DNA of 64,000 nt from Candidatus Poribacteria bacterium (GCA_965205015.1 OZ242029.1:1024001-1088000); one strand, 5' to 3'; shown: positions 1 through 64,000, counted from the first letter of the stretch. The notes: generated from the letters alone by a model not told the origin. Numbers and translations: made by a program.

Positions 1-1382
1 ACAGAAACTCGCTGATTCGCCTCCGGCAAAGCCGCTTGCCATCCGGCGTGCAGTCGCTCGCTGAGATGTGAGACGAGCTCAGCGTTTTCGGGAAGATCCA
101 CGATATTAACGGTTTCATCCGGGTCGGCATCGTAGTCGTAAAGTTCTCGTCCTCTTTTTCCATCACGTCCCCACTCAGTGTATCGATACTGCATCGTCCG
201 CATGGACCAGCCGCTTCCACCACGCTGGCTGAAAGCAGCAGTTTTCCATGGACGTGTCGGTTGCTCGATGACAGGCATCAGACTTAAACCCTCTAACGCT
301 GAAGGCACGAGCAGCCCACACGCTTCACATAACGTTGGATAGATATCAACCAACTCAGCAAGCGCATCGGTTCGACTCGGTTGTTGCCCTGGAACACTGA
401 TGATCATCGGAGAACGGAGCCCAACTTCAAAAAGCGTATTCTTACGCCAAGTCCCATGCTCCCCGAGATGAAAACCGTGATCGCCACAGAAAACGACAAC
501 CGTATCTTTAGTTAGCCCAAGTGAGTCGAGTTGATTTAGGACGCGTCCGACTTGCGCATCCATATAACTTGTGGACGCGGCGTACGCCCGAATTAATTCT
601 AAAGTTTTCTCTTCAGAAATCGGGACATCACCGGAAGGGATATCTGAATAGAGCCTAAATAGATTTATACTGTTACGTGCCACAACCGGAGAATTTTTGG
701 GATAGTCAGAAGTAACCGGCAAGTCAAAGGTTTGTGTATTGTATAAATCGTAATACTTGCGCGGTGCGTGGAAGGGCAAGTGTGGCTTATCAAAACCAAC
801 AGCTAAAAAAAATCGCTGGTTTTTAATATCCGCCAAAATTCCCTCTGTCTCCTTCGCAGTCTGACCATCGGTGAATGCATCGTCTGGAACGTCAAGCGCT
901 TTCCACGATGGGCCCGGAATGAAAGCCTCCCAAGCATGATCTACCTTACCAACAGAGTGTGTAGTGTAACCGTTCTCATTAAAATATTGGCGCAAGCCCA
1001 CGACATCAGGTAATATCTCCCGAAAATCCCCAGCGTTACCCAAAATACCCGTCGTCTGGGGCCGCAAGCCAGTCAGTAGAGACGTTCGAGAAGGGTTACA
1101 GAGTGGCACTTGGCAATAAGCACGATTGAAGAGAATCCCTCGCTCCGCGAGCCGGTCAATGTTAGGTGTATGTATTTCTGGATGACCATAACATCCAAGC
1201 AAAGGACGCAGGTCATCAACAATGATGAATAACACATTGTATTGTCCCTGTGCATTCACACGGCGTTTCGGTAAAAGTCCCGTCGTAAAGGCAGCCGCCC
1301 CCGCTTTCAAACCTGTTGAGAGGAAGTTCCGCCGCGTAAATCGTCCGGAGAACGCGTGCTTCTGCTTCACATCTTTTATCAT
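1..1382 (-). CDS. Tat-exported formylglycine-dependent sulfatase (iduronate-2-sulfatase/choline-sulfatase-like), copy A; 3' end runs off the window
   Basis: Not in the ORF track because its stop is outside the window. ATG at 1382 reads MIKDVKQKHAFSGRFTRRNFLS..., then DDLRP, CNPSR (CxPxR), GKVDH, KPHLPF, DHGFHLGEH; start matches the 1392..3443 paralog. Confidence 0.93.
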   Translation of the reverse strand, partial: MIKDVKQKHAFSGRFTRRNFLSTGLKAGAAAFTTGLLPKRRVNAQGQYNVLFIIVDDLRPLLGCYGHPEIHTPNIDRLAERGILFNRAYCQVPLCNPSRTSLLTGLRPQTTGILGNAGDFREILPDVVGLRQYFNENGYTTHSVGKVDHAWEAFIPGPSWKALDVPDDAFTDGQTAKETEGILADIKNQRFFLAVGFDKPHLPFHAPRKYYDLYNTQTFDLPVTSDYPKNSPVVARNSINLFRLYSDIPSGDVPISEEKTLELIRAYAASTSYMDAQVGRVLNQLDSLGLTKDTVVVFCGDHGFHLGEHGTWRKNTLFEVGLRSPMIISVPGQQPSRTDALAELVDIYPTLCEACGLLVPSALEGLSLMPVIEQPTRPWKTAAFSQRGGSGWSMRTMQYRYTEWGRDGKRGRELYDYDADPDETVNIVDLPENAELVSHLSERLHAGWQAALPEANQRVS

Positions 1383-1670
1383 CTGATCTCCTTATTTTAC
1401 AATTACCATACGTCGCGTAGCATTCACCCCTCCTGCGCGAAGTGTGTATAAATAGACACCACTCGCAACGGGTTCTCCAACAGCATTCCGACCATCCCAA
1501 TACGCCGCACGCGATCGAGTCCGATAGGTCCCAGCACCTTGAAATCCGAGTGATAACCGACGAATAGATTCACCTTCTACATTATAGATGTCAATCTCAA
1601 CATCCGAATCTTCCGCCAAATCGTACGGAATCCACGTCTCAGGATTAAATGGATTCGGATAGTTCGCCAG
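1230..1670. repeat. ~440-bp near-identical direct repeat, copy 1 (sulfatase B/A junction)
   Basis: Matches 3291..3731 at offset 2061 with only scattered substitutions; covers the C-terminal domain of one gene, the spacer and the signal peptide of the next. Confidence 0.9.
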
Positions 1671-3443
1671 AAGCACCGTTTCCGTGGGGATTGCCGTATT
1701 TATGAGATGTTCTAAGGCAGCAATGCCCTGCTGAAAAGCAAAAGAACCATCATTCGCAAGATGTGCTTCAGTGAGCCACTGTTCCACTAAGTCAAAATGC
1801 TCCGTACTCATAGTGGGGCGCGTCGACGGAGTAGCAGGAACGCTGGATTCACCGAAATGCCCAGCAACCAGAATCAAGTCAAGAATGTTAACTTTACCAT
1901 CCTTATTCACGTCAACTTTCGGGTGTGCCGGCGTTTCCTCACCAATACTGCTTGAAATTAGGACGAGATCCCGGATATCAACGACCCCATCGTTATTTAT
2001 ATCCCAAGGTAACGCTTGTGAGATAGGTATTTGTTGGTGCCCGTCCGGCAAAGCCGCCTTCCACCCAGCGCGAAGCTGCGCGCTGAGATGTGCGACGAAT
2101 TCTGCGTTTTCTGGTAGGTTCGCGATATTGACCGTCTCACCTGGATCCGTTTGATGATCGTAAAGTTCTTTACCGAGCCATGCATTTTCTCCCCATTCGG
2201 TATATCTGTATTGCTCCGTTCGCATCGAGCGTTTTCCATTCTTCTTTCCAACTTCGCTGAAGGCAGCGGACTTCCATGAAGTCGTCGGATTTTTTATAAC
2301 CGGAACCATACTAATCCCTTCTACCTGTGAAGGCGTAGGAAGTTGACATGCATCACATAACGTCGGAAAAATATCAACAAGTTCTACTAATGCATCCGTT
2401 TTGGCACCAAGATGTTTCTGACCTGGAATACTCACAATCAGGGGTGACCTAAGTGCAACTTCATACACGGTTCTCTTCCCCCACGTTTCATGCTCTCCCA
2501 GATGGAACCCGTGGTCGCCACAGAAAGCAATAACTGTATTTTCAGTTAGCCCAAGCAAGTCGAGTTGATTTAGGACGCGTCCGACTTGAGCATCTACATA
2601 ACTTGTGGACGCGGCATACGCCCGAATTAATTCTAAAGTTTTCTCTTCAGAGAGTGGAACATTTCCGGGGGGTATATCTGAATATGCTTTTATTTCATGT
2701 TTAGCGTGCGGAATTACGTGTGGAACGTCATTGGTAATTGGGGAATCATACAATTCATAATATTTTGTTGGAGCGTTGAAAGGCATATGTGGTTTGTAAA
2801 ATCCGAGCGTCAGAAAAAATGGCTGCTCCTTAACCGCCTCTAAAACTTTGATTGCATGATTCGCAATTTCTCCATCCTCCAGCTGATCGTCGGCAACATC
2901 AAACGCTTGCCAAGATGGACGCCCCTCATAAGGCCGCCACTTCGGCCACCAAATCGGAACGCTCCAAGAAAGTCTATCATTGCGTGCCTTAAGTCCATGG
3001 TCAACTTTACCGATTGAGCGGGTATGGTAACCGTGGGCTTTGAAATGCTGTGGTAACGTCACAGCATCAGGTACAGTCTGTCGAAAATCCGCGTAATTAT
3101 CCCGGACCCCGCTTGTCGTCGGACGCAACCCCGTCAGCATAGATGCCCGAGAAGGATTACAAACCGGAAATTGGCAATAAGCACGGTTGAAAAGCGTGCT
3201 GCGCTCAGCAAGCCGGTCAATATGGGGGGTATGCATCTCAGGATGTCCATAACATCCTAAAAGGGGACGCAGGTCATCTATAATGATAAATAACACATTG
3301 TATTGTCCCTGCGCATTCACACGGCGTTTCGGTAAAAGTCCCGTCGTAAAGGCAGCCGCCCCCGCTTTTAAACCTGTTGAGAGGAAGTTTCGACGCGTAA
3401 ATCGTCCGGAGAACGCGTGCTTCTGCTTCACATCTTTTATCAT
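1392..3443 (-). CDS. Tat-exported sulfatase, copy B, with dockerin-like EF-hand pair and FlgD/T9SS-CTD-like C-terminal domain
   Basis: TRRNFL Tat motif; CNPSR; DHGFHLGEH; WDINNDGVVDIRDL and DVNKDGKVNILDL repeats; NYPNPFNPETWIPY...GVYLYTL tail. Confidence 0.95.
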   Translation of the reverse strand: MIKDVKQKHAFSGRFTRRNFLSTGLKAGAAAFTTGLLPKRRVNAQGQYNVLFIIIDDLRPLLGCYGHPEMHTPHIDRLAERSTLFNRAYCQFPVCNPSRASMLTGLRPTTSGVRDNYADFRQTVPDAVTLPQHFKAHGYHTRSIGKVDHGLKARNDRLSWSVPIWWPKWRPYEGRPSWQAFDVADDQLEDGEIANHAIKVLEAVKEQPFFLTLGFYKPHMPFNAPTKYYELYDSPITNDVPHVIPHAKHEIKAYSDIPPGNVPLSEEKTLELIRAYAASTSYVDAQVGRVLNQLDLLGLTENTVIAFCGDHGFHLGEHETWGKRTVYEVALRSPLIVSIPGQKHLGAKTDALVELVDIFPTLCDACQLPTPSQVEGISMVPVIKNPTTSWKSAAFSEVGKKNGKRSMRTEQYRYTEWGENAWLGKELYDHQTDPGETVNIANLPENAEFVAHLSAQLRAGWKAALPDGHQQIPISQALPWDINNDGVVDIRDLVLISSSIGEETPAHPKVDVNKDGKVNILDLILVAGHFGESSVPATPSTRPTMSTEHFDLVEQWLTEAHLANDGSFAFQQGIAALEHLINTAIPTETVLLANYPNPFNPETWIPYDLAEDSDVEIDIYNVEGESIRRLSLGFQGAGTYRTRSRAAYWDGRNAVGEPVASGVYLYTLRAGGVNATRRMVIVK

Positions 3444-3731
3444 CTGATCTCCTTATCTTACAATCACCATACGTCGCGTAGCATTCACCCCTCCTGCGCG
3501 AAGTGTGTATAAATAGACACCACTCGCAACAGGTTCACCGACAGCATTCCGACCATCCCAATACGCCGCACGCGACCGAGTCCGATAGGTCCCAGCACTT
3601 TGAAATCCGAGCGATAACCGACGGATAGATTCACCTTCTACATTATAGATGTCAATCTCAACATCCGAATCTTCCGCCAAATCGTACGGAATCCACGTCT
3701 CAGGATTAAATGGATTCGGATAGTTCGTCAG
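3291..3731. repeat. ~440-bp near-identical direct repeat, copy 2 (sulfatase C/B junction)
   Basis: Aligns by eye with 1230..1670. Confidence 0.9.
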
Positions 3732-5537
3732 GAGCACCGTTTCCAGCGGCACTACAGAATTGATGAGGCCTTCCAAGGCAGCAATGCCTTTCTGAAAATC
3801 AAGAGAACCGTCATTCGAGAGACGCGCTTCAGTCAGCCACTGTTCCACTAAGTTAAAATGCTCCGTACTCATAGTGGCGCGTGTTGACGGAGTAGCAGGA
3901 ACACTGGATTCGCCAAAATGCACAACAACCAACAGCAGGTCAAGAATGTCAATTTCACCATCTTTGTTCACATCAACTTTCGGGTGTGTTGGCGTTTCCG
4001 CACCAAAATTGTTTGAAACCAGAACGAGATCCCGGACATCAATGACTCCATCGTCATTTACATCCCAAGGTAATGTACGCGGAACAGAAACTCGCTGATT
4101 CGCTTCCGGTAAAGCCGCTTGCCACCCAGCGTGCAGCTGCTCGCTGAGATGTGAGACGAGTTCTGCATTTTCCGGTAAAGCCGCGATATTGACAGTCTCG
4201 CCTGGGTCAGTCTCATAATCGTAAAGTTCTACGCCACGGCGGCCGTTTTGTCCCCATTCGGTGTATCGGTACCGCCGCGTACGCATGGAGTGACCATGTA
4301 TATTACTGCCTCTCTCGAGTTGACTAAACGCTGCGGCCTTCCATGGATATGTCGGTTGTTCAATAACAGGCACCATACTAATACCTTCTAACTCTGTTGG
4401 AATAGGTAATTGACACATATCACACAAAGTCGGATAGATGTCAACAAGTTCAACAAGAGCATTGGTTTTAGTATTAGGGGAGGTTTGACCCGGTACGCTA
4501 ACTATCAGTGGTGAACGTACAGAATCTTCAAACAAAGTATTTTTTCTCCAGAGCCCGTGTTCACCCAGATGAAATCCATGGTCTCCCCAGAAAACCACGA
4601 CTGTGTTTTCCGTGAGCCCCAGCGTATCTAATTGATTGAGGACTTGGCCCACCTGGGCATCAACGTAACTTGTCGTTGCCGCATACGCCCGAATTAACTC
4701 TGAAGTTTTCTCGTCATCAAATGGCGGATACTTTGAGATATCTTGATACGCTTTTAATCCCTTAGGATTGGAAGCTATCTCCGGAGCGTCTTGGGGAAGA
4801 CTGGAATCAACAGGAGCAGTAAAGGTTTGAGGCGGATATAGATCAAAATATTTGCTTGGGGCGTAGAAGGGCAAATGCGGTTTGTTGAAACCGACGGCAA
4901 GGAAAAATTCTCGATCCTTAATCTCCTCTAAAACTTCCACTGCTGCATTTGCGATCCTGCCATCTTCTAATTCACTATCAGCAACATCAAGCGCTTGCCA
5001 CGATGGATTCATTGTTTTATCAATAGGTCTCCAAAACTCTCTCCAAATTGGATCACTCCAAGAAAGTTGGTCCAATAAGGCGTTAGGACCGTGCGTGATT
5101 TTACCGACAGACCGTGTATGATAGCCGTGAGCTTTGAAATGTTGTGGCAACGTTACAACTTCCGGTACTGTATTACGAAAATACGCGAAATTATCATATA
5201 CACCCGCTGTATCGGGTCTGAGACCGGTAAGAACAGAAGCCCGTGAGGGATTGCAAACCGGGAATTGGCAATAAGCACGGTTGAAGAGTGTACCCCTCTC
5301 GGCTAAAGCATCAATGTTGGGGGTGTGCATCTCTGGATAGCCGTAGCATCCAAGTAGCGGTCGTAAATCATCAATAGCGATGAACAAAACATTATATTTC
5401 CCTTGGGCACTCGTTTTTCGATTCGGTAGAAGTCCAGTTGCAAAAGCAGCCGCGCTTGTCTTCAAACTCGTTGAAACAAACTCCCGCCGAGTAAATCGCC
5501 GGGAGACTACTTTTTCATGCTTCATATCTTTTATCAT
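3453..5537 (-). CDS. Tat-exported sulfatase, copy C, same architecture
   Basis: TRREFV Tat motif; CNPSR; DHGFHLGEH; dockerin-like repeats; YPNPFN tail. Confidence 0.95.
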   Translation of the reverse strand: MIKDMKHEKVVSRRFTRREFVSTSLKTSAAAFATGLLPNRKTSAQGKYNVLFIAIDDLRPLLGCYGYPEMHTPNIDALAERGTLFNRAYCQFPVCNPSRASVLTGLRPDTAGVYDNFAYFRNTVPEVVTLPQHFKAHGYHTRSVGKITHGPNALLDQLSWSDPIWREFWRPIDKTMNPSWQALDVADSELEDGRIANAAVEVLEEIKDREFFLAVGFNKPHLPFYAPSKYFDLYPPQTFTAPVDSSLPQDAPEIASNPKGLKAYQDISKYPPFDDEKTSELIRAYAATTSYVDAQVGQVLNQLDTLGLTENTVVVFWGDHGFHLGEHGLWRKNTLFEDSVRSPLIVSVPGQTSPNTKTNALVELVDIYPTLCDMCQLPIPTELEGISMVPVIEQPTYPWKAAAFSQLERGSNIHGHSMRTRRYRYTEWGQNGRRGVELYDYETDPGETVNIAALPENAELVSHLSEQLHAGWQAALPEANQRVSVPRTLPWDVNDDGVIDVRDLVLVSNNFGAETPTHPKVDVNKDGEIDILDLLLVVVHFGESSVPATPSTRATMSTEHFNLVEQWLTEARLSNDGSLDFQKGIAALEGLINSVVPLETVLLTNYPNPFNPETWIPYDLAEDSDVEIDIYNVEGESIRRLSLGFQSAGTYRTRSRAAYWDGRNAVGEPVASGVYLYTLRAGGVNATRRMVIVR

Positions 5538-5546
5538 TTGTTCCCC

Positions 5547-7619
5547 CTACTTCAAAATCACCATTTGACGTGTAGCTTTGACCTGACCCACCTGAAGCGT
5601 GTAGAAATAGACACCGCTTGCCACAGGTTCACCCTCAGTATTACGACCATCCCAATACGCAGCTCGCGATTGATCCCGATAAGTGCCAGCAACCTGGAAA
5701 CCGATCGATAACTGCCGGACAGATTCACCGCTCAGATTATAGATTTGGATATCAACATCTGAGTCTTCCGCCAAATCATAAGGTATCCATGTTTCTGGGT
5801 TAAAAGGGTTAGGATAGTTCGGCAAAAGAACTGTTTCCGTTGGCAGAGCAGCGTCAACTAATTCCTCTAAGGCCGCGATACCCTTACGAAAAATAGAAGA
5901 ACCATCATTTGCGAGACGGGCATCAATGAGCCACCGCTTCACCAAGTCAAGATGTTTTGTATCAATATCGACGTGTGTCGGCGGGGCAGCAGGATTACCC
6001 GATTCACCCAAATGGGCAGCAACCAGAAGCAAGTCAATGATATCAACACTGCCATCTTGATTTACATCAGCCTTCGGATGTTTTGGTGCTGCCGCGCCAA
6101 GACTGTTTGATATAAGGACAAGGTCAAGGATATTAACAATACCATCGTCGTTAACATCCCACGGTAGCGTCGATGGAACAGCGAATGGTTTTTGGGTATC
6201 AGGTAAAATTATCTGCCAATGATCATAGAGTTTCTTCCTGAGATATGCGACCAGGTCCTTATTTTTAGGCAGATAGGCAACGTTAACTGTCCCATCCGGG
6301 TCTACATGATAATTGTAAAGTTCGCGCCCAGCGTCTGCATCGATTTGCCACCGGGACCTCTCTTCAGTATATCGGTACTGATCGGTACGAACAGAACGCC
6401 GATCTACCGACAAAGACCTTGTCTGGCTATATACCTCTGTTTTCCAAGCACGTGTGGGCTGATTAATTACAGGAATCATGCTAACACCTTCTAATCGCGT
6501 TGGGATAGGAAGGTGACACGCTTCACACAAAGTCGGATAAAGGTCAACAAGTTCTACAAGTGCATCTGCTTTACTACCGAGTTTCCCAGGGACATTAACA
6601 ATTAATGGAACACGGAGAGACTCCTCAAAAAGGGTATCCTTACCCCACATCCCATGTTCTCCAAGATGATAACCGTGGTCACTACAAAAAATGACGACTG
6701 TCCTGTCAGTTAGTCCCAGCACATCAAGATGATTGAGAACACGCCCGACTTGGGCATCCATGTAACTTAGCGCTGCTAAGTATCCGAGCACTAACTCTAA
6801 AACCTTCTCTTCAGAGAGCGGAGTACCATCCGAGGGTATACCAGAATAGTGTGTTATCTCATGTCGAAATGGCAGAAATATGGCCGGGCGAGTTTTGAAA
6901 GTATGTGTATCGTATAAATCGAAATATTTCTTAGGAACACTATACGGCAAATGCGGCTTGTCGAACCCAACAGCGAGAAAAAACGGTAAATCTTGAACTT
7001 CATCTAAAACCTTTATTGTCTGTTCCGCGGTTTTACCATCCCTGAGTTCGTCGTCAGCAACGTCAAGTGCTTGCCAAGCAGGAATCCCTTTATAAGGGCG
7101 TCCGCTTGGTCTCCAACTCGGCACACTCCAAGAAAGTTCATCGGATAGATCTGCAGAACCGTGTTCAATTTTACCAACAGACCGGGTGTGGTAACCGTGG
7201 ACTTTGAAATATTGTGGTAACGTCACAGCATCAGGCACTGTTTGTCGAAAGCCTACATGATTATCTCGGACACCATTTGTGTCCGGACGCAATCCAGTCA
7301 GCATAGATGTCCGGGAAGGGTTACAAAGTGGGTATTGACAATAGGCACGGTTGAAAAGCGTGCTCCGCTCGGCGAACCGGTCAATATTAGGCGTATGTAT
7401 TTCCGGATGACCATAACACCCAAGCAAAGGTCGCAAGTCATCCGCAATGATAAATAACACATTGTACTGTTCATCGGAAACAGCGTAGGGTTTAGGCAAC
7501 AAACCTGTTGTGAAAGCGGCAGTCCCTACTTTCAAACTGGTTGAGAGGAAATCCCGCCGTGTTAAAAGACGTATTGTTGGAGAGTGTCTTCGCGCTTGTC
7601 TAACCGGATCTTTGTGCAT
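5547..7619 (-). CDS. Tat-exported sulfatase, copy D, same architecture
   Basis: TRRDFL Tat motif; CNPSR; DHGYHLGEH; dockerin-like repeats; YPNPFN tail. Start placed at ATG 7619 (MHKDP) rather than 7667 so the Tat motif is near the N-terminus; start uncertain. Confidence 0.93.
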   Translation of the reverse strand: MHKDPVRQARRHSPTIRLLTRRDFLSTSLKVGTAAFTTGLLPKPYAVSDEQYNVLFIIADDLRPLLGCYGHPEIHTPNIDRFAERSTLFNRAYCQYPLCNPSRTSMLTGLRPDTNGVRDNHVGFRQTVPDAVTLPQYFKVHGYHTRSVGKIEHGSADLSDELSWSVPSWRPSGRPYKGIPAWQALDVADDELRDGKTAEQTIKVLDEVQDLPFFLAVGFDKPHLPYSVPKKYFDLYDTHTFKTRPAIFLPFRHEITHYSGIPSDGTPLSEEKVLELVLGYLAALSYMDAQVGRVLNHLDVLGLTDRTVVIFCSDHGYHLGEHGMWGKDTLFEESLRVPLIVNVPGKLGSKADALVELVDLYPTLCEACHLPIPTRLEGVSMIPVINQPTRAWKTEVYSQTRSLSVDRRSVRTDQYRYTEERSRWQIDADAGRELYNYHVDPDGTVNVAYLPKNKDLVAYLRKKLYDHWQIILPDTQKPFAVPSTLPWDVNDDGIVNILDLVLISNSLGAAAPKHPKADVNQDGSVDIIDLLLVAAHLGESGNPAAPPTHVDIDTKHLDLVKRWLIDARLANDGSSIFRKGIAALEELVDAALPTETVLLPNYPNPFNPETWIPYDLAEDSDVDIQIYNLSGESVRQLSIGFQVAGTYRDQSRAAYWDGRNTEGEPVASGVYFYTLQVGQVKATRQMVILK

Positions 7620-7690
7620 TATATGAATGAATTCAATCTTTAATAATAGGCAAGACATGCGTCTCACCCATACGGAATTTAAACGTCTAT

Positions 7691-8695
7691 CTAAGGACTA
7701 TACCCGAGTTCTCTCATGGTATCAAGGAAAAGAGGAGCGATTTTTGGATGAATATCAAACGGGTCCCTCGCGGGTACCGGATGCAAGGTCTGCCGAGCAT
7801 ATTCTCGGAAAGTGTTGTCTGGTGGCAGTTCACAGAAGTTGCATAACGCGATGAGTGTTTTGTCCGGCTCTGATGTCAAATCCTCGAAACGGACGAGATG
7901 GATATCATCAGACAGGGTGTGCTTGAGACGGAGCCCTTCCTGCATGGTGAGTATCCACTCTATGGCTGCCCTGTCAAGATGTCGCTTAAAATGTTTAATT
8001 TCATTAACCATTTCAGCAAGCACTGAATCTGTTTTAACAAGTTGTTCGACGATAAGCCTCCACTTTCGGTCATCAACCCCCCACCAGTCATGTCTTTCAC
8101 CCTTGACTTGAACGCTAAGCCGCTTTGACCAAGTTGCGATTGAATGACACGTATCCCAGCCATTTCGCACCAGAAAGATAAAACGGGCATCAGGAAATAG
8201 GGTCCGCACGAAATCAACCCTGAAGATGAGCTCTGGATACTTATCAACAAGACGCTTTGAACGGGTCACTGTCAAATAGGCACCGAACATCTGGGAGGCG
8301 CGTTGACACATTTCATCTGTTGCATCTTCGGCAGTGAGCCGATATTTCGCATCGGAAACCTGACTGTAGTTCCCGATAATGTCCTCATGCGGGTGAATGA
8401 GGTGCCATATCGCTTTCGGTTCGTTGAGGTAACCGATTTCCCTGTGCATGGACAGCACGATACCGAGTATCGTAGTGCCGCTGCGTCCTGTGCCTAAAAT
8501 GAAGATCGGTTTCTCAATTGACTTGTACCTGTTTTTAGTCGTAGAGACTATATTTAAAAGAGAAAAAACGATCGGATTTATCCAGCGACCTTTGGTAGTT
8601 ACGGGGCGCCCTTCAAAGAGTGCATAACTAATAAAGCGGGTTAATACTTTCATTGGGCGCGTTTTGATGTAATTCGGATTAATTTGGGCAATCAT
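7691..8695 (-). CDS. PAPS-dependent sulfotransferase (Sulfotransfer_3-like)
   Basis: IFILGTGRSGTT 5'-PSB loop; LNEP; VDKYP; FIFLVRNG 3'-PB; VRFEDL. Confidence 0.9.
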   Translation of the reverse strand: MIAQINPNYIKTRPMKVLTRFISYALFEGRPVTTKGRWINPIVFSLLNIVSTTKNRYKSIEKPIFILGTGRSGTTILGIVLSMHREIGYLNEPKAIWHLIHPHEDIIGNYSQVSDAKYRLTAEDATDEMCQRASQMFGAYLTVTRSKRLVDKYPELIFRVDFVRTLFPDARFIFLVRNGWDTCHSIATWSKRLSVQVKGERHDWWGVDDRKWRLIVEQLVKTDSVLAEMVNEIKHFKRHLDRAAIEWILTMQEGLRLKHTLSDDIHLVRFEDLTSEPDKTLIALCNFCELPPDNTFREYARQTLHPVPARDPFDIHPKIAPLFLDTMRELGYSP

Positions 8696-8710
8696 TTATA
8701 GTTGTCAGTT

Positions 8711-8816
8711 TTAACCATCAACTTGAAGAAACACCCCGATGAATGCCACACGCGCATTCAGCGTTGATTCGCAAAAACCCTCCGTTATAAGTGTTAAAGC
8801 ATGAGTTGATGGTTAA
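8711..8816. mobile_element. Candidate 106-bp MITE with 13-bp perfect terminal inverted repeats
   Basis: TTAACCATCAACT (8711-8723) and AGTTGATGGTTAA (8804-8816); TTAA at both ends; non-coding interior. Confidence 0.55.
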
Positions 8817-8894
8817 GGTTTTCAGTTTCCAGTCCGGAGGATGCTATGGATGTGGCAAGCGTTTGTAGCCACTACACGCCTTATCTGTTGGCTC

Positions 8895-9902
8895 CTAAAA
8901 CCGTCTTTTCAGGGTTTGAGGGATACTTTTCATCCGGTCAAGATTAAAGAGGAACGCTCCCCCTAATTTCACTGGAAACGTCAATAGATGAAGCATCAAA
9001 CTCGCGACATTAGGTTGTATTGAAACGGGACTGTAACTATGTTTCTTCATGAGCGCTGCAGTTATCTTTTGGTTAAGGTAGATTTCAGCCGAACTGAGTT
9101 CTTCGCCAGTTGTGTCGCTGTGCCAACTGTGTGCTCGATGCGGGTTAATACCGAGTTGTTGGGGCTGATCTTCTGCGACAGAAGAACCGACTTGCGGGAC
9201 TCGGAGCATCTCATCGGTGTAAGTAATACCTGCAAAATCACAGAGACGCTTGACAGTTTTTTCAGGGTGTGTGAGGAGCTCCTCAAAGTAGACAGAAATA
9301 ACACGTTCGTGGTGTGCAAATTGATCCGCGGCGTTGACAGCAGTGCGCCAGATGTGGCTGATGGTTATCGGATGATAGTTCATCCAATCACGAAGCGTCT
9401 CTTTCATAGGCATATCACTTCCACCGAGAAACCGGCGTTTCCACTTCCTTTTCTGGGATAGCAGCACATCGCGCGGGTCACGAATCATGTTAATGATCCT
9501 TGAATTCGGATAAAGTTCAAGGATATCCGCAATATAAAAGACATTCCGTGGCGTCTGATCACAAGGGATAGTTCTATCGTTTTCGGTAGCCTCATGACGG
9601 AGAAAAGCTTCAAAGAGCACGGCTGATGTATCGGGATAGATCGTTAAGCCGTCAAGAAACATCTGTGCCTCGCTTAGAAACCGGCGTGGGTTTCCGTGTG
9701 TGCGATACCCCTCCCGTTGAATACAGAATAGTTGTGAAGCGAGTTTTTCTATCTCTTTTTTACCAACTTCTGATGAAAAAGGCGGTGCGCATAACTGACC
9801 GAAGCAGTGGAGTTCACCAAAGGTATAAACACATGGGTGTTTTCCTAAAATCCGACCCATCATCGTTGTGCCACTGCGACTATTTCCTACAACAAATATC
9901 AT
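8895..9902 (-). CDS. PAPS-dependent sulfotransferase (Sulfotransfer_3-like)
   Basis: IFVVGNSRSGTT; DQTPRN; MIRDPRDV.S; YFEEL. Confidence 0.92.
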   Translation of the reverse strand: MIFVVGNSRSGTTMMGRILGKHPCVYTFGELHCFGQLCAPPFSSEVGKKEIEKLASQLFCIQREGYRTHGNPRRFLSEAQMFLDGLTIYPDTSAVLFEAFLRHEATENDRTIPCDQTPRNVFYIADILELYPNSRIINMIRDPRDVLLSQKRKWKRRFLGGSDMPMKETLRDWMNYHPITISHIWRTAVNAADQFAHHERVISVYFEELLTHPEKTVKRLCDFAGITYTDEMLRVPQVGSSVAEDQPQQLGINPHRAHSWHSDTTGEELSSAEIYLNQKITAALMKKHSYSPVSIQPNVASLMLHLLTFPVKLGGAFLFNLDRMKSIPQTLKRRF

Positions 9903-9935
9903 TTTTCTAATGGTTATCAGTCATCGAGCTTTCCT

Positions 9936-10119
9936 GTAGGGGCAATCCCTTGTGGTTGCCCAATCCATTGGGGTTGTCCAATCCATTGGGGTTGCCCAAT
10001 CCCTTGGGGTTGTCCAATCCATTGGGGTTGCCCAATCCCTTGGGATTGTCCAATCCATTGGGGTTGTCCAATCCATTGGGGTAGTTTCCCGTTTGGGCAG
10101 GTACAAGACCTGCCCCTAC
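9936..10119. repeat. Inverted pair of GTAG-type REP palindromes enclosing seven 18-bp tandem repeats
   Basis: GTAGGGGCAATCCCTTGTGGTTGCCC at 9936; GGGCAGGTACAAGACCTGCCCCTAC ending 10119; seven units of consensus GGTTGYCCAATCCMTTGG at 9954-10079. Confidence 0.88.
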
Positions 10120-10136
10120 AGGCTGACGGCTATAGA

Positions 10137-11816
10137 CTACCTCTTTATCTTGAGAATCCCAAAACTGTTTTTACGGATCACGAGTTCCGTTGACTTCCCA
10201 CGCCATTCTTGGATACTAACCTCAATTTTGCCGGATCCTTCCATTTTGGCGTTGCCTCCATTCGTTGCATCGAGCCTTTCATTAGCAACATAACGGTAGT
10301 TGACGCTGTCCCTGTAGCGTTTACCATCAATTAGGAGTTGTGGTTCGTATTGCTCACCTGTGCGATTACTAACGAGGATAGTCAGATGTTCCGCAGCACT
10401 CCCACCGATGGCTTGCGCCTGAATACCGGGCATCTGCTTGCCATGATATTCCATGGCTCCGGTAAGAAGAGGCTGGTTTTGAATAGTCAGAGCGAATTGC
10501 GTATTTGAATCAGCAAATGCTTCACCGATGAGTTGAAAAGTAGGGTAGACAGCACGTCGAATGGTGTTACCGAAATCGGATTCCAGTTCACCCCCATATT
10601 TCCAAAAGGTACTGGGCATTATAGGGGTTATACGCGAAAACACAGGGAATCCTTTTCCGAAACCCGTGAGAACGTGAAAGTTCGCCTGTGTGACATTCGG
10701 AATCGATAGCATTTTCAGAAAAAAATCACCCACGTACATTGCATGGAGTTGTGTATTCGCGACTCGATTTGCGGGATTGGCGATGTTCCACTCGGTTATC
10801 CACATCTCTTTATTTGGAAATAACTGCTCATAGTAATCAATTGCCTCCGCGACCCCAAAGTGAATCCATCCCATGAGGTAGCGGCGCATCTCTTCAATCT
10901 CTTTTTTCCGGATAGCCTTATAGGCATAGACATGAACGGTGTAAGCATCGTAAAAACTGGTATCCGCTGCGAGACCTTCATCCCATTTCCGTTGCTGGGT
11001 TTTTATCAACCAACCTTCTTTTTGGAAAGCAATCGGGGTAACACAGACAGATATCTTTATATCCGGATTAACGGCTTTCATCGCTGCGGCGTGTTTCTTA
11101 GCTGCCGTTATGTAGGTTCCAACGGTCGGGTATTTGTTAAAATAATGTGGCAGATAGTATTCGTTACCGAGTTCCCAATGGGTAATCTGATATCCCTTGT
11201 CTTTAGCATAGCGGACCCATGCTGCGCTCTCTTCTGGGCTGCCCGTCCATAAGTTTACAACAATAATGGGTGTTATATTCAGCGTGTTGCAGAGCTGCAT
11301 AAAATCGTCGAAAAGAATTTTACCGTTCCGCCGCCTTTGAAGTTTAACGTATTTTCCTTTATTTCGTTTATTAAGTTTTGTATAGAGGGTTGATGCCATT
11401 TCATTTTCAAAAAAGCCGCCAGGTTCCCAATGATAGAAGTTCGCAACCTCCCCACCGGGAAATCGCAAGGTCTTTGGTGCAAGTGCCTCAGTCAAGGTAA
11501 CAAAATCCTCATCAAGGTAACCGTAATCACCATCCATCATGTTTGAATTGAAGCCGTAGAGTGCCTGACGAAGCGGTTGTCTATTACGTGTGTCAATTTC
11601 TAAATACAGTGTATCAGAAAACAGCGGTCGGGTTTGACAACCGATTACCAGAAATAGTATCACCAGAATGGCTATCGGCAGGCGGCAGGCGGTAGTCAGT
11701 CGATCGTTGTGGGGGCTGCCACAGTTTTCACCTGTCGCACGGTTCCCTTTACTCACAACTGATCCCTGACGGCTTCTTTGCTGATGGCTGATGGCTGATG
11801 GTTGACTGTTATTCAT
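10137..11816 (-). CDS. Clan GH-A glycoside hydrolase (GH51/GH79-like), probable lipoprotein
   Basis: LRFPGG, WELGNE (acid/base), WITEWN (nucleophile); hydrophobic stretch ending in the lipobox-like LVIGC; start overlaps the upstream stop (ATGA). Confidence 0.8.
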   Translation of the reverse strand: MNNSQPSAISHQQRSRQGSVVSKGNRATGENCGSPHNDRLTTACRLPIAILVILFLVIGCQTRPLFSDTLYLEIDTRNRQPLRQALYGFNSNMMDGDYGYLDEDFVTLTEALAPKTLRFPGGEVANFYHWEPGGFFENEMASTLYTKLNKRNKGKYVKLQRRRNGKILFDDFMQLCNTLNITPIIVVNLWTGSPEESAAWVRYAKDKGYQITHWELGNEYYLPHYFNKYPTVGTYITAAKKHAAAMKAVNPDIKISVCVTPIAFQKEGWLIKTQQRKWDEGLAADTSFYDAYTVHVYAYKAIRKKEIEEMRRYLMGWIHFGVAEAIDYYEQLFPNKEMWITEWNIANPANRVANTQLHAMYVGDFFLKMLSIPNVTQANFHVLTGFGKGFPVFSRITPIMPSTFWKYGGELESDFGNTIRRAVYPTFQLIGEAFADSNTQFALTIQNQPLLTGAMEYHGKQMPGIQAQAIGGSAAEHLTILVSNRTGEQYEPQLLIDGKRYRDSVNYRYVANERLDATNGGNAKMEGSGKIEVSIQEWRGKSTELVIRKNSFGILKIKR

Positions 11817-13210
11817 AATGTTACCCTCAACGGTCTATAGGTTGGAAGCGATCTATCACTGGCAAACATAAGCCCCGCACAGAGCCAGAAGTAAAATCCA
11901 TAACCTCGATACTCAAGCGTTCGATTAAAGAAAAGCAAGAATACAGTAACGGCGACAAGACAGAGCATGATAATTGCGATCCGTTGTGTCAGGTTTGAGC
12001 GGACAGGCACAAGACCGGTTTCCCCTGCGGTAGATGATGGACTCATAGATCGTTTATAAAGCCTCAGCGCAGCGCGAAAGAGTTGGTAAAATATCAAAGC
12101 AAAAAAGCCCAGTCCCAATATGCCATAGAAACACAGGATAGCGACCCAATACACATCTTTGAACCCGCTCTTACTGAGGACTTTAAGGAGGAACGATCGC
12201 TTGCTCATATTGAGTTTTTCAATCGTGGTGTTCTGGTCGGCACCATAACCTAAGATTGGTTTGTTAACAAGAACCGTCGGGACATTCCCGATCAACGCCC
12301 CCAGTCTCTGTTTTTGTGCGACACGGACATAAGACCCAGAAAATACGCCTGTTACGTTGCCGACGAGCCCGACTCTCGCTTTACGTGGGTTTATGTACTC
12401 AAGGTTGAACGGGTTCACCACTGCCAGTAGAATCCCGAAGATGAGGACAATCGCCAATGCTAAGCGAAGGGTCTTTTTCCACCCGTGATGGAAGTAGAAC
12501 CACGCCCCACCCGCGAGAAGGGCGGAGAAGGTCGCAGCGCGCGAATACGAACGCGCGATAAAGAAAAATAGTATGATTGCACCGAGCAGGTTCAGGTATT
12601 CAAGTCGCCGAATACGAGAGAGATAGATAACAAGGACAAGAATCATAAATATCCCATAAATTACGGTATCCCCCAAAGTACCGTAAATGCTGCCAATCTC
12701 TCTACCGAGTTCAAGCAATCTGTATTCTTTCGTAAATCCAGCAATACCAAGTGTTGACTCACGTGGTAAGAAGAAATCAAACGCGGCAGGTCCGCCTACC
12801 CACTGAATGATACCTGCGGCAAGTTGGAAAACCCCGACCACAAGAATTATGCGCAAGAGGGTTGTAATTCGTCTCTCCGACAGAGCGGAGTTCGCGATGA
12901 GATAGAAGAGGACAATATACCGAGCAAAGGGTCGGACGTTGTAAAGACTGCCTATCAACGGAGATCCGTTTATCAGAATCGAGAGCAGGACAACAGTATA
13001 AAAGCCGATAACTGGCAAATCAATCGCTGTCTTGACGAATGGGATACCTCTATGGAGTTTATGGATGACGAGTTTTCCAAAGGCTACATAGATAAGGCTT
13101 TCACCGAAAAACCTTAAATAAGAGTAGATAGTATCACTCACCGGTAAAAACTTCAGTATAAACTCTTCAAAAGCGACGTATCCTGTTAAAAAATAAATCA
13201 TAAATTCCAA
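11813..13210 (-). CDS. Wzy polymerase / O-antigen-ligase-like multi-pass membrane protein
   Basis: About 10-12 hydrophobic segments; SYSRA motif; periplasmic loop ending KPILGYG; located in a glycan operon. Confidence 0.78.
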   Translation of the reverse strand: MEFMIYFLTGYVAFEEFILKFLPVSDTIYSYLRFFGESLIYVAFGKLVIHKLHRGIPFVKTAIDLPVIGFYTVVLLSILINGSPLIGSLYNVRPFARYIVLFYLIANSALSERRITTLLRIILVVGVFQLAAGIIQWVGGPAAFDFFLPRESTLGIAGFTKEYRLLELGREIGSIYGTLGDTVIYGIFMILVLVIYLSRIRRLEYLNLLGAIILFFFIARSYSRAATFSALLAGGAWFYFHHGWKKTLRLALAIVLIFGILLAVVNPFNLEYINPRKARVGLVGNVTGVFSGSYVRVAQKQRLGALIGNVPTVLVNKPILGYGADQNTTIEKLNMSKRSFLLKVLSKSGFKDVYWVAILCFYGILGLGFFALIFYQLFRAALRLYKRSMSPSSTAGETGLVPVRSNLTQRIAIIMLCLVAVTVFLLFFNRTLEYRGYGFYFWLCAGLMFASDRSLPTYRPLRVTL

Positions 13211-14124
13211 GAAGAAAGATCTCTGCCTAATAACTCAGCCAATTGCTCGTTAAATGGCTTAAAATACGCCCTCTGGCGTTCGCGTGTTTTCGGGTCCAGC
13301 GGAGGTGGCGTTGAATCTGTATCGCTCTTCGGAGACCTGTCGTTCCAATCCAGAACGGCTTTTCTCAACTTGTAAGCGGTGGCATCCGGCAGAAATTTCC
13401 GAATGACTCTTCTCAGCGGATTGTGAGATGCCAGAAATTGTGTAAAGAGAAAGTTGAATTTTTCATAACGTGGCAGCGTGGCTTGGTTATGCCGTTCACC
13501 TATCGTCGGACTGAAATCGGCAGAGACCCCCATACGATCAAAGAGTTGCTGACAGACCGCCTCAGCGTTATCCTTTAAATCATCCGTTAAGACGCACTGC
13601 ACGTGATTGGTGCCAAATTGGGTTATCAAATTCTTGACATGCGGATAATAGATGCCGTTGTATTGATAAGCACATTGTCGCCATTTAAACCAGTCTTCGT
13701 TCAGGCGGGCTTCCTCGGCAACAAGTGCCTCCTCATAAGTTTTGATGTTCTCCCAACCTCTCCGTCGAGCCCACCAATAGGCAGAATAAGCACGCGCTAC
13801 AGGTTCCCGTAGGAGAACAACAAGGTGTATCTGCGGATTGTGTTCATAAATCCGTTGCATGACTTCCGGTGAATGCATCACCATTACATTCTTAGCGATA
13901 AGAGACTTATCCTCAATTTCGCTGCGGGTATTCTCTCCAATAAAGTACTTCGCAAAAGCCCACTCATATCCGCGCGTGTATTCACGCCCCTGCAGGAAGA
14001 ACGTCATTTCCGGTTGTGCATGCGTGTGGATATCCGGATGCTGTGCCAAGTAGCGGAGAAGCGAAGAGGTTCCCGCTTTCTGTGCGCCAACAATCATCAA
14101 CTGGATTTTCCGCAAGTTTTCCAT
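13198..14124 (-). CDS. Sulfotransferase of the Sulfotransfer_1 type (heparan-sulfate sulfotransferase-like motifs)
   Basis: IVGAQKAGTSSL; LAQHP; LLREPVARAYSAY; G.Y..H. Confidence 0.9.
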   Translation of the reverse strand: MENLRKIQLMIVGAQKAGTSSLLRYLAQHPDIHTHAQPEMTFFLQGREYTRGYEWAFAKYFIGENTRSEIEDKSLIAKNVMVMHSPEVMQRIYEHNPQIHLVVLLREPVARAYSAYWWARRRGWENIKTYEEALVAEEARLNEDWFKWRQCAYQYNGIYYPHVKNLITQFGTNHVQCVLTDDLKDNAEAVCQQLFDRMGVSADFSPTIGERHNQATLPRYEKFNFLFTQFLASHNPLRRVIRKFLPDATAYKLRKAVLDWNDRSPKSDTDSTPPPLDPKTRERQRAYFKPFNEQLAELLGRDLSSWNL

Positions 14125-15077
14125 GGTATGGGTTTCCCAATCAATTCGCCGAGTGCTCGAACATCCGACGCGTAATAATCAATTAAACGGTGCTTCGTTT
14201 CTTCTGACATCTGAGGCCTCTCATCCGCCCGTGTGTTCAACCGGAGATAGAGCGGCTCAATGGTGCGTTTGATTGCCCGCAACGGCATATGAATAACCGG
14301 CTTGTTATGCGTCCACTGGCGCAATTGAAACCGGAAGTCTCTATACTTTCGATGCAACTCAGAATTTCGCATCTGCTGGGTACGATTCGTTACTTTGAAG
14401 GCATAATCGGTAAAAAAACCGGCATCAATACCAGCGAAATCGCACAACTTTGCCAGAGTATCCGCCGGTTGTGCTGCAAGTTCCTCATAAAAGAGGATAT
14501 GGACACGCTCCGTACCGACTCGGTGAAAATAAGGCTCCAAATAGTTAGTATAACATCCTTGCTGGAGTGTTTGCAAGTGCTGCGCTTCTGTCTTTTCATG
14601 GCGATTCGTAGCAGCGAAAAGCAATTCAACATACGCGTCAAAACTCACAGTCTGTGGTAATTTGCCAATTTGCCTCGCAAACCGATACCAAGAGATTAAC
14701 CTGGAAATCGGCTCACGGAGACTGAACGCTAACTTTGCCTCCGGTAGCGATGTAGCGATTCTCTCACGGGCTTTCTCACAATACAGATAGTCGGGGGTCG
14801 ATTCCATCCGAAGCTGCGTTTCATCAGCATCAGGGAATAAAAGGTTGTACTCTTCGACATTCCCCGCCTGTTGATCTTCTCCATATCGATATTTTGAGGG
14901 AAGCGGATAGTCGCTGCTGAGAAAAAACCGAGTCTCCTTGTAGGTGGCAGCGCAAATAGCGGGATGATCCGCCAAGTAGGTGAACAAAGACGTTGTCGCC
15001 GCCTTTGTAGTGCCCCCTATGATGAGATAATGGTAATCCGCAACGTTTTTCGTTAAGGTCATTTTTCTTCTTTCCAC
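14097..15077 (-). CDS. Sulfotransferase of the Sulfotransfer_1 type (heparan-sulfate sulfotransferase-like motifs)
   Basis: IIGGTTKAATTSL; KETRFF; ESTPDY; LREPISRLISWY. True start may be ATG 15062. Confidence 0.9.
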   Translation of the reverse strand: MERRKMTLTKNVADYHYLIIGGTTKAATTSLFTYLADHPAICAATYKETRFFLSSDYPLPSKYRYGEDQQAGNVEEYNLLFPDADETQLRMESTPDYLYCEKARERIATSLPEAKLAFSLREPISRLISWYRFARQIGKLPQTVSFDAYVELLFAATNRHEKTEAQHLQTLQQGCYTNYLEPYFHRVGTERVHILFYEELAAQPADTLAKLCDFAGIDAGFFTDYAFKVTNRTQQMRNSELHRKYRDFRFQLRQWTHNKPVIHMPLRAIKRTIEPLYLRLNTRADERPQMSEETKHRLIDYYASDVRALGELIGKPIPWKTCGKSS

Positions 15078-15088
15078 CTAACACACGA

Positions 15089-15327
15089 CATGTAGGGGCA
15101 GGTCTTGTACCTGCCCAAACCAGAAACCACCACATCAGCATGTAGGGACAGGTCTTGTACCTGCCCAAACCAGAAACCACCACATCAGCATGTAGGGGCA
15201 GGTCTTGTACCTGCCCAAACCAGAAACCACCACATCAGCATGTAGGGACAGGTCTTGTACCTGCCCAAACCAGAAACCACCACATCAGCATGTAGGGGCA
15301 GGTCTTGTACCTGCCCAAACCAGAAAC
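15089..15327. repeat. Tandem array of five 50-bp units (last one partial), each with a GTAG REP hairpin
   Basis: Unit CATGTAGGG(G/A)CAGGTCTTGTACCTGCCCAAACCAGAAACCACCACATCAG starts at 15089, 15139, 15189, 15239, 15289; the variant base alternates G-A-G-A-G. Confidence 0.95.
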
Positions 15328-15333
15328 TGCTAA

Positions 15334-16707
15334 TTAGAACCAAGACACCCGCGTCCTTCGCAGGAGATACGTCAGGTTCCCAACAGATAGAAGGGCAGTA
15401 ATTGCTACAGATAACGCGACAGACAAAAGCCACCAGGTTTCGATTAACCCGTACGCCAACAGAAAATTGAGAATTGCCATTGTCACCATATTTGTGAAAA
15501 TAGCGCGGTATGCCCTTTGCGCGTAAAGTCCGGCATTCAGCACAGGTATCAGACAAGAAAATATCATTCCCGTGCTGAGCCAAAAGAGGAGTTGCCCTAT
15601 CAATTCAATTGACGTCTGATCGATTGTCCCTCTCCCATACAAGAGTGAACTGATCCTTCCGTGAAATATCAGCAAGACCAAGGTTACCGGAAATCCGATA
15701 ATTATAGCCGCACGTGCGTTTCGGTTGAGGCTACGCCCTAATTCCGCTTTATCGCCTGTCGCGTCGTGCTCGGTGGTCCCGTGATCACGATCATCGTGAT
15801 TTGACCCGAAACTCGTGCTTTGCTGCCTTGTATTGGCGTTGAGTTTCGGATTAAGTGCTACGGCTGTCGCCATCTCGGGTAAGCCAGTTGTTGCGATACT
15901 GATACCGATGAGTGTCTGCAGCGCTGAAAAGATTTGGAAGGCAGACTTATAGAGTGTGATAGCCCCACTTCCAAGTTGTGAAACAAGGTACACCTCAACC
16001 AGCAAGCGGTTTACGATTTGTCGTATCCCGAAGCCGAGCGTCGGAAGAGCAACCGTGTTTTTCAAAGAACGCAGCGTGTCCACAGAAACGCCCGTGAATT
16101 CATATCGATGTCCTATTCGATATGCTCCGATGCCCAACCACCCAAAGTAAGCAATAAAGCCGCCAGTGTATGCCATCGCCACCCAGTTTTCAAGGCGCTG
16201 TGTATTCCATAGGAGCAAAAATATAAACGCTGCAGTGCCAGCAGGTAAGGCGTTTCGGAGTGCCACCGTCTTGAAATGTCGCTGGCTATTCAGGAAAGCC
16301 CCCAGTACCGTGCTACCACATCCGAAGATAAGGAGAGGGGCGCAAAATCGCAACAGTGTGGTAACTCTCTGGACATCAACAGTTGATTTCCATAACAACC
16401 CACCTGCTATCCACGGCGCGAGCAGCTCAATCAGAATGAAAACTCCGAAGCCAATACTGAGCAACAAAATTAGGAGGCTATTCGTGAAACGTTGGTATTC
16501 GGTGCGTGTCATCTCCTTCCCGTTTGCGACAAAGACCGGAACGAGACTAAATTTGGCACCTTCCCGGACAACCGTATCTACTAACAGCACGACTGTTAAC
16601 GCCACAATGAGCGCATCGGCGGTATCGCTGAATCCGAAGCGTTTTGGAATCAATAGGACCCGGACGAGCAGACTCAACCCCATTCCAGCAAGGGTAATCA
16701 GCATCAC
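15334..16707 (-). CDS. MurJ/MviN-family (MOP superfamily) lipid-linked oligosaccharide flippase
   Basis: FG...DA, EGA...LVPVF, LN.QRHF, L.GISIAT..LP, LYGRG, LYA motifs; many TM helices. Start uncertain. Confidence 0.8.
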   Translation of the reverse strand: MMLITLAGMGLSLLVRVLLIPKRFGFSDTADALIVALTVVLLVDTVVREGAKFSLVPVFVANGKEMTRTEYQRFTNSLLILLLSIGFGVFILIELLAPWIAGGLLWKSTVDVQRVTTLLRFCAPLLIFGCGSTVLGAFLNSQRHFKTVALRNALPAGTAAFIFLLLWNTQRLENWVAMAYTGGFIAYFGWLGIGAYRIGHRYEFTGVSVDTLRSLKNTVALPTLGFGIRQIVNRLLVEVYLVSQLGSGAITLYKSAFQIFSALQTLIGISIATTGLPEMATAVALNPKLNANTRQQSTSFGSNHDDRDHGTTEHDATGDKAELGRSLNRNARAAIIIGFPVTLVLLIFHGRISSLLYGRGTIDQTSIELIGQLLFWLSTGMIFSCLIPVLNAGLYAQRAYRAIFTNMVTMAILNFLLAYGLIETWWLLSVALSVAITALLSVGNLTYLLRRTRVSWF

Positions 16708-16720
16708 CCAAAACGTTTTT

Positions 16721-16908
16721 TTAATTTTTCCTTGCGGAGGAACGACGCGCGTTAGAACTTTAGCGTGCGTTTCTTAAATCCGCCCTCCATTTCATTACGG
16801 GCTACAGCTTACCCAATTCAGAAGCCTGCAACAACGGCGCAGGCGGCTGGACGCAACGGAACCTTTCATTCATCCAATTCACCTGACCGAACGGCAAGGT
16901 AAAATTAA
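16721..16908. mobile_element. Candidate ~190-bp MITE with 17-bp imperfect TIRs and an internal GTAG REP
   Basis: TTAATTTTTCCTTGCGG (16721-16737) versus the reverse complement of 16892-16908, TTAATTTTACCTTGCCG (15/17); internal CCCTCCATTTCATTACGGGCTAC; the same end motif recurs at 24804-24820. Confidence 0.6.
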
Positions 16909-17903
16909 GAATTCCAGGTTTCGGGTAGATTTTTGCGAATCTCAATGTCTGTAAACAGTGTGGAAGCCCGCGGTCCAACGGACTGTGCCCATGTTGCCAT
17001 TCTCTGTAAGCCCTCTGGAAGCGAGACTTCGGATGTCGTCCCAAAGACCTTTTGAAACTTCTCGTGTGTGCAATAGGCATGTTTCACCTCTTCTCTTGCA
17101 CGCACGTTGATAACAGAGACTTCCTTTCCCATCGCTGTCATCACCAAGTCTGCCAATTCGTTGACGGATACATGCTCGTCCGATCCGACGTTGAACACCT
17201 CTCCGGCTGCTTCGGGTATGTCAACGGCATGCGCGATGTGTGGAGCAACATCCGCAATATGCGTGAAGGCGCGCGTCTGCTCACCGTCCCCAAAGATAAC
17301 TAACGGTTCCCCCTGCATAATATTATTCATGAAAATGCCGATGACGTTTCGATACTTGTCCCCGATATTCTGGAGTTCACCGTAGACGTTGTGGGGACGG
17401 AAAATGGTATACTCCAAACCGAAAAGCCGCTTTGCGACAGCGAGTTCCTGTTCAACGGCATATTTAGCGATGCCGTAAGAATCCTCGGGCATAGGCGTGA
17501 GTGCCTCATGCATCGGAAGTTGGTTCGCACCGTAGACAGCGATGGAAGAGGTGAACACAAACCGCTTGACGTCGTGGTTCACCGCTGCATTGATGAGGTT
17601 TACACTGCCAATGAGGTTGTTCTGGTAGTTAAATCGTTTAATAAAGTGACTGAGCCCTTCCGCTGCATACGCGGCGAGATGATAGATATAGTCGAATTGG
17701 TATTGCTCACAGAGTTTATTTATGAGTTGCGCGTCAAGGATGCTTCCTTCAACAAAGGTTACGGCAGGATTGAGATTCTCACGGAAGCCGCCACTGAGGT
17801 CATCAAGTGCAACAACGTCTGTGTTACCTTGTTCGAGCAGTTCATTAACGACGTGCGCGCCCATAAAGCCCGCGCCACCTGTGACTAATGCTTTATTTTT
17901 CAT
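16905..17903 (-). CDS. NAD-dependent nucleotide-sugar epimerase/dehydratase (GalE-like SDR)
   Basis: VTGGAGFMG; HLAA; FTSS.AVYG; YGIAK (YxxxK); RPHNVYG; GDGEQTRAF. Confidence 0.93.
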   Translation of the reverse strand: MKNKALVTGGAGFMGAHVVNELLEQGNTDVVALDDLSGGFRENLNPAVTFVEGSILDAQLINKLCEQYQFDYIYHLAAYAAEGLSHFIKRFNYQNNLIGSVNLINAAVNHDVKRFVFTSSIAVYGANQLPMHEALTPMPEDSYGIAKYAVEQELAVAKRLFGLEYTIFRPHNVYGELQNIGDKYRNVIGIFMNNIMQGEPLVIFGDGEQTRAFTHIADVAPHIAHAVDIPEAAGEVFNVGSDEHVSVNELADLVMTAMGKEVSVINVRAREEVKHAYCTHEKFQKVFGTTSEVSLPEGLQRMATWAQSVGPRASTLFTDIEIRKNLPETWNS

Positions 17904-18044
17904 GTTTGGTTGGCACTATTCCTTATTATTTTAGTACTACGAGCCGTCTTGCCTGTTTGTACGTCGGCGTTTCTAACTCACAAATATAAACTCCATTCGC
18001 TACGTGCTCCCCTAATTCGTTCATAATGGGTAGCCATTAAAATG

Positions 18045-19247
18045 CTACAAAAATTGTTGGTAGACCTTCATAATTTTTTCATAGTGAACCTCGGCGTTAA
18101 ACTCTGTCTCCACCTTTTGGCGACCCATGCGCCCCATCTCAACAGCTTCGCTTTTATGCTCGAACATCCACAACAACCGTTCTTGTAGCGCGTCTTTTCC
18201 ACCCGCTGGAAAGAGAAATCCATCAACGCCATCTTCAATGATTTCGGGAATCCCACCGATATCAGCACCGATCGCTGGCTTGCCGTAGGCGTAAGATTCT
18301 AAAATAGACATCGGGCAGTTTTCGTACAGCTCGGAGGGCAAGACCATACAAATGCTATTCTGAATCAATTCTCGGAGCGCATCGCCCTGTTTAAAACCGA
18401 GCAGATGAATATGCTCACATTCATTTTCTTCAAGCATACGTTGGATTTCAGGCACCGCCTCACCATCCCCGACAATATAAAGCGGTACGTGTTTGAGTGG
18501 CATCGCTGCTTCTATCAACGTAAAAATTCCTTTAGCCCGATACAACCGCCCGAAATAGAGAAGATAGTCCCCGGTTTTGAAACTCGGCGTGATGTCGGAG
18601 ACATCAACAAAGTTGTGTACAGTTGATATTTTATGTTCAGGAATACCGTACGAGATCATTTTTTTTCGGTTGAAGTGACATACCGAGATGAAATGGTCAA
18701 ATTTGTTATGTGAACCCAGTATCCGAGAGAAATAAGATTCGGTAACGCTTAACGTAGTACGAGCGAGCGAGCCCTTATTGCACCGTTTCGGGAGTGCCCG
18801 CCAAAAGTGCTTACCAGCACAGGCTTCACAAATTTCATCGTTTGAGATATGACTATGAACTGGACACGTCAACTTAAAATCGTGTAACGTCTGAATGAGT
18901 GGGATCCCTGCTTTTTTGAACTCGTTCAAGATTGAGGCGGTCAGCTTACCGTAGTAGATGTGAAAATGTGCGAGGTCAATTTTTGTGTCCTTTAGTAACC
19001 GCCGAATTGCGTTAACAGCATCGTATGAATAGAGAAAGCGCAACAAGTCGCCTACCGCCGGCTGCTCAAAATTTGCGCCGCGCGGGAAATAGCGTTCCCA
19101 TTCAGACGACTCATTTTCAGGATTTGCTGCCGTAAACGGGATGACTCGGTGTCCATGCTTTCTTAACAACTCAGCGAGGACAAAAAAATAGCGATCAGAA
19201 CCGCCGCGGACATAATGATTTTGTGAGACATTCAGAATAGTGTGCAT
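18045..19247 (-). CDS. Glycosyltransferase family 4 (GT-B)
   Basis: GGSDRY; TLHD; FGRL...KG; PSELYENCPMSILE (Ex7E); IGGIPEII. Confidence 0.93.
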   Translation of the reverse strand: MHTILNVSQNHYVRGGSDRYFFVLAELLRKHGHRVIPFTAANPENESSEWERYFPRGANFEQPAVGDLLRFLYSYDAVNAIRRLLKDTKIDLAHFHIYYGKLTASILNEFKKAGIPLIQTLHDFKLTCPVHSHISNDEICEACAGKHFWRALPKRCNKGSLARTTLSVTESYFSRILGSHNKFDHFISVCHFNRKKMISYGIPEHKISTVHNFVDVSDITPSFKTGDYLLYFGRLYRAKGIFTLIEAAMPLKHVPLYIVGDGEAVPEIQRMLEENECEHIHLLGFKQGDALRELIQNSICMVLPSELYENCPMSILESYAYGKPAIGADIGGIPEIIEDGVDGFLFPAGGKDALQERLLWMFEHKSEAVEMGRMGRQKVETEFNAEVHYEKIMKVYQQFL

Positions 19248-19292
19248 ATTCTGCTAAGGTTGGTGTTATTGTTTTGATTTCAGTTTTTCCAT

Positions 19293-20045
19293 TTAGGTTC
19301 TGACAAACTGAGAATACACATCTCGGACCGTTTTAAAGCCAGGGAGCATATAGTCCGGACGTGCTTGCAATTCGAGCGGTGGATGGTTTTCTCCCAAAAC
19401 AGCCGAAGCCGTCGTTTCTGTATAGAATCCGCCATGGGTTAACTTTGCCAATTCTTTCACTTCAACAGCCTGGCCCGTCCCAACATCATAGGTGCCGATA
19501 ATATTTAAATTTTCAACATAGCGAACGGCACGAACCACATCCTCTACGTGGATATAGTCTCGGCGAAAGGGATAGAATACATAGCGAAGCGTCCGCTGCA
19601 TGAGTTTTTCAGGTACAGAATGGTTTTCAGGTGGACGATTGTCCTCAGCCCCATACACATTGTAGAGTCTTAAAATACAATACTTTTCATTGTTTACGCG
19701 GATGTAGTCCTCAGCGACCCGCTTGGACCATCCATAGTAGGATTTTGGAGAGATCGCTGTGCAAGAGGAAATAAAAATAAGAAAGGCGTTTTCGTGACGC
19801 GCCAGATCAGCAATTTGCTTTGTCGCTTCATAATTCCATTTAAAGATGTCAGGATCTTGATAGAGTGAATTGGCTATTGCACCGCAATGAATAATGGTTG
19901 TCGCTTGTTCTATTGAATCGCGTATTTCGGCAAATAATGTCTCCCATCGCTGAAAACATTGATTTTCATCAAGGGTTTTTGCCGAAGGGTACGCTTGGTG
20001 CAAGTGCCCACCAATATAACCTCTGTTCCCTGTTAGGAAAACCAT
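19293..20045 (-). CDS. Short NAD-dependent epimerase/dehydratase (SDR)
   Basis: LTGNRGYIG; HCGA; YGWSK; LRLYNVYG; RRDYIHVEDV; DVGTG. Confidence 0.85.
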   Translation of the reverse strand: MVFLTGNRGYIGGHLHQAYPSAKTLDENQCFQRWETLFAEIRDSIEQATTIIHCGAIANSLYQDPDIFKWNYEATKQIADLARHENAFLIFISSCTAISPKSYYGWSKRVAEDYIRVNNEKYCILRLYNVYGAEDNRPPENHSVPEKLMQRTLRYVFYPFRRDYIHVEDVVRAVRYVENLNIIGTYDVGTGQAVEVKELAKLTHGGFYTETTASAVLGENHPPLELQARPDYMLPGFKTVRDVYSQFVRT

Positions 20046-20152
20046 CTAAATCACCTCCCTACACAAAATAGGTATAATCTTTGCCTAAAACAGTGATGCG
20101 GGCGTGAAAACCTTCAGAAACTGTGGAAAAAACCCGCATGCAAGATGCCAAT

Positions 20153-20181
20153 ATTGTAACACACTGAACGAAAAATGTCAA
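20153..20181 (-). promoter_or_regulatory. Sigma70-type promoter heading the glycan/sulfatase gene run
   Basis: Minus strand TTGACA-17 bp-TACAAT, about 110 bp upstream of ATG 20045. Confidence 0.7.
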
Positions 20182-20274
20182 ATCTCAAATTACCTTGGAA
20201 TCCCCCTCAAGCCCACCAATATTCAGCAGATCAAGCCCTCTGCATTGCACCTATTTTAATCGCGGTAGGTAATC

Positions 20275-21156
20275 TTAAGTCAATAAAGCACTGACCCAAC
20301 TATTAAGCCGTTGCGGGATTGTTGTGAGCTGCGCGCGGAAAAGCGTCAAGTCAGCATCATCGGCAATCGGAACGGTTTTCAGCCGATAGGGGGCAGTCTT
20401 CTGCGTATTCCAACCTATATCCGTCGTACGCGCCGATCGGAACCCGGCTGTTTTCACGATCTCAATTTCGCGTTCGGTATAATCACCGTTCGGATAACTG
20501 AAATGGGAGCATTCAATCTCTAAAAGCTTCTCTAAATCCAGCTTGCTGCCAAGAATTTCTTGCCTACATTCCGTCTCTGTACAGTGTGTTAAAATCGGAT
20601 GGAACTGCGTATGCGGTTGAAAGTCAACGTCCGCTACCATCTTCTTCATTTCGGTGATATTCAGTGCCTGCCTGTCTGGATACCTCTTTTCTGGTTCAAA
20701 GTCAGTCGTATGCTTGAGGGACGCTAACCGCTCACCATTCGGCAGCCTTTTCAGTTTTTCTCTCTCCGCTTTGGACTGCCCTTCTATTTTGAACCAGAAA
20801 TGCCGATGCGTATCAACAATCTGTGTGCAAACAAAGAGTGTCGGACAAATACGGTACTGTGTGAAAAGGGGCAAGAGTTCGATATTACCGACGTGTCCAT
20901 CGTCGATGGTAATTACAACACTCTTTGCGGGTATCTGTGAGAAATCCTCCTGATAAATAGCAGCGACCAAGGTATCAAGTGAGATAACCGTATAATGGTG
21001 CGAGAGATAAGCAAGATGTTTAGCGAAAACAGCCGATTTCGCATCGTGATACATGAGGATAGCGACCCGGTTGCGGCAGAAGCACTCCCGAACGAGGATA
21101 TGTACGCCTAATAAACAGATGAGGGTTGCCACCATATTTTTAAGAAAATCACGCAT
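20275..21156 (-). CDS. Polysaccharide deacetylase (NodB/CE4, IcaB-like)
   Basis: ILMYH; VITIDDG; HTQFHP.L; FSYPNG; A.TT..G.N. Confidence 0.9.
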   Translation of the reverse strand: MRDFLKNMVATLICLLGVHILVRECFCRNRVAILMYHDAKSAVFAKHLAYLSHHYTVISLDTLVAAIYQEDFSQIPAKSVVITIDDGHVGNIELLPLFTQYRICPTLFVCTQIVDTHRHFWFKIEGQSKAEREKLKRLPNGERLASLKHTTDFEPEKRYPDRQALNITEMKKMVADVDFQPHTQFHPILTHCTETECRQEILGSKLDLEKLLEIECSHFSYPNGDYTEREIEIVKTAGFRSARTTDIGWNTQKTAPYRLKTVPIADDADLTLFRAQLTTIPQRLNSWVSALLT

Positions 21157-21180
21157 CTTTCTACTGAAAACTATTCCCTA

Positions 21181-22098
21181 TTATTTTGCCAACCCAGTGA
21201 GGAGCACCGGATATGGAAAGCCTGCATCGACGATCCGTGTATTCGCGAAGGGTTTATAATGCACTATGCCTATCTGTTTAGTCGTCAGTACTGGATCAGT
21301 GCCATCGACAATAACACGCTCTATTTTAGTCGCATCTGAGTGTCCCCACCAATTGTTGGTCACCACTAAGTCAAATTTCACATTTAAACGGAGTGCAAAA
21401 ATATTTGTGTTCAGGTTGTTATTTTGAATAATAGATTGGACATTCTCACAGAAGATCCCCGTCTCATTTTTGGTGATAGTGTTGCTCTCAATCTTTGGAC
21501 GCGTTTGGCGACCGATCGTACTGATTCCTATGTGGTTGTCAAGAATGTCGTTGTGTTGAAGGCGAGCGTCACTCCCATCTAAAGCGATAGCAGTTTTGTT
21601 TAAACGAAGGATGCATTCTGCAATAGTTGGGGATGTCGTTTTGATATCAAGAGCAATCGTGGTATGCTCTATAACCGCCCCTCTGACAAAACTCTCTAAA
21701 TCGTGTGTATGGTCAAAGAGGATTCCGTTCCAATCACTGGGGGCAGGTTCGACAGTGTCGGATGTGAGATGCACGAGTCGAGTCACCTCATCTTGATCTA
21801 AAGGTGTTCCGATCTTTAGAATACCCTTCACTGTGAGAAGCGCATTCTGTCCAAATTTAACAGTCGTGCCGGGTGGTATGTTGAGGGTTATATTCTGTGG
21901 CACCTCCAATGTCCCCTGTACAATATACGTTTTCTCGGGGTCCCACGTTTCATTCTCAGTAAGTCGATGGTCTTCAAGAACAATTTCGGAGTTCTCTTCA
22001 GGAACTACGGGATTAGATGGCTCTTGGGGCGTACAACCGAGACTGACTGCCAAACCGAAGCAGAAGATTAACAGACAGTGTATGAATCGAATTTTCAT
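21181..22098 (-). CDS. Lipoprotein with right-handed parallel beta-helix repeats
   Basis: MKIRF...LAVSLGC lipobox from ATG 22098; L.IPPGTTVKF, DWNGI.F, repeated I..N.I..N..GI, NNWWG. Confidence 0.75.
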   Translation of the reverse strand: MKIRFIHCLLIFCFGLAVSLGCTPQEPSNPVVPEENSEIVLEDHRLTENETWDPEKTYIVQGTLEVPQNITLNIPPGTTVKFGQNALLTVKGILKIGTPLDQDEVTRLVHLTSDTVEPAPSDWNGILFDHTHDLESFVRGAVIEHTTIALDIKTTSPTIAECILRLNKTAIALDGSDARLQHNDILDNHIGISTIGRQTRPKIESNTITKNETGIFCENVQSIIQNNNLNTNIFALRLNVKFDLVVTNNWWGHSDATKIERVIVDGTDPVLTTKQIGIVHYKPFANTRIVDAGFPYPVLLTGLAK

Positions 22099-22232
22099 TT
22101 TCGTATGGGCTTTTCCAGTTATGTCAGTACGACGCGAATCGTATAAAAGTTGCGATTTGTAGGGTTTGTTGCAGTTTACGGAAATTTTCATCAAAAAATT
22201 TGGATGTGAAGGTTAACCTTAGTGACAACGCC

Positions 22233-24800
22233 TCAGAGTCTTGGATCAACAGCCTCACTTTCGAGTGCCAAAATCCCGAAAACGCATTCGTGAACACGAG
22301 ACAAAGGTTCGCGATGAACGAAACGCTCAAGTGCCTCAACACCTAACGCAAATTCTCGCAGTGCGAGGGAACGTTTGTGAGAGAGTCCACGGGAACGGAG
22401 ACGTTCTAAGTTGCGAGGCAAGGTATATTCAGGTCCATAGATGATCCGCAAGTATTCACGTCCTCGGCACTTTACAGCGGGTTGGACTAATCCGCGCGTG
22501 CCTTGAACGATAAAATCCAAAGGCTTGATGACTGTGCCTTCACCGCCTTGTCCGGTGAGTTCTTTCCACTGCTGGATCGCCTCAGTTTGGCTTGTGTCGT
22601 CAGTTAGGTCAACCCTTCCGTAGGGCGTCGCGAAGAGCAGGTCGTTTTCAGAGCTTTGACAAAGTTTGGTAAGAATTTCCATGTGCCACAGATGGTCTCT
22701 GTCAAAATAGACTGTACCTTCCGTGGCAAGCAGGTGGAATGGGGCGAGTTTCAGATCTGTAATAGATTGGACATGCCAACAGTATTGCTGGTAAGCGTTG
22801 ACGTATTCGGTCACAGCCTCCGTGCGTTGACGATAGTCATCCAATATATGACTCACGTCAATACCTCTCTCGGCAGCAGTTTCTAAGGAGACGACCGCTT
22901 CTTTCAAAGCGATACGAGCTGATACACCTACCGGGGCATACTGCTGTCGTAATAGCTCCTGAGCCTTAACCGACCAAGGCATTAACTCACAGTCAAGACA
23001 GATCCAATCCGTGTTAAAGGTCTCCCAATAATTGACCGTGTCTATTGCCGTTTTCACCTGTCTCAATAGTTCGGTTTCAATCCTGATATCCTCAAAGAAA
23101 CGTCTGCCGGTTCGTGTGTAACAGATACCAAGGGTGTCGTCCGTAACACCAAATCGCTTTTTTGCGGTTTCTGGATCTCGACAAACGATAACGATAGCGC
23201 GTGATCCCATGTGTTTTTCCTGCCAGACGACATGGGATACACCCTGTTTCCGATAATAAGCGAAACCTTCCACTGGGTGTTCAAGTAAGCCGGGGCTGCT
23301 TGTCGTTTCGGTTGGGGACATTGTCGGTGGAAGGTATATAAGCCACTTCGGGTTTACAGCGAAACGACTCATCACCTCCAGCGCGGTTATTGCATTCTCT
23401 TCACGGATTGTTACATTGTGATGTAAACGTGTGTGGATAACGCGCCTTCCTAATACATCATTGATGTTCAGGATATCACTGGACGGCTGCGTTTTAATAG
23501 TACGGGATCGGGAATCGGAGCGCCCTCTTACAGGAATTGGTTTCGTCGGTTCATAATAGGTCTGGTGTGCGGGGACAGACACAAGTTCTTTTTCAGGGTA
23601 TCGTAACGCTGTGAGCGTGCCACCGAAAACACATCCTGTATCAATGTTGATTGTTCGGTTCATCCATTGCGGTTCGGCAACCGGTGTGTGTCCATAGACC
23701 ACCATCGCATCACCGCGATATTCATCAGCCCAATTGCTCCGAATTGGTAAGCCGAACTCATCAGTTTCTCCGGTGGTTTCTCCATAGAGTGCGAATTCTC
23801 GTACGCGCCCTGAGGCTCTGCCTTGTAATTCCGCCTTCATTCCCGCATGCGCAACGACTAACTTCCCGTTGTCAAGTACATAGTGGCTCACCAAACCATC
23901 TATGAATTCTGCGATCTGTGTCTTGAATTCGGTCGATTCCTTCTCCAACTGTGAGAGAGTTTCCGCGAGTCCGTGTGTCGGATTCACTTTTCTACCGTGA
24001 AGCGCACGTACCAGTTTTATGTCGTGATTCCCCGGCACGCAGATAGCTGCATCCGCCTTCTGCATCCGCATAACGAGACGTAACACCTCGGAGACTTTTG
24101 GACCCCGGTCAACAAAATCGCCGACAAAAATCGCTTTTCTGCCCTCCGGCGGCTTAACGATGGTTTCCCCATCCGGCTGCGTTGAAATTTCGTAACCGAG
24201 TTCTTTGAGCAGCTCAACAAGTTCATCAAAACAACCGTGAATATCTCCAATGATGTCAAACGGTCCCTGCTCGTTTGTGCGGTTCGTCCACAATGGCTGC
24301 CGTTCTATACGGGTAGCTTCAACAACTTCGGGTGTAGACATTACATAGACGAAATTCCGAAAGCCTTCACGTTTGAGATTGCGTAGTGATCGACGAAGTT
24401 GTTGGCTCTGCTGACGAATAACGTGGGGTTTTAAATTTCGGTCAGGACGCGCCTCGTTTCTTTCTTGACAGAGTTTTGGGGGCATGTTAAACACAAGGGC
24501 AACGGTCAAGTAGTGGTATTCACGCGCCAGCGTCAACAAAGGCTTTCGTGCCTCAACCTGGACGTTTGTTGCGTCAATGACTGTCAATTTCCCAGCAGCA
24601 AGCCGTTTCGCTGCGATGAAACGCAGCACCTCAAAAGCATCAGCCGTTGCCGCCTGGTCGGTTTCATCGTCTGAAACAAGTCCTCTACAAAAATCCGACG
24701 AGAGAATCTCGGTCGGCTTAAAATGCTTACGGGCAAAGGTGGACTTACCTGAACCCGAAGGTCCAATGAGGAGTACGAGTGAAGGTTCAGGGATTTTCAT
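22233..24800 (-). CDS. pnkp: Bacterial polynucleotide kinase-phosphatase-ligase Pnkp
   Basis: Kinase GPSGSGKST and DATN; metallophosphoesterase GDIHGC, GDFVDRG, GNHD, GHTP, DTGC; ligase EKHMGSR, GEG, KCRGREYLRIIYG; ends DPRL. Confidence 0.97.
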   Translation of the reverse strand: MKIPEPSLVLLIGPSGSGKSTFARKHFKPTEILSSDFCRGLVSDDETDQAATADAFEVLRFIAAKRLAAGKLTVIDATNVQVEARKPLLTLAREYHYLTVALVFNMPPKLCQERNEARPDRNLKPHVIRQQSQQLRRSLRNLKREGFRNFVYVMSTPEVVEATRIERQPLWTNRTNEQGPFDIIGDIHGCFDELVELLKELGYEISTQPDGETIVKPPEGRKAIFVGDFVDRGPKVSEVLRLVMRMQKADAAICVPGNHDIKLVRALHGRKVNPTHGLAETLSQLEKESTEFKTQIAEFIDGLVSHYVLDNGKLVVAHAGMKAELQGRASGRVREFALYGETTGETDEFGLPIRSNWADEYRGDAMVVYGHTPVAEPQWMNRTINIDTGCVFGGTLTALRYPEKELVSVPAHQTYYEPTKPIPVRGRSDSRSRTIKTQPSSDILNINDVLGRRVIHTRLHHNVTIREENAITALEVMSRFAVNPKWLIYLPPTMSPTETTSSPGLLEHPVEGFAYYRKQGVSHVVWQEKHMGSRAIVIVCRDPETAKKRFGVTDDTLGICYTRTGRRFFEDIRIETELLRQVKTAIDTVNYWETFNTDWICLDCELMPWSVKAQELLRQQYAPVGVSARIALKEAVVSLETAAERGIDVSHILDDYRQRTEAVTEYVNAYQQYCWHVQSITDLKLAPFHLLATEGTVYFDRDHLWHMEILTKLCQSSENDLLFATPYGRVDLTDDTSQTEAIQQWKELTGQGGEGTVIKPLDFIVQGTRGLVQPAVKCRGREYLRIIYGPEYTLPRNLERLRSRGLSHKRSLALREFALGVEALERFVHREPLSRVHECVFGILALESEAVDPRL

Positions 24801-24857
24801 TTTTTGATTTTTCCTTGCGGTTCAGTCTACGTTGTTTCTCTTGAGTCGCCTTCTACT

Positions 24858-26261
24858 CTATTCATCAATTCCTCGGGTAAAGACCGCCATTTGCGTCGGC
24901 GGACCGACCTCTTCAGCTTCTGGTCCGATCGGGTGAAATACGACGGCGTAACCGAAACGTTTAGCGACCCCTACTGCCCAAGATTGAAACTCGTTCCGTG
25001 TCCACTCAAAACGGTGGTCCCTATGTCGAAAGGATCCAGCTTGTAGGTTCTCAAACTTCACGTTGTATTCTATATTAGGTGTGGTCAATACAACAGTCCG
25101 AGGACAAGCGAACTCGAAAATTACCCGCTCAAAAACCGCAAGTCGCGGCGGATCTAAGTGTTCGATTACCTCTATAACCGCAGCTGCATCGTATCCAGCC
25201 AAACGTTCATCTCGGTAGCCCAAGGACCCTTGGAACAAGCGGAGCCGTTTTTTCTGCTTCTCCGGCAACCCGTCGTAATCAAGCCGTTCCCGCGCGATTT
25301 TTAGGATGCGATGTGAAACGTCCATCCCGACGATTTCTTCAAACTGTTTTTCAGCCAACAACTTACGGAGAAGTTTTCCTTCACCACACCCCAAATCGAG
25401 AATGCGTCTTGCGCCACACTGTTTGAGGACTTCAGTGACGCTATGTAAACGAACTTCGTTCAGACGGATACGTTCTTCGACCTGTTCTTCTTGTGCTTGA
25501 CCGGATTCGTCAGTCTCTTGAGCGTCTTCTTCACGCAATTGTGCCAGGGCTTCACGCGTGAGTTGCCGTTGGTGTTTCAAGTAACGACGGACAATAGATT
25601 CCTGTTCCGGATGCGCAGCGAGCCAATCGTTACCATGCTTTAAGAGTTTTTCGATCTCCGCATCGCCAACCCAGTAGTGCTTCTCATCGTCAAGTACAGG
25701 CATCAAAACGTAAAGGTGGGTGAGGAGGTCGCTTAAGCGACAAGTATTTTCGAGCGCCACCGAAAAATAACGACTCTGTCCCCAATCGGGAAACTGGGGA
25801 TTTAGCACATGTTGTTTCGCCTCTACCGTATAACCGAGCGGCTCGAAAAGTCGCCGCAATAATTCCTCTCCGCCACGACAGGGTAGGACGGATAATTTCG
25901 CATTCAAAGGGATCTCTGTTTCCGCGAGTTGTGAACGTTCTTTGCACTTACCAGACAACGCACTTCCAAATACCCGAGCGATTGCAACACTCAAAAACGA
26001 CGAGGCGACGTACGGACGATCACTGACGTACTGCGCCAGCGCGAAATTTTCTGCAGATTGTCCGTGAGGACGGCGGACAAGTCCAACCGAATCCACATCA
26101 AGAAGTAGTGCTGCTGTACATTTCTCAACGCACGCCTCTGGATAAAAGACGTGTGCTTGACCAAAGGTAAGCGTAAAGGATTGAATTCGCGCGGGGTGTT
26201 TATGCAGCAGATAACCGAGATCTGTTGCTGGAGAATATGGAGTCGATATTGTCAATAGCAT
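24858..26261 (-). CDS. hen1: 3'-terminal RNA ribose 2'-O-methyltransferase Hen1
   Basis: MLLTI...ATDLGYLLHKHP N-domain; KHYWV; LDLGCGEG; EVIEH; TTPN.EYN; FRH.DHRFEWTR; directly upstream of pnkp. Confidence 0.97.
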   Translation of the reverse strand: MLLTISTPYSPATDLGYLLHKHPARIQSFTLTFGQAHVFYPEACVEKCTAALLLDVDSVGLVRRPHGQSAENFALAQYVSDRPYVASSFLSVAIARVFGSALSGKCKERSQLAETEIPLNAKLSVLPCRGGEELLRRLFEPLGYTVEAKQHVLNPQFPDWGQSRYFSVALENTCRLSDLLTHLYVLMPVLDDEKHYWVGDAEIEKLLKHGNDWLAAHPEQESIVRRYLKHQRQLTREALAQLREEDAQETDESGQAQEEQVEERIRLNEVRLHSVTEVLKQCGARRILDLGCGEGKLLRKLLAEKQFEEIVGMDVSHRILKIARERLDYDGLPEKQKKRLRLFQGSLGYRDERLAGYDAAAVIEVIEHLDPPRLAVFERVIFEFACPRTVVLTTPNIEYNVKFENLQAGSFRHRDHRFEWTRNEFQSWAVGVAKRFGYAVVFHPIGPEAEEVGPPTQMAVFTRGIDE

Positions 26262-26365
26262 AACAATGTATCAAGACATACAGTAAATCGAAAGAAGAAT
26301 ATTGCGGTAATCTATAATAATCTGGAGTCCTCGTCAGTTAAAAATTCTAAGTCTGCATACGTCAT

Positions 26366-26394
26366 ATTATACCTTCTTTTCTGTATCTCGTCAA
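26366..26394 (-). promoter_or_regulatory. Sigma70-type promoter of hen1-pnkp
   Basis: Minus strand TTGACG-17 bp-TATAAT. Confidence 0.75.
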
Positions 26395-26574
26395 GTCTTT
26401 TGCAGCACCTTCCAGAGACGTTCGGTCCTCAGTTGTCAGCTATTGGCAGTCAGTCAGTTGAGATGCATGACATTTGTTTTAAACTTAAAAATGCAGTATA
26501 ATAGAACGAACACTCTTACCTGACATCTTGTACCATCAAATAGAATCGGTGCCACGCTCGGAGGATATTGCAAA

Positions 26575-28047
26575 ATGGCGGATTTTGATTCTCACGCATA
26601 CACACCGGTATACCCGGGTCCGAACGATGATCTGCTTGAGGCGCAAGCGCGAGTTTGCACGGGACCTCACCAGACGCGCCCGTTGGGTATCAACCCTTCG
26701 GATTTTCCGCAACCGGAGCCACTTCTTGAAACGCTTCTGAAGTCCCTAAAGGGTGAACTTCCGGAATCAGCAGCAGCTTCAGAGGCACAGATGGGTGCGT
26801 TCTTTGCGGCGATGACGCTCCGCGCCTATTTCCCAAAAGCAACACAGTGGAGTCCGGCAGAGCAGACAGCGTTCCGTAAATACCGTTCAGCACTTACAGA
26901 ACAATTGCCCCCGGAAATTAAATACCTCATGAACCCTGAGCAGGGTTACGTAGCCGCGAACCCGACAGAGGCAATCGTCGTGAAGGCGTTAGAAAAGATT
27001 CTACGGGCAAAACATTTAAGTTATATCGAAACCCGTGAGATGTGTAAAGCCATCCTTGGCGACGATGTGAAACCTGCCTTCAAAGGGGCTGCACTCATCG
27101 GACAGCGGATGAACCGCGAGACCTACCAGGAGGTGCGAGGGTATCTTGACGCGTTTTTCGGACCCGAAGCGGTCCAACCGATCAATGTTGCAACGTTAAC
27201 GCATTTTGGGCAGCCTTACGACGGCGCAACGCGTTATTTTCGTCCGACCCTATTCGTCGCGGCGGTGCGTGCCGCACTCGGCGAAGCATCACTTCTCCAC
27301 AGTGTGGATGCAATGCCACCAAAGAACGGTGTGACAGAGGAAACTATTCTGATAGCACTCGGTGCGAACACGCGACTGTCACTCGCCCAGACGGCTTCAC
27401 TGATTACAGACGCATCGGTGGGTTTCGGATATATCAGTCAACGTGAGTATTGTCCCGCCGCTTATAATTTGCGCGAACTACGGGTGCACATCAAAAAACG
27501 TCCACCTTGGGCAGCGACTGAGAAGGCGCAACAGTTCTTTTCTGCACGAGAAGCGAACTACATGGTGCTCGGCTATTATCATATCGGTTACGAGAAACCA
27601 CTTCTCCAATTGGCGTGGGAGCGCGGGGTTGATGCCGCGGTTGCCGTAAAGGGGGAGGAAGGGACAAGCCATTATGCACTCCGACTGGGGAAGCCTTCCA
27701 CAAGTGATAGAATGGCAATTAACTATTCTCAAGGTTTCCGTCGGGTAAACGATACCCGTGAAGATTTTGCGTTGGATATCGATCCAGAGATTTATGGATT
27801 TGACTATACAAGAAGCCCACGTCCGGAGGTTGTTAGCGCGGAGGCATTTGCAGAAGCCGGCGTGGCGGCATTATCCGGTGAAAAAGGGCATATCTACGAC
27901 AGGATTCTCTTAAACACAGCGATGGTAGATTACCTGTTAGGAATTTGCCCAGACCCTAAAGATGCGCTTGCCCGCGCCCGATCAGTAATGGACGATGGGA
28001 GCGCGTTGAAGCATCTACAGGCATATACAACCGTCAGCAATCAGTAG
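26575..28047 (+). CDS. Anthranilate-phosphoribosyltransferase-like protein (TrpD2/YbiB family)
   Basis: QMGAFFAAM; GQPYDG..R; MPPKNGVT; IKKRPPWAT.EK; VKGEEG. Lacks the TrpD GTGGD motif. Confidence 0.75.
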   Translation: MADFDSHAYTPVYPGPNDDLLEAQARVCTGPHQTRPLGINPSDFPQPEPLLETLLKSLKGELPESAAASEAQMGAFFAAMTLRAYFPKATQWSPAEQTAFRKYRSALTEQLPPEIKYLMNPEQGYVAANPTEAIVVKALEKILRAKHLSYIETREMCKAILGDDVKPAFKGAALIGQRMNRETYQEVRGYLDAFFGPEAVQPINVATLTHFGQPYDGATRYFRPTLFVAAVRAALGEASLLHSVDAMPPKNGVTEETILIALGANTRLSLAQTASLITDASVGFGYISQREYCPAAYNLRELRVHIKKRPPWAATEKAQQFFSAREANYMVLGYYHIGYEKPLLQLAWERGVDAAVAVKGEEGTSHYALRLGKPSTSDRMAINYSQGFRRVNDTREDFALDIDPEIYGFDYTRSPRPEVVSAEAFAEAGVAALSGEKGHIYDRILLNTAMVDYLLGICPDPKDALARARSVMDDGSALKHLQAYTTVSNQ

Positions 28048-28238
28048 TCAGTTGTTTGAATCAGGATCTACAGGATTCAAGGATTTGCAGCAGGATGAGA
28101 GCGGGTCGGTTCTCCGTCAGCAAGAGGGAATGGAAGGTTGGAAGACCAGAAGGGTGGGTCCCCAATCTTCCTCCCTTCCAGCCAATTCCTTCCAACCCAA
28201 CACTGATGATTTTCAATATGCTGAAAGCTGACAGCCGA
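28033..28238. repeat. Composite intergenic repeat: 7-mer, 9-mer and inverted 8-mer units
   Basis: GTCAGCAATCAGTAGTCAG; AGGATCTACAGGATTCAAGGATTT; GGAAGG..GGAAG versus CTTCC..CTTCC; CTGAAAGCTGACAGCCGA. Related units at 59408-59476, 61224-61262 and 62327-62370. Confidence 0.65.
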
Positions 28239-29381
28239 TTAAATGTAACCCGTTGAACCGTCGGGTCGGATGGGGCAGGTGCGTTGCCAATGGATGTATT
28301 CATTATCGGTAATCGCGGATTCGTTGATCTCGACTCCCAAGCCGGGACGGTCTCGCAATTCCAGATACCCATCCTTTGGTAGATAAGGTTCGTCTACCCA
28401 ATCATTCCATTCCGTCTCGGTGGGCAGGAGATACTCAAGGATTTTAAAATTCGGGGTTGCAGCGGCAAAGTGAACATTCACTGCCGTTGCGAGCGGTCCC
28501 ATCGGGTTGTGGGGTGCGATACTGACATAGTGTGCCTCGGCAATCGCAGCAATCTTTCGCATCTCCAACAGTCCCCCACAGACACAAATGTCGGGTTGAA
28601 TGATATCCGCACCTTGTGCTGCGATAAGATCCAGAAACTCAAAGCGTGTATAGAGGGATTCCCCTGTCGCGAGTGGCACTTGCATTTGGGCGCGTAGACG
28701 CGCCCACGCTGGCATGTGTTCGGGTCGGAGGGGTTCTTCATAGAAATAGGGATCGTAGGGCGCGAGGGCGTTTGCGAGTTGGAGTGCGCGAATCGGCTCG
28801 AAAATTTTAGCGTGTGGATCAAAAGCGAACTCCCACTCCGTGGGTGTATTGTCCCGAATTTGTTCAAAATAGGTCGCCGCTGCATCACAGACGCGTCCCC
28901 AGCGATCTGCATCTGGATCGAGTTGGTAAGGACTCGTCTTGAAAGCGGTGAATCCCCAATCTTCATGGAGTTTGCGCGCTTGATCGGCGGCTTCGATGCC
29001 ATCCCTACCGCCGATACCACGATAGATCCGAATGCGGTCTCTGGCGTGTCCACCGAGGAGCATGTACACCGGCAAACCCGCCGCTTTTCCACTGATGTCC
29101 CATAACGCATGATCGACAGCAGAAATGACGGCAAGTCCAGCCCCGCCCGGCGGGAACCGGAACTGCTGATGCAGTTTCATCATTATGTATTCAATTCGTC
29201 TCGGGTCGTCCCCTTGAATCATCTCAAAGATGTAATCAGCAATCGGTTCAACAGAGAGGTCGGGACCTGTGGAGTAGGCTTCACCCCATCCATAGAGCCC
29301 CTCGTCTGTTTCGACTTTGATGAGCCCGCGGGGTCGATTGCCAAATCGCGCCATAAAGGTTTTGATCGCTGTAATTTTCAC
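28239..29381 (-). CDS. Mandelate racemase/galactonate dehydratase-like enolase-superfamily enzyme
   Basis: KVETDEG..GWGE; ALWDI.GKA.G.PVY.LLGG; DPH, EEP, GE metal ligands; APHNP.GP. Confidence 0.92.
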   Translation of the reverse strand: MKITAIKTFMARFGNRPRGLIKVETDEGLYGWGEAYSTGPDLSVEPIADYIFEMIQGDDPRRIEYIMMKLHQQFRFPPGGAGLAVISAVDHALWDISGKAAGLPVYMLLGGHARDRIRIYRGIGGRDGIEAADQARKLHEDWGFTAFKTSPYQLDPDADRWGRVCDAAATYFEQIRDNTPTEWEFAFDPHAKIFEPIRALQLANALAPYDPYFYEEPLRPEHMPAWARLRAQMQVPLATGESLYTRFEFLDLIAAQGADIIQPDICVCGGLLEMRKIAAIAEAHYVSIAPHNPMGPLATAVNVHFAAATPNFKILEYLLPTETEWNDWVDEPYLPKDGYLELRDRPGLGVEINESAITDNEYIHWQRTCPIRPDGSTGYI

Positions 29382-29418
29382 GTTTTTAGCCCTTGCCTCG
29401 GTTACGGCAGACCGGAGC

Positions 29419-29709
29419 CTACCTCCGATTTTGTAGGTTTTCTGTGAATGCTTCCAGACTTTGTACTCGGGGAGCGGAGCGGAGTAACTCTTTCAAGCGT
29501 TCCAAATCCTTAATAGCTTCAAGCCTTGGTTTTAGAGCTTGCACCGCTTCAGGTTGGAACTGATCGCTGAGGAGTGTCAGAATTGAGTCAATGGTCCCGG
29601 CTCTTTGACCGCGTTCAAGACCGCGTTCAAGACCGCGTTCAAGACCGCGTTCAAGACCGCGTGCTTCCGCTTCTTGAATATATTCTTGGAAAAAAGGAGA
29701 TTCTTGCAT
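29419..29709 (-). CDS. Putative intragenic small protein (RpnS-like antitoxin), 96 aa
   Basis: In-frame ATG preceded by a strong Shine-Dalgarno (CCGGAGGGTATTATG). Confidence 0.5.
   Translation of the reverse strand: MQESPFFQEYIQEAEARGLERGLERGLERGLERGQRAGTIDSILTLLSDQFQPEAVQALKPRLEAIKDLERLKELLRSAPRVQSLEAFTENLQNRR
29607..29662. repeat. 12-bp coding tandem repeat (4 full copies plus a partial) encoding (ERGL)n
   Basis: GACCGCGTTCAA repeated exactly. Confidence 0.9.
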
Positions 29710-30019
29710 AATACCCTCCGGTAAACGTTCTTCTACCAGTTGTTTGTCGTAAACCAACCCCCCGAAAATACCCAAAGCCGCTAATAAGAGGTTTACGTCC
29801 TCCGAACCTATATTTGAAGCTGCTTCGGTGTGGTGCGTTCTGAGTGTAAGTTGCTCCGTCGCCAATTCTTCCAGTACTATCAGGTCTGGATACTCAAGAA
29901 TATGCTCAGTGAAGGGTTTCGGGTAGCCCAGGGTCACAAATTTGGCGGCATTGTCGTAGCGGTGTCTCATAGAGATAGTATACCACAGCGCGCCAAAACC
30001 TGCCAATTTTTTTAACGTC

Positions 30020-31561
30020 TTACCAGGGGTGCGTGCGAAAGGGTGATGCAGGGAGCCCTTCCTTATTCACGAGATTCGGTTCCGCACTTTGATGCCAACC
30101 GAATCGAACGGCAACCGGATTCGCAACGGCAGTGCTGGAGACCACAATTGTGTCGCCCTCAACTGTCGCTTTCGCCTCAACGAATTGCTTATCCTCGCCC
30201 GCGATTTCAAACCATGTCAGAGGCTGTTCGTCTTTCGCCATCAAGCCACTCCCAACGAAGTCAAAACGCAGTCGGATCGTGTCGCCTTCTACCACCATCG
30301 ACTTGTAAATCGGACCGGAATAGGTTACATCCTCTCTGCCGTAGGTTTTCGCGAGTGCCCATAACGCAAGTCGTCTGCCAACCTCCTGCTTGTTTTGAGG
30401 ATGGATGTCCTTGAGGTTGCCGACATCCGTCGTCACAGCCATACCGGTATGCGGGACGGATAACGTCGCGGCTTGTGCTTCCCAAATTGCCGGTAGAGAA
30501 AATGGGCTGGCTCCCCAACCGTAATTAAACGGGGCAAGCTGCACGAAATAGAAGGGGAAATCGCCCTGTCCCCAAACCTCACGCCATCCGTTGATGAGTG
30601 CTTTCATCTTTTCATGGTAGAGCATTCCGTCCTGAAGGTTCGACTCGCCTTGGTACCAGATTGCCCCACGGAGCGCGTAAGGAACGATCGGATGCACCAT
30701 GCCGTTGTAGAGCCCGGTGGGTCTGGCGTGATGTCTCAGAGCGTGTCTATTTTCGGGGATCTGTGTAAGGCGAGCGTCGGTTTCTAATGCCTTCCGCGTT
30801 TCTGCAATCCACGCTTCAATCTCCTTCATCTTTTCCGGGAGCTGCTCGCGATAGTTCGCATCCGCTTCCTGAATCTCTTTGGATATGGATTCAAGCGCAG
30901 GGACGGTTGTGAAACCAACAGGCGGTGTCCACGGCTCAATGCGGGTGCCGCCCCAATTGGTGCTGATTAATCCAATCGGGACATTGAGGTTCTTGTAGAG
31001 TTTTCTACCGAAATAATAAGCAACAGCGGAGAAATTCTCGATCGTTTGTGGGGTGGTCTCATGCCAGTCGGCTTCGACATCTTGCTGAAGTAATCCTGAG
31101 GGTCTGTGCGGGATGTCAAACAGTCGGATCTTTGGATAGTCTGCCGCAGCGATTTCTGCATCGGCATCTCTTGAGGCACGTACCGACCATTCCATATTCG
31201 ATTGTCCGGAGCAGACCCAAACTTCCCCGAAGAGAACGTTTGTCAATTCAAGGGTATTATTTCCCTTAAAATGAAGTGTATAGGGACCCCCGGCTTTTCT
31301 CGCTGGGAGTTCGGTTCGCCAATCACCTTTCATATCGGCAACTACAGGGGTCGAGAAAAGTGGATCGGCATCCTCGCCTTCGGCACTGAGAGTTATCGTG
31401 ATTTCCTCGCCTGGGGATGCCCAACCCCAGATAGGACTGCGTATGTCGCGTTGTAACACCATGTTACTACCGATGACACTTGGCAACGTAACCTCGGCAT
31501 GCACGAAGGGTTGCGTGAAGAGTAATAGGAAACCGATGAAAGATAGCATTAATCGCTTCAT
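30020..31561 (-). CDS. Secreted sialate O-acetylesterase (SASA/SGNH family)
   Basis: Signal peptide from ATG 31561 (MKRLML); NMVLQR; GEVWVCSGQSNM; WGGT.IE.W; WYQGESN; DIHP.NK. Confidence 0.92.
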   Translation of the reverse strand: MKRLMLSFIGFLLLFTQPFVHAEVTLPSVIGSNMVLQRDIRSPIWGWASPGEEITITLSAEGEDADPLFSTPVVADMKGDWRTELPARKAGGPYTLHFKGNNTLELTNVLFGEVWVCSGQSNMEWSVRASRDADAEIAAADYPKIRLFDIPHRPSGLLQQDVEADWHETTPQTIENFSAVAYYFGRKLYKNLNVPIGLISTNWGGTRIEPWTPPVGFTTVPALESISKEIQEADANYREQLPEKMKEIEAWIAETRKALETDARLTQIPENRHALRHHARPTGLYNGMVHPIVPYALRGAIWYQGESNLQDGMLYHEKMKALINGWREVWGQGDFPFYFVQLAPFNYGWGASPFSLPAIWEAQAATLSVPHTGMAVTTDVGNLKDIHPQNKQEVGRRLALWALAKTYGREDVTYSGPIYKSMVVEGDTIRLRFDFVGSGLMAKDEQPLTWFEIAGEDKQFVEAKATVEGDTIVVSSTAVANPVAVRFGWHQSAEPNLVNKEGLPASPFRTHPW

Positions 31562-31645
31562 ATCGTTGCTCCTTGTAATTAAGGTGAATTTGAAAAATCT
31601 GTCTGATAATTCGCCGCGGAACTCCCATGCCAAGTTAACGTTCCT

Positions 31646-34093
31646 CTAATTTCTATCGCCATTCCCTTGAAGGCGTTCAGCGAGGTAACTGTTGCGTTGC
31701 ATAACTTGATTGTTGCGGATACAGATGCCGAGTGCTCGCTTGGTGCCGACTATGACGACACACTCTTTCGCACGGGTGATACCGGTGTAGAGCAGATTTC
31801 GTTGTAACATGAGATAGTGTTGCGTGTGCAAGGGGATAACAACGGCCGGATACTCACTCCCTTGCGCTTTATGGATAGTCGTCGCGTAAGCTAAGACGAG
31901 TTCTCCAAGGTCTGCGGTATCGTAAGCGACCTGCTTATCAGGGAATTGGATGTACACCTTTTTGTCGAGATGCTCAATTTCGAGGACTCTTCCGATATCG
32001 CCGTTGAACACGTCATAGTCGTAATTGTTGCGGATTTGCATCACCTTATCCCCGATGCGGAAACCGCCTGCGGTGCGAGATTGACCGGCGGGATCCGACA
32101 TCGGTTTGTAAGTCCGAACGCCGAACCTCGATTTTTGTAAGGGCGAGGTGACCTCGCCCCTACGGGTCATATATTCAGGATTCAAGACCTCTTGGAGGCG
32201 TTTGTTGAGACTTTCAGTGCCAAGCATCCCGCGTCGCATGGGGCATAAGAGTTGGATATCGTCTATTGGATGGTAATCATAGTGTTGTGGTAGCCGATCG
32301 GCAATGAGGGAGCATACTAATTCAACAATTACCTCAGGGTCTTCCTCCTCCATGAAGAAAAAGTTCCGGTCTGTATCGCCCGTGAGTTCTGGAAAATCGC
32401 CCTTATTAATGCGATGGGCATTGGTGACGATCATGCTCTCCTGCGCTTGACGGAATATTTTAGTGAGCTGGATGACGGGTATCTTATAGGAATCAATGAG
32501 TTCTCTGAGAACATTGCCTGCACCGACAGAGGGCAGCTGATCGGTGTCCCCGATGAGAATGACAGTCGTTGTCGGACGGATTGCCTGCATCAAACGGTTC
32601 ATCAGGACGAGGTCCACCATAGAGGTCTCATCCACAATGACGACATCTGTGTCTAAAGGGTTTTGTCGATTTCGTTTAAATCCGTTGTTTTGCGGAGAGA
32701 ATTCAAGGAGCCGATGAATGGTTTTGGCTTCGCGACCGGTTGTCTCACTGAGCCGTTTCGCCGCGCGTCCGGTGGGTGCGGTCAGGGTGATGCGTCTGCC
32801 TTCTGCTTCAAACAGGCGAATCATCCCCACAACAGTCGTGGTTTTGCCGGTGCCGGGTCCGCCGGTAAGGATCATGGCGGGTGTGGTCAGGGCGGTATAG
32901 ATCGCCTCGCGCTGTTGCGCGGCGAAACGGATACGCATATCCGATTCCAATCGGATCAGTGCCTCGGTATCAGTCGCCTCGGTTTTTAACTTTCCGTGAT
33001 TGAGGTGTTGTCCACGACCAGATAGGAGTCTCAAAAACTGGTTTGCGACACCGAGTTCGGCGTAGTAAAAGGGGGCGAGATAGATGGCGGAGTGGTTCTC
33101 GGCTGTCGGCTCTTGGCTCTCGGTAAAGAGGTTTTCTGGTGAAGTTGAACCCTCGTGCTGATGGCTGACCGCTGATGGCTGACCGCTATCTTCCTGATTG
33201 CTGACGGCTGATGGCTGCGTGCGCATCTCGTAGTCGGTCTGCGTCTCGTCTATGCCACTCTGTTCGTCGGCATCCCGGAAATCTACAAAACTGGGATTAA
33301 TAATTTCCTCTTTTTCGACGAGGGTGGAGATCCCTTGCGCAATCGCTTCAGGCTCCTGCTCAAGCATGGTTTGGCATGCTTCAACAAGTTCGGCTCGGCG
33401 TTGGAAGACGTGCCCTTCATCTGCCTTCTGGCTGAGAACGTATTTAATCCCCGCTTGGACCCGCTGTGGGGCATCCTTATCCATGCCAAGTTTCTGTGCG
33501 ATGGTGTCTGCGGTTACAAAGCCGATACCGTAAATGTCGTCGGCGAGACGATACGGATCTTCTGTGATGATCGGAATTGCATCGCTTTCATAAGTCTTGT
33601 AAATCTTTGCGGCGTGTGCGGTGCTAACATCGTGTGATTGTAGGAAGATCATGACGTTTTTTATTTCGCGTTGCGCTTCCCACGCTTCCTTGATGATTTG
33701 CACCCGCTTCCGCCCGATACCGGGGACGCGTGCCAATTTTTCAGGCTCGTTTTCAATGACATCCATGGTATCCATACCGAACTTACGGACGATGAGGCCC
33801 GCCATCTTGGGACCAATGCCTTTGATGAGACCCGAGCCGAGATATTTTCTTAATCCGACTACGTTTGCGGGGAGGATGGTTTCATACTTCTCGATCTGGA
33901 ACTGTCTGCCGTATCTGGGGTTATCTACCCACTGCCCCTGTAGGAGCAAGCTCTCGCCTGGGTTGATAGATGCTAAATTGCCGACAACTGTGATGAGTTC
34001 GGCATGGTCGCGCGCAGAAAGTCTGCCGACTGTATAGCCGGTGTCAGGGCTTTCATAGACGATACGTTCAAGTATCCCCTGCAGCGTTTCCAT
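31646..34093 (-). CDS. recD2: ATP-dependent RecD2-like DNA helicase
   Basis: YLGSGLIKGIG HhH region; GGPGTGKTT; APTGRAAKR; DETSM; QLPSVG; IFRQA; YA.TIHK.QGSE; YTGITRAK. Confidence 0.95.
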   Translation of the reverse strand: METLQGILERIVYESPDTGYTVGRLSARDHAELITVVGNLASINPGESLLLQGQWVDNPRYGRQFQIEKYETILPANVVGLRKYLGSGLIKGIGPKMAGLIVRKFGMDTMDVIENEPEKLARVPGIGRKRVQIIKEAWEAQREIKNVMIFLQSHDVSTAHAAKIYKTYESDAIPIITEDPYRLADDIYGIGFVTADTIAQKLGMDKDAPQRVQAGIKYVLSQKADEGHVFQRRAELVEACQTMLEQEPEAIAQGISTLVEKEEIINPSFVDFRDADEQSGIDETQTDYEMRTQPSAVSNQEDSGQPSAVSHQHEGSTSPENLFTESQEPTAENHSAIYLAPFYYAELGVANQFLRLLSGRGQHLNHGKLKTEATDTEALIRLESDMRIRFAAQQREAIYTALTTPAMILTGGPGTGKTTTVVGMIRLFEAEGRRITLTAPTGRAAKRLSETTGREAKTIHRLLEFSPQNNGFKRNRQNPLDTDVVIVDETSMVDLVLMNRLMQAIRPTTTVILIGDTDQLPSVGAGNVLRELIDSYKIPVIQLTKIFRQAQESMIVTNAHRINKGDFPELTGDTDRNFFFMEEEDPEVIVELVCSLIADRLPQHYDYHPIDDIQLLCPMRRGMLGTESLNKRLQEVLNPEYMTRRGEVTSPLQKSRFGVRTYKPMSDPAGQSRTAGGFRIGDKVMQIRNNYDYDVFNGDIGRVLEIEHLDKKVYIQFPDKQVAYDTADLGELVLAYATTIHKAQGSEYPAVVIPLHTQHYLMLQRNLLYTGITRAKECVVIVGTKRALGICIRNNQVMQRNSYLAERLQGNGDRN

Positions 34094-34172
34094 CTTTTAA
34101 CTTTACCTTTTAAGACAACAAACAGAGCGAACTACTCAAACAGATGCGCGACGGAGCAGGTAAACCCCACCC

Positions 34173-35408
34173 CTACACTTCAATTTCGTGCATCAACTTC
34201 CGAAAAGCGTTGAGTTGCGGGGCAATAATGTGTGAGGTATCCGTTTTGTTCTCAAGCGCTTCAACGGTTTTGAGTCCGTTCCCCGTGATGGCGAGAACCG
34301 TAGGTTCATCGGGTCGAATGTGTCCGCTCTCTATCAATTTTTTCGCGGCGGCGAGTGTAACCCCACCAGCCGTCTCCGTGAAGATACCTTCAGTGGAAGC
34401 GAGGAGCTTAATCGCGTCCACGATTTCAATATCGGTGGCGTGTTCACCGACACCGCCGGAGTTCCGGACTGTGTCAACGGCATAGATACCGTCTGCAGGG
34501 TTCCCGATAGCAAGCGATTTAGCGATTGTGTTGGGTCTGACGGGTTTTACAAAATCGCCATTCTCTTTGTATGTATTGACGATGGGTCCACACCCCTCGG
34601 CTTGGGCGACATGGATTTTAGTGTTCGGTTTATCTATTAACCCTAAAATATGGAATTCTTTTATAGCTTTGCCAATCTTTGTAATGAGAGAACCCCCGGC
34701 GGCAGGTGCGACGATATGCGCCGGTGCCTTCCAACCGAGTTGTTCGATCAATTCAAAGCAGAGGGTTTTCGAGCCTTCAGCGTAGAAAGGACGGATGTTG
34801 ATGTTAACAAATGCCCAAGGATAGACCCCACCAATTTCACTACAGAGTCGGTTGACATCGTCATAAGTGCCTGTGATACCGACAACCATCGGTCCATAAA
34901 CCAGGGAGGCGACGACCTTGCTAACTTCGAGATCCGCGGGGATGAAAATGAAGCAATTCAATTTCGCGATGGCAGCGTGTGCGGCGACAGCGTTCGCGAG
35001 GTTGCCAGTGGAGGCACAAGAAACAGTATCAAAATCGAATTCTTTTGCTTTGCTCAAAGCAACGGCTACGACTCGATCTTTGAAGGAAAAGGTCGGATGG
35101 CAGACAGTATCATCTTTGATATAGAGTTCTTTGATGCCGAGGGCGTCTCCGAGATTTTTCGCTCGGACGAGCGGTGTAAACCCGGTGTTGGTGCCATCTG
35201 TCGGTTCACCATCTACCGGCAGAAGATCGGCGTAACGCCACATACTTTCTGGACCGTTTTCTATTGAATGCCGTGAAATAGATTTTTGTATCTCTTCATA
35301 GTTATAGTCTACTTCCAGGGGCCCGAAACAGAACTCGCAAACGTGAAGAGGCTCCTTGGGATACTTCTGACCACATTCACGGCACTTGAGCCCTAATACT
35401 TTTTCCAT
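34173..35408 (-). CDS. thrC: Threonine synthase (PLP fold type II, N-terminal zinc ribbon)
   Basis: CREC/CEFC; PTFSFKDR; ASTGNLA; N.RPFY.EGSKT; ITGNGLK. Confidence 0.85.
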   Translation of the reverse strand: MEKVLGLKCRECGQKYPKEPLHVCEFCFGPLEVDYNYEEIQKSISRHSIENGPESMWRYADLLPVDGEPTDGTNTGFTPLVRAKNLGDALGIKELYIKDDTVCHPTFSFKDRVVAVALSKAKEFDFDTVSCASTGNLANAVAAHAAIAKLNCFIFIPADLEVSKVVASLVYGPMVVGITGTYDDVNRLCSEIGGVYPWAFVNINIRPFYAEGSKTLCFELIEQLGWKAPAHIVAPAAGGSLITKIGKAIKEFHILGLIDKPNTKIHVAQAEGCGPIVNTYKENGDFVKPVRPNTIAKSLAIGNPADGIYAVDTVRNSGGVGEHATDIEIVDAIKLLASTEGIFTETAGGVTLAAAKKLIESGHIRPDEPTVLAITGNGLKTVEALENKTDTSHIIAPQLNAFRKLMHEIEV

Positions 35409-35594
35409 TGTTTTTTTCCTTTTTCATTCTTTCATAATTATCGGTCTTCGGTTATCAGTTAAAGCGGGTGTTCGCTTGGGGTTTTTGCTTGGTGTCTTTG
35501 CTTGGGTATTTCTGCGGATTTCTGCGGATTTCCCCTGCAACGAAAATCTCTTCACCGACAACTGACGACTGGTAACCATCCCTCCGACAAATGA

Positions 35595-36926
35595 TTAGAT
35601 TGTCAGCTTAACGCTAAATTCGTTCTTCCCGGATTGTAAGGTAAGACGTATAAAAAGCGAACGTTCCCCTATCCATCTGACATCATCGGCGTTGGACTCG
35701 GTTAACCGTAAACCTTCGTGGTCGCCCCAGACGACTATCCCATAAGGCATTGCCCGCGTTGACTCTACTGCGATAGCGAGGTGTAGTTGGGTCCGGTGTC
35801 GCGTCGGTAAAAAGCCTATTAGGACAGGTTTATTCGCCTCGGATTGTAACACCCGTTCACCAGTATAGTTTTTGATTTCAACGGGATCCATAACACCCTC
35901 GACGAAGGTCAATTCACATGCCGCGTCGTAATAATACATTTTTAACGTAGACTTCGGTTCCGCAGTTTCCCCTTGAATCTCTGTACTTGCCCCTACAACA
36001 GCTGTCGGTTCGGTTTTCTGGCACTGTTTTATGTAATCGTCAACCATTTGAGAAAGGGGCAGCGGTTTTGTGTCTTCAATACTAACGACGTGTGCGAAAT
36101 ATGTATCCAGTCGCTCCAACCCCTCTTGTCCGAGGTGCGCAACGGTAAGCGGGTCAATATGTTCCACATACCCAAGCCAGGGACTCCACGCAGCGCTTTC
36201 TACATAGACATCATAATGCTGCTGTGCTGTTCCGTTTAAGAGTGCTGCGCGGAGATTATGTGCGTCTTCAGCAAGATGATCAGCAGTATGGTAGGGAATG
36301 CCAACAATCTTCTCAAATGATTGCGTAAGATCCGCATCAGCCGTCCCGCGTGCGACAACAGCATCAAGAGACGCTGAAGCCTCAAGCGGATAAAAACATC
36401 CAAACCCCCCGCGGTCGGAATCCCCAATTTCAGGAACATCAGAGGCGGTATCCTGAACATCTCGCTGCTTGTAGTGGTAACCCCAAAGCCCTTGGAACCC
36501 GGTCTGTTCAAGTGCCCGCAGAAAAGTATCATTCTTGAAGACTGCCCCAGCCATACTAAGTTCCGCCCAAGGCAGTATCCGTGTGAGTCTTTCCCGTTCC
36601 CTGGTTATATATGCCGGCAACTTCTCTCGCATCGTGACGAGATGCGATGCCATAACTTCTGTACTGGCACCCGGATTGGCGTTTCTTTCAGCCTCATAGT
36701 TCGTTTCCCAAATCGGTCTGATGTCGAGCATCAACAAAGGAGCGTCGCCGTTCTCTGTGTGGAATGTTGTGAGCAACTTCGCGATGACTGGCGCGGATTT
36801 GGTATCGACTGCCCATGTTATGGGTATGCGGTGCTTATGCGCAATTTCTGCTAACAGTCGGACACCCTCAAGTAGCCGCTCTCGGTCTTCCGCTATTGCT
36901 GTGCTTACCAATCCGTAACTCAGCAT
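35595..36926 (-). CDS. Hypothetical protein (443 aa)
   Basis: Long ORF starting 2 bp after the aldolase stop; no motif recognised with confidence. Confidence 0.75.
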   Translation of the reverse strand: MLSYGLVSTAIAEDRERLLEGVRLLAEIAHKHRIPITWAVDTKSAPVIAKLLTTFHTENGDAPLLMLDIRPIWETNYEAERNANPGASTEVMASHLVTMREKLPAYITRERERLTRILPWAELSMAGAVFKNDTFLRALEQTGFQGLWGYHYKQRDVQDTASDVPEIGDSDRGGFGCFYPLEASASLDAVVARGTADADLTQSFEKIVGIPYHTADHLAEDAHNLRAALLNGTAQQHYDVYVESAAWSPWLGYVEHIDPLTVAHLGQEGLERLDTYFAHVVSIEDTKPLPLSQMVDDYIKQCQKTEPTAVVGASTEIQGETAEPKSTLKMYYYDAACELTFVEGVMDPVEIKNYTGERVLQSEANKPVLIGFLPTRHRTQLHLAIAVESTRAMPYGIVVWGDHEGLRLTESNADDVRWIGERSLFIRLTLQSGKNEFSVKLTI

Positions 36927-36928
36927 TC

Positions 36929-37642
36929 CTATTCCAAAAAGACGGTAACGCCCAGGTCGGCATACTTTTGACGGGTGCTGGGGCTGCCGTTCCTAAAGCA
37001 GACAGCGGTTGTCGTTCCCTCTAAAGCCTTCGCGACGTATTCCACACACGCATCCACGGTCTGGAGTGCATGATTCGGGTGGCTCTCAATGCTGAATGTC
37101 AGATCCGCAGGACCAAAGGAGAGACAGTCAACACCCGGCTTCGCGAGCTGTCGCGCATGTGTGACGGCTTCTATGGACTCAATCTGCATCCAGAGGATGC
37201 CATTGGCATTCCACCAGTCGGCGTATTCAAGTCGTTCTTTGCCTTCGGAATTCACTCGGGGGGCACCGCCCCAACTCCGAAGCCCCTGCTGCGGGTAGTA
37301 GAAAGCAGCGACGGCTTCGTTTACGGTTTCGTCTAATTCGACCTGTGGCACCTCAATACCTGTGGGACCTAAATCAAGGTAGTTACCGATGAGATACGTG
37401 TTTCGGGTGTGCTTAATCCGAAAGTTGACTGGAATGCCGAGTTCATTCGCCATGTTACAGAAGGCAACAAGTCGGTCCTCGTTGTATGGAGAGTGTTGAC
37501 TATCCACGGCGACAAAATCGTAGCCGCCCTCCTCGACTTTGGCGACGAGTGCGTCGGCAGATGCTGCCATAGAGACGTTAGCGCCATAGACGAGTTCTCC
37601 GTTATGTATCCGCTGTTTCAAATTTGCTGCTGACATTGTCAT
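36929..37642 (-). CDS. HpcH/HpaI aldolase/citrate-lyase family protein
   Basis: GYDFVAVD.QH; LDLG..GI.VP.V; QIES.EAV; FGPADL. Confidence 0.88.
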   Translation of the reverse strand: MTMSAANLKQRIHNGELVYGANVSMAASADALVAKVEEGGYDFVAVDSQHSPYNEDRLVAFCNMANELGIPVNFRIKHTRNTYLIGNYLDLGPTGIEVPQVELDETVNEAVAAFYYPQQGLRSWGGAPRVNSEGKERLEYADWWNANGILWMQIESIEAVTHARQLAKPGVDCLSFGPADLTFSIESHPNHALQTVDACVEYVAKALEGTTTAVCFRNGSPSTRQKYADLGVTVFLE

Positions 37643-37790
37643 TCCTCATTTTTTAGCGCGTCTTGTAAATCAAAATCTGCTGTTAAATACTGTCCGCGGT
37701 GAAAGCCGGTTCAGTTCTACAATGGAAACGGCACAGCAGGGGCTATTCCGAAAGCAAGGCAGCGTTTCACGTCACGCCTAAACCTCTATA

Positions 37791-37819
37791 ATTATACCCC
37801 AAAAACCGTTTCCTGTCAA
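37791..37819 (-). promoter_or_regulatory. Consensus sigma70 promoter for the aldolase gene
   Basis: Minus strand TTGACA-17 bp-TATAAT. Confidence 0.8.
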
Positions 37820-37861
37820 CGGATTTGTGTTTTGGATGTTTGAACGGAGGGATTCAGTACA

Positions 37862-37954
37862 GGTGCGGTTAGAAAACCGCGTCTACCAAGGAATAAGGAA
37901 AGCAATCGCGAGCACACAGAAAAATAGCAGTCGGGAATCGGAGTTCCCTCCTAC
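37862..37954. repeat. Two intergenic GTAG-type REP palindromes
   Basis: GGTGCGGTTAGAAAACCGCGTCTAC (37862-37886; sibling at 55199-55222) and TCGGGAATCGGAGTTCCCTCCTAC (37931-37954; identical copy at 50313-50336). Confidence 0.8.
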
Positions 37955-38074
37955 CCGACCGGACCTGGGGAGGTGTGGCAAGAGTGAAGCTCAGGGAGGT
38001 ACACGCAATTCTCGGAATTGACAAGTTCGAATTTTCGAGGTATGATGCTGGGAAATGAGAAAATGGAGAATTGC

Positions 38075-38494
38075 ATGAAGCCTTACGAATACCTTGAACA
38101 TACAGCGGATATGGGACTGTTGGTTAGAGGAAAAAATCTGTCCGAACTTCTGAAAAACGCGGCGCAAGGCCTCTTTGAAACGATAGCGGTTGTGGATACT
38201 GTCGATGAGACAGATTCGGTCGAAATTCACCTCACGGCTGAATCTGTGGAAGACCTCTTTGTGAGATGGCTTGACGAACTCATTTTCCAACACGAAACAA
38301 AGGAAACTTTCTTTAAACGCGCCGACATCAAAGACTGTAGCGAAACGGAGGTATCAGCGACCGTTTACGGGGAACCCGCAAATTTCGATAAACACGAGGT
38401 TTATACCGAAATCAAGAGTGTCACATATCATCAGTTGCAAGTCGTGCGAAAGTGTGATGGAAGTTGGTTTGCTCAGGTTATTTTCGATCTTTGA
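38075..38494 (+). CDS. Archease (SHS2 domain; activator of RtcB-type RNA ligases)
   Basis: YEYLEHTAD; WL.ELIF; EIKSVTYH; ends IFDL; GGAG SD before ATG 38075. Confidence 0.93.
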   Translation: MKPYEYLEHTADMGLLVRGKNLSELLKNAAQGLFETIAVVDTVDETDSVEIHLTAESVEDLFVRWLDELIFQHETKETFFKRADIKDCSETEVSATVYGEPANFDKHEVYTEIKSVTYHQLQVVRKCDGSWFAQVIFDL

Positions 38495-38619
38495 TATAGC
38501 AATCAGTTGTCAGTAACGGGTGTAGACCGCAGTTTCAAATTGTCCCTACCGCATCTTACGGCAGCACAAGACAGGGCGAGATGACGCACAGGCGAACGGT
38601 CTCCTATGCCACAAAGCCC

Positions 38620-40542
38620 CTACGGATAAAACTGATACATCGTGGTGTTCAGAAGGATGTTCAGGAGGCTCCACGTGCTTCCCATGAGATAATCGCCGAG
38701 GACCAACCCCAGAAAGAAGGGGATGGCGCGTCGATAACTCTGGATACCGCCGTGTCGGAGGATAAGCCATTTCAATGTCAAAGCGATCAACAACGGAATC
38801 CAGAGGTCGGACATCTCTTGGTTGCTCGCCATAACATAACCGAGTGGATGCAGCGGTAGCCAAAAGAACTTGACCCGAAGGTATGTCAGCACCATCATCA
38901 CAGAAAATCCTATGCCTATGAAGATGACGCCGAGCCAGTCTGTGCTGAGCGGATACGTAATCCAGTTCGTCAACCGTCCAAAGTATTCCCTCCCGTAACC
39001 GAGTGCCCACGGTCCAAAGTATCCGGAATCCGCACCGAATTTGTAATAGAAATGTAACTGCACCCAGAGTGCGACAATCACACCGAAAATGGTGGCGATG
39101 ATAACTGTCAAGAGCATCCGGCGTTGGTTAATATTGGCGAGTTCGGCGATTTTAAAAGCCTCCAACTGATGGGGCATCTGTTGCGGACGGTAATCTCGGT
39201 TGAAAAAGCAGACGGAGAGCGCCGTTAAGTTCCGGGCACCGAGACGGTGTGTCCCCAAAATGGTGTTTAAGATGTATCGGGGGGCTTGCCAGTGGTAGGC
39301 GTGGACGAAAATGCCGGACTCAGCGCGGATGCGCGTCGTCACCAACGGCGTTATGAGGAACAGGACAGCGAAAGTGAGCGCGAGCCAGACCGCCATGCCC
39401 GCCTTGTAGAGGAGAAACGCAAATAACAGGACACCCACGACAAAACCCCAAACAGCCACTCGATACGACATCGGTTCATCGTGCTGCGCAACGGGTGGCT
39501 CTCGTCCGCGCGAGGGTAGCGCGCTTCTCAAAACGGCACTGAAATGTCGTTTGCCCGTCCACCCAAAAAAGAAACAGAGTCCTACGAATGCCCCAATCGT
39601 TTGTTCGTTGAGATACGGAAAGCGCGGAATGCTACTCCACCCGACCGCTTTTGCCAAAGCGACTTCGTTCCGATAGAGAAAATAGAAGAGGCTCGTCGAA
39701 AAGAGGACATCTAACGGCATGAGAAACATAATGCCAATGGCAAATGGGTAAAAGGCGGTGATGATGGTGCCGTAAAGACTCAAGGGTGCCTCCTGAAACG
39801 AGAAAAAACGGCGCGTCACCGGAATATGCGGGATCACTGGATAGAGATGGCTTAATCCATTGAAAAGACTGATGCCAGCAGCGATTGAAAAACCGATCCA
39901 CATCCGCTTGTTTCGGAAGAAACCGGACGTGGGATTTGTCATCGCAAGCGGGAGTTGGATAATCGGGAAGGTCAGACGTTCCCGCTGTGCCCACTGCCGA
40001 CGGAGGATCGTGTTGAGGCAGAGAAAGATGAACGCTATGACTGAAAACAGTAATACCCATGCCCCTATCACCGGTAGCCAGACCCGTAAGTGAAGTGGAC
40101 GATATAGGCTCGATTCCCCAAGGTAATAACCACGGAGGGTGTTTCTATCTGAAACCGTGAGCCATTCCGGGAGATGGTGCCAAAATAGAGTGCGCCACTC
40201 GTTCTCTTCCGTTGCAAACCAGAAACTATGTCCAAGGACAGAGAGGATCGCTTGAAAGACATCGCATCCAGCCAAGCTTGTGGCGAAACTGAGCGTTACA
40301 TACAAAAACAGCAATTCGCCCTGTCCAAGTGCAAGATTGCTTTTTAGAAGCCGGATGACACCGTTCATCAGCATCACTGCGGTGAGGATGAAAATGACAT
40401 TGGACAGCGGGACCACCCACGTCGGGAAGGTATAGCGCACGAGTTCCATCTGGATGAGGAAATAGCAGTTGATGGGTGCACTAATAGCGAAGATGGTGAT
40501 GACGCGCCATGTCAGAGCACGCTGTTGAGGGAAAGAAGTCAA
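38620..40542 (-). CDS. Large polytopic membrane protein (DUF6785/DUF6784-like)
   Basis: Many TM segments; RRQW...ERL.FPI.QLP; RIRAE.G; WLPLHPLGY; PFFLGLVLG. TTG start uncertain. Confidence 0.75.
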   Translation of the reverse strand: MTSFPQQRALTWRVITIFAISAPINCYFLIQMELVRYTFPTWVVPLSNVIFILTAVMLMNGVIRLLKSNLALGQGELLFLYVTLSFATSLAGCDVFQAILSVLGHSFWFATEENEWRTLFWHHLPEWLTVSDRNTLRGYYLGESSLYRPLHLRVWLPVIGAWVLLFSVIAFIFLCLNTILRRQWAQRERLTFPIIQLPLAMTNPTSGFFRNKRMWIGFSIAAGISLFNGLSHLYPVIPHIPVTRRFFSFQEAPLSLYGTIITAFYPFAIGIMFLMPLDVLFSTSLFYFLYRNEVALAKAVGWSSIPRFPYLNEQTIGAFVGLCFFFGWTGKRHFSAVLRSALPSRGREPPVAQHDEPMSYRVAVWGFVVGVLLFAFLLYKAGMAVWLALTFAVLFLITPLVTTRIRAESGIFVHAYHWQAPRYILNTILGTHRLGARNLTALSVCFFNRDYRPQQMPHQLEAFKIAELANINQRRMLLTVIIATIFGVIVALWVQLHFYYKFGADSGYFGPWALGYGREYFGRLTNWITYPLSTDWLGVIFIGIGFSVMMVLTYLRVKFFWLPLHPLGYVMASNQEMSDLWIPLLIALTLKWLILRHGGIQSYRRAIPFFLGLVLGDYLMGSTWSLLNILLNTTMYQFYP

Positions 40543-40606
40543 TGTTAATTCGCCTCTGCGAAAAGCGTCAATCTCTGTTATCTGTCCCGGAAACAGAAAC
40601 GATTTG

Positions 40607-40873
40607 CTATAAGAAAGTTTTCACATCTTCAGGACTCGCCCCGACTGAGAGAGAAACGTGTCCCCATTCTTCGTTTGAAAGATGCTTTACTAATTCATCC
40701 CAGATAAGGCTATGTCTCTCTCTTGCCAACTTTCCATCAAACTTTCTGCTAATGATGACGATATGAATCAGGTCGTCAAAACCATCAGAGACATCGACCA
40801 GATCATTTTCGTCACAGAAGTACCCACCTTTGAGTTTATCGTAAATCTTCTGCTTTAATATTTCGCATGCCAT
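40607..40873 (-). CDS. Small BolA-like / minimal-nucleotidyltransferase-like protein; putative HEPN partner
   Basis: IHIVIISRKFDG...ERHSLIW..L; AAGGA SD before ATG 40873; directly follows the HEPN gene. Confidence 0.6.
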   Translation of the reverse strand: MACEILKQKIYDKLKGGYFCDENDLVDVSDGFDDLIHIVIISRKFDGKLARERHSLIWDELVKHLSNEEWGHVSLSVGASPEDVKTFL

Positions 40874-40887
40874 GTATATATCCTTCA

Positions 40888-41327
40888 CTAGATGTTATTG
40901 TTTATCCAGTGCATGACTTCTTCAACAGCTTCAATGAAAAAAGTTGCAGCATCACCAGTTGTTTGGCGGGTATAACGCCACTTTGGGGTCCAACGGTTGA
41001 CTAAATTAAATAAGGAAACCACATTTTGATTTTGCTGTAGACGATTATAGCCAGGGACAAGTTTAAACAGTTCTTCTAATTGATGGGTAAAAACTGTACT
41101 ACGTCCAGAGAGTATCGAACGCCGCTGGAGTTTTGCTTCTAACTCGCGCAAATTTTGGCATTCATAGATTTGCATCAACTTCGTCTTCAAGAGGCACTCC
41201 ACAGCGTAACCCGCAATGTACATTGAGCCCCGCCACCGAGAAGCCCGTAAAGAACCCTTGCATCCTCTAAGCGTTGTCGGCTAGCACTAGCCTGATCGCT
41301 TATACCATCATGCAAATCATGATTCAT
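40888..41327 (-). pseudogene. HEPN-domain gene with a 1-nt frameshift near 41250
   Basis: ATG 41327 gives MNHDLHDGISDQASASRQRLEDARVL; one extra T in CTTTA joins it to LRASRWRGSMYIAGYAVECLLK...THQL..L...W...WRY. Promoter TTGAAA-18-TATACT lies upstream. Confidence 0.7.
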
Positions 41328-41491
41328 TAACCAAACCTCATTAGGAAGTATACCACATTTTTCAACTCTGTTTCAAGGGGTATGAAACTTCACAGAGCCA
41401 CTCAGTTATCGGCTGTCAATCGTCACAGAGTTTGCAAATCTCGCCAGGAGAAAAAAAGAGAACCGTACTTACCTTTTGAAAGGATAAAGAC

Positions 41492-42763
41492 TTACCACTG
41501 TCCGTGCACAGGGGTCTCGCGTGCTTTCTCAAAGAGATCTGCCCATTCGTCAGTGCCGTCGTCGAAGGTTAACTCGAGACGCGCACCTTCCACCTGTGCC
41601 GCACCGTTGCCGGCATTGAAATAACTTAAACCATCACCGGACATGTGGATGCAACTGCCATCAGGATAAACAACCGTTTTGATGATACGCGGGACGGAAT
41701 GAATCGTGTAACCTTCAGCGTCTAACTGATCATCAGGCACGCGGAAACGTTCAATTGCGTCTTCATCGACTTCAACGCCTAACCCAGGGGCATCAGGGAC
41801 CTTGTGGCATCCCTCCGAGACCTGTATCGGTTGTGTGAGGAGATGGTCGCTGTAGAGATTAATACAGGTGATTGCGGGCCACGTCGCATGTGTGAGCACA
41901 CTGCCGAGATGCCCTGCCCACGTCGTTGTCAAGCCGTTTCCGACGATCTGGAGCCAAAACGGCATATCCGCTGCCGCACTGAGTTGTCCCTCACGCATGA
42001 CCTGCGATTTACCGCCACCGATGACGAATCCGGTGCATACGTCCTCACGGACGCAGGTGGTATAGGGCGGTGATCCGAAGTGCATGGCGACCTGACAGCC
42101 GACTTCTTGGCGAATTTGCTTGTTTCCGTCAACATCGCTCTGCGGAATAGGCGTCTCAAACATCGCTACGTTTGGGTGTGACGCGAGTTTTTGCAGGATC
42201 GGAATAGCCGTCTCTGCGTCGCGCCAAGAACCGTTGGGATCGAGATCGAGTTTGAAGTCCGACGGGACGCCTTCTGCGACCGCCTCTACCTGCGCGGCGA
42301 TATCCCACCACGGACGGGGTTTATTTTTGAAACTGGTATAACCGTTTTCCACGGCATCTGCGGCTTCCGCTGCCCAATTTTCAGGAGAGGCATCAATACA
42401 CCACCACGAAATTGGAACAGCCTCGCGATACTGGTTGTCAAGGAGTTGATAGACGGGTACCTCTAAAATTTTACCGACGACATCAAAAAGTGCCATCTGT
42501 AAGCCTGCACCGAGTGAATCGTCGTTCATGCGTTCGGCAGGGCTCTGCCCCAGTACACGTTCAACGCTGGCGTCGCTGACTCGGGAATAGGTATAGTGGA
42601 CGACAGTCTCCCCCCAACCGACATGCCCGGTATCCGTGGTAACCTTGCACAGTTCAAGGATCGACCAGTTGTAAACAGTGGACACGCTCTGGGTGGTAAT
42701 CTGTTGTTGTCGTGGAGTGAAGGGAACATCTACAAGCACACGTTCAACGTTCGTGACTTTCAT
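41492..42763 (-). CDS. Mandelate racemase/muconate-lactonizing enzyme family protein
   Basis: TDTG.VGWGE; MALFD.VGK.L.VPVY.LL; K.K.RPW; D.N; E.PI; PGLGVE.DE. Start at ATG 42763 (MKVT) after a GGAG SD. Confidence 0.88.
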   Translation of the reverse strand: MKVTNVERVLVDVPFTPRQQQITTQSVSTVYNWSILELCKVTTDTGHVGWGETVVHYTYSRVSDASVERVLGQSPAERMNDDSLGAGLQMALFDVVGKILEVPVYQLLDNQYREAVPISWWCIDASPENWAAEAADAVENGYTSFKNKPRPWWDIAAQVEAVAEGVPSDFKLDLDPNGSWRDAETAIPILQKLASHPNVAMFETPIPQSDVDGNKQIRQEVGCQVAMHFGSPPYTTCVREDVCTGFVIGGGKSQVMREGQLSAAADMPFWLQIVGNGLTTTWAGHLGSVLTHATWPAITCINLYSDHLLTQPIQVSEGCHKVPDAPGLGVEVDEDAIERFRVPDDQLDAEGYTIHSVPRIIKTVVYPDGSCIHMSGDGLSYFNAGNGAAQVEGARLELTFDDGTDEWADLFEKARETPVHGQW

Positions 42764-42823
42764 GGAAGGACTCCTAAGGTTCAATGGAAGGATGCGATGT
42801 ATAGGGACCTTGGAATGTGTTTG

Positions 42824-42871
42824 GAAAAAGAAAAGAGGCGAGGGGATTTGATTGAAGTCATCCCCTCGCTC
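42824..42871 (-). terminator. Rho-independent terminator
   Basis: GCGAGGGGA/TCCCCTCGC stem followed on the minus strand by a T-rich tract, just after the stop at 42881. Confidence 0.7.
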
Positions 42872-42880
42872 TATACGCCA

Positions 42881-43708
42881 TTAATAAGAGGTTTTAACCG
42901 CCCCCCAGCTGGTAGTGAGTTTGCCTTTGGCATCAATATCAAAGCCGTTGGCATTCGTAACCAGAACACTATCAACTCTACCCATTCCCCAGCTTTCATG
43001 CCAGATACCGACGCTGCCAGCACTCGTGTAATTGGCATTTTTGTATTCAAGGATAGGCTTTCCGAGGTCTTCGGAGGGTGCGAATAGGTCTTTGACTTCT
43101 TCAAGTTTCATGTACCATATTTTGACGTTCTTGCCTTGGACATCGACGCGTGCGAAATAAGGGACAGCGTTGGTTTGGTCGAGCCCCCCGCCTAAGCCGT
43201 GCGGCACAGATTCTAATTCTTTTCCACCATTCTCACAACCGCACTGGTCGAGACATTGTCCGGAAGGACAGCACCCGTCTGCCAGGCTCATAATCATAAC
43301 AGTTGCGGTCTCATTATATCCAAGGTAGACGAGATAGCCGTTATCGTCTCCTTTTCTGCGGAATTGAAAACCCACACCATCATCATCACCAAACGAGAAA
43401 ACCATTTGGATGATACCGTCGGTAAAGTTTTTCACGCCAGGCAGTTCTGTGTTCCCGGAGATGCCACATCCCTCAGCGGTTTGCTTCATGGATCTTTTTC
43501 CACCGAGTTTGCCACCTTCAAAATCATCTTCACCCCAGATAGTGCCAGCGTTTTCGGGTTTATAATTCTTGACATTGTTCACACCGGCATCGGGGATTGC
43601 CTCCTTGGAGCCCGGCTCAAAATCGGCGTAAAACACAACTTGACCGCTGGCGTGAAATGAAACAAATAGACTCAAAACGAGAATCAAAAGAAAAAAACGT
43701 ATTTTCAT
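42881..43708 (-). CDS. Secreted beta-sandwich (LamG/ConA-like) protein with Cys-rich loop and KLxTxWG tail, paralog 1
   Basis: Signal peptide; DDDGVG; DGCCPSGQCLDQCGCENGG; GSVGIW; GKLTTSWGAVK. Confidence 0.75.
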   Translation of the reverse strand: MKIRFFLLILVLSLFVSFHASGQVVFYADFEPGSKEAIPDAGVNNVKNYKPENAGTIWGEDDFEGGKLGGKRSMKQTAEGCGISGNTELPGVKNFTDGIIQMVFSFGDDDGVGFQFRRKGDDNGYLVYLGYNETATVMIMSLADGCCPSGQCLDQCGCENGGKELESVPHGLGGGLDQTNAVPYFARVDVQGKNVKIWYMKLEEVKDLFAPSEDLGKPILEYKNANYTSAGSVGIWHESWGMGRVDSVLVTNANGFDIDAKGKLTTSWGAVKTSY

Positions 43709-43964
43709 GAGATGCCTCCTCTGTTCTCATAAAAGGTTGTGTTGCCGTTTATTCACAAGCAACAGTGTGGTGACGAGGCTATAGGGGTGCTTAGATACCC
43801 GTATCACCAAGGGCACCTCGTCGTAAAACGAAAGTGGTGTTGGGTGAGGCATTGACCTCACCCGACAAAGACGAATAGTGGGATGGCAGGGAGACTGAGG
43901 TAGGAAAACCTCGCCCTGCAACGCCAATTGATTTTACGGTATTAGTCTATATTAAGGAAGGAGA

Positions 43965-44789
43965 CTAATAGCTGCTTTTAACATCGCCCCACGTTGTGGA
44001 GAGTTTGGCGTGTGGATCAACTGCTGTGAGTTTACCTGGACCGGTAACAAGGACGCTACCGACTCTTCCGTTGCCCCAACTTTCGTGCCAGACACCGACG
44101 GTACCGGGTCCCAAATCATCTGCGCCGTCGTATTCAGCGACTGGATCGCCGAGTTCACTGGAATCCACAAAGAGACCGGGGGCATCGTCAAGTTCCATAT
44201 ACCAAGCTTGAATGAGGCTTCCGGTGACTTCAACGCGTGCCAAATAGGCAACGCTGTTGTCTTGGGAGAGGTCCGCGCCCAAGCCGTGGTCAACACCGAC
44301 GAGCTCATTTCCACCGTTTTCGCAGCTGCACTGGTCGAGACATTGCCCGGAAGGACAGCATCCGTCGGCGAGGCTACCGATGATAATTTGGGGGGTTTCG
44401 TTATAGCCGAATGCGATGAGATAGCCCTTATCGTCGCCGACGCGTCCGATTAGGAAACCAACGCCGTCATCGTCTTGCCATGAAAAAACGGCTTGGACGA
44501 TACCCTCGGAGAAATCCGTAACACCGGGCAGGGGCGTATCCCCGGAGATGCCGCACCCTTCGGCAGTTTGATGCAAGGCACCGCTGCCATCAGGGAACTC
44601 ATCTGATGCCGCCCAAATGGTTCCAGCGTTTTCTGGCACCCAATTTGCCGGATCGTTGACGCTGACATCCGGGACTGCTTTAGAGCCGCTCACTTCAAAA
44701 TCAGCATAAAAAATTACCTGGGCACTCGCGTGGCTAATCAGCATGATTGAAAAAAGCGCGATGAGCACCAGAAGGTAGGTTCTTCTCAT
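43965..44789 (-). CDS. Secreted beta-sandwich protein with Cys-rich loop and KLxTxWG tail, paralog 2
   Basis: Signal peptide; DDDGVG; DGCCPSGQCLDQCSCENGG; AVDPHAKLSTTWGDVK. Confidence 0.75.
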   Translation of the reverse strand: MRRTYLLVLIALFSIMLISHASAQVIFYADFEVSGSKAVPDVSVNDPANWVPENAGTIWAASDEFPDGSGALHQTAEGCGISGDTPLPGVTDFSEGIVQAVFSWQDDDGVGFLIGRVGDDKGYLIAFGYNETPQIIIGSLADGCCPSGQCLDQCSCENGGNELVGVDHGLGADLSQDNSVAYLARVEVTGSLIQAWYMELDDAPGLFVDSSELGDPVAEYDGADDLGPGTVGVWHESWGNGRVGSVLVTGPGKLTAVDPHAKLSTTWGDVKSSY

Positions 44790-44908
44790 TTTTCACTCCT
44801 TTATTGATTGATCTTCCGCAAGTTAAGTCGTCTGTGTCAAATTCATTTTTATTTTCCAAAGACAGACTTTATATAAACAGGACGATTTCTGACGAAACCG
44901 TTGTCTAA

Positions 44909-44937
44909 AATATAGCAAAAAAGCAAATTTCTGTCAA
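44909..44937 (-). promoter_or_regulatory. Sigma70-type promoter for the Cys-loop gene pair
   Basis: Minus strand TTGACA-17 bp-TATATT with TG extension. Confidence 0.7.
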
Positions 44938-45000
44938 GAAAAATTTTAATTTTTTGGCAAGTTTTGTCGTTGCAAGGGGAAGGTGCAAGGTATGGTATTA

Positions 45001-47085
45001 TCAGTTGTCGCGCTGAAAACGGAAGACGCCACTGTGTTTTGTACCGATGTATAGCGTATTGCCATCCACAGCAAGGGAAGTCGCCGCGTAGGGGGCTTCC
45101 GACGTAATTTGTTCCCATATATTCGTCCGATTATCTACCTCATAAACACCGCTATCACGCACCCCGTAAAGGGTTGAGCCGTTAGGTGCAATCCAATCTA
45201 CAAGGAACGCCTTTCCGTCAGTATCGGTGAGTGCCTGCCAACCCTCGCCATCGAGCGAACGCATGACTCCCATGTCCGTTGAGATGTAGACAGTTGAACC
45301 CGCAAATACGATCTCTTTGAAATATGTAAACGAAAAAACGAGGTTTTCGGTAATGTCGTTCCAAGTATCCCCACCGTCCACAGATCGGAAAAGGTCGCCT
45401 TCCCGTTTACCGGCATACACAATATTCTCTGAAGCGGCAAGTGTAAAACCTTTTGCGTCAATGGGCGGAAGTTCTCCGTGATCTTCTAAACCGGTGTGGT
45501 GCCACGCCGTTTCGCCGGGTCGCCATCTGAAGAGTTTCCGACGGTGTTCCATAAAGACGGTTTCACCGGCGAGGATAAACCCGCCATTTGTTATGTCCTC
45601 TTTCGCGATATCGAGTAAACTCTCTCGCCACAGTCGCTCGGTTTCACGAACATTGACGTTCGTTTCTCTGGCTTCTCTGAGCCTTTTTTTCCATTCAACA
45701 TATAAGTTGTCTTCGTCGAAATCCGGTATATCTTGAACAGGTGTCAAGGCATCGCCTGTGATAGGCAAGTGAAAAAGTTGCGTTCGATGCCCCGCGATGC
45801 TACTTACATAAAGGGTCTCATCGGTTGTCCCAATCCTGGGAATCAGAAGTTTACCTCCACCATACACGTTAACAGACTCCCACGATTCACCACCGTCCGC
45901 TGATTTAGCAATCTTGCCCCCGGTAACCGCGTAGAGAACGGTTTCGCCTGCAATCAGACGCTGGACCTCGGCACTTACGAGTCCTGTCATAAAGGGATGC
46001 CATGAGTGACCACCATCTGTTGAGCGAGTGACCCCGGAAAGTTCGGATTTGTAAAAATTATTTTCATCCACTGCGACAATAGGCAAGAAACCGCCAGTAA
46101 AAGCGTGCTGTAGGTCGCGCCCTGGATCTGTCCACGTCTCGCCACGATCATAAGAGAGGAGCACCCCACCGGGCCCTATTACCAGAAGCGTGTCGCCCAC
46201 TGGAACAACCCTCACAGTGCCTATTAATTTAAATGGATGTTTATCGGTGTTAGGGGTAATATCGTTCCATGAATCGCCGAAGTCGGTTGAATAGAAGAGT
46301 GCGCAATGCAGCGCGTCCGGTTGATCTGAAATTGTTGTGACATAGAGTCTGTTTTCGATAGCTGCCAAGGAATTGGCACCCTCTGGCGTCGGCAGGGTCA
46401 TTTTTTCCCAATCGTCGGCAAACCGGAAAAGTCCTCGACTCGTTCCGACAAAAAGGATTTGGTTTGTGCCTGCAAAGAGAATATTGTCAATGGCAACAGC
46501 GTCGTGGATTCTAAAATCAACACCATTTGCCTCCGGTGTAAGCTGGGTTTGCAAACCTTCCCCAATAGGTGCCCACTGCTTACCACCATCCTCGGAACGA
46601 AATACCTCTGTTCTGAGGATGAGGTACATCGTCACATTGGCATCCTGTGGATCGCGCGCTCGGAGTGCATCTGTGACCGCCAAGGCGATAGGGGGTCCTT
46701 TGGGACGCGCGCCGAGGACCTTCCACGTTTTACCCTCGTCAGTTGAGGTCAAGACATTATCGGACGTGAGGAGGTAGAGAGTATCGCGATGCTCCGCCAT
46801 AATTGGATCAAACTGCCGACTTGGACCGGCGGAATTAATAAGCCGCCATGTGTCTGCTGCCTCTGTAAGTCGGTAGAGACCTGTTTTTGCAACAAGATAG
46901 AGCGTTCGGTCGGATGCGACAAAGAGCCCTGGTCTCGAAACGCCACCCAGCCCCTTCATCTGGATCCACTGCGGTTCTGCTGCGGAAACACCGGCTTCGT
47001 CGGCATCTAACGTTGGTGTGCCAAATCCTATTGCCAGAATGATAAGAAGTACCGATAGGAAATCGTTCAGTGTTTTTTGAATCAT
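45001..47085 (-). CDS. Secreted BNR/Asp-box beta-propeller protein
   Basis: Signal-like N-terminus; many S.D.G.TW Asp boxes; colinear with the C-terminal part of 47274..50213. Confidence 0.85.
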   Translation of the reverse strand: MIQKTLNDFLSVLLIILAIGFGTPTLDADEAGVSAAEPQWIQMKGLGGVSRPGLFVASDRTLYLVAKTGLYRLTEAADTWRLINSAGPSRQFDPIMAEHRDTLYLLTSDNVLTSTDEGKTWKVLGARPKGPPIALAVTDALRARDPQDANVTMYLILRTEVFRSEDGGKQWAPIGEGLQTQLTPEANGVDFRIHDAVAIDNILFAGTNQILFVGTSRGLFRFADDWEKMTLPTPEGANSLAAIENRLYVTTISDQPDALHCALFYSTDFGDSWNDITPNTDKHPFKLIGTVRVVPVGDTLLVIGPGGVLLSYDRGETWTDPGRDLQHAFTGGFLPIVAVDENNFYKSELSGVTRSTDGGHSWHPFMTGLVSAEVQRLIAGETVLYAVTGGKIAKSADGGESWESVNVYGGGKLLIPRIGTTDETLYVSSIAGHRTQLFHLPITGDALTPVQDIPDFDEDNLYVEWKKRLREARETNVNVRETERLWRESLLDIAKEDITNGGFILAGETVFMEHRRKLFRWRPGETAWHHTGLEDHGELPPIDAKGFTLAASENIVYAGKREGDLFRSVDGGDTWNDITENLVFSFTYFKEIVFAGSTVYISTDMGVMRSLDGEGWQALTDTDGKAFLVDWIAPNGSTLYGVRDSGVYEVDNRTNIWEQITSEAPYAATSLAVDGNTLYIGTKHSGVFRFQRDN

Positions 47086-47273
47086 GGCTTTTCTCCTTAT
47101 TCGGGATTTGAATCCGGAAAACGTTGGGTTTCACTGGGTATCCTTACGATGGAGCGTATATGAGCAAAGGACGGTTTTCTGGATTGGCAAGCATCGGACT
47201 GCTCCCCGTTCAACCCAACCTACACTGAAGGGCTGCCCTTAAATTGATATATATGATGTGGGTGAAACCTAAC

Positions 47274-50213
47274 CTACAGCCTGTGTAAGGGTAAGCGGAG
47301 GATCCCGTGGTGTTCTGTGCCGATATAGAGGACGTTTCCGGCAACAGCGAGAGAAGTTACCCGTCCGGAGACTTCTGAGGCAACCTGTTCCCAGATGCCC
47401 GTCCCGTGGTCCAATCGGTAGGCACCCGCTTGGGAAACGCCGTAGAGGATTGTACCGTTGACGGTTAATTGACGCATGGGGATCGGGGCGTATCTCGAAT
47501 CGGTGAGCGTATGCCAGTTCTCACCATCGTTTGACATGACGACGCCGTCACTTGTTGAAACATAGACGGTGTCACGTACAAAGATTATCTCTTTGAAGTG
47601 TGGTAACTTCCTTAGGAGTTGGTCCTGGGACGCTGCCCTATTTAGCCGAAAGGGGAAATCTGCCGTAATATCTTTCCAAGTGTCTCCGCCATCCAGAGAT
47701 TGGAAGAGGCTGCCGTCGCTTTTTCCGAGATAGATAACCTTCCCTGAAACAGCGAATTGGAAACCGTCGGTGGCATAGAAGTCAGCGAATACGGGAGCAT
47801 CTGGCATGTCGATGTCGCGCCATTCGCGGTCGCCGCGGGTCCATCGGTAGAGTTTTCGTTCGTATTCGATGTAGAACGTCCCGTCGCTCACGGCGAACTC
47901 GCCTGTCGTTCTCACAACGGCTTCTTCGATACCGCGTTGATAGTGCGCCAGAACTGTTTGATCTCTTGCTTGAAGTCCAAGGGCAGCTGCAGTCCCGATT
48001 GTTTTCTCCAGCCATTCACCGTGGCCTGAATCTACATAAACCGGCATGCCCTGAATATGAAAGAACGTATCCGTACGCGGCGGTAAATGGAGCAGGCAGT
48101 TTGTGCTGCCCCCCTGATTTGTTCTGACGTAAAGTGAATTGTCCACGGCTGTCAGATTCGACAACTTCAAGTCCCCGAGCGATTTATTTGGCGGGAGTGG
48201 CAGATGCGTGTCAATCTGCATCCATCGGCTCCCACCATCAACGGATTTAGCGACACCTGTCTTGGTTACGGCGTAAAGGGTGTTGTTAGCGTGGACGAGA
48301 TCAAGGATATGGAGTTCTGACATGCCTGCTGTGAATAGATGCCAACTGCCACCCGCATCAATAGAACGTTTCACATCGCCCATTGTAGAAATGAAAAAAG
48401 TCTCCTCATCCAAAGCGGCGGCTGGGAGCATACTTAACATAAACGCTTCTTTCTGAAAACCGAGATACTCCCATGTGTCCCCTGTATCTCTTGAGCGTAA
48501 CACACCAACACCAAGGACCAAGACGGTTTCACCTACCGCCACAAGTTTGACGGATCCAACCGTTAGCGGCGATAGGCCTATGCGCAGATCTGTGGGGGTT
48601 ATGTCGGTCCACGACGCTCCGAAATCGCTTGAGGCAAAAATCGAACCCGATTCCTGACCTTTTTCTTTTCCAGCAGTGAGATAAATTCTATCGCCAGCGA
48701 CTGCTAACGCGTCAATAGATTGTGCCTGGGCGACGGGCAACTTCTCCCATACACCCGAATTGCGTCGATAGAGGCCCTGCTTTGTCCCTAAAAAGAGTAC
48801 GTTTTCAACAACAACGGCATTTTGTATTTTCGGTGCGTTCAAACCCTCGTTGCAAGCGTGCCATGTAGTGCCAACATCCGTTGAACGAAATACACCGTCT
48901 GCGAGGACGAGGTACATTTCAGTCTCGGCATTCTGTGACCAGCGTAACCTGCTGGGGATAAGGAGTGCGATGGCGCGTCCGGGTGGACGTGAACCGAGAG
49001 GCTGCCATGTCGTGCCGCGATCGGTTGACGTGAGCAGGTCGGTCTCCGTAACAATATAGAGGACATCCTTGCCTTCTGCCATGGGCATACCGTGATTCGT
49101 AAAAGGGAGGGCAGCGCTGACGAGTGTCCATTCCGTGCTATCTTTGTCTGCCAATCGGTAGAGTCGGGTACCTCCAAGCGCATAGACTTCCTTTTGCGAT
49201 GTAACAAAGAGGTTTCCGACCGTCGCGCCTCCGGGTCCCTTCGCCGGAACCCACTGCGGATCTTCTGTCTTTGGTACCTCCGTTGTATCTGCTTGTGCTG
49301 CTGCCAATAGTCCGGTATCGACCCTCGGCACAGTGCCTTTGCCGCGTCCCTCAACATCGGTATTGCCAAATCGATTCTTGACATCCGGCTTCCGGTTGAG
49401 GTCCAACACCACGGGTGTGTCAACGAGTTCAATTGTCATTTCGGATGTTGCGTTCAAGTTATAGGGCTGCTGGAAACGGGATAATGTACGGGGACCGAAC
49501 CCCATCATTAGGATGACCAGAAACGTTGCGGAGAAAGAGAGGGTCCACGGCACCCATGGTTTACTCACGGAAGGTGTCATGGGTCTGATGCGGGCGATCT
49601 CCTTGATGATGTTTTCAGTTAAGGTTGGCGGGAGTTGGAAGACGCCTGAGACTTCGTGGAGCAGGTGTTCTTGCTTTTCTAATCGCTTGCGGGCGCGGCG
49701 GAGTCGACTCCTAATCGTGTTGGGCGACACCCCCAAAAACGTGCTGATTTCGTCACTCGTCATCTCCGCGAGATAGTAAAGCGTTACGACAGTGCGTTCG
49801 CTCTCTGGCAGTCTTTGAAGCAAGCGTTTGACGAGTTCGCGCCGGTGTTCAAGAGATACTTCTTCGCCATACGCCGTCTCATATTGCGTATAGCATAACT
49901 CCTCTAACTCAGTCGTGGGCATCGCATCCAAGGAGGTCGTCGGTTGCCGCTTCTTTCGGAGCCACGTCATGCAGTGGCGCGTTGCGATGACATAGAGCCA
50001 CCCTGGAAAATTCTCTGGGGGTTTTAGGGTCGATAACTTTTTGTAAACCTTCAAGAAAACATCTTGCGTGATTTCCTCTGCGATGTGAAAATCCCCAATC
50101 TTCCGCCAGACAAGCGTGTGAACCCATTTCTGATATTTGTTCACGAGCGCGGTAAATGCGCGCTCGTCTCCCTCCAAAGTCAGTTGAATTAGGTCGATGT
50201 CATTCTCTTTCAT
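47274..50213 (-). CDS. ECF sigma-70 factor fused through a TM segment to a BNR beta-propeller domain
   Basis: Region 2 (GD..AF..LV..YQ; AEEITQDVFL; WLY.IA) and region 4 (LPESERTV.TLYY; EIS.FLGVS.NTI.SRL.RAR.RL); hydrophobic PW...FLVILMMG; Asp-box repeats. Confidence 0.92.
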   Translation of the reverse strand: MKENDIDLIQLTLEGDERAFTALVNKYQKWVHTLVWRKIGDFHIAEEITQDVFLKVYKKLSTLKPPENFPGWLYVIATRHCMTWLRKKRQPTTSLDAMPTTELEELCYTQYETAYGEEVSLEHRRELVKRLLQRLPESERTVVTLYYLAEMTSDEISTFLGVSPNTIRSRLRRARKRLEKQEHLLHEVSGVFQLPPTLTENIIKEIARIRPMTPSVSKPWVPWTLSFSATFLVILMMGFGPRTLSRFQQPYNLNATSEMTIELVDTPVVLDLNRKPDVKNRFGNTDVEGRGKGTVPRVDTGLLAAAQADTTEVPKTEDPQWVPAKGPGGATVGNLFVTSQKEVYALGGTRLYRLADKDSTEWTLVSAALPFTNHGMPMAEGKDVLYIVTETDLLTSTDRGTTWQPLGSRPPGRAIALLIPSRLRWSQNAETEMYLVLADGVFRSTDVGTTWHACNEGLNAPKIQNAVVVENVLFLGTKQGLYRRNSGVWEKLPVAQAQSIDALAVAGDRIYLTAGKEKGQESGSIFASSDFGASWTDITPTDLRIGLSPLTVGSVKLVAVGETVLVLGVGVLRSRDTGDTWEYLGFQKEAFMLSMLPAAALDEETFFISTMGDVKRSIDAGGSWHLFTAGMSELHILDLVHANNTLYAVTKTGVAKSVDGGSRWMQIDTHLPLPPNKSLGDLKLSNLTAVDNSLYVRTNQGGSTNCLLHLPPRTDTFFHIQGMPVYVDSGHGEWLEKTIGTAAALGLQARDQTVLAHYQRGIEEAVVRTTGEFAVSDGTFYIEYERKLYRWTRGDREWRDIDMPDAPVFADFYATDGFQFAVSGKVIYLGKSDGSLFQSLDGGDTWKDITADFPFRLNRAASQDQLLRKLPHFKEIIFVRDTVYVSTSDGVVMSNDGENWHTLTDSRYAPIPMRQLTVNGTILYGVSQAGAYRLDHGTGIWEQVASEVSGRVTSLAVAGNVLYIGTEHHGILRLPLHRL

Positions 50214-50431
50214 CCGTCTCCCTCCAAAATGAAAAATCAGGCTTCATGATATAGTAACGCCTATTGGAGACCGAAATGGTGCATAAAATGCAATTTCCAG
50301 GGGAAATAAGAGTCGGGAATCGGAGTTCCCTCCTACAAGAATGGCAGTCGGTCCGTCGGAAACCGTCGGCGGTCAGCAAGAGGACATCCTTAAACGAAGA
50401 CCTCTTCGCCGATCGCCAATATTGTTTAGAC

Positions 50432-50460
50432 TTGACAGAAGGGCGTAGAAATGCTATGCT
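50432..50460 (+). promoter_or_regulatory. Strong sigma70-like promoter pointing antisense into the cytochrome c gene
   Basis: TTGACA-17 bp-TATGCT with TG extension; no credible plus-strand gene until 51126. Confidence 0.5.
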
Positions 50461-50472
50461 ACGGTAATACTA

Positions 50473-51000
50473 CTAATTATTCTGGGCACCTTCATCGATC
50501 CAATCAATGAACAGTTTGACCTGGGCAGCGTTTAAAGGTGGGGGGATGGGAGGCATACCGCCGCCATCAATGCGCCCGACAACAAGACTTCCTTTACCAT
50601 CGCCGGCGGCAAACGCGGGACCCCCGTTTCCGCCTTTTTTGAAGGTATCGTATGTGGTGAGATCAAGCCCTCTTGCTGCACCGGCTGCAGCGTGGCACCC
50701 TGGAATAGCACAGCGTTCAGCGAGTATCGGCTGAATGTCGTCCTTGAAGGAAATTCCTGCAACAACCGGCTCTTCAACGACGGGTTGTTCAACAACCCCA
50801 GGCTGTGGCGTTTGAGTTGCCGGAGGCGTTGTAGTGGGTTGGAGGACATCCGTCATACCGGGGGAGTCGTCGGTGATGTCGCCTTCGTCGCCGCAGCTGG
50901 CGATGAAGATGGAAGTGAGAAAGACGCTAAGAGCGAGGATAGGAATAGAAACGGAACGGACGTATTTTCTACGTGTATCTATAAAAGATGAAGTCATCAC
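50473..51000 (-). CDS. Lipoprotein with planctomycete-type cytochrome c domain (CX4CH)
   Basis: Lipobox FIASC; Pro/Thr linker; SF..DIQPIL..RCAIPGCH; S.L..RI...MP; WI.EGA..N. Confidence 0.85.
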   Translation of the reverse strand: MMTSSFIDTRRKYVRSVSIPILALSVFLTSIFIASCGDEGDITDDSPGMTDVLQPTTTPPATQTPQPGVVEQPVVEEPVVAGISFKDDIQPILAERCAIPGCHAAAGAARGLDLTTYDTFKKGGNGGPAFAAGDGKGSLVVGRIDGGGMPPIPPPLNAAQVKLFIDWIDEGAQNN

Positions 51001-51125
51001 GACAGGATTCTCCTTTTTTGAGAAATGTGTTTTTTAGTGTAACTTGTAAGTTAAAGCCTGCTGTTAAATGCGCAGGAATCTCGTTATTTCGTATATAGAA
51101 TATCACGATCCAAGGGAGATGTCAA

Positions 51126-52070
51126 ATGAAAATTTTGATTAACACTGATATTACATCGGAACAGCAGCAGCAGATCGCATCGGTCTCTGATGACCTTTCG
51201 CTTGTGCTTCCGCAGAATTCAGAAGCGGCACTGCGCGAAATCGTAGACACCGATATTGTGCTGGGTGGTTTCAACCGCTCGCTTTTTGAGAATGCGGAAC
51301 AGTTGAAATGGGTGCAAGTGCTTTCGGCGGGCGTTGACGGGTTGCTGTTTCCAGCGTTTGTGGAAAGCGATGTTATCCTCACGAGTGCGAAAGGGTTTGT
51401 CGGTCCACATCTGGCAGATCAAGCGTGGGCTTTACTTCTCGGCTTGCTCCGAGGTGTCGGACGTTCGGTGCGCGAGCGGACGTGGGAGAATCGGATGTCG
51501 ATCCGCCTGGCGACGTGGGAATTGAGCGAACGGACGTTAGGGATTGTCGGACTCGGTGGCACGGGGATTGACGTCGCGCGTCGGGCACAAGGGTTTGATA
51601 TGCGCGTCATCGCTGTGGATCCAGAGGCGGTTGAGGCACCCTCGTTTGTTCATGAAGTCTGGAAGATGGACCGGTTCCATGATCTCCTTGCGGCATCAGA
51701 TGTCGTTGCTATCTGTGCACCCCTGACCCCGGAGACGGACGGTATGTTCGATGATGCGGCATTTGAACAGATGCAATCGCATGCACTGCTTATCAACGTC
51801 ACGCGCGGCAAGATTGTAGATGGACCGGCGCTCCTCCGGGCACTCACTTCAGGGAGTATCGGCGGCGCGGGGTTGGATGTTACGCCTGAGGAACCGCTGC
51901 CGACAGAGAGTCCGCTATGGGATCTGCCGAATGTGATTATTACGCCACACGTTGCCGGTGGCTCACCGATCCGCTTGGACCGGAGTGTTGGGCTCTTCTG
52001 TGATAATCTGGAACGGCTTCTCGTTGGGAAACCGCTCCTGAGTGTGATTGACAAAGAGAAAGGGTATTAA
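51126..52070 (+). CDS. D-isomer-specific 2-hydroxyacid dehydrogenase
   Basis: SAGVD; GLGGTG; PLTPET; INVTRG; LDV..EEP; TPHVAG. Confidence 0.93.
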   Translation: MKILINTDITSEQQQQIASVSDDLSLVLPQNSEAALREIVDTDIVLGGFNRSLFENAEQLKWVQVLSAGVDGLLFPAFVESDVILTSAKGFVGPHLADQAWALLLGLLRGVGRSVRERTWENRMSIRLATWELSERTLGIVGLGGTGIDVARRAQGFDMRVIAVDPEAVEAPSFVHEVWKMDRFHDLLAASDVVAICAPLTPETDGMFDDAAFEQMQSHALLINVTRGKIVDGPALLRALTSGSIGGAGLDVTPEEPLPTESPLWDLPNVIITPHVAGGSPIRLDRSVGLFCDNLERLLVGKPLLSVIDKEKGY

Positions 52071-52080
52071 GATACCAAGG

Positions 52081-52113
52081 GTATGGGCGAGTTCTACGGA
52101 AACTCGCCCATAC
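52081..52113. terminator. 13-bp perfect hairpin between convergent genes (bidirectional terminator or REP-like)
   Basis: GTATGGGCGAGTT / AACTCGCCCATAC. Confidence 0.65.
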
Positions 52114-52125
52114 GTTCCTCTCATT

Positions 52126-53136
52126 TTAGTCCATATCAGCGATTTTAACGAGCTGCTTCCCGATATTGCCGCCTTTTAGCATACTAATGAACGCCGCTGG
52201 CGCGCTTTCGATACCGCCTTCCTCAATCGTCTCACGGTATTTCAATTTACCCTGTCGGAACCACCCCGACATCTCAACGAGTGCCGCCGCATGCCGATCG
52301 CCGAACTCGGAGACGAGGAAGCCTTCGATCCTCGCGCGCTTGGTGATCATATGCCAGAGGAAACGCGGTCCTGTCTCCGGTTTCTCTAAGTTATACTGTG
52401 AAATCTGTCCACAAATGACGACGCGCCCCTTGATTCTTAGATTAAGGAAAACGGCGTCCGTAATGGCGCCACCGACGTTGTCAAAATAGACATCAATGCC
52501 ATCAGGAAGGAGTTCCTGAAGTTTCTCGTGATAATCGTCAACCTCTTTATAATTAAAAGCATCATCAAAGCCGAGTTCATCAACAATGTAAGCGACTTTT
52601 TCATCAGTTCCCGCGGAACCGACAACTCGACACCCCTTGATTTTTGCGATCTGTCCGACGACGGAACCGACTGCACCAGCGGCGCCAGAGACAAACACCG
52701 TCTCCCGTTCTTGAAGTTTGCCAACCTCAAGCAAGCCGAAGTAGGCTGTTAGACCGGGCATACCGAGAAGCCCGGCACCCGTTGAGATAGGTCCGATTGT
52801 CGGATCAATCTTCCTTAAGCCATCACCGGCAGCAACGCCGTATTCCTGCCATCCGATCCCCGCGTTGACGATATCACCTGCCGCAAAATTTGGATGCTCT
52901 GATTCAATCACCTGAGCGATCACACTACCGACCATAATTTCATCAATCTCCACATTGGCGGCATAAGATTTCGCGGCATTAATCCGTCCCCGCATATAGG
53001 GATCAACCGAGAGGTAGAGGGTCTTAACCAATACCTCGCCCTCTCCAGGCGTTGGAATCGGCACCTCAACCAAGTTAAAGTCCGACGCCTTTGGATACCC
53101 TACCGGTCGAGAAGCGAGGGTAATTTGACGATTCAT
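52126..53136 (-). CDS. NADP-dependent alkenal/double-bond reductase (CurA/PTGR1-like MDR)
   Basis: YLSVDPYMRGR; GMPGLTAYFG; SGAAGAVG; YFDNVGG; CG.IS.YN; G.N.GK. Confidence 0.93.
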   Translation of the reverse strand: MNRQITLASRPVGYPKASDFNLVEVPIPTPGEGEVLVKTLYLSVDPYMRGRINAAKSYAANVEIDEIMVGSVIAQVIESEHPNFAAGDIVNAGIGWQEYGVAAGDGLRKIDPTIGPISTGAGLLGMPGLTAYFGLLEVGKLQERETVFVSGAAGAVGSVVGQIAKIKGCRVVGSAGTDEKVAYIVDELGFDDAFNYKEVDDYHEKLQELLPDGIDVYFDNVGGAITDAVFLNLRIKGRVVICGQISQYNLEKPETGPRFLWHMITKRARIEGFLVSEFGDRHAAALVEMSGWFRQGKLKYRETIEEGGIESAPAAFISMLKGGNIGKQLVKIADMD

Positions 53137-53227
53137 TTAACGTTTCTCCTTTTTTCGTAACTGTCAGCCGTTGGCTTTCGGCTGTCAGCAAAGAGGTTTT
53201 TGATAGACAACCATCTATACGCGTTGT

Positions 53228-53953
53228 TTAGTCCCTGTTGTTAAATTGGACAGGATCTTCACCGTGAACGACGATAAGTTCGTGCTGTGGCGCGTCCCAA
53301 TCGAAAACTTTGACAATCGGCAGGATGACCCGGACGGCTAAACCGATACGCCGTTTATCAGAGCGATTCGCTTCCGAGTGATGCAAGGTGCGCTCATTAA
53401 AGAGGACAAATTCACCGGGTTGCATCTCAAGGTTGACAATAGTGCTGGTATCAATGAACCCAAGATCCCCCATCTGATTGAATGCCATATCCGAGGTCGC
53501 TTTCACGTGCGGCACGACTTTTCGGTGTGAGCCGGGAACGATTTGGAGACAACTATTTTCCAACGTTGCCGAATCGACAGCGATCCACGCAGAAATAATA
53601 ATAGGCGGTTCAAGGGGCCAATAGTTGAAGTCTTGATGCCACGGAATCTCTTTCGCGCCCGGTTCCTTGATGAAAAAGTTCGTCCGCCAGAGCAGAAGAT
53701 CGGGGCCGTAGAGGGATGCCATCCGCTTGATGATAGCCGGATGCGTGGCGAGATCGTGAATTAATACAGCGTCAAGATGGCGATTATGCTCGAGTTGGTT
53801 GTGATCCGGCGGTGGTGTCTCAAGTATCTTCTCGATTTCCGAATGCATGGTGAGCATTTCTTCAGAACTACAAAGTTCGTAAGGACCGAGGTAGCCCTGC
53901 CGCCAAAACTGTTCCTTTTCTTCGGCACTCAACGCCTGATTTCCGTTCTGCAT
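53228..53953 (-). CDS. Phytanoyl-CoA dioxygenase (PhyH)-family Fe(II)/2OG dioxygenase
   Basis: PWHQD..YW; WIA.D.AT.EN; PGSH; H.S..N.S..RR. Confidence 0.92.
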   Translation of the reverse strand: MQNGNQALSAEEKEQFWRQGYLGPYELCSSEEMLTMHSEIEKILETPPPDHNQLEHNRHLDAVLIHDLATHPAIIKRMASLYGPDLLLWRTNFFIKEPGAKEIPWHQDFNYWPLEPPIIISAWIAVDSATLENSCLQIVPGSHRKVVPHVKATSDMAFNQMGDLGFIDTSTIVNLEMQPGEFVLFNERTLHHSEANRSDKRRIGLAVRVILPIVKVFDWDAPQHELIVVHGEDPVQFNNRD

Positions 53954-53987
53954 CTTGTATAAAATCCTTTTTTAAAAATTCGCCATA

Positions 53988-55019
53988 CTATTGCTGACAG
54001 ACATGCACTTTAACGGCACCGGAGGTCTTATCGGCAGACACTCGGAACGCTTCGACGATCTCCTCAAGTGGATAGGAGTGTGTCACCAATTTTGTCGCAT
54101 CGACCTTGCCGGAGTCAATCAACTCAATTGCCGCCTCAAAGTCGGTCTCCATTCCACTATAACCGTAGCAGTTAGACCCTGTAACGAATGCTTCTGACCA
54201 GACGATCTTGGAAAGATCCACTTCAAGCGGTTTGTAGTATCCTGCGACGAGGACAACAGCTCCCTGTTTCCGAACGATATTCATAGCGGTGTCAAAGTTT
54301 TCCCCACCGCCTACGGTTTCAACCACTGCGTCAAAACCGATGCCGTTTGTGGCATCCTTGACGTATTCTCGGACATCAGTGTCGCTGATGTTGACGACAT
54401 GATCTGCACCGAGGGCTTTTGCCAGTTCTGCTTGCTGCTCGTACTTGACGGTAATCAACGTCTCTTTCACACCCGCGGCGACTGCGTCCGCTAAAGCGAA
54501 TTGTCCGATCGTCCCGCCGCCGATAATTGCGACTGTATCTCTGGAATTGGCACCTGTCCGGGCGATAGCGCGATGTGAGACGGCGAGCGGTTCAACGAGT
54601 GCACCCTGCTCAAACGTCATGTCTTTCGGTAATTTAAACAATCCAGACTGGTGCGCCGAGGTGTATTCAGCAAACCCGCCGTGCATACTCGGTGAGACCC
54701 CGGTCCTATTGACGCAGAGATTATACTGTCCGGTCTCACAATACTTGCAGACGCCGCAGTGCGCAAAACATTCCACGGCGACCTTGTCGCCAAGGTCAAA
54801 TTTCGTTACACCCTCGCCGAGTGCCACGACTACACCACATGTCTCATGCCCTGCAGCGTATTCGTGCGATTGCCCCCAATTCCCGTAATAACTGTGCAGG
54901 TCACTTCCGCAGATACCCGTCTGTTTTGTATCAACGAGGACAAAGCCCGGAGGTGGTTCGTCCCGTTCAACTTCACGTATCTCAATTCCTTCAATGCCTG
55001 TGTAGATAGCAGCTTTCAT
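53988..55019 (-). CDS. Zinc-dependent alcohol/polyol dehydrogenase
   Basis: GICGSD.H; GHE; C..C..C..G..N.C; EPL; GGGTIG. Confidence 0.93.
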   Translation of the reverse strand: MKAAIYTGIEGIEIREVERDEPPPGFVLVDTKQTGICGSDLHSYYGNWGQSHEYAAGHETCGVVVALGEGVTKFDLGDKVAVECFAHCGVCKYCETGQYNLCVNRTGVSPSMHGGFAEYTSAHQSGLFKLPKDMTFEQGALVEPLAVSHRAIARTGANSRDTVAIIGGGTIGQFALADAVAAGVKETLITVKYEQQAELAKALGADHVVNISDTDVREYVKDATNGIGFDAVVETVGGGENFDTAMNIVRKQGAVVLVAGYYKPLEVDLSKIVWSEAFVTGSNCYGYSGMETDFEAAIELIDSGKVDATKLVTHSYPLEEIVEAFRVSADKTSGAVKVHVCQQ

Positions 55020-55021
55020 TC

Positions 55022-56665
55022 TCATGACAGTTTCTCCTTTGTTTCTGCACTTAGCAGTTGTTTACGGAGTGCTTGCTTATCAGATTTTCCGACGCTCGTT
55101 TTCGGGATTTCATCAACAACGATAAACCGATCAGGAATCCAGAATTTCGGAAATTCTGGGATGAGATGTTGTTTGAGGATGACCGCGATGTCCGTATCGG
55201 TGCGGTTAGAAACCGCACCTACCGGTGTAAGGACGACGACGGCGAGTGGACGTTCACCCCACTCCTCATCCGGCACACCGATAACTGCCGCTTCAAGAAC
55301 GGACGGGTGCTTTAGGAGTGAGGTTTCTAAGGCAACACTTGAAATAGACTCTCCACCACTTCGGATGAGCGCCTTCGCGCGGTCCACAATCTGCACGTAA
55401 CCCTCTACGTCAATAGTGGCGACATCTCCCGTGCGTAACCACCCGTCGGCGGTGAAATGTTCTGTCGTCGGCTCCGTATTGTAGTAACGACTCGCCGTCC
55501 ATGGACTCCGCACTTGTAGTTCCCCGACTCTCTCGCCATTCCAAGGAAGTTTCGCGAAACCGTTAGATGTTTCAGCGGCGAGGCGGAGTTCAACACCCGG
55601 TATCGGTCTGCCTTGCTTCGCTTTAATTCGCCATTTTTCAGCCTCCGACAAATTTTGATGTGCGCCACGCAGTTTCGAGAACGTACCCGTCGGTGACATC
55701 TCTGTCATTCCCCACGCGTGGCACACCTCAACACCGAGATTCTTTTCGTATGCCTCAATGAGTGTCGGAGGCATCGCCTCACCGCCGACGATCAACCGTC
55801 GCAACGTGAAGATGTCCTGTTTCCTTTTCAATAATTCGGGATACGCCTTTGCCCAGATCGTCGGGACCCCAGCAGCAACGGTGACACCTGTCTCGGCGAT
55901 GAGGTCCGCGAGGGAGCCGGGCTTGGCACCGGGGAGCACTATATCCGCACCGGCGAACATAGTGGCGTAGGGCAATCCCCACGCCATCGCATGGAACATC
56001 GGGACGAGCGGCATCACGACATCCGCCTCTGTTAATCCGAAGACATCGGCTTGATTCACGGCAAGCGTGTGAAGAAACATGGATCGATGGGTATAGAGGA
56101 CGCCTCTCGGTTCCCCTTGCGTCCCACTGGTGTAACAAAGCCCCATTGCCCAGTTTTCGTCACGGATATTCCACGAATAGACAGGCTCGGCTTCAGAGAG
56201 TAACCGCTCATAAGCAACACCCGGATGCGTGGAACCCGGATGAAAGTGGACAACTTGTTTACATCCAATCCTCTTTTGAAGTTCGTCAAACGACTCGGCA
56301 AATGCATCGTCCACAAATATAACTTTGTCCTCTGCCTGGCGCACGATCCGCGCCAATTGAACGGCAGTGAGCCGCACATTGAGCGGATGTAGCACAGCAC
56401 CGATGCATGGAACCGCATAGTAGAGTTCGAGATGCTGGTAGGTATTGGAAGCGTACGTCCCTACTCTGTCACCCGGCTTTATACGCCCTAATTGCGTGAG
56501 AGCGTTCGCCAACCGTTTTACGCGCTCGTATAACGCAGTATAGGTGTAACTATGAAACGTCTGATCGGGCAGCAGTGTGGTAACCCGTTTACTGCCGTGT
56601 ATATGACGCGCATGTTTCAAAATCTGCGCAAGCGTCAATGGATCATTCATCATCAAGCCGTGCAT
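55022..56665 (-). CDS. Fatty-acid--CoA ligase (AlkK/DmdB-like ANL enzyme)
   Basis: YTSGT.G.P.G; VPMFHA.AWG; WGMTEMSP; TGD; DR.K..I.SGGE; KTSVGK. Confidence 0.92.
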   Translation of the reverse strand: MHGLMMNDPLTLAQILKHARHIHGSKRVTTLLPDQTFHSYTYTALYERVKRLANALTQLGRIKPGDRVGTYASNTYQHLELYYAVPCIGAVLHPLNVRLTAVQLARIVRQAEDKVIFVDDAFAESFDELQKRIGCKQVVHFHPGSTHPGVAYERLLSEAEPVYSWNIRDENWAMGLCYTSGTQGEPRGVLYTHRSMFLHTLAVNQADVFGLTEADVVMPLVPMFHAMAWGLPYATMFAGADIVLPGAKPGSLADLIAETGVTVAAGVPTIWAKAYPELLKRKQDIFTLRRLIVGGEAMPPTLIEAYEKNLGVEVCHAWGMTEMSPTGTFSKLRGAHQNLSEAEKWRIKAKQGRPIPGVELRLAAETSNGFAKLPWNGERVGELQVRSPWTASRYYNTEPTTEHFTADGWLRTGDVATIDVEGYVQIVDRAKALIRSGGESISSVALETSLLKHPSVLEAAVIGVPDEEWGERPLAVVVLTPVGAVSNRTDTDIAVILKQHLIPEFPKFWIPDRFIVVDEIPKTSVGKSDKQALRKQLLSAETKEKLS

Positions 56666-56942
56666 ATTTTTCCCCGACCCTCACACAAACAGAAGGTATT
56701 ATCCGAATTCCTAACAAAAAATTGTCCACGTTTTGTCATGATTTTAGCACAAAAGCAGAGTTTGTGGTTAAAAAAACTGATACGCTACATTTTCCCAGCT
56801 TTAATTCGCATTTAAAAAAAAACAACAGACAATTAAACTTCATTCAACCGCGCATTTTTTATTTTTCTTGCACGTATTTGTAGAATTTGCTAAATTGACG
56901 TGAGACTTGCCCAGAACCTGAAATCCAAAGGAGAACTCTTGA

Positions 56943-57506
56943 ATGCGCCGAAATTTCTTAATCTTTTGTGCGACGTTGCTCTTTATAGGTGCTATTATTG
57001 CGCTGAGTATCAATTCTGTTGAGAGTCAGAGTGATAAGGTGCAGCGCGGAAAATACCTCGTAGACACGGTGGGTGCGTGTGGGCATTGCCATACACCACG
57101 CGCCGGAGCTGAATACAATATGAACATGTATCTCGCCGGACATCCAGCGAACGCACCGTATCCACGCTACAATTTCAGTATGATGCAACAGGATATCTTT
57201 ATCCTGACATCAACGCAAATGACAGCATTCTCCGGTCCATTTGGAACGAGTTTCGCTTCAAACTTGACCCCGGACAATGAAACTGGATTGGGCGGATGGA
57301 CAGAGGAGATGTTCATACAAGCGATGCGGACTGGACTCCATCAAGGTGTGGAAGGCAACCGGAAGATCTTTCCACCGATGCCGACGAAGCATTACGCCCA
57401 AATGAACGATGAAGACCTGAAAGCGATCTGGGCGTATCTCCGGACGATTAAGCCTGTCAAAAACGAAGTGAGTCCACCCTTGAATTCACGAGGTCGACCG
57501 TACTAA
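56943..57506 (+). CDS. Periplasmic c-type cytochrome
   Basis: Signal/TM; RGKYLV...CGHCHTP; NLTPD..TG.G.WT; MP; L.AI.AYL. Upstream TTGCAC-17-TAAATT at 56868-56896. Confidence 0.9.
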   Translation: MRRNFLIFCATLLFIGAIIALSINSVESQSDKVQRGKYLVDTVGACGHCHTPRAGAEYNMNMYLAGHPANAPYPRYNFSMMQQDIFILTSTQMTAFSGPFGTSFASNLTPDNETGLGGWTEEMFIQAMRTGLHQGVEGNRKIFPPMPTKHYAQMNDEDLKAIWAYLRTIKPVKNEVSPPLNSRGRPY

Positions 57507-57532
57507 AAATGGTTATCAGTTATCATTAAACC

Positions 57533-57568
57533 GTAGGGATAGGTCTTGTGCCTATCCAGACCAGAAAC
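57533..57568 (+). repeat. Single REP of the 15.1-kb array family, with compensatory stem changes
   Basis: GTAGGGATAGGTCTTGTGCCTATCCAGACCAGAAAC versus GTAGGGGCAGGTCTTGTACCTGCCCAAACCAGAAAC. Confidence 0.8.
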
Positions 57569-57614
57569 CTGCTCGGAACGTAGCGGAGAGCAGACCAGGA
57601 GCAATAGTTTAAAA

Positions 57615-58673
57615 ATGGCATCAGAAAACAAATCAGTCCGAATCGCCGTCGTCGGTATGGGTATCGGCAGACCCAATGGAATGGCACTCGCCGAAAACCC
57701 GAGAGGCACTGTTGTCGCACTCTGCGATCTGCTTGAAGATCGGATGAAAGCCTTCGCCGAAGATCTACCGGACGAGGTCAAATTCTATACAGACTACAAA
57801 GAGATGTGCAAAGCGAAGGATATTGATGCTGTATTCGTTGGTACACCGAATCAGTGGCATGTCCCGATAGCACTGGAAGCCGTGCGGAACGGTAAGCACG
57901 TCATGGTCACGAAACCGCTCGCCGATTCTGAGGATGCAGCACAAAAACTCGTCACGGAAGCGGAAGCCGCAGGCGTTGTCAATATGATGTCGCTCTCCAC
58001 GCGTTTTGGGAATGACTGTCAATATCTCGGTAATATCGCACGCGATAACTACTTCGGCGAACTCTACTATGCCCGGGCACGGAGTGTCCGTCGTAACGGG
58101 ATCCCTGCGTGGAATCTCGGCTTCATCAAAAAGGGCGGCGGTGCCTTCCGCGATATGGGTGTCCATGTGCTTGACGCCGCGTGGTGGATACTCGGACTGC
58201 CGAAGCCGATCGCAGTGCTCGGCGCCGCGGGTGCGAAATTCGGACCACGAGGCCGCGGTTACTGGAACCGCAGCCAACCCCCAAAAGAAACCTACGAACA
58301 GTACGAATCAGACGACTACGCAGGCGGGTTCATTACCTTTGAAAATGGAGTCGGCTTACAGGTCGAAAGTTTCTGGGCATCACACCAACCCGATGAATTC
58401 CAAATTGAATTATTCGGAACGGAGGCAGGCGCGACGCTTAAGCCGTTGCGGCTCTATCGGACAGACGATACCGGCACCTCTGAGGATATAAACGTTAATC
58501 TCGCTCCGAGTAAATATGAGAAAACGTGGGATGCGATCGCTGATCATTTCATTACGTGCATCTTAGACGATGTAGCGTGCAAAGCACCGCTCCGCCACGG
58601 CTTGATTGTTCAGCAGATGATGGAAGGTTTGCTCAAAAGTGCTGAAACGGGACGTGAAGTTCGGATCGAATAA
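57615..58673 (+). CDS. Gfo/Idh/MocA-family oxidoreductase
   Basis: VVGMGIG; TPN..H; GKHV..TKP; GGG...D.GVH..D. Start at ATG 57615, downstream of the REP. Confidence 0.92.
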   Translation: MASENKSVRIAVVGMGIGRPNGMALAENPRGTVVALCDLLEDRMKAFAEDLPDEVKFYTDYKEMCKAKDIDAVFVGTPNQWHVPIALEAVRNGKHVMVTKPLADSEDAAQKLVTEAEAAGVVNMMSLSTRFGNDCQYLGNIARDNYFGELYYARARSVRRNGIPAWNLGFIKKGGGAFRDMGVHVLDAAWWILGLPKPIAVLGAAGAKFGPRGRGYWNRSQPPKETYEQYESDDYAGGFITFENGVGLQVESFWASHQPDEFQIELFGTEAGATLKPLRLYRTDDTGTSEDINVNLAPSKYEKTWDAIADHFITCILDDVACKAPLRHGLIVQQMMEGLLKSAETGREVRIE

Positions 58674-58691
58674 ACTGAAGAGGCATCAAAA

Positions 58692-59402
58692 ATGACCCTT
58701 AATACGACGACACTTCGCGAAGATTTCTCAAGGGACGGTTTCGCTATCGCACCGAATCTGTTTGAACGCAGCGAAGTTCAACGTCTCAAATTAGAGTGTA
58801 TCGACATCCTGGAAACCGTTAGGGCAGAAACAGGGACAGTCGCTGGGCACGGTGTTTATGTCGGTTTAGCTGCGCGGAGTCCCGTCTTTCAAACCGCAGT
58901 CGGTGATGCACGGATACTCGATATTTTAGAAGGCATTCTCGCGCCGGATATTGAGTTCCTCAGCGATAAGGTGGTTTTCAAGAGCGAGACGACGACCTTC
59001 GCCAGCCCTTGGCACCAAGATTGGTCGTATTGGTACGGTGCACACAAACTCTCCATCTGGGTCGCGCTTGACGATGCGACCGTCGAAAACGGGTGTCTCA
59101 AACTCTTTCCGGGTTCCCATAAGTCCGCGATTGTCCACGACGGTGATGCCAGTGATGGCAATGGGTTTGGGAATCGCCTCCGTCCGGGGGCAGTCGATGA
59201 AAACCGTGCCGTTACCGCGGAGATTGAAGCAGGCGGTGCCGTCTTTTTCCACGATCTGACACTTCACGCCAGCCATCCTAATCAATCGGGGGAAGAACGC
59301 TGGGTCTGGATCCCCACGTATCGCGACGCAAACGCAGAGGACACCGATTATCCGTGGGCTGTTGCTGCAAAAGTTTTAAGGGGCGAGAAATTGATGGATT
59401 GA
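58692..59402 (+). CDS. PhyH-family dioxygenase
   Basis: PWHQD.SYW; WVALDDAT.ENGCL; PGSH; H.S.PN.S...R. Confidence 0.92.
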   Translation: MTLNTTTLREDFSRDGFAIAPNLFERSEVQRLKLECIDILETVRAETGTVAGHGVYVGLAARSPVFQTAVGDARILDILEGILAPDIEFLSDKVVFKSETTTFASPWHQDWSYWYGAHKLSIWVALDDATVENGCLKLFPGSHKSAIVHDGDASDGNGFGNRLRPGAVDENRAVTAEIEAGGAVFFHDLTLHASHPNQSGEERWVWIPTYRDANAEDTDYPWAVAAKVLRGEKLMD

Positions 59403-59501
59403 TAAAGATGGAAGAATGGAAAGGTGGAAGCATGGAAGGCGTTCGCTTCTGATCTTCCAGTCTTCCCGCCTTCCGTGTAAGCAAAAAAGGAGTAATTATT
59501 T

Positions 59502-60356
59502 ATGTTCAAGAATCTGAGTACCGGTGCAATCGGCATCCGGGCAAATATGACAGAAGGCTTAGCATTAGCAAAAAATTCTGGTTTTGAAGGTCTCGACCTG
59601 AACATCGACGAAGCCAGTCAACTCGCACAGGAACACTCCGTCCAACACGTCAAAGACCTCTGGTCAGAGGCAGGGATCACCATGGGCGGATGGGGGTTCG
59701 GTGTAAATTGGCGGGGTCCGGAGGCTGACTACTATGCCGGTTTAGCGCAGCTCCCTGAACGCGCGGCACTCGCCGCAGAACTCGGCTGCTATCGCACAAC
59801 CACGGTTGTCGGACCCGCTTCAAATGACATGACTTTTCAGGAGAATTGGGATTTTTCTGTGAAACGGCTGCGTCCTATCGCTGAGATCCTCAAAGAACAC
59901 GGGCATTCCATCGGACTTGAGTTTATTGGACCGGCAACGAGTCGCCAAGGCTCCACGTACCTCTTCACCTATTCGATGGATGCGATGTTAGGACTTGCCG
60001 CCGCGGTCGGCACAGGTAACGTTGGACTCCTGTTCGACACATGGCACTGGTACACCTGTCGTTCCACGACTGACGATGTTCGCAAACTCTCCGTATCGGA
60101 TGTCGTTTACGTCCACATCAACGATGCCCCTGCTGGCATTGACCCTTATGACCAGATCGACAACATCAGGTGTCTTCCCGCCGAAACTGGGGTTATCCCC
60201 CTCACCGAACTGATGCACATCCTGACGGACATCGGCTATGAAGGACCCGTGACACCCGAACCGTTCAGCCAAAAAGTGAACGGCATGGAACCCGCCGATG
60301 CAGCGAAAGCCACTGCGGAATCGCTGGATCAGGTATGGGAAAACGCGGGTCTGTAG
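59502..60356 (+). CDS. Sugar-phosphate isomerase/epimerase (xylose-isomerase-like TIM barrel)
   Basis: GLEF; NVGLL.D.WHW; VHIND; R.LP...G; GY.GPV..E.F. Confidence 0.88.
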   Translation: MFKNLSTGAIGIRANMTEGLALAKNSGFEGLDLNIDEASQLAQEHSVQHVKDLWSEAGITMGGWGFGVNWRGPEADYYAGLAQLPERAALAAELGCYRTTTVVGPASNDMTFQENWDFSVKRLRPIAEILKEHGHSIGLEFIGPATSRQGSTYLFTYSMDAMLGLAAAVGTGNVGLLFDTWHWYTCRSTTDDVRKLSVSDVVYVHINDAPAGIDPYDQIDNIRCLPAETGVIPLTELMHILTDIGYEGPVTPEPFSQKVNGMEPADAAKATAESLDQVWENAGL

Positions 60357-60411
60357 GTGAGCATCCCTTCAATCTCCATATCGCGAGGTTGTTTTATGAA
60401 AGGAATTGAAC

Positions 60412-61218
60412 ATGCAACTCATCAATAAAGAGAGCATCCTCGCGATGACACATCTATGGGAAGGCGATCGGTTCCCTGACGGACGCCCTCGCGTCCCGGA
60501 CGATATCCTTCAGCGGATGAAAGCGATTAGCATCGAGCAGGCGTGGGGTGTCCTACACGGCAACGACTATAAGTTTCAATTTGCTGGCGATTGGATGAAC
60601 CTCCATCCCGATCGGATTCTTGTCGGTAGAGCGGTGACGTGCGCCTTTGTGCCGATCCGCCCTGACTTCAATGACGCCATCTCTACGCAAGGCGAAAAAG
60701 AGGGACGCGTCGGCGGTCAAAACTCGTGGGTGATTGATACGCTCGTCCGCGATGATGTCATCGTTGTCGACCTCTTCGGCAAAGTCAAGGACGGGACTTT
60801 TGCCGGTGACAATCTCGGCAATTCCATCTATGCGAAAACAGGCACCGGTATGGTCATTGACGGTGGCATCCGGGACCTGGATGGTATCTATGAATTGCCC
60901 GATTTTGCGACATTCGTGCGGGGTGTGGATCCGACGGGCATTGCGAACGTCACCCTTACGGGTATCAACATCCCGATCCGCATTGCGGAAGCGACAGTTT
61001 TACCGGGAGATGTGGTTTTAGGGAGACGTGGTGGGATCATCTTTATTCCGCCGCACTTCGCACAACAGGTCGTTGAGCAAGGCGAGGAGGTAGCTCTCCG
61101 CGATCGGTTCGGACATCAACGCCTCCGCGAAGGGGTCTATACGCCAGGGGAAATAGATAGAAAATGGTCGGAGGAGATCGAGGCGGACTTTGCGAAATGG
61201 CGCGAGGACCAAAAATAG
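60412..61218 (+). CDS. RraA-family / HMG-aldolase-like protein
   Basis: DGRP.V.D; GRAVT; D.FG; GDNL; IDG..RD; VLPGDVV.G...G..FIP. Confidence 0.85.
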   Translation: MQLINKESILAMTHLWEGDRFPDGRPRVPDDILQRMKAISIEQAWGVLHGNDYKFQFAGDWMNLHPDRILVGRAVTCAFVPIRPDFNDAISTQGEKEGRVGGQNSWVIDTLVRDDVIVVDLFGKVKDGTFAGDNLGNSIYAKTGTGMVIDGGIRDLDGIYELPDFATFVRGVDPTGIANVTLTGINIPIRIAEATVLPGDVVLGRRGGIIFIPPHFAQQVVEQGEEVALRDRFGHQRLREGVYTPGEIDRKWSEEIEADFAKWREDQK

Positions 61219-61328
61219 AAAAGTCTGAATCGAGGATTATCGCGGATTTTGGAGGACGCGGAGACCGATGTTCAATAGGGAACTCTTTCGCCAAATTGTT
61301 CTTATGTGACCCCCAAGGAGGATATAAA

Positions 61329-62198
61329 GTGGTAAAACGCCCAAATAAAGCTGTGCTGATCGAGGCACTTGATGAATTCCGAGATGCCATGCGTCTTTTC
61401 ATTGTCCGTGGCATGAGACGTATCAGAGGGAAACCCATCGAAAAAGTGATTTATGATTCATTGGCACCGAACCGGGCGAACCAGTTTCAAACAAACCTAC
61501 GAAATAATGACAGCACCCTTGGAAGTGCGATTGACATCGGAGATTTTCCGGATATTATCGGCACAAACTATCAGGGCGTTTTCAGTCCGCAGTTTCGTGG
61601 TGATATGCCCATAGAAAGCCTGCTCCATATTATCAGACACGCCCGGAACCAAGTCTCACATCCATCCGATACGGATTTAGATACTGAATATACGCGTGTT
61701 GTCCTGTACCATATTATAGAGGTCCTCGACAAAATCGACGCGCTTGAAGCAAAAGCGAGCGTTGAAAGGCGGCGCGACACACTTTGCAGGGAGCAGGTCT
61801 TAGCATCTCTGAAGAATCCAAGCAGTGCCCCGGAACACAGACGCTCTCAGACCGATGTTCCACCCCCACGTCCCTCCAGAAGACCCTCTATATCTCCGAG
61901 ATTCATTGTAACGCTGCCGGATGGTGAAAGGATCGAGCGGGATACGATATCGGCGACCTTCGTTGCCGTCATTGAAAAGTTAGGGATAGAACGCGTGAAA
62001 ACTTGTAATATTGAGCGTTTTTATGTCCCGATCGTTGATACAATGAAACACTCGAAGCATACACAAGTCCAATCGGGTCCCTATTACATCCTGACAGCAC
62101 AAGATAGGCAAGACAAAAGACGGGATCTCCTGAAAATTGCCGATGCATTGGGGATCGACCTGAAAGTAGAGATGCCTCCGAGAAACGAGGTTGTCTAA
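61329..62198 (+). CDS. Swt1-like HEPN-domain protein with an unassigned C-terminal domain
   Basis: AAGGAGG SD before GTG 61329; ALDEFRDAMR.FI; IDIGDF; ARNQVSH (Rx4H); Pro/Arg linker; distinct ~100-aa C-terminal domain. Confidence 0.72.
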   Translation: MVKRPNKAVLIEALDEFRDAMRLFIVRGMRRIRGKPIEKVIYDSLAPNRANQFQTNLRNNDSTLGSAIDIGDFPDIIGTNYQGVFSPQFRGDMPIESLLHIIRHARNQVSHPSDTDLDTEYTRVVLYHIIEVLDKIDALEAKASVERRRDTLCREQVLASLKNPSSAPEHRRSQTDVPPPRPSRRPSISPRFIVTLPDGERIERDTISATFVAVIEKLGIERVKTCNIERFYVPIVDTMKHSKHTQVQSGPYYILTAQDRQDKRRDLLKIADALGIDLKVEMPPRNEVV

Positions 62199-62243
62199 GA
62201 TGGCGAATTTAAAAAGTGAAAAATGGGATGTCCTCTTTTTCGT

Positions 62244-62271
62244 TTGACAAATTTCTTTTTTTGGGTATAAT
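62244..62271 (+). promoter_or_regulatory. Sigma70-type promoter
   Basis: TTGACA-16 bp-TATAAT. Confidence 0.65.
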
Positions 62272-62763
62272 CCACCATAGTTATTTTTTGGGTTAGGACT
62301 ATGGTATATTTTTCTAAATATTGTTGTCTGAATCGAGGATTATCTCGGATGACACGGATTTCGCAGATTTTTAAGCGTTGTCAGTCGTCCGTAACAGGAT
62401 TTAGAGAAGGTAGTGTTTTGTAACACAAACTGTTCACTTGTGGTTCGTTGGTTGTCACTTGTCTGCATCAGGATTTGCAGGATAAAAACCTATGCGCCCT
62501 CTAAACCCATAGACTTCTCTGGCGGGGATCCCCAGGCTATAGAACTTTTCGACTCTCCCAACAAAATATTTACACACCCATACCGCACTACTATCCCATC
62601 ATGATTTAACAGAAAACCCGCTATCCATGCTTTGCAGGCTGTGCTTGGTGCAAAAACAATCTGCTTTTGTGAAATACAGTCAACAACTATCAAAAACAGA
62701 GATGGAGAAGCATCGTCACCAGCATTCTGGATCTGTAATAACCTTGGAAGCAAAGGAGTTGCT

Positions 62764-63135
62764 ATGGGTTATGTCTATATCTTGACGAATAAAGCGATGC
62801 CGGGTTTGATAAAAATTGGACAAACTGCTCGAACCGTCCAAGAACGAGTAGACGAACTCTATACAACCGGCGTTCCAATAGCATTTGATATTGCTCACGA
62901 GTTTGAGTGTGAGAATCATGAGCAACTTGAAAGTCAAATACATAGGGAACTTGAGAGACATCGTTTTAATAAAAATCGAGAGTTTTTTGAATATTCAGCG
63001 GATGAGGCTTTTCAAGTGCTACAAAGACTTGTTAACTCCAGCTGGCGAAAGCATACATCACATTTTTTGACGCGTTTCAGGAAAAAAGCTGATTCGGTAG
63101 TAAGTAGAATAGGGCGTAAATCATCACCTGAATGA
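62764..63135 (+). CDS. GIY-YIG-like T5orf172-domain protein
   Basis: GYVYILTN..MPGLIKIG.T; R..EL..TGVP..F; E..IH..L...R....REFF; AAGGAG SD. Confidence 0.88.
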   Translation: MGYVYILTNKAMPGLIKIGQTARTVQERVDELYTTGVPIAFDIAHEFECENHEQLESQIHRELERHRFNKNREFFEYSADEAFQVLQRLVNSSWRKHTSHFLTRFRKKADSVVSRIGRKSSPE

Positions 63136-63146
63136 AAGGAATATCC

Positions 63147-64000
63147 ATGAATAATGGGACTTACCATAGTACTGACCACGGATTCGCTTGTGCAGCAGCA
63201 GGTAGAGGTATCACAGAAGCATTGCAGGAGCATCTCAACGTCATTGTCCGTAATGAAGAACTGGAAATTGAGGCAAATAACGCGCATATCCAAGCAGAAA
63301 TAAGTGACCTGGCTGCAGATATAGATCAACTTGAACAACAAAAGGTTGATCGTCAGCGCAGCATCAATGAGATGACAGAATCACTTGCCGAGAAGAATGT
63401 GAAATCAGCTGAACTCAACGCAGAATTGGAAGGTTCTATCAATGGAAATATGCCTCAACTACAAGATAATCGTATTGAGGACTTGAAAAATAGGATTGAT
63501 GAGAAAACTTCAGAATTGGAGGAAAAGCGAGTAGAATGTGCTGCAATAGAAACCGATTTGGAAAACCCTACAGAGGTAGAATTAAACCCAGCTCACGTTA
63601 GTGGAAAGGCTCAGGCTTCTTCCAAACAACAGTTTTCTTGGCTTCATTTTACTTTTGCTATTTTCACGACCTTTATGCTTGTTGGATTGATTATCTACAT
63701 ATTCTACTTTTATGCTTCAGTAGCTGATAAAGCTTTCAAAGCAGCAAAAGATACCAACGTTATTAATTATGAGGCTTTGTCGACAGCGTGGGAAAGAATG
63801 GATGGATTTGTTCTTCTACTCCCCGTTGTTTTTGTATTTTTTGCAATAGTGAGTTATTTTTATTGGGAAAGAGACAAAAGGGTATTTCTCGGTGCCGTTG
63901 CCATCACTCTGCTTTTCGATGTTCTAATTGCATGGCGAATCGCAGTAAGTATAGACCTCTATATCTATGAAAAAGGATTGGATCAAACTTCACCAGCAAT
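63147..64000 (+). CDS. Coiled-coil plus multi-TM membrane protein, 3'-truncated by the window
   Basis: Not in the ORF track. AAGGA SD and ATG 63147, open to the window end: MNNGTYHSTDHG...heptad-rich region...FTTFMLVGLIIYIFYFYASVADKAF...LLLPVVFVFFAIV...ITLLFDVLIAWRI. Confidence 0.85.
   Translation, partial: MNNGTYHSTDHGFACAAAGRGITEALQEHLNVIVRNEELEIEANNAHIQAEISDLAADIDQLEQQKVDRQRSINEMTESLAEKNVKSAELNAELEGSINGNMPQLQDNRIEDLKNRIDEKTSELEEKRVECAAIETDLENPTEVELNPAHVSGKAQASSKQQFSWLHFTFAIFTTFMLVGLIIYIFYFYASVADKAFKAAKDTNVINYEALSTAWERMDGFVLLLPVVFVFFAIVSYFYWERDKRVFLGAVAITLLFDVLIAWRIAVSIDLYIYEKGLDQTSPA

Follow-up and report, generated by a model that had tools for sequence, protein, structure and literature searches.

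How does a bacterial locus that appears to build a sulfated glycan come to enclose exported sulfatases, and on what would these enzymes act? The question was raised by a stretch of 64,000 nucleotides from a Candidatus Poribacteria genome (GCA_965205015.1, OZ242029.1:1024001-1088000), hereafter the window, in which sulfotransferases, genes of polysaccharide assembly, a glycosidase and a row of sulfatases lie side by side. The best explanation, to which we give a probability of about 0.5, is that this locus of sponge-associated Poribacteria directs, by the Wzx/Wzy route, the synthesis of a surface polysaccharide with multiple sulfates and that this polymer is self-edited by the embedded sulfatases. 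Judged from its gene families, the locus very probably makes a sulfated glycan; that the embedded sulfatases would act on this same glycan has a little less than an even chance.

Gene content of the locus

As established by ORF listing and Pfam searches, all the named genes between positions 3 and 21156 are encoded on the minus strand, in agreement with the single-direction run described in the original prediction. Read in the direction of transcription, the conserved locus begins with a GT4 glycosyltransferase (18045-19247, Pfam), followed by Epi1, an SDR enzyme of the NDP-sugar 4-epimerase type (16905-17903; PF01370, 1.2e-54) and a MOP-family, MurJ/Wzx-like flippase (15334-16707; PF03023, 2.9e-36). 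The assignment of the latter as a MurJ equivalog was rejected, its TIGR01695 score being 120.9 bits for an equivalog cut-off of 235.55. Then come two Sulfotransfer_1 proteins, ST1b (14097-15077; 4.5e-11) and the heparan 3-OST/NST-like ST1a (13198-14124; 2.1e-9), a polytopic membrane protein of the Wzy/O-antigen-ligase type (11813-13210), a glycosidase (10137-11816), two Sulfotransfer_3 proteins, ST3b (8895-9902; PF13469, 6.1e-32) and ST3a (7691-8695; PF13469, 3.1e-25), and finally the sulfatases. The Wzy-like protein, 71-92% identical across loci, is the presumed polymerase; its Wzy_C match (5.7e-6; 26.6 bits) does not attain the cut-off of 31.7 bits, and the family also contains ligases.

Upstream of the GT4 gene, and on the same strand, are found a short SDR of 250 amino acids (19293-20045, Pfam), a CE4 polysaccharide deacetylase (20275-21156; Pfam, 8.9e-16) and an exported right-handed beta-helix protein of the NosD/CASH-like type (21181-22194; PF13229, 6.4e-9). 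The sigma-70-like promoter motif announced at 20153-20181 was read directly at exactly this place on the minus strand (TTGACA 20181-20176, a spacer of 17 nt, TACAAT 20158-20153), in the 229-bp gap between the CE4 and short SDR genes. It stands as a consensus match only: 21 consensus promoter matches were observed in positions 1-20000 for 28.3 expected from shuffles, that is, no enrichment, and the sequence bearing the motif is missing from most relatives.

Conservation of the locus in Poribacteria

The arrangement was compared in the 64 loci of relatives that had enough flank and carried all seven genes from the flippase to ST3a. The order and strand of the flippase, two sulfotransferases, Wzy-like protein, glycosidase and two further sulfotransferases are kept in all 64, with the four sulfotransferases interleaved each time with the three other genes. 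Since the same order recurs in every one of these sufficiently long loci, the arrangement is not due to chance. The synteny which the original prediction proposed to test was thereby found, and it extends to the sulfatases, which are embedded between the ST3a end of the block and the Wzi-GT4-initiating transferase genes in 46 of the 61 loci whose flank continues for 5 kb or more downstream. Epi1 lies upstream of the seven-gene block in most of the 64 loci; in three deep-branching ones that were examined (L053, L056 and L077), a kinase-like gene and a cytidylyltransferase gene take its place.

On the 3' side of ST3a, wherever the flank reaches, zero to at least four sulfatases are followed on the same strand by genes for a Wzi-like protein (PF14052), a second GT4 enzyme (GT4b), a small phosphoglycosyl transferase (PGT) of the Bac_transf family and a DUF983 protein, and the relatives place these four genes just past the left end of the window. 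The Wzi-like gene was present in 52 of the 61 loci, and the array fills the flank in eight of the remaining nine. Wherever the flank extends that far, tblastn detected the Bac_transf gene, with PF02397 matches of about 3e-63 directly 3' of Wzi-GT4b in L011, L012, L036 and L079. The caveats of a single glycosyltransferase and of a missing initiating transferase, which accompanied the original prediction, are met by these two genes located after the array in relatives. Those concerning PAPS synthesis and the formylglycine-generating enzyme (FGE) find their answer elsewhere in the genome: outside the locus, each of the five complete relatives has an APS kinase above cut-off and 14-18 FGE-family matches. 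A chain-length regulator or Wza gene was not found within the locus, which counts against the best explanation; two Poly_export (Wza-like) matches per genome were found outside the locus in all five relatives.

The limits of the locus are also stable. The frame Hen1-Pnkp-beta-helix-GT4 is kept in the five complete genomes, the beta-helix gene standing each time between Pnkp and GT4, and the downstream boundary between PGT-DUF983 and an SDR gene is present in all three genomes fetched for that end. Among 175 genomes of the phylum, ST1a occurs in 106, at a single place in 105 and as two pieces on small contigs in the other one.

Sulfotransferases and glycosidase

The P-loop-like 5'-PSB motif and the 3'-PB motif are legible in the translations of all four sulfotransferases. 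The nearest named solved enzymes of ST1a and ST1b are heparan 3-OST/NST (PDB matches of ST1a: 3rnl, 9.9e-31, and HS 3-OST-1, 3.4e-16), and those of ST3a and ST3b are tyrosylprotein sulfotransferases and the CurM sulfotransferase, at about 1e-9 (tyrosylprotein sulfotransferases at about 3e-9 for ST3a). When searched against NCBIfam, every match of the sulfotransferases was far below cut-off. ST3a is 60-88% identical across loci, ST3b being also conserved, and the absence of a signal peptide in ST3a points to a cytoplasmic enzyme.

At the N-terminus of the glycosidase, a hydrophobic stretch ends in VIGC, which resembles a lipobox; no Pfam model of its own family was available. The residues E219 (NE motif) and E342 (TEW motif) are invariant across 50 relatives, and little or no variation was seen in the pairs N218-E219 and T341-E342 of the 50 sequences. 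This agrees with a retaining glycosidase of clan GH-A, a (beta/alpha)8 barrel with its acid/base Glu preceded by Asn and a second Glu as nucleophile. With an AF2 model of pLDDT 88.1, the fold search gave GH51 (1e-25) ahead of GH79 (about 1e-18), and the model superposed on GH51 structures with TM values of 0.6-0.7. A GH79 heparanase was rejected on this fold and on the family match, PF03662 reaching 16.3 bits for a cut-off of 23.1 and matching weakly in five of the 50 relatives.

The heparan sulfate analogy

The original prediction likened the product to glycosaminoglycans, and to heparan sulfate in particular, on the basis of a deacetylase, two epimerases, sulfotransferases, sulfatases and a GH-A lipoprotein. 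This likeness was not upheld, the fold of the glycosidase being nearest to GH51, and the analogy is weak. The CE4 gene does lie just upstream of the promoter motif in the window, but it is not a member of the locus: each of the five complete relatives has one CE4 match, which adjoins the locus in one of them and is 0.5-4 Mb away in the other four. The two epimerase genes are present as SDR genes, but the candidate role of polymer-level uronate C5-epimerase was rejected, both being NDP-sugar SDR enzymes. Epi1 is UDP-sugar 4-epimerase-like, with UDP-glucose 4-epimerase as nearest solved structure (4zrm, 8.2e-51), and the short SDR, a lineage-specific accessory, occurs in one of the five complete relatives. 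Neither a uronic-acid gene nor a GAG-synthase gene is present in the locus; the Pfam scans of the window genes and of the examined neighbours in relatives revealed no UDP-sugar dehydrogenase, and GT4 and Bac_transf as the only transferases. The polymer would be assembled by the repeat-unit (Wzx/Wzy) route.

The sulfatase array

At least four exported sulfatases had been claimed, and four are present between 3 and 7667 on the minus strand, with PF00884 E-values of 2.6e-45 to 2.9e-49 and twin-arginine (Tat) leaders readable in the translations (e.g. FTRRNFLS). All four carry the CNPSR active-site motif of the formylglycine-dependent S1 sulfatases. Sulfatase A (3-1382; PF00884, 1.9e-47; CNPSR at residue 95), truncated on its 3' side where the window ends, belongs by tree to paralogue group C. 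Sulfatases B (1392-3443, group A), C (3453-5537, group B) and D (5547-7667, group A; likely true start at the ATG at 7619) are complete and consist of a Tat leader, the S1 catalytic domain, a dockerin and a C-terminal sorting domain, with TIGR04183 scores of 23.7 (B), 23.9 and 29.4 (D) bits for a cut-off of 23. The catalytic parts of the copies in the window share 59-68% identity. The best solved relatives, exemplified by sulfatase C and matched over the full-length catalytic domain, are 6hhm (1e-91) and human iduronate-2-sulfatase (1.5e-61). From the best PDB matches, the enzymes may belong to SulfAtlas S1_7, 6hhm being an ulvan-related enzyme. Both solved enzymes act on the chain ends of oligosaccharides, a mode of action more in keeping with catabolism than with the editing of a polymer.

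The sulfatases are dispensable to the locus: 15 of the 61 loci have none, which counts against self-editing. In the three of five genomes that possess the array, full-length paralogues (60-77% identity) are confined to the locus; the two array-less genomes have no orthologue, and in all five genomes the catalytic domain that comes next in similarity is 31-35% identical. Among the 175 phylum genomes, this sulfatase type occurs in 92, of which 88 also have ST1a (overlap counted by hand from two tables), and 18 of the 106 ST1a-positive genomes are without it.

A tree of 92 sulfatase copies revealed at least five well-supported paralogue groups. The tandem copies of one genome fall into different groups and in a recurring order, for instance A-B-E in L015, L074 and L080. 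These features, together with the 59-68% identity, are indicative of old and differentiated paralogues. Two copies look decayed, the one of L011 being a C-terminal fragment alone and the one of G002 being split, with a stop.

Alternative explanations

It is a serious, if minority, possibility that the sulfated coat is real and that the embedded sulfatases, possibly with the glycosidase, are displayed feeding enzymes for sulfated glycans from seawater or from the matrix of the sponge, encoded there merely as at a well-expressed site for genes of displayed proteins. The catabolic nature of the nearest solved enzymes and the loci devoid of sulfatase are in agreement with such a role, as is the company kept by these genes. 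Unrelated dockerin-tail proteins of the LRR or LTD kind also occupy the sulfatase slot (L039, L043), and in a second variable slot, between GT4 and Epi1, FG-GAP/ASPIC or LRR proteins bear the same dockerin-tail; as the slots are shared with other tail proteins, a place in them may stem from display at the surface or from co-expression and not from a part in the pathway. In each genome, dozens of further large proteins are alike in their C-terminal 200 residues (45-55% identity), and the sulfatase of G156 lies away from the locus, in an island that is made up of LRR tail proteins and borders on a cohesin protein. In sponge Latescibacterota, a glycosidase that is 62-63% identical has a symporter and a sulfatase with no leader as neighbours, in a catabolic-looking setting, and the outgroup sulfatase homologues (44% identity) have neither dockerin nor tail and stand in catabolic-looking surroundings with a pectate-lyase-like neighbour. 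A feeding role accounts poorly, however, for the confinement to the locus, in the five genomes, of sulfatases more than about 35% identical in their catalytic domain, for the presence of ST1a in 88 of the 92 genomes that have this sulfatase type and for the recurring order kept by old paralogues. Furthermore, in G115, where the locus is split after ST3a, the sulfatase remains directly upstream of Wzi-GT4b-PGT, and the arrays of the Poribacteria loci have neither a transporter nor another degradative enzyme with them.

In Porphyromonas, the cargo of type IX secretion is attached to anionic LPS. The sulfated glycan could similarly be the anchor or matrix of the proteins with a C-terminal sorting domain, the variable slots merely holding cargo genes, sulfatases included. 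We consider this improbable, even if both slots hold only dockerin and tail proteins, the Wzy_C family includes ligases, and cohesin proteins as well as three large PorU-like proteins are found in each of the five genomes. The best PorU-like score (313.5 bits) is below the curated cut-off of 420, as are those of all five genomes, and SprA_N is above cut-off in none of the five, so that a type IX machine is not evidenced; the majority of tail proteins are encoded elsewhere, and it would be left unexplained why, in the genomes searched, no close sulfatase copy lies outside the locus. Still less probable is that the sulfotransferases target lipids, small molecules or protein tyrosines, in which case the polymer would be unsulfated and the sulfatases would have nothing to edit. 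The resemblance of ST3a and ST3b to tyrosylprotein and CurM sulfotransferases and the low NCBIfam scores are compatible with such targets; against them stand the constant interleaving of the four genes with the flippase, polymerase and glycosidase genes, the carbohydrate enzymes nearest to ST1a and ST1b, and the synechan work, where the product of the same kind of cluster is sulfated by its sulfotransferases (PMC8205485).

A model for synthesis and self-editing

The self-editing reading starts from direct observations, namely the gene content, its order and conservation, the intact catalytic motifs and, in the genomes searched, the restriction of close sulfatase paralogues to this one place; the catalytic sites of the sulfatases, sulfotransferases and glycosidase look intact. 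We infer each step of the model, and likewise the substrate of the sulfatases, from gene families. The small Bac_transf phosphoglycosyl transferase would start a lipid-linked repeat unit, to be extended by the two GT4 enzymes and sulfated on the cytoplasmic face by the four cytoplasmic PAPS-type sulfotransferases. The unit would then be turned over by the MOP flippase and polymerised by the Wzy-like protein, and the Wzi-like outer-membrane protein would help to hold the polymer on the cell. The membrane-anchored, periplasmic glycosidase may trim or release chains. The sulfatases, matured to formylglycine by one of the many FGE homologues, would be exported folded via Tat and displayed outside through dockerin and sorting tail, where each paralogue could strip its own kind of sulfate from the polymer after export, or from pieces of it. 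The sulfation pattern would thus be written inside the cell and be partly erasable outside.

A bolder form of the model, which we regard as speculative and rather unlikely, is a "sulfation code" on the cell's own coat, in which the four sulfotransferases would write up to four sulfates per short repeat unit, at least five differentiated sulfatases, private to the locus and displayed at the surface, would erase particular positions after export and the glycosidase would trim the chains. If true, such a code would let the cell tune a host-matrix-like look to sponge cells.

Comparison with known systems

Hydrolases or lyases are encoded within several exopolysaccharide operons (PslG, BcsZ, AlgL, PelA), and PslG, like the Poribacteria glycosidase, joins a beta-sandwich domain to a barrel of clan GH-A. 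Like these enzymes, the Poribacteria glycosidase would work in the periplasm or from a membrane anchor and is encoded together with the synthesis of the polymer which it may cleave; it differs by its family, with a fold nearest to GH51, and by its combination with sulfotransferases and sulfatases. The embedded sulfatases resemble 6hhm and iduronate-2-sulfatase in their CNPSR motif and over the full-length catalytic domain, whereas the Tat leader, dockerin and tail, the setting in a biosynthetic locus and the division into at least five paralogue groups set them apart.

In the animal heparan sulfate pathway (NDST, C5-epimerase, OSTs, Sulf1/2, heparanase), several PAPS sulfotransferases also write a pattern, which can be erased by sulfatases outside the cell or trimmed by a glycosidase of clan GH-A, and the nearest named human enzyme of the Poribacteria sulfatases is iduronate-2-sulfatase. 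However, heparan sulfate is a processive chain of HexNAc and uronic acid and not a lipid-carrier repeat-unit polymer, and the Poribacteria locus has neither polymer C5-epimerase nor uronic-acid gene, a CE4 gene unlinked in four of five relatives and a glycosidase nearer GH51. Sulf1/2 are endosulfatases, unlike the chain-end lysosomal iduronate-2-sulfatase, and it is the latter that the Poribacteria enzymes resemble.

Among bacteria, the sulfatase-rich marine Pontiella (Kiritimatiellota) both degrade sulfated polysaccharides and produce sulfated, glycosaminoglycan-like exopolymers, with a putative cluster containing a sulfotransferase and GT2/GT4 enzymes (PMC7356697). According to the available part of that report, a single sulfotransferase is clustered and no sulfatase or glycosidase is described inside the cluster; the chemistry of the polymer is known there, mostly N-sulfation (PMC7356697), whereas the case for the Poribacteria locus is one of strong comparative genomics. 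A second counterpart is the xss cluster of the cyanobacterium Synechocystis PCC 6803, a Wzx/Wzy cluster for synechan which, in the accessible text, includes PF00685/PF13469 sulfotransferases and several glycosyltransferases with a priming one, the outer-membrane export gene being sited elsewhere (PMC8205485). It has two sulfotransferases and eight transferases, against four and three in the Poribacteria, here an uncultivated sponge symbiont; the one mention of a sulfatase in the main text of that paper does not place it in the cluster (PMC8205485). As far as that text describes xss, the core glycosidase, the Wzi-like protein and the embedded exported sulfatases are peculiar to the Poribacteria locus. 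A literature search returned no precedent for a biosynthetic sulfated-glycan locus enclosing its own exported sulfatases. Sulfotransferases in Wzx/Wzy clusters are known already from synechan; if the sulfation code outlined above is true, it would be an independently arisen functional analogue of heparan sulfate and its editing by Sulf enzymes, on a Wzx/Wzy polymer.

Gene content of the locus

The original prediction described a co-oriented run of polysaccharide and sulfatase genes, and the ORF listing and Pfam found its inventory correct: all ORFs of at least 240 aa within 1-26261 lie on the minus strand. In the direction of transcription, Pfam recognised an exported beta-helix protein (21181-22194), a CE4 deacetylase (20275-21156), a short SDR (19293-20045), a GT4 (18045-19247), an SDR epimerase (Epi1, 16905-17903), a MurJ-like MOP flippase (15334-16707), two Sulfotransfer_1 proteins (ST1b, 14097-15077; ST1a, 13198-14124), a Wzy_C-like membrane protein (11813-13210), two Sulfotransfer_3 proteins (ST3b, 8895-9902; ST3a, 7691-8695) and four sulfatases (D, 5547-7667; C, 3453-5537; B, 1392-3443; A, 3-1382, cut by the window edge). 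The same scan gave the glycosidase (GH, 10137-11816) no family of its own. The translated sulfatases carry twin-arginine leaders and the CNPSR motif, and the C-terminal part of each of the three complete proteins is a dockerin plus a sorting domain (the tail) that reaches the TIGR04183 cut-off. The four sulfotransferases are devoid of signal peptide, and PAPS-binding motifs are readable in their translations. All functions are assigned from sequence, and the organism is uncultivated. NCBIfam gave no equivalog-level name to any locus gene; the flippase scored far under the equivalog cut-off, which rules it out as the peptidoglycan MurJ of the cell. An ORF of 132 aa (15185-15583) without Pfam family was treated as spurious, and tRNA and Rfam scans of the window found none.

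A TTGACA-17-TACAAT motif (20181-20153, minus strand) is present in the 229-bp gap between the CE4 and short SDR genes. The short SDR was found in one of the five complete relatives, and the CE4 protein, with one conserved match per genome, adjoins the locus in only one of the five; the motif thus lies in lineage-specific sequence. Matches to the promoter consensus were not enriched (21 observed vs 28.3 in shuffles). Pieces from X1, a sponge metatranscriptome available as contigs, measure about 330-540 nt, are roughly 92-96% alike and fall on ST3a, ST3b, GH, ST1a, the flippase, the short SDR/promoter gap and CE4. The piece at 19750-20232 crosses the promoter motif; being from a relative, it proves nothing. 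The junction between ST3a and the first sulfatase (7620-7690) is unbridged among the X1 pieces listed, in a library where contigs hide transcript ends and DNA may be present, and promoter and terminator scans gave nothing decisive there.

Directly upstream of the locus, 22233-26261 (minus strand) encodes an RNA-repair pair, Pnkp (855 aa, PNKP_ligase 8.3e-179) and Hen1 (467 aa), whose adjacency to the locus is kept in all five complete relatives. Elsewhere, the window contains an archease gene (38018-38494), a 694-aa Sortilin/BNR protein (45001-47085, minus strand) and, adjoining it, a 979-aa protein combining ECF-type sigma-70 regions 2 and 4 with Sortilin/BNR-like repeats (47274-50213, minus strand). 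PhyH (phytanoyl-CoA dioxygenase) genes occur at 53228-53953 (minus strand) and 58692-59402 (plus strand), and also beside sulfatases in other symbiont loci (L059, L099, L100). The GC content falls to 0.40 in 62001-64000 vs about 0.50 elsewhere; this stretch, which encodes a T5orf172/MUG113 domain protein (62632-63135), may mark the boundary of a mobile element.

Conservation of the locus and genes beyond the window edge

Eighty loci with 10 kb per side were taken from species-representative genomes and the window proteins were placed by tblastn; genome-wide statements refer to relatives' genomes and not to the window's own. The expected synteny of sulfotransferases, Wzy-like protein and GH was observed: all seven genes from the flippase to ST3a kept order and strand in 64 of the 80 loci, the other 16 being partial sets on short contigs (4) or a glycosidase homologue alone (12, of which 10 are labelled Latescibacterota and 2 are second copies in Poribacteria MAGs). 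Among the 120 of 265 glycosidase matches listed, homologues of 72-97% identity were Candidatus Poribacteria wherever named. Across loci the Wzy-like protein is 71-92% and the epimerase 78-92% identical, unusually high values for surface-polysaccharide genes. ST1a was detected in 106 of 175 phylum genomes, at a single place in 105 and as two pieces on small contigs in one, so that the locus is a trait of a large clade and not of the whole phylum.

In most of the 64 loci the gene upstream of the flippase is Epi1. In its place, three deep-branching loci carry a 331-aa FGGY_N-like (kinase-like) protein and a cytidylyltransferase of 133-142 aa (L053:3877-5270, L056:3751-5171, L077:3641-5034), a replacement that suggests a different activated precursor in this clade.

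According to Pfam, four co-oriented genes follow downstream of ST3a in relatives: a Wzi-like outer-membrane protein (PF14052), a second GT4 (GT4b, DUF1972 + Glycos_transf_1), a small Bac_transf phosphoglycosyl transferase (PGT, match about 3e-63) and DUF983, after which comes a convergent SDR gene. The caveat that only one GT and no initiating transferase were present therefore holds for the window, which ends before those genes. Wzi follows the sulfatases in 52 of the 61 loci having at least 5 kb past ST3a, and the array fills the flank in 8 of the other 9; L032 is a rearrangement breakpoint with unrelated genes beyond. The upstream part of the frame Hen1-Pnkp-beta-helix-GT4-...-PGT-DUF983 was found in the five complete genomes and its downstream end (PGT-DUF983) in the three genomes fetched for it. 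Away from the locus, each of the five complete relatives has an APS kinase match above cut-off, 14-18 FGE-family matches and two Wza-like genes.

The sulfatase array

In the slot between ST3a and Wzi, counted as far as the flank shows in 61 loci, 0, 1, 2, 3 and 4 sulfatase copies were present in 15, 18, 12, 12 and 4 loci, respectively. The phylum scan gave at most five matches of this type per genome. In a search of the five complete genomes with sulfatase C, every full-length paralogue (60-77% identity) lay at the locus, and catalytic-domain matches beyond these reached 31-35% identity at best; on this ground a chance adjacency in a sulfatase-rich genome was rejected. The two complete genomes with an empty slot have no sulfatase orthologue anywhere. 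At E <= 1e-100 the type was detected in 92 of the 175 phylum genomes, 88 of which are also ST1a-positive (overlap counted by hand); three of the four ST1a-negative ones have weak matches (1e-102 to 1e-118), and 18 ST1a-positive genomes are without this type. In one relative (G115) the locus is broken right after ST3a and a sulfatase is still directly upstream of Wzi-GT4b-PGT-DUF983, another copy occupying the slot between GT4 and Epi1, as in L037.

A tree of the 92 catalytic domains contains at least five well-supported paralogue groups (lettered independently of the window's genes), each with many genomes. Within one genome, tandem copies are spread over different groups, and their order recurs, for instance A-B-E in L015, L074 and L080 and A-D-B-E in L052. 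Those of the window fall into groups A, B, A and C and are 59-68% identical; in view of this divergence and the old clades, a recent tandem amplification was rejected. At their N-termini (1392-1540 and 3-1382), sulfatases A and B are identical over 54 residues, a stretch that includes the leader, although their catalytic domains are 68% identical; this suggests local gene conversion. A conserved 177-aa ORF without Pfam family, absent from the window, precedes the array or Wzi in many loci (L012:13840-14373, L013:13857-14390).

Against an obligatory role of the sulfatases we counted the empty slots, a copy reduced to a C-terminal fragment (L011), a split copy with a stop (G002) and a genome (G156) with its sole copy at a distance of 1.9 Mb from the locus, surrounded by cohesin and LRR proteins bearing the same tail.

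Variable slots and the tail module

The last 200 residues of the sulfatases (dockerin and tail) are shared, at 45-55% identity, with dozens of further large proteins in each genome. The five complete genomes (G001, G002, G004, G005, G006) each have 6-21 cohesin matches and the tail end at 40 or more places. In L039 and L043 the sulfatase slot is filled by LRR and LTD proteins with the dockerin and tail module, and in the loci examined the GT4-Epi1 slot holds FG-GAP/ASPIC or LRR proteins with the same module. Five loci have there an 866-895-aa FG-GAP + ASPIC/UnbV protein (L001:1228-3909, L002:1253-3859, L036:1660-4260, L053:1085-3772, L077:862-3528), and L003, L052 and L056 have LRR proteins; in the window this slot is a 141-bp gap without insert. 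Each of the five genomes also encodes three proteins of 1700-2170 aa with sub-threshold PorU-like (C25 peptidase-type) matches. For a type IX secretion system, which may handle the tail, no machinery match (PorU-like, SprA_N) rose above threshold.

The glycosidase

The search with GH gave 2571 cluster representatives at E <= 0.001, and GH79n matched weakly in 5 of 50 relatives. In 50 aligned sequences the RxPGG motif (R118, P120, G122), N188, E215, G217, E219, Y297, E342 and N484 are kept, among them the acid/base (Asn-Glu) and the nucleophile (Thr-Glu-Trp) that characterise clan GH-A. In fold, the AlphaFold model (pLDDT 88.1) was closest to GH51 arabinofuranosidases (E 1e-25, TM 0.6-0.7), followed by GH79 beta-glucuronidase (about 1e-18), a ranking with which a PDB sequence search agrees.

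In ten loci labelled Latescibacterota (among L059-L068 and L070), most likely from sponge-associated MAGs, a 62-63% identical GH occurs without the other locus genes. In the one examined in detail (L059:6352-12193), the run is PhyH, a leaderless Cys-type sulfatase, a sodium:solute symporter, GH with a Sec-type leader and a GNAT acetyltransferase. From its gene content this setting looks catabolic; it suggests that GH handles sulfated sugars and was transferred between symbiont phyla.

Proposed function and alternatives

From its gene content, the locus very probably makes a sulfated glycan (about 0.85). PGT and the two GT4 enzymes would build a lipid-linked repeat unit, a trisaccharide if each transferase adds one sugar. 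In the cytoplasm the unit would receive up to four sulfates, after which it would be flipped and polymerised; Wzi would help to keep the polymer at the surface. That the sulfotransferases have a non-glycan target would fit ST3a and ST3b, whose nearest solved structures are tyrosylprotein and CurM sulfotransferases, but we consider it highly improbable, as ST1a and ST1b come closest to a bacterial sulfotransferase from structural genomics, with heparan 3-OST and NST next. The glycan could also be an anchor for the tail proteins; this is improbable, given that PorU-like proteins remained below cut-off and SprA_N was above it in none of the five complete genomes.

For the sulfatases, we tentatively favour, at somewhat under even odds, an action on the polymer of the locus or its fragments after export. 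The sponge-microbiome literature reads poribacterial sulfatases as tools for eating the sulfated matrix of the host, and displayed enzymes for feeding on host or foreign sulfated glycans are a less probable but serious explanation here. It draws on the slots, which hold displayed dockerin and tail proteins in general, so that a gene may belong to the locus because its product is displayed along with the coat rather than because it acts on it; mainly for this reason self-editing was not rated higher. Against feeding, the array is, on the sequence comparisons, tied to the locus by its locus-only close paralogues, the co-occurrence with ST1a, the split in G115 and the age of the paralogues. Post-export desulfation of a self-made polymer would possibly be a first bacterial case.

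Present in 106 of 175 phylum genomes, the locus probably gives the cell a highly sulfated coat, and the sulfatases within it have close copies at the locus only in the five genomes searched. It offers a concrete starting point for testing how an abundant symbiont that is uncultivated appears to its host. Four bacterial carbohydrate-type sulfotransferases with matched sulfatases could moreover serve the enzymatic tailoring of sulfated glycans.

Comparison with known systems

By analogy with heparan sulfate, the system may work like a write-and-erase sulfation. ST1a and ST1b are near 3-OST and NST, and the nearest solved relatives of the sulfatases are 6hhm and human iduronate-2-sulfatase. The system does not, however, belong to the glycosaminoglycan pathway: Epi1 is a UDP-hexose 4-epimerase-like SDR, ST3a and ST3b are nearest to tyrosylprotein and CurM sulfotransferases, CE4 is mostly unlinked, the short SDR is present in one of five relatives, and no uronic-acid or GAG-synthase gene was found by Pfam among the window genes and the relatives' neighbours examined.

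Outside the cyanobacteria, sulfated polysaccharides are barely documented among bacteria. On the available parts of both reports, the closest precedents for bacterial sulfated exopolymers are synechan, according to whose authors no sulfotransferases had been known from the exopolysaccharide clusters of other bacteria (PMC8205485), and Pontiella, whose authors state that prokaryotic glycosaminoglycan sulfotransferases were unknown (PMC7356697). No description of the poribacterial locus was found in the open literature, a mention in subscription-only pangenome papers being possible. What appears new is a putative sulfated-polysaccharide cluster of the Wzx/Wzy kind in which a differentiated sulfatase module is embedded, with close copies of these sulfatases at the locus only in the genomes searched. 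The available text on synechan (PMC8205485) places no sulfatase or glycosidase inside its biosynthetic cluster, and that on Pontiella (PMC7356697) none inside its own, whereas here both are embedded in the locus.
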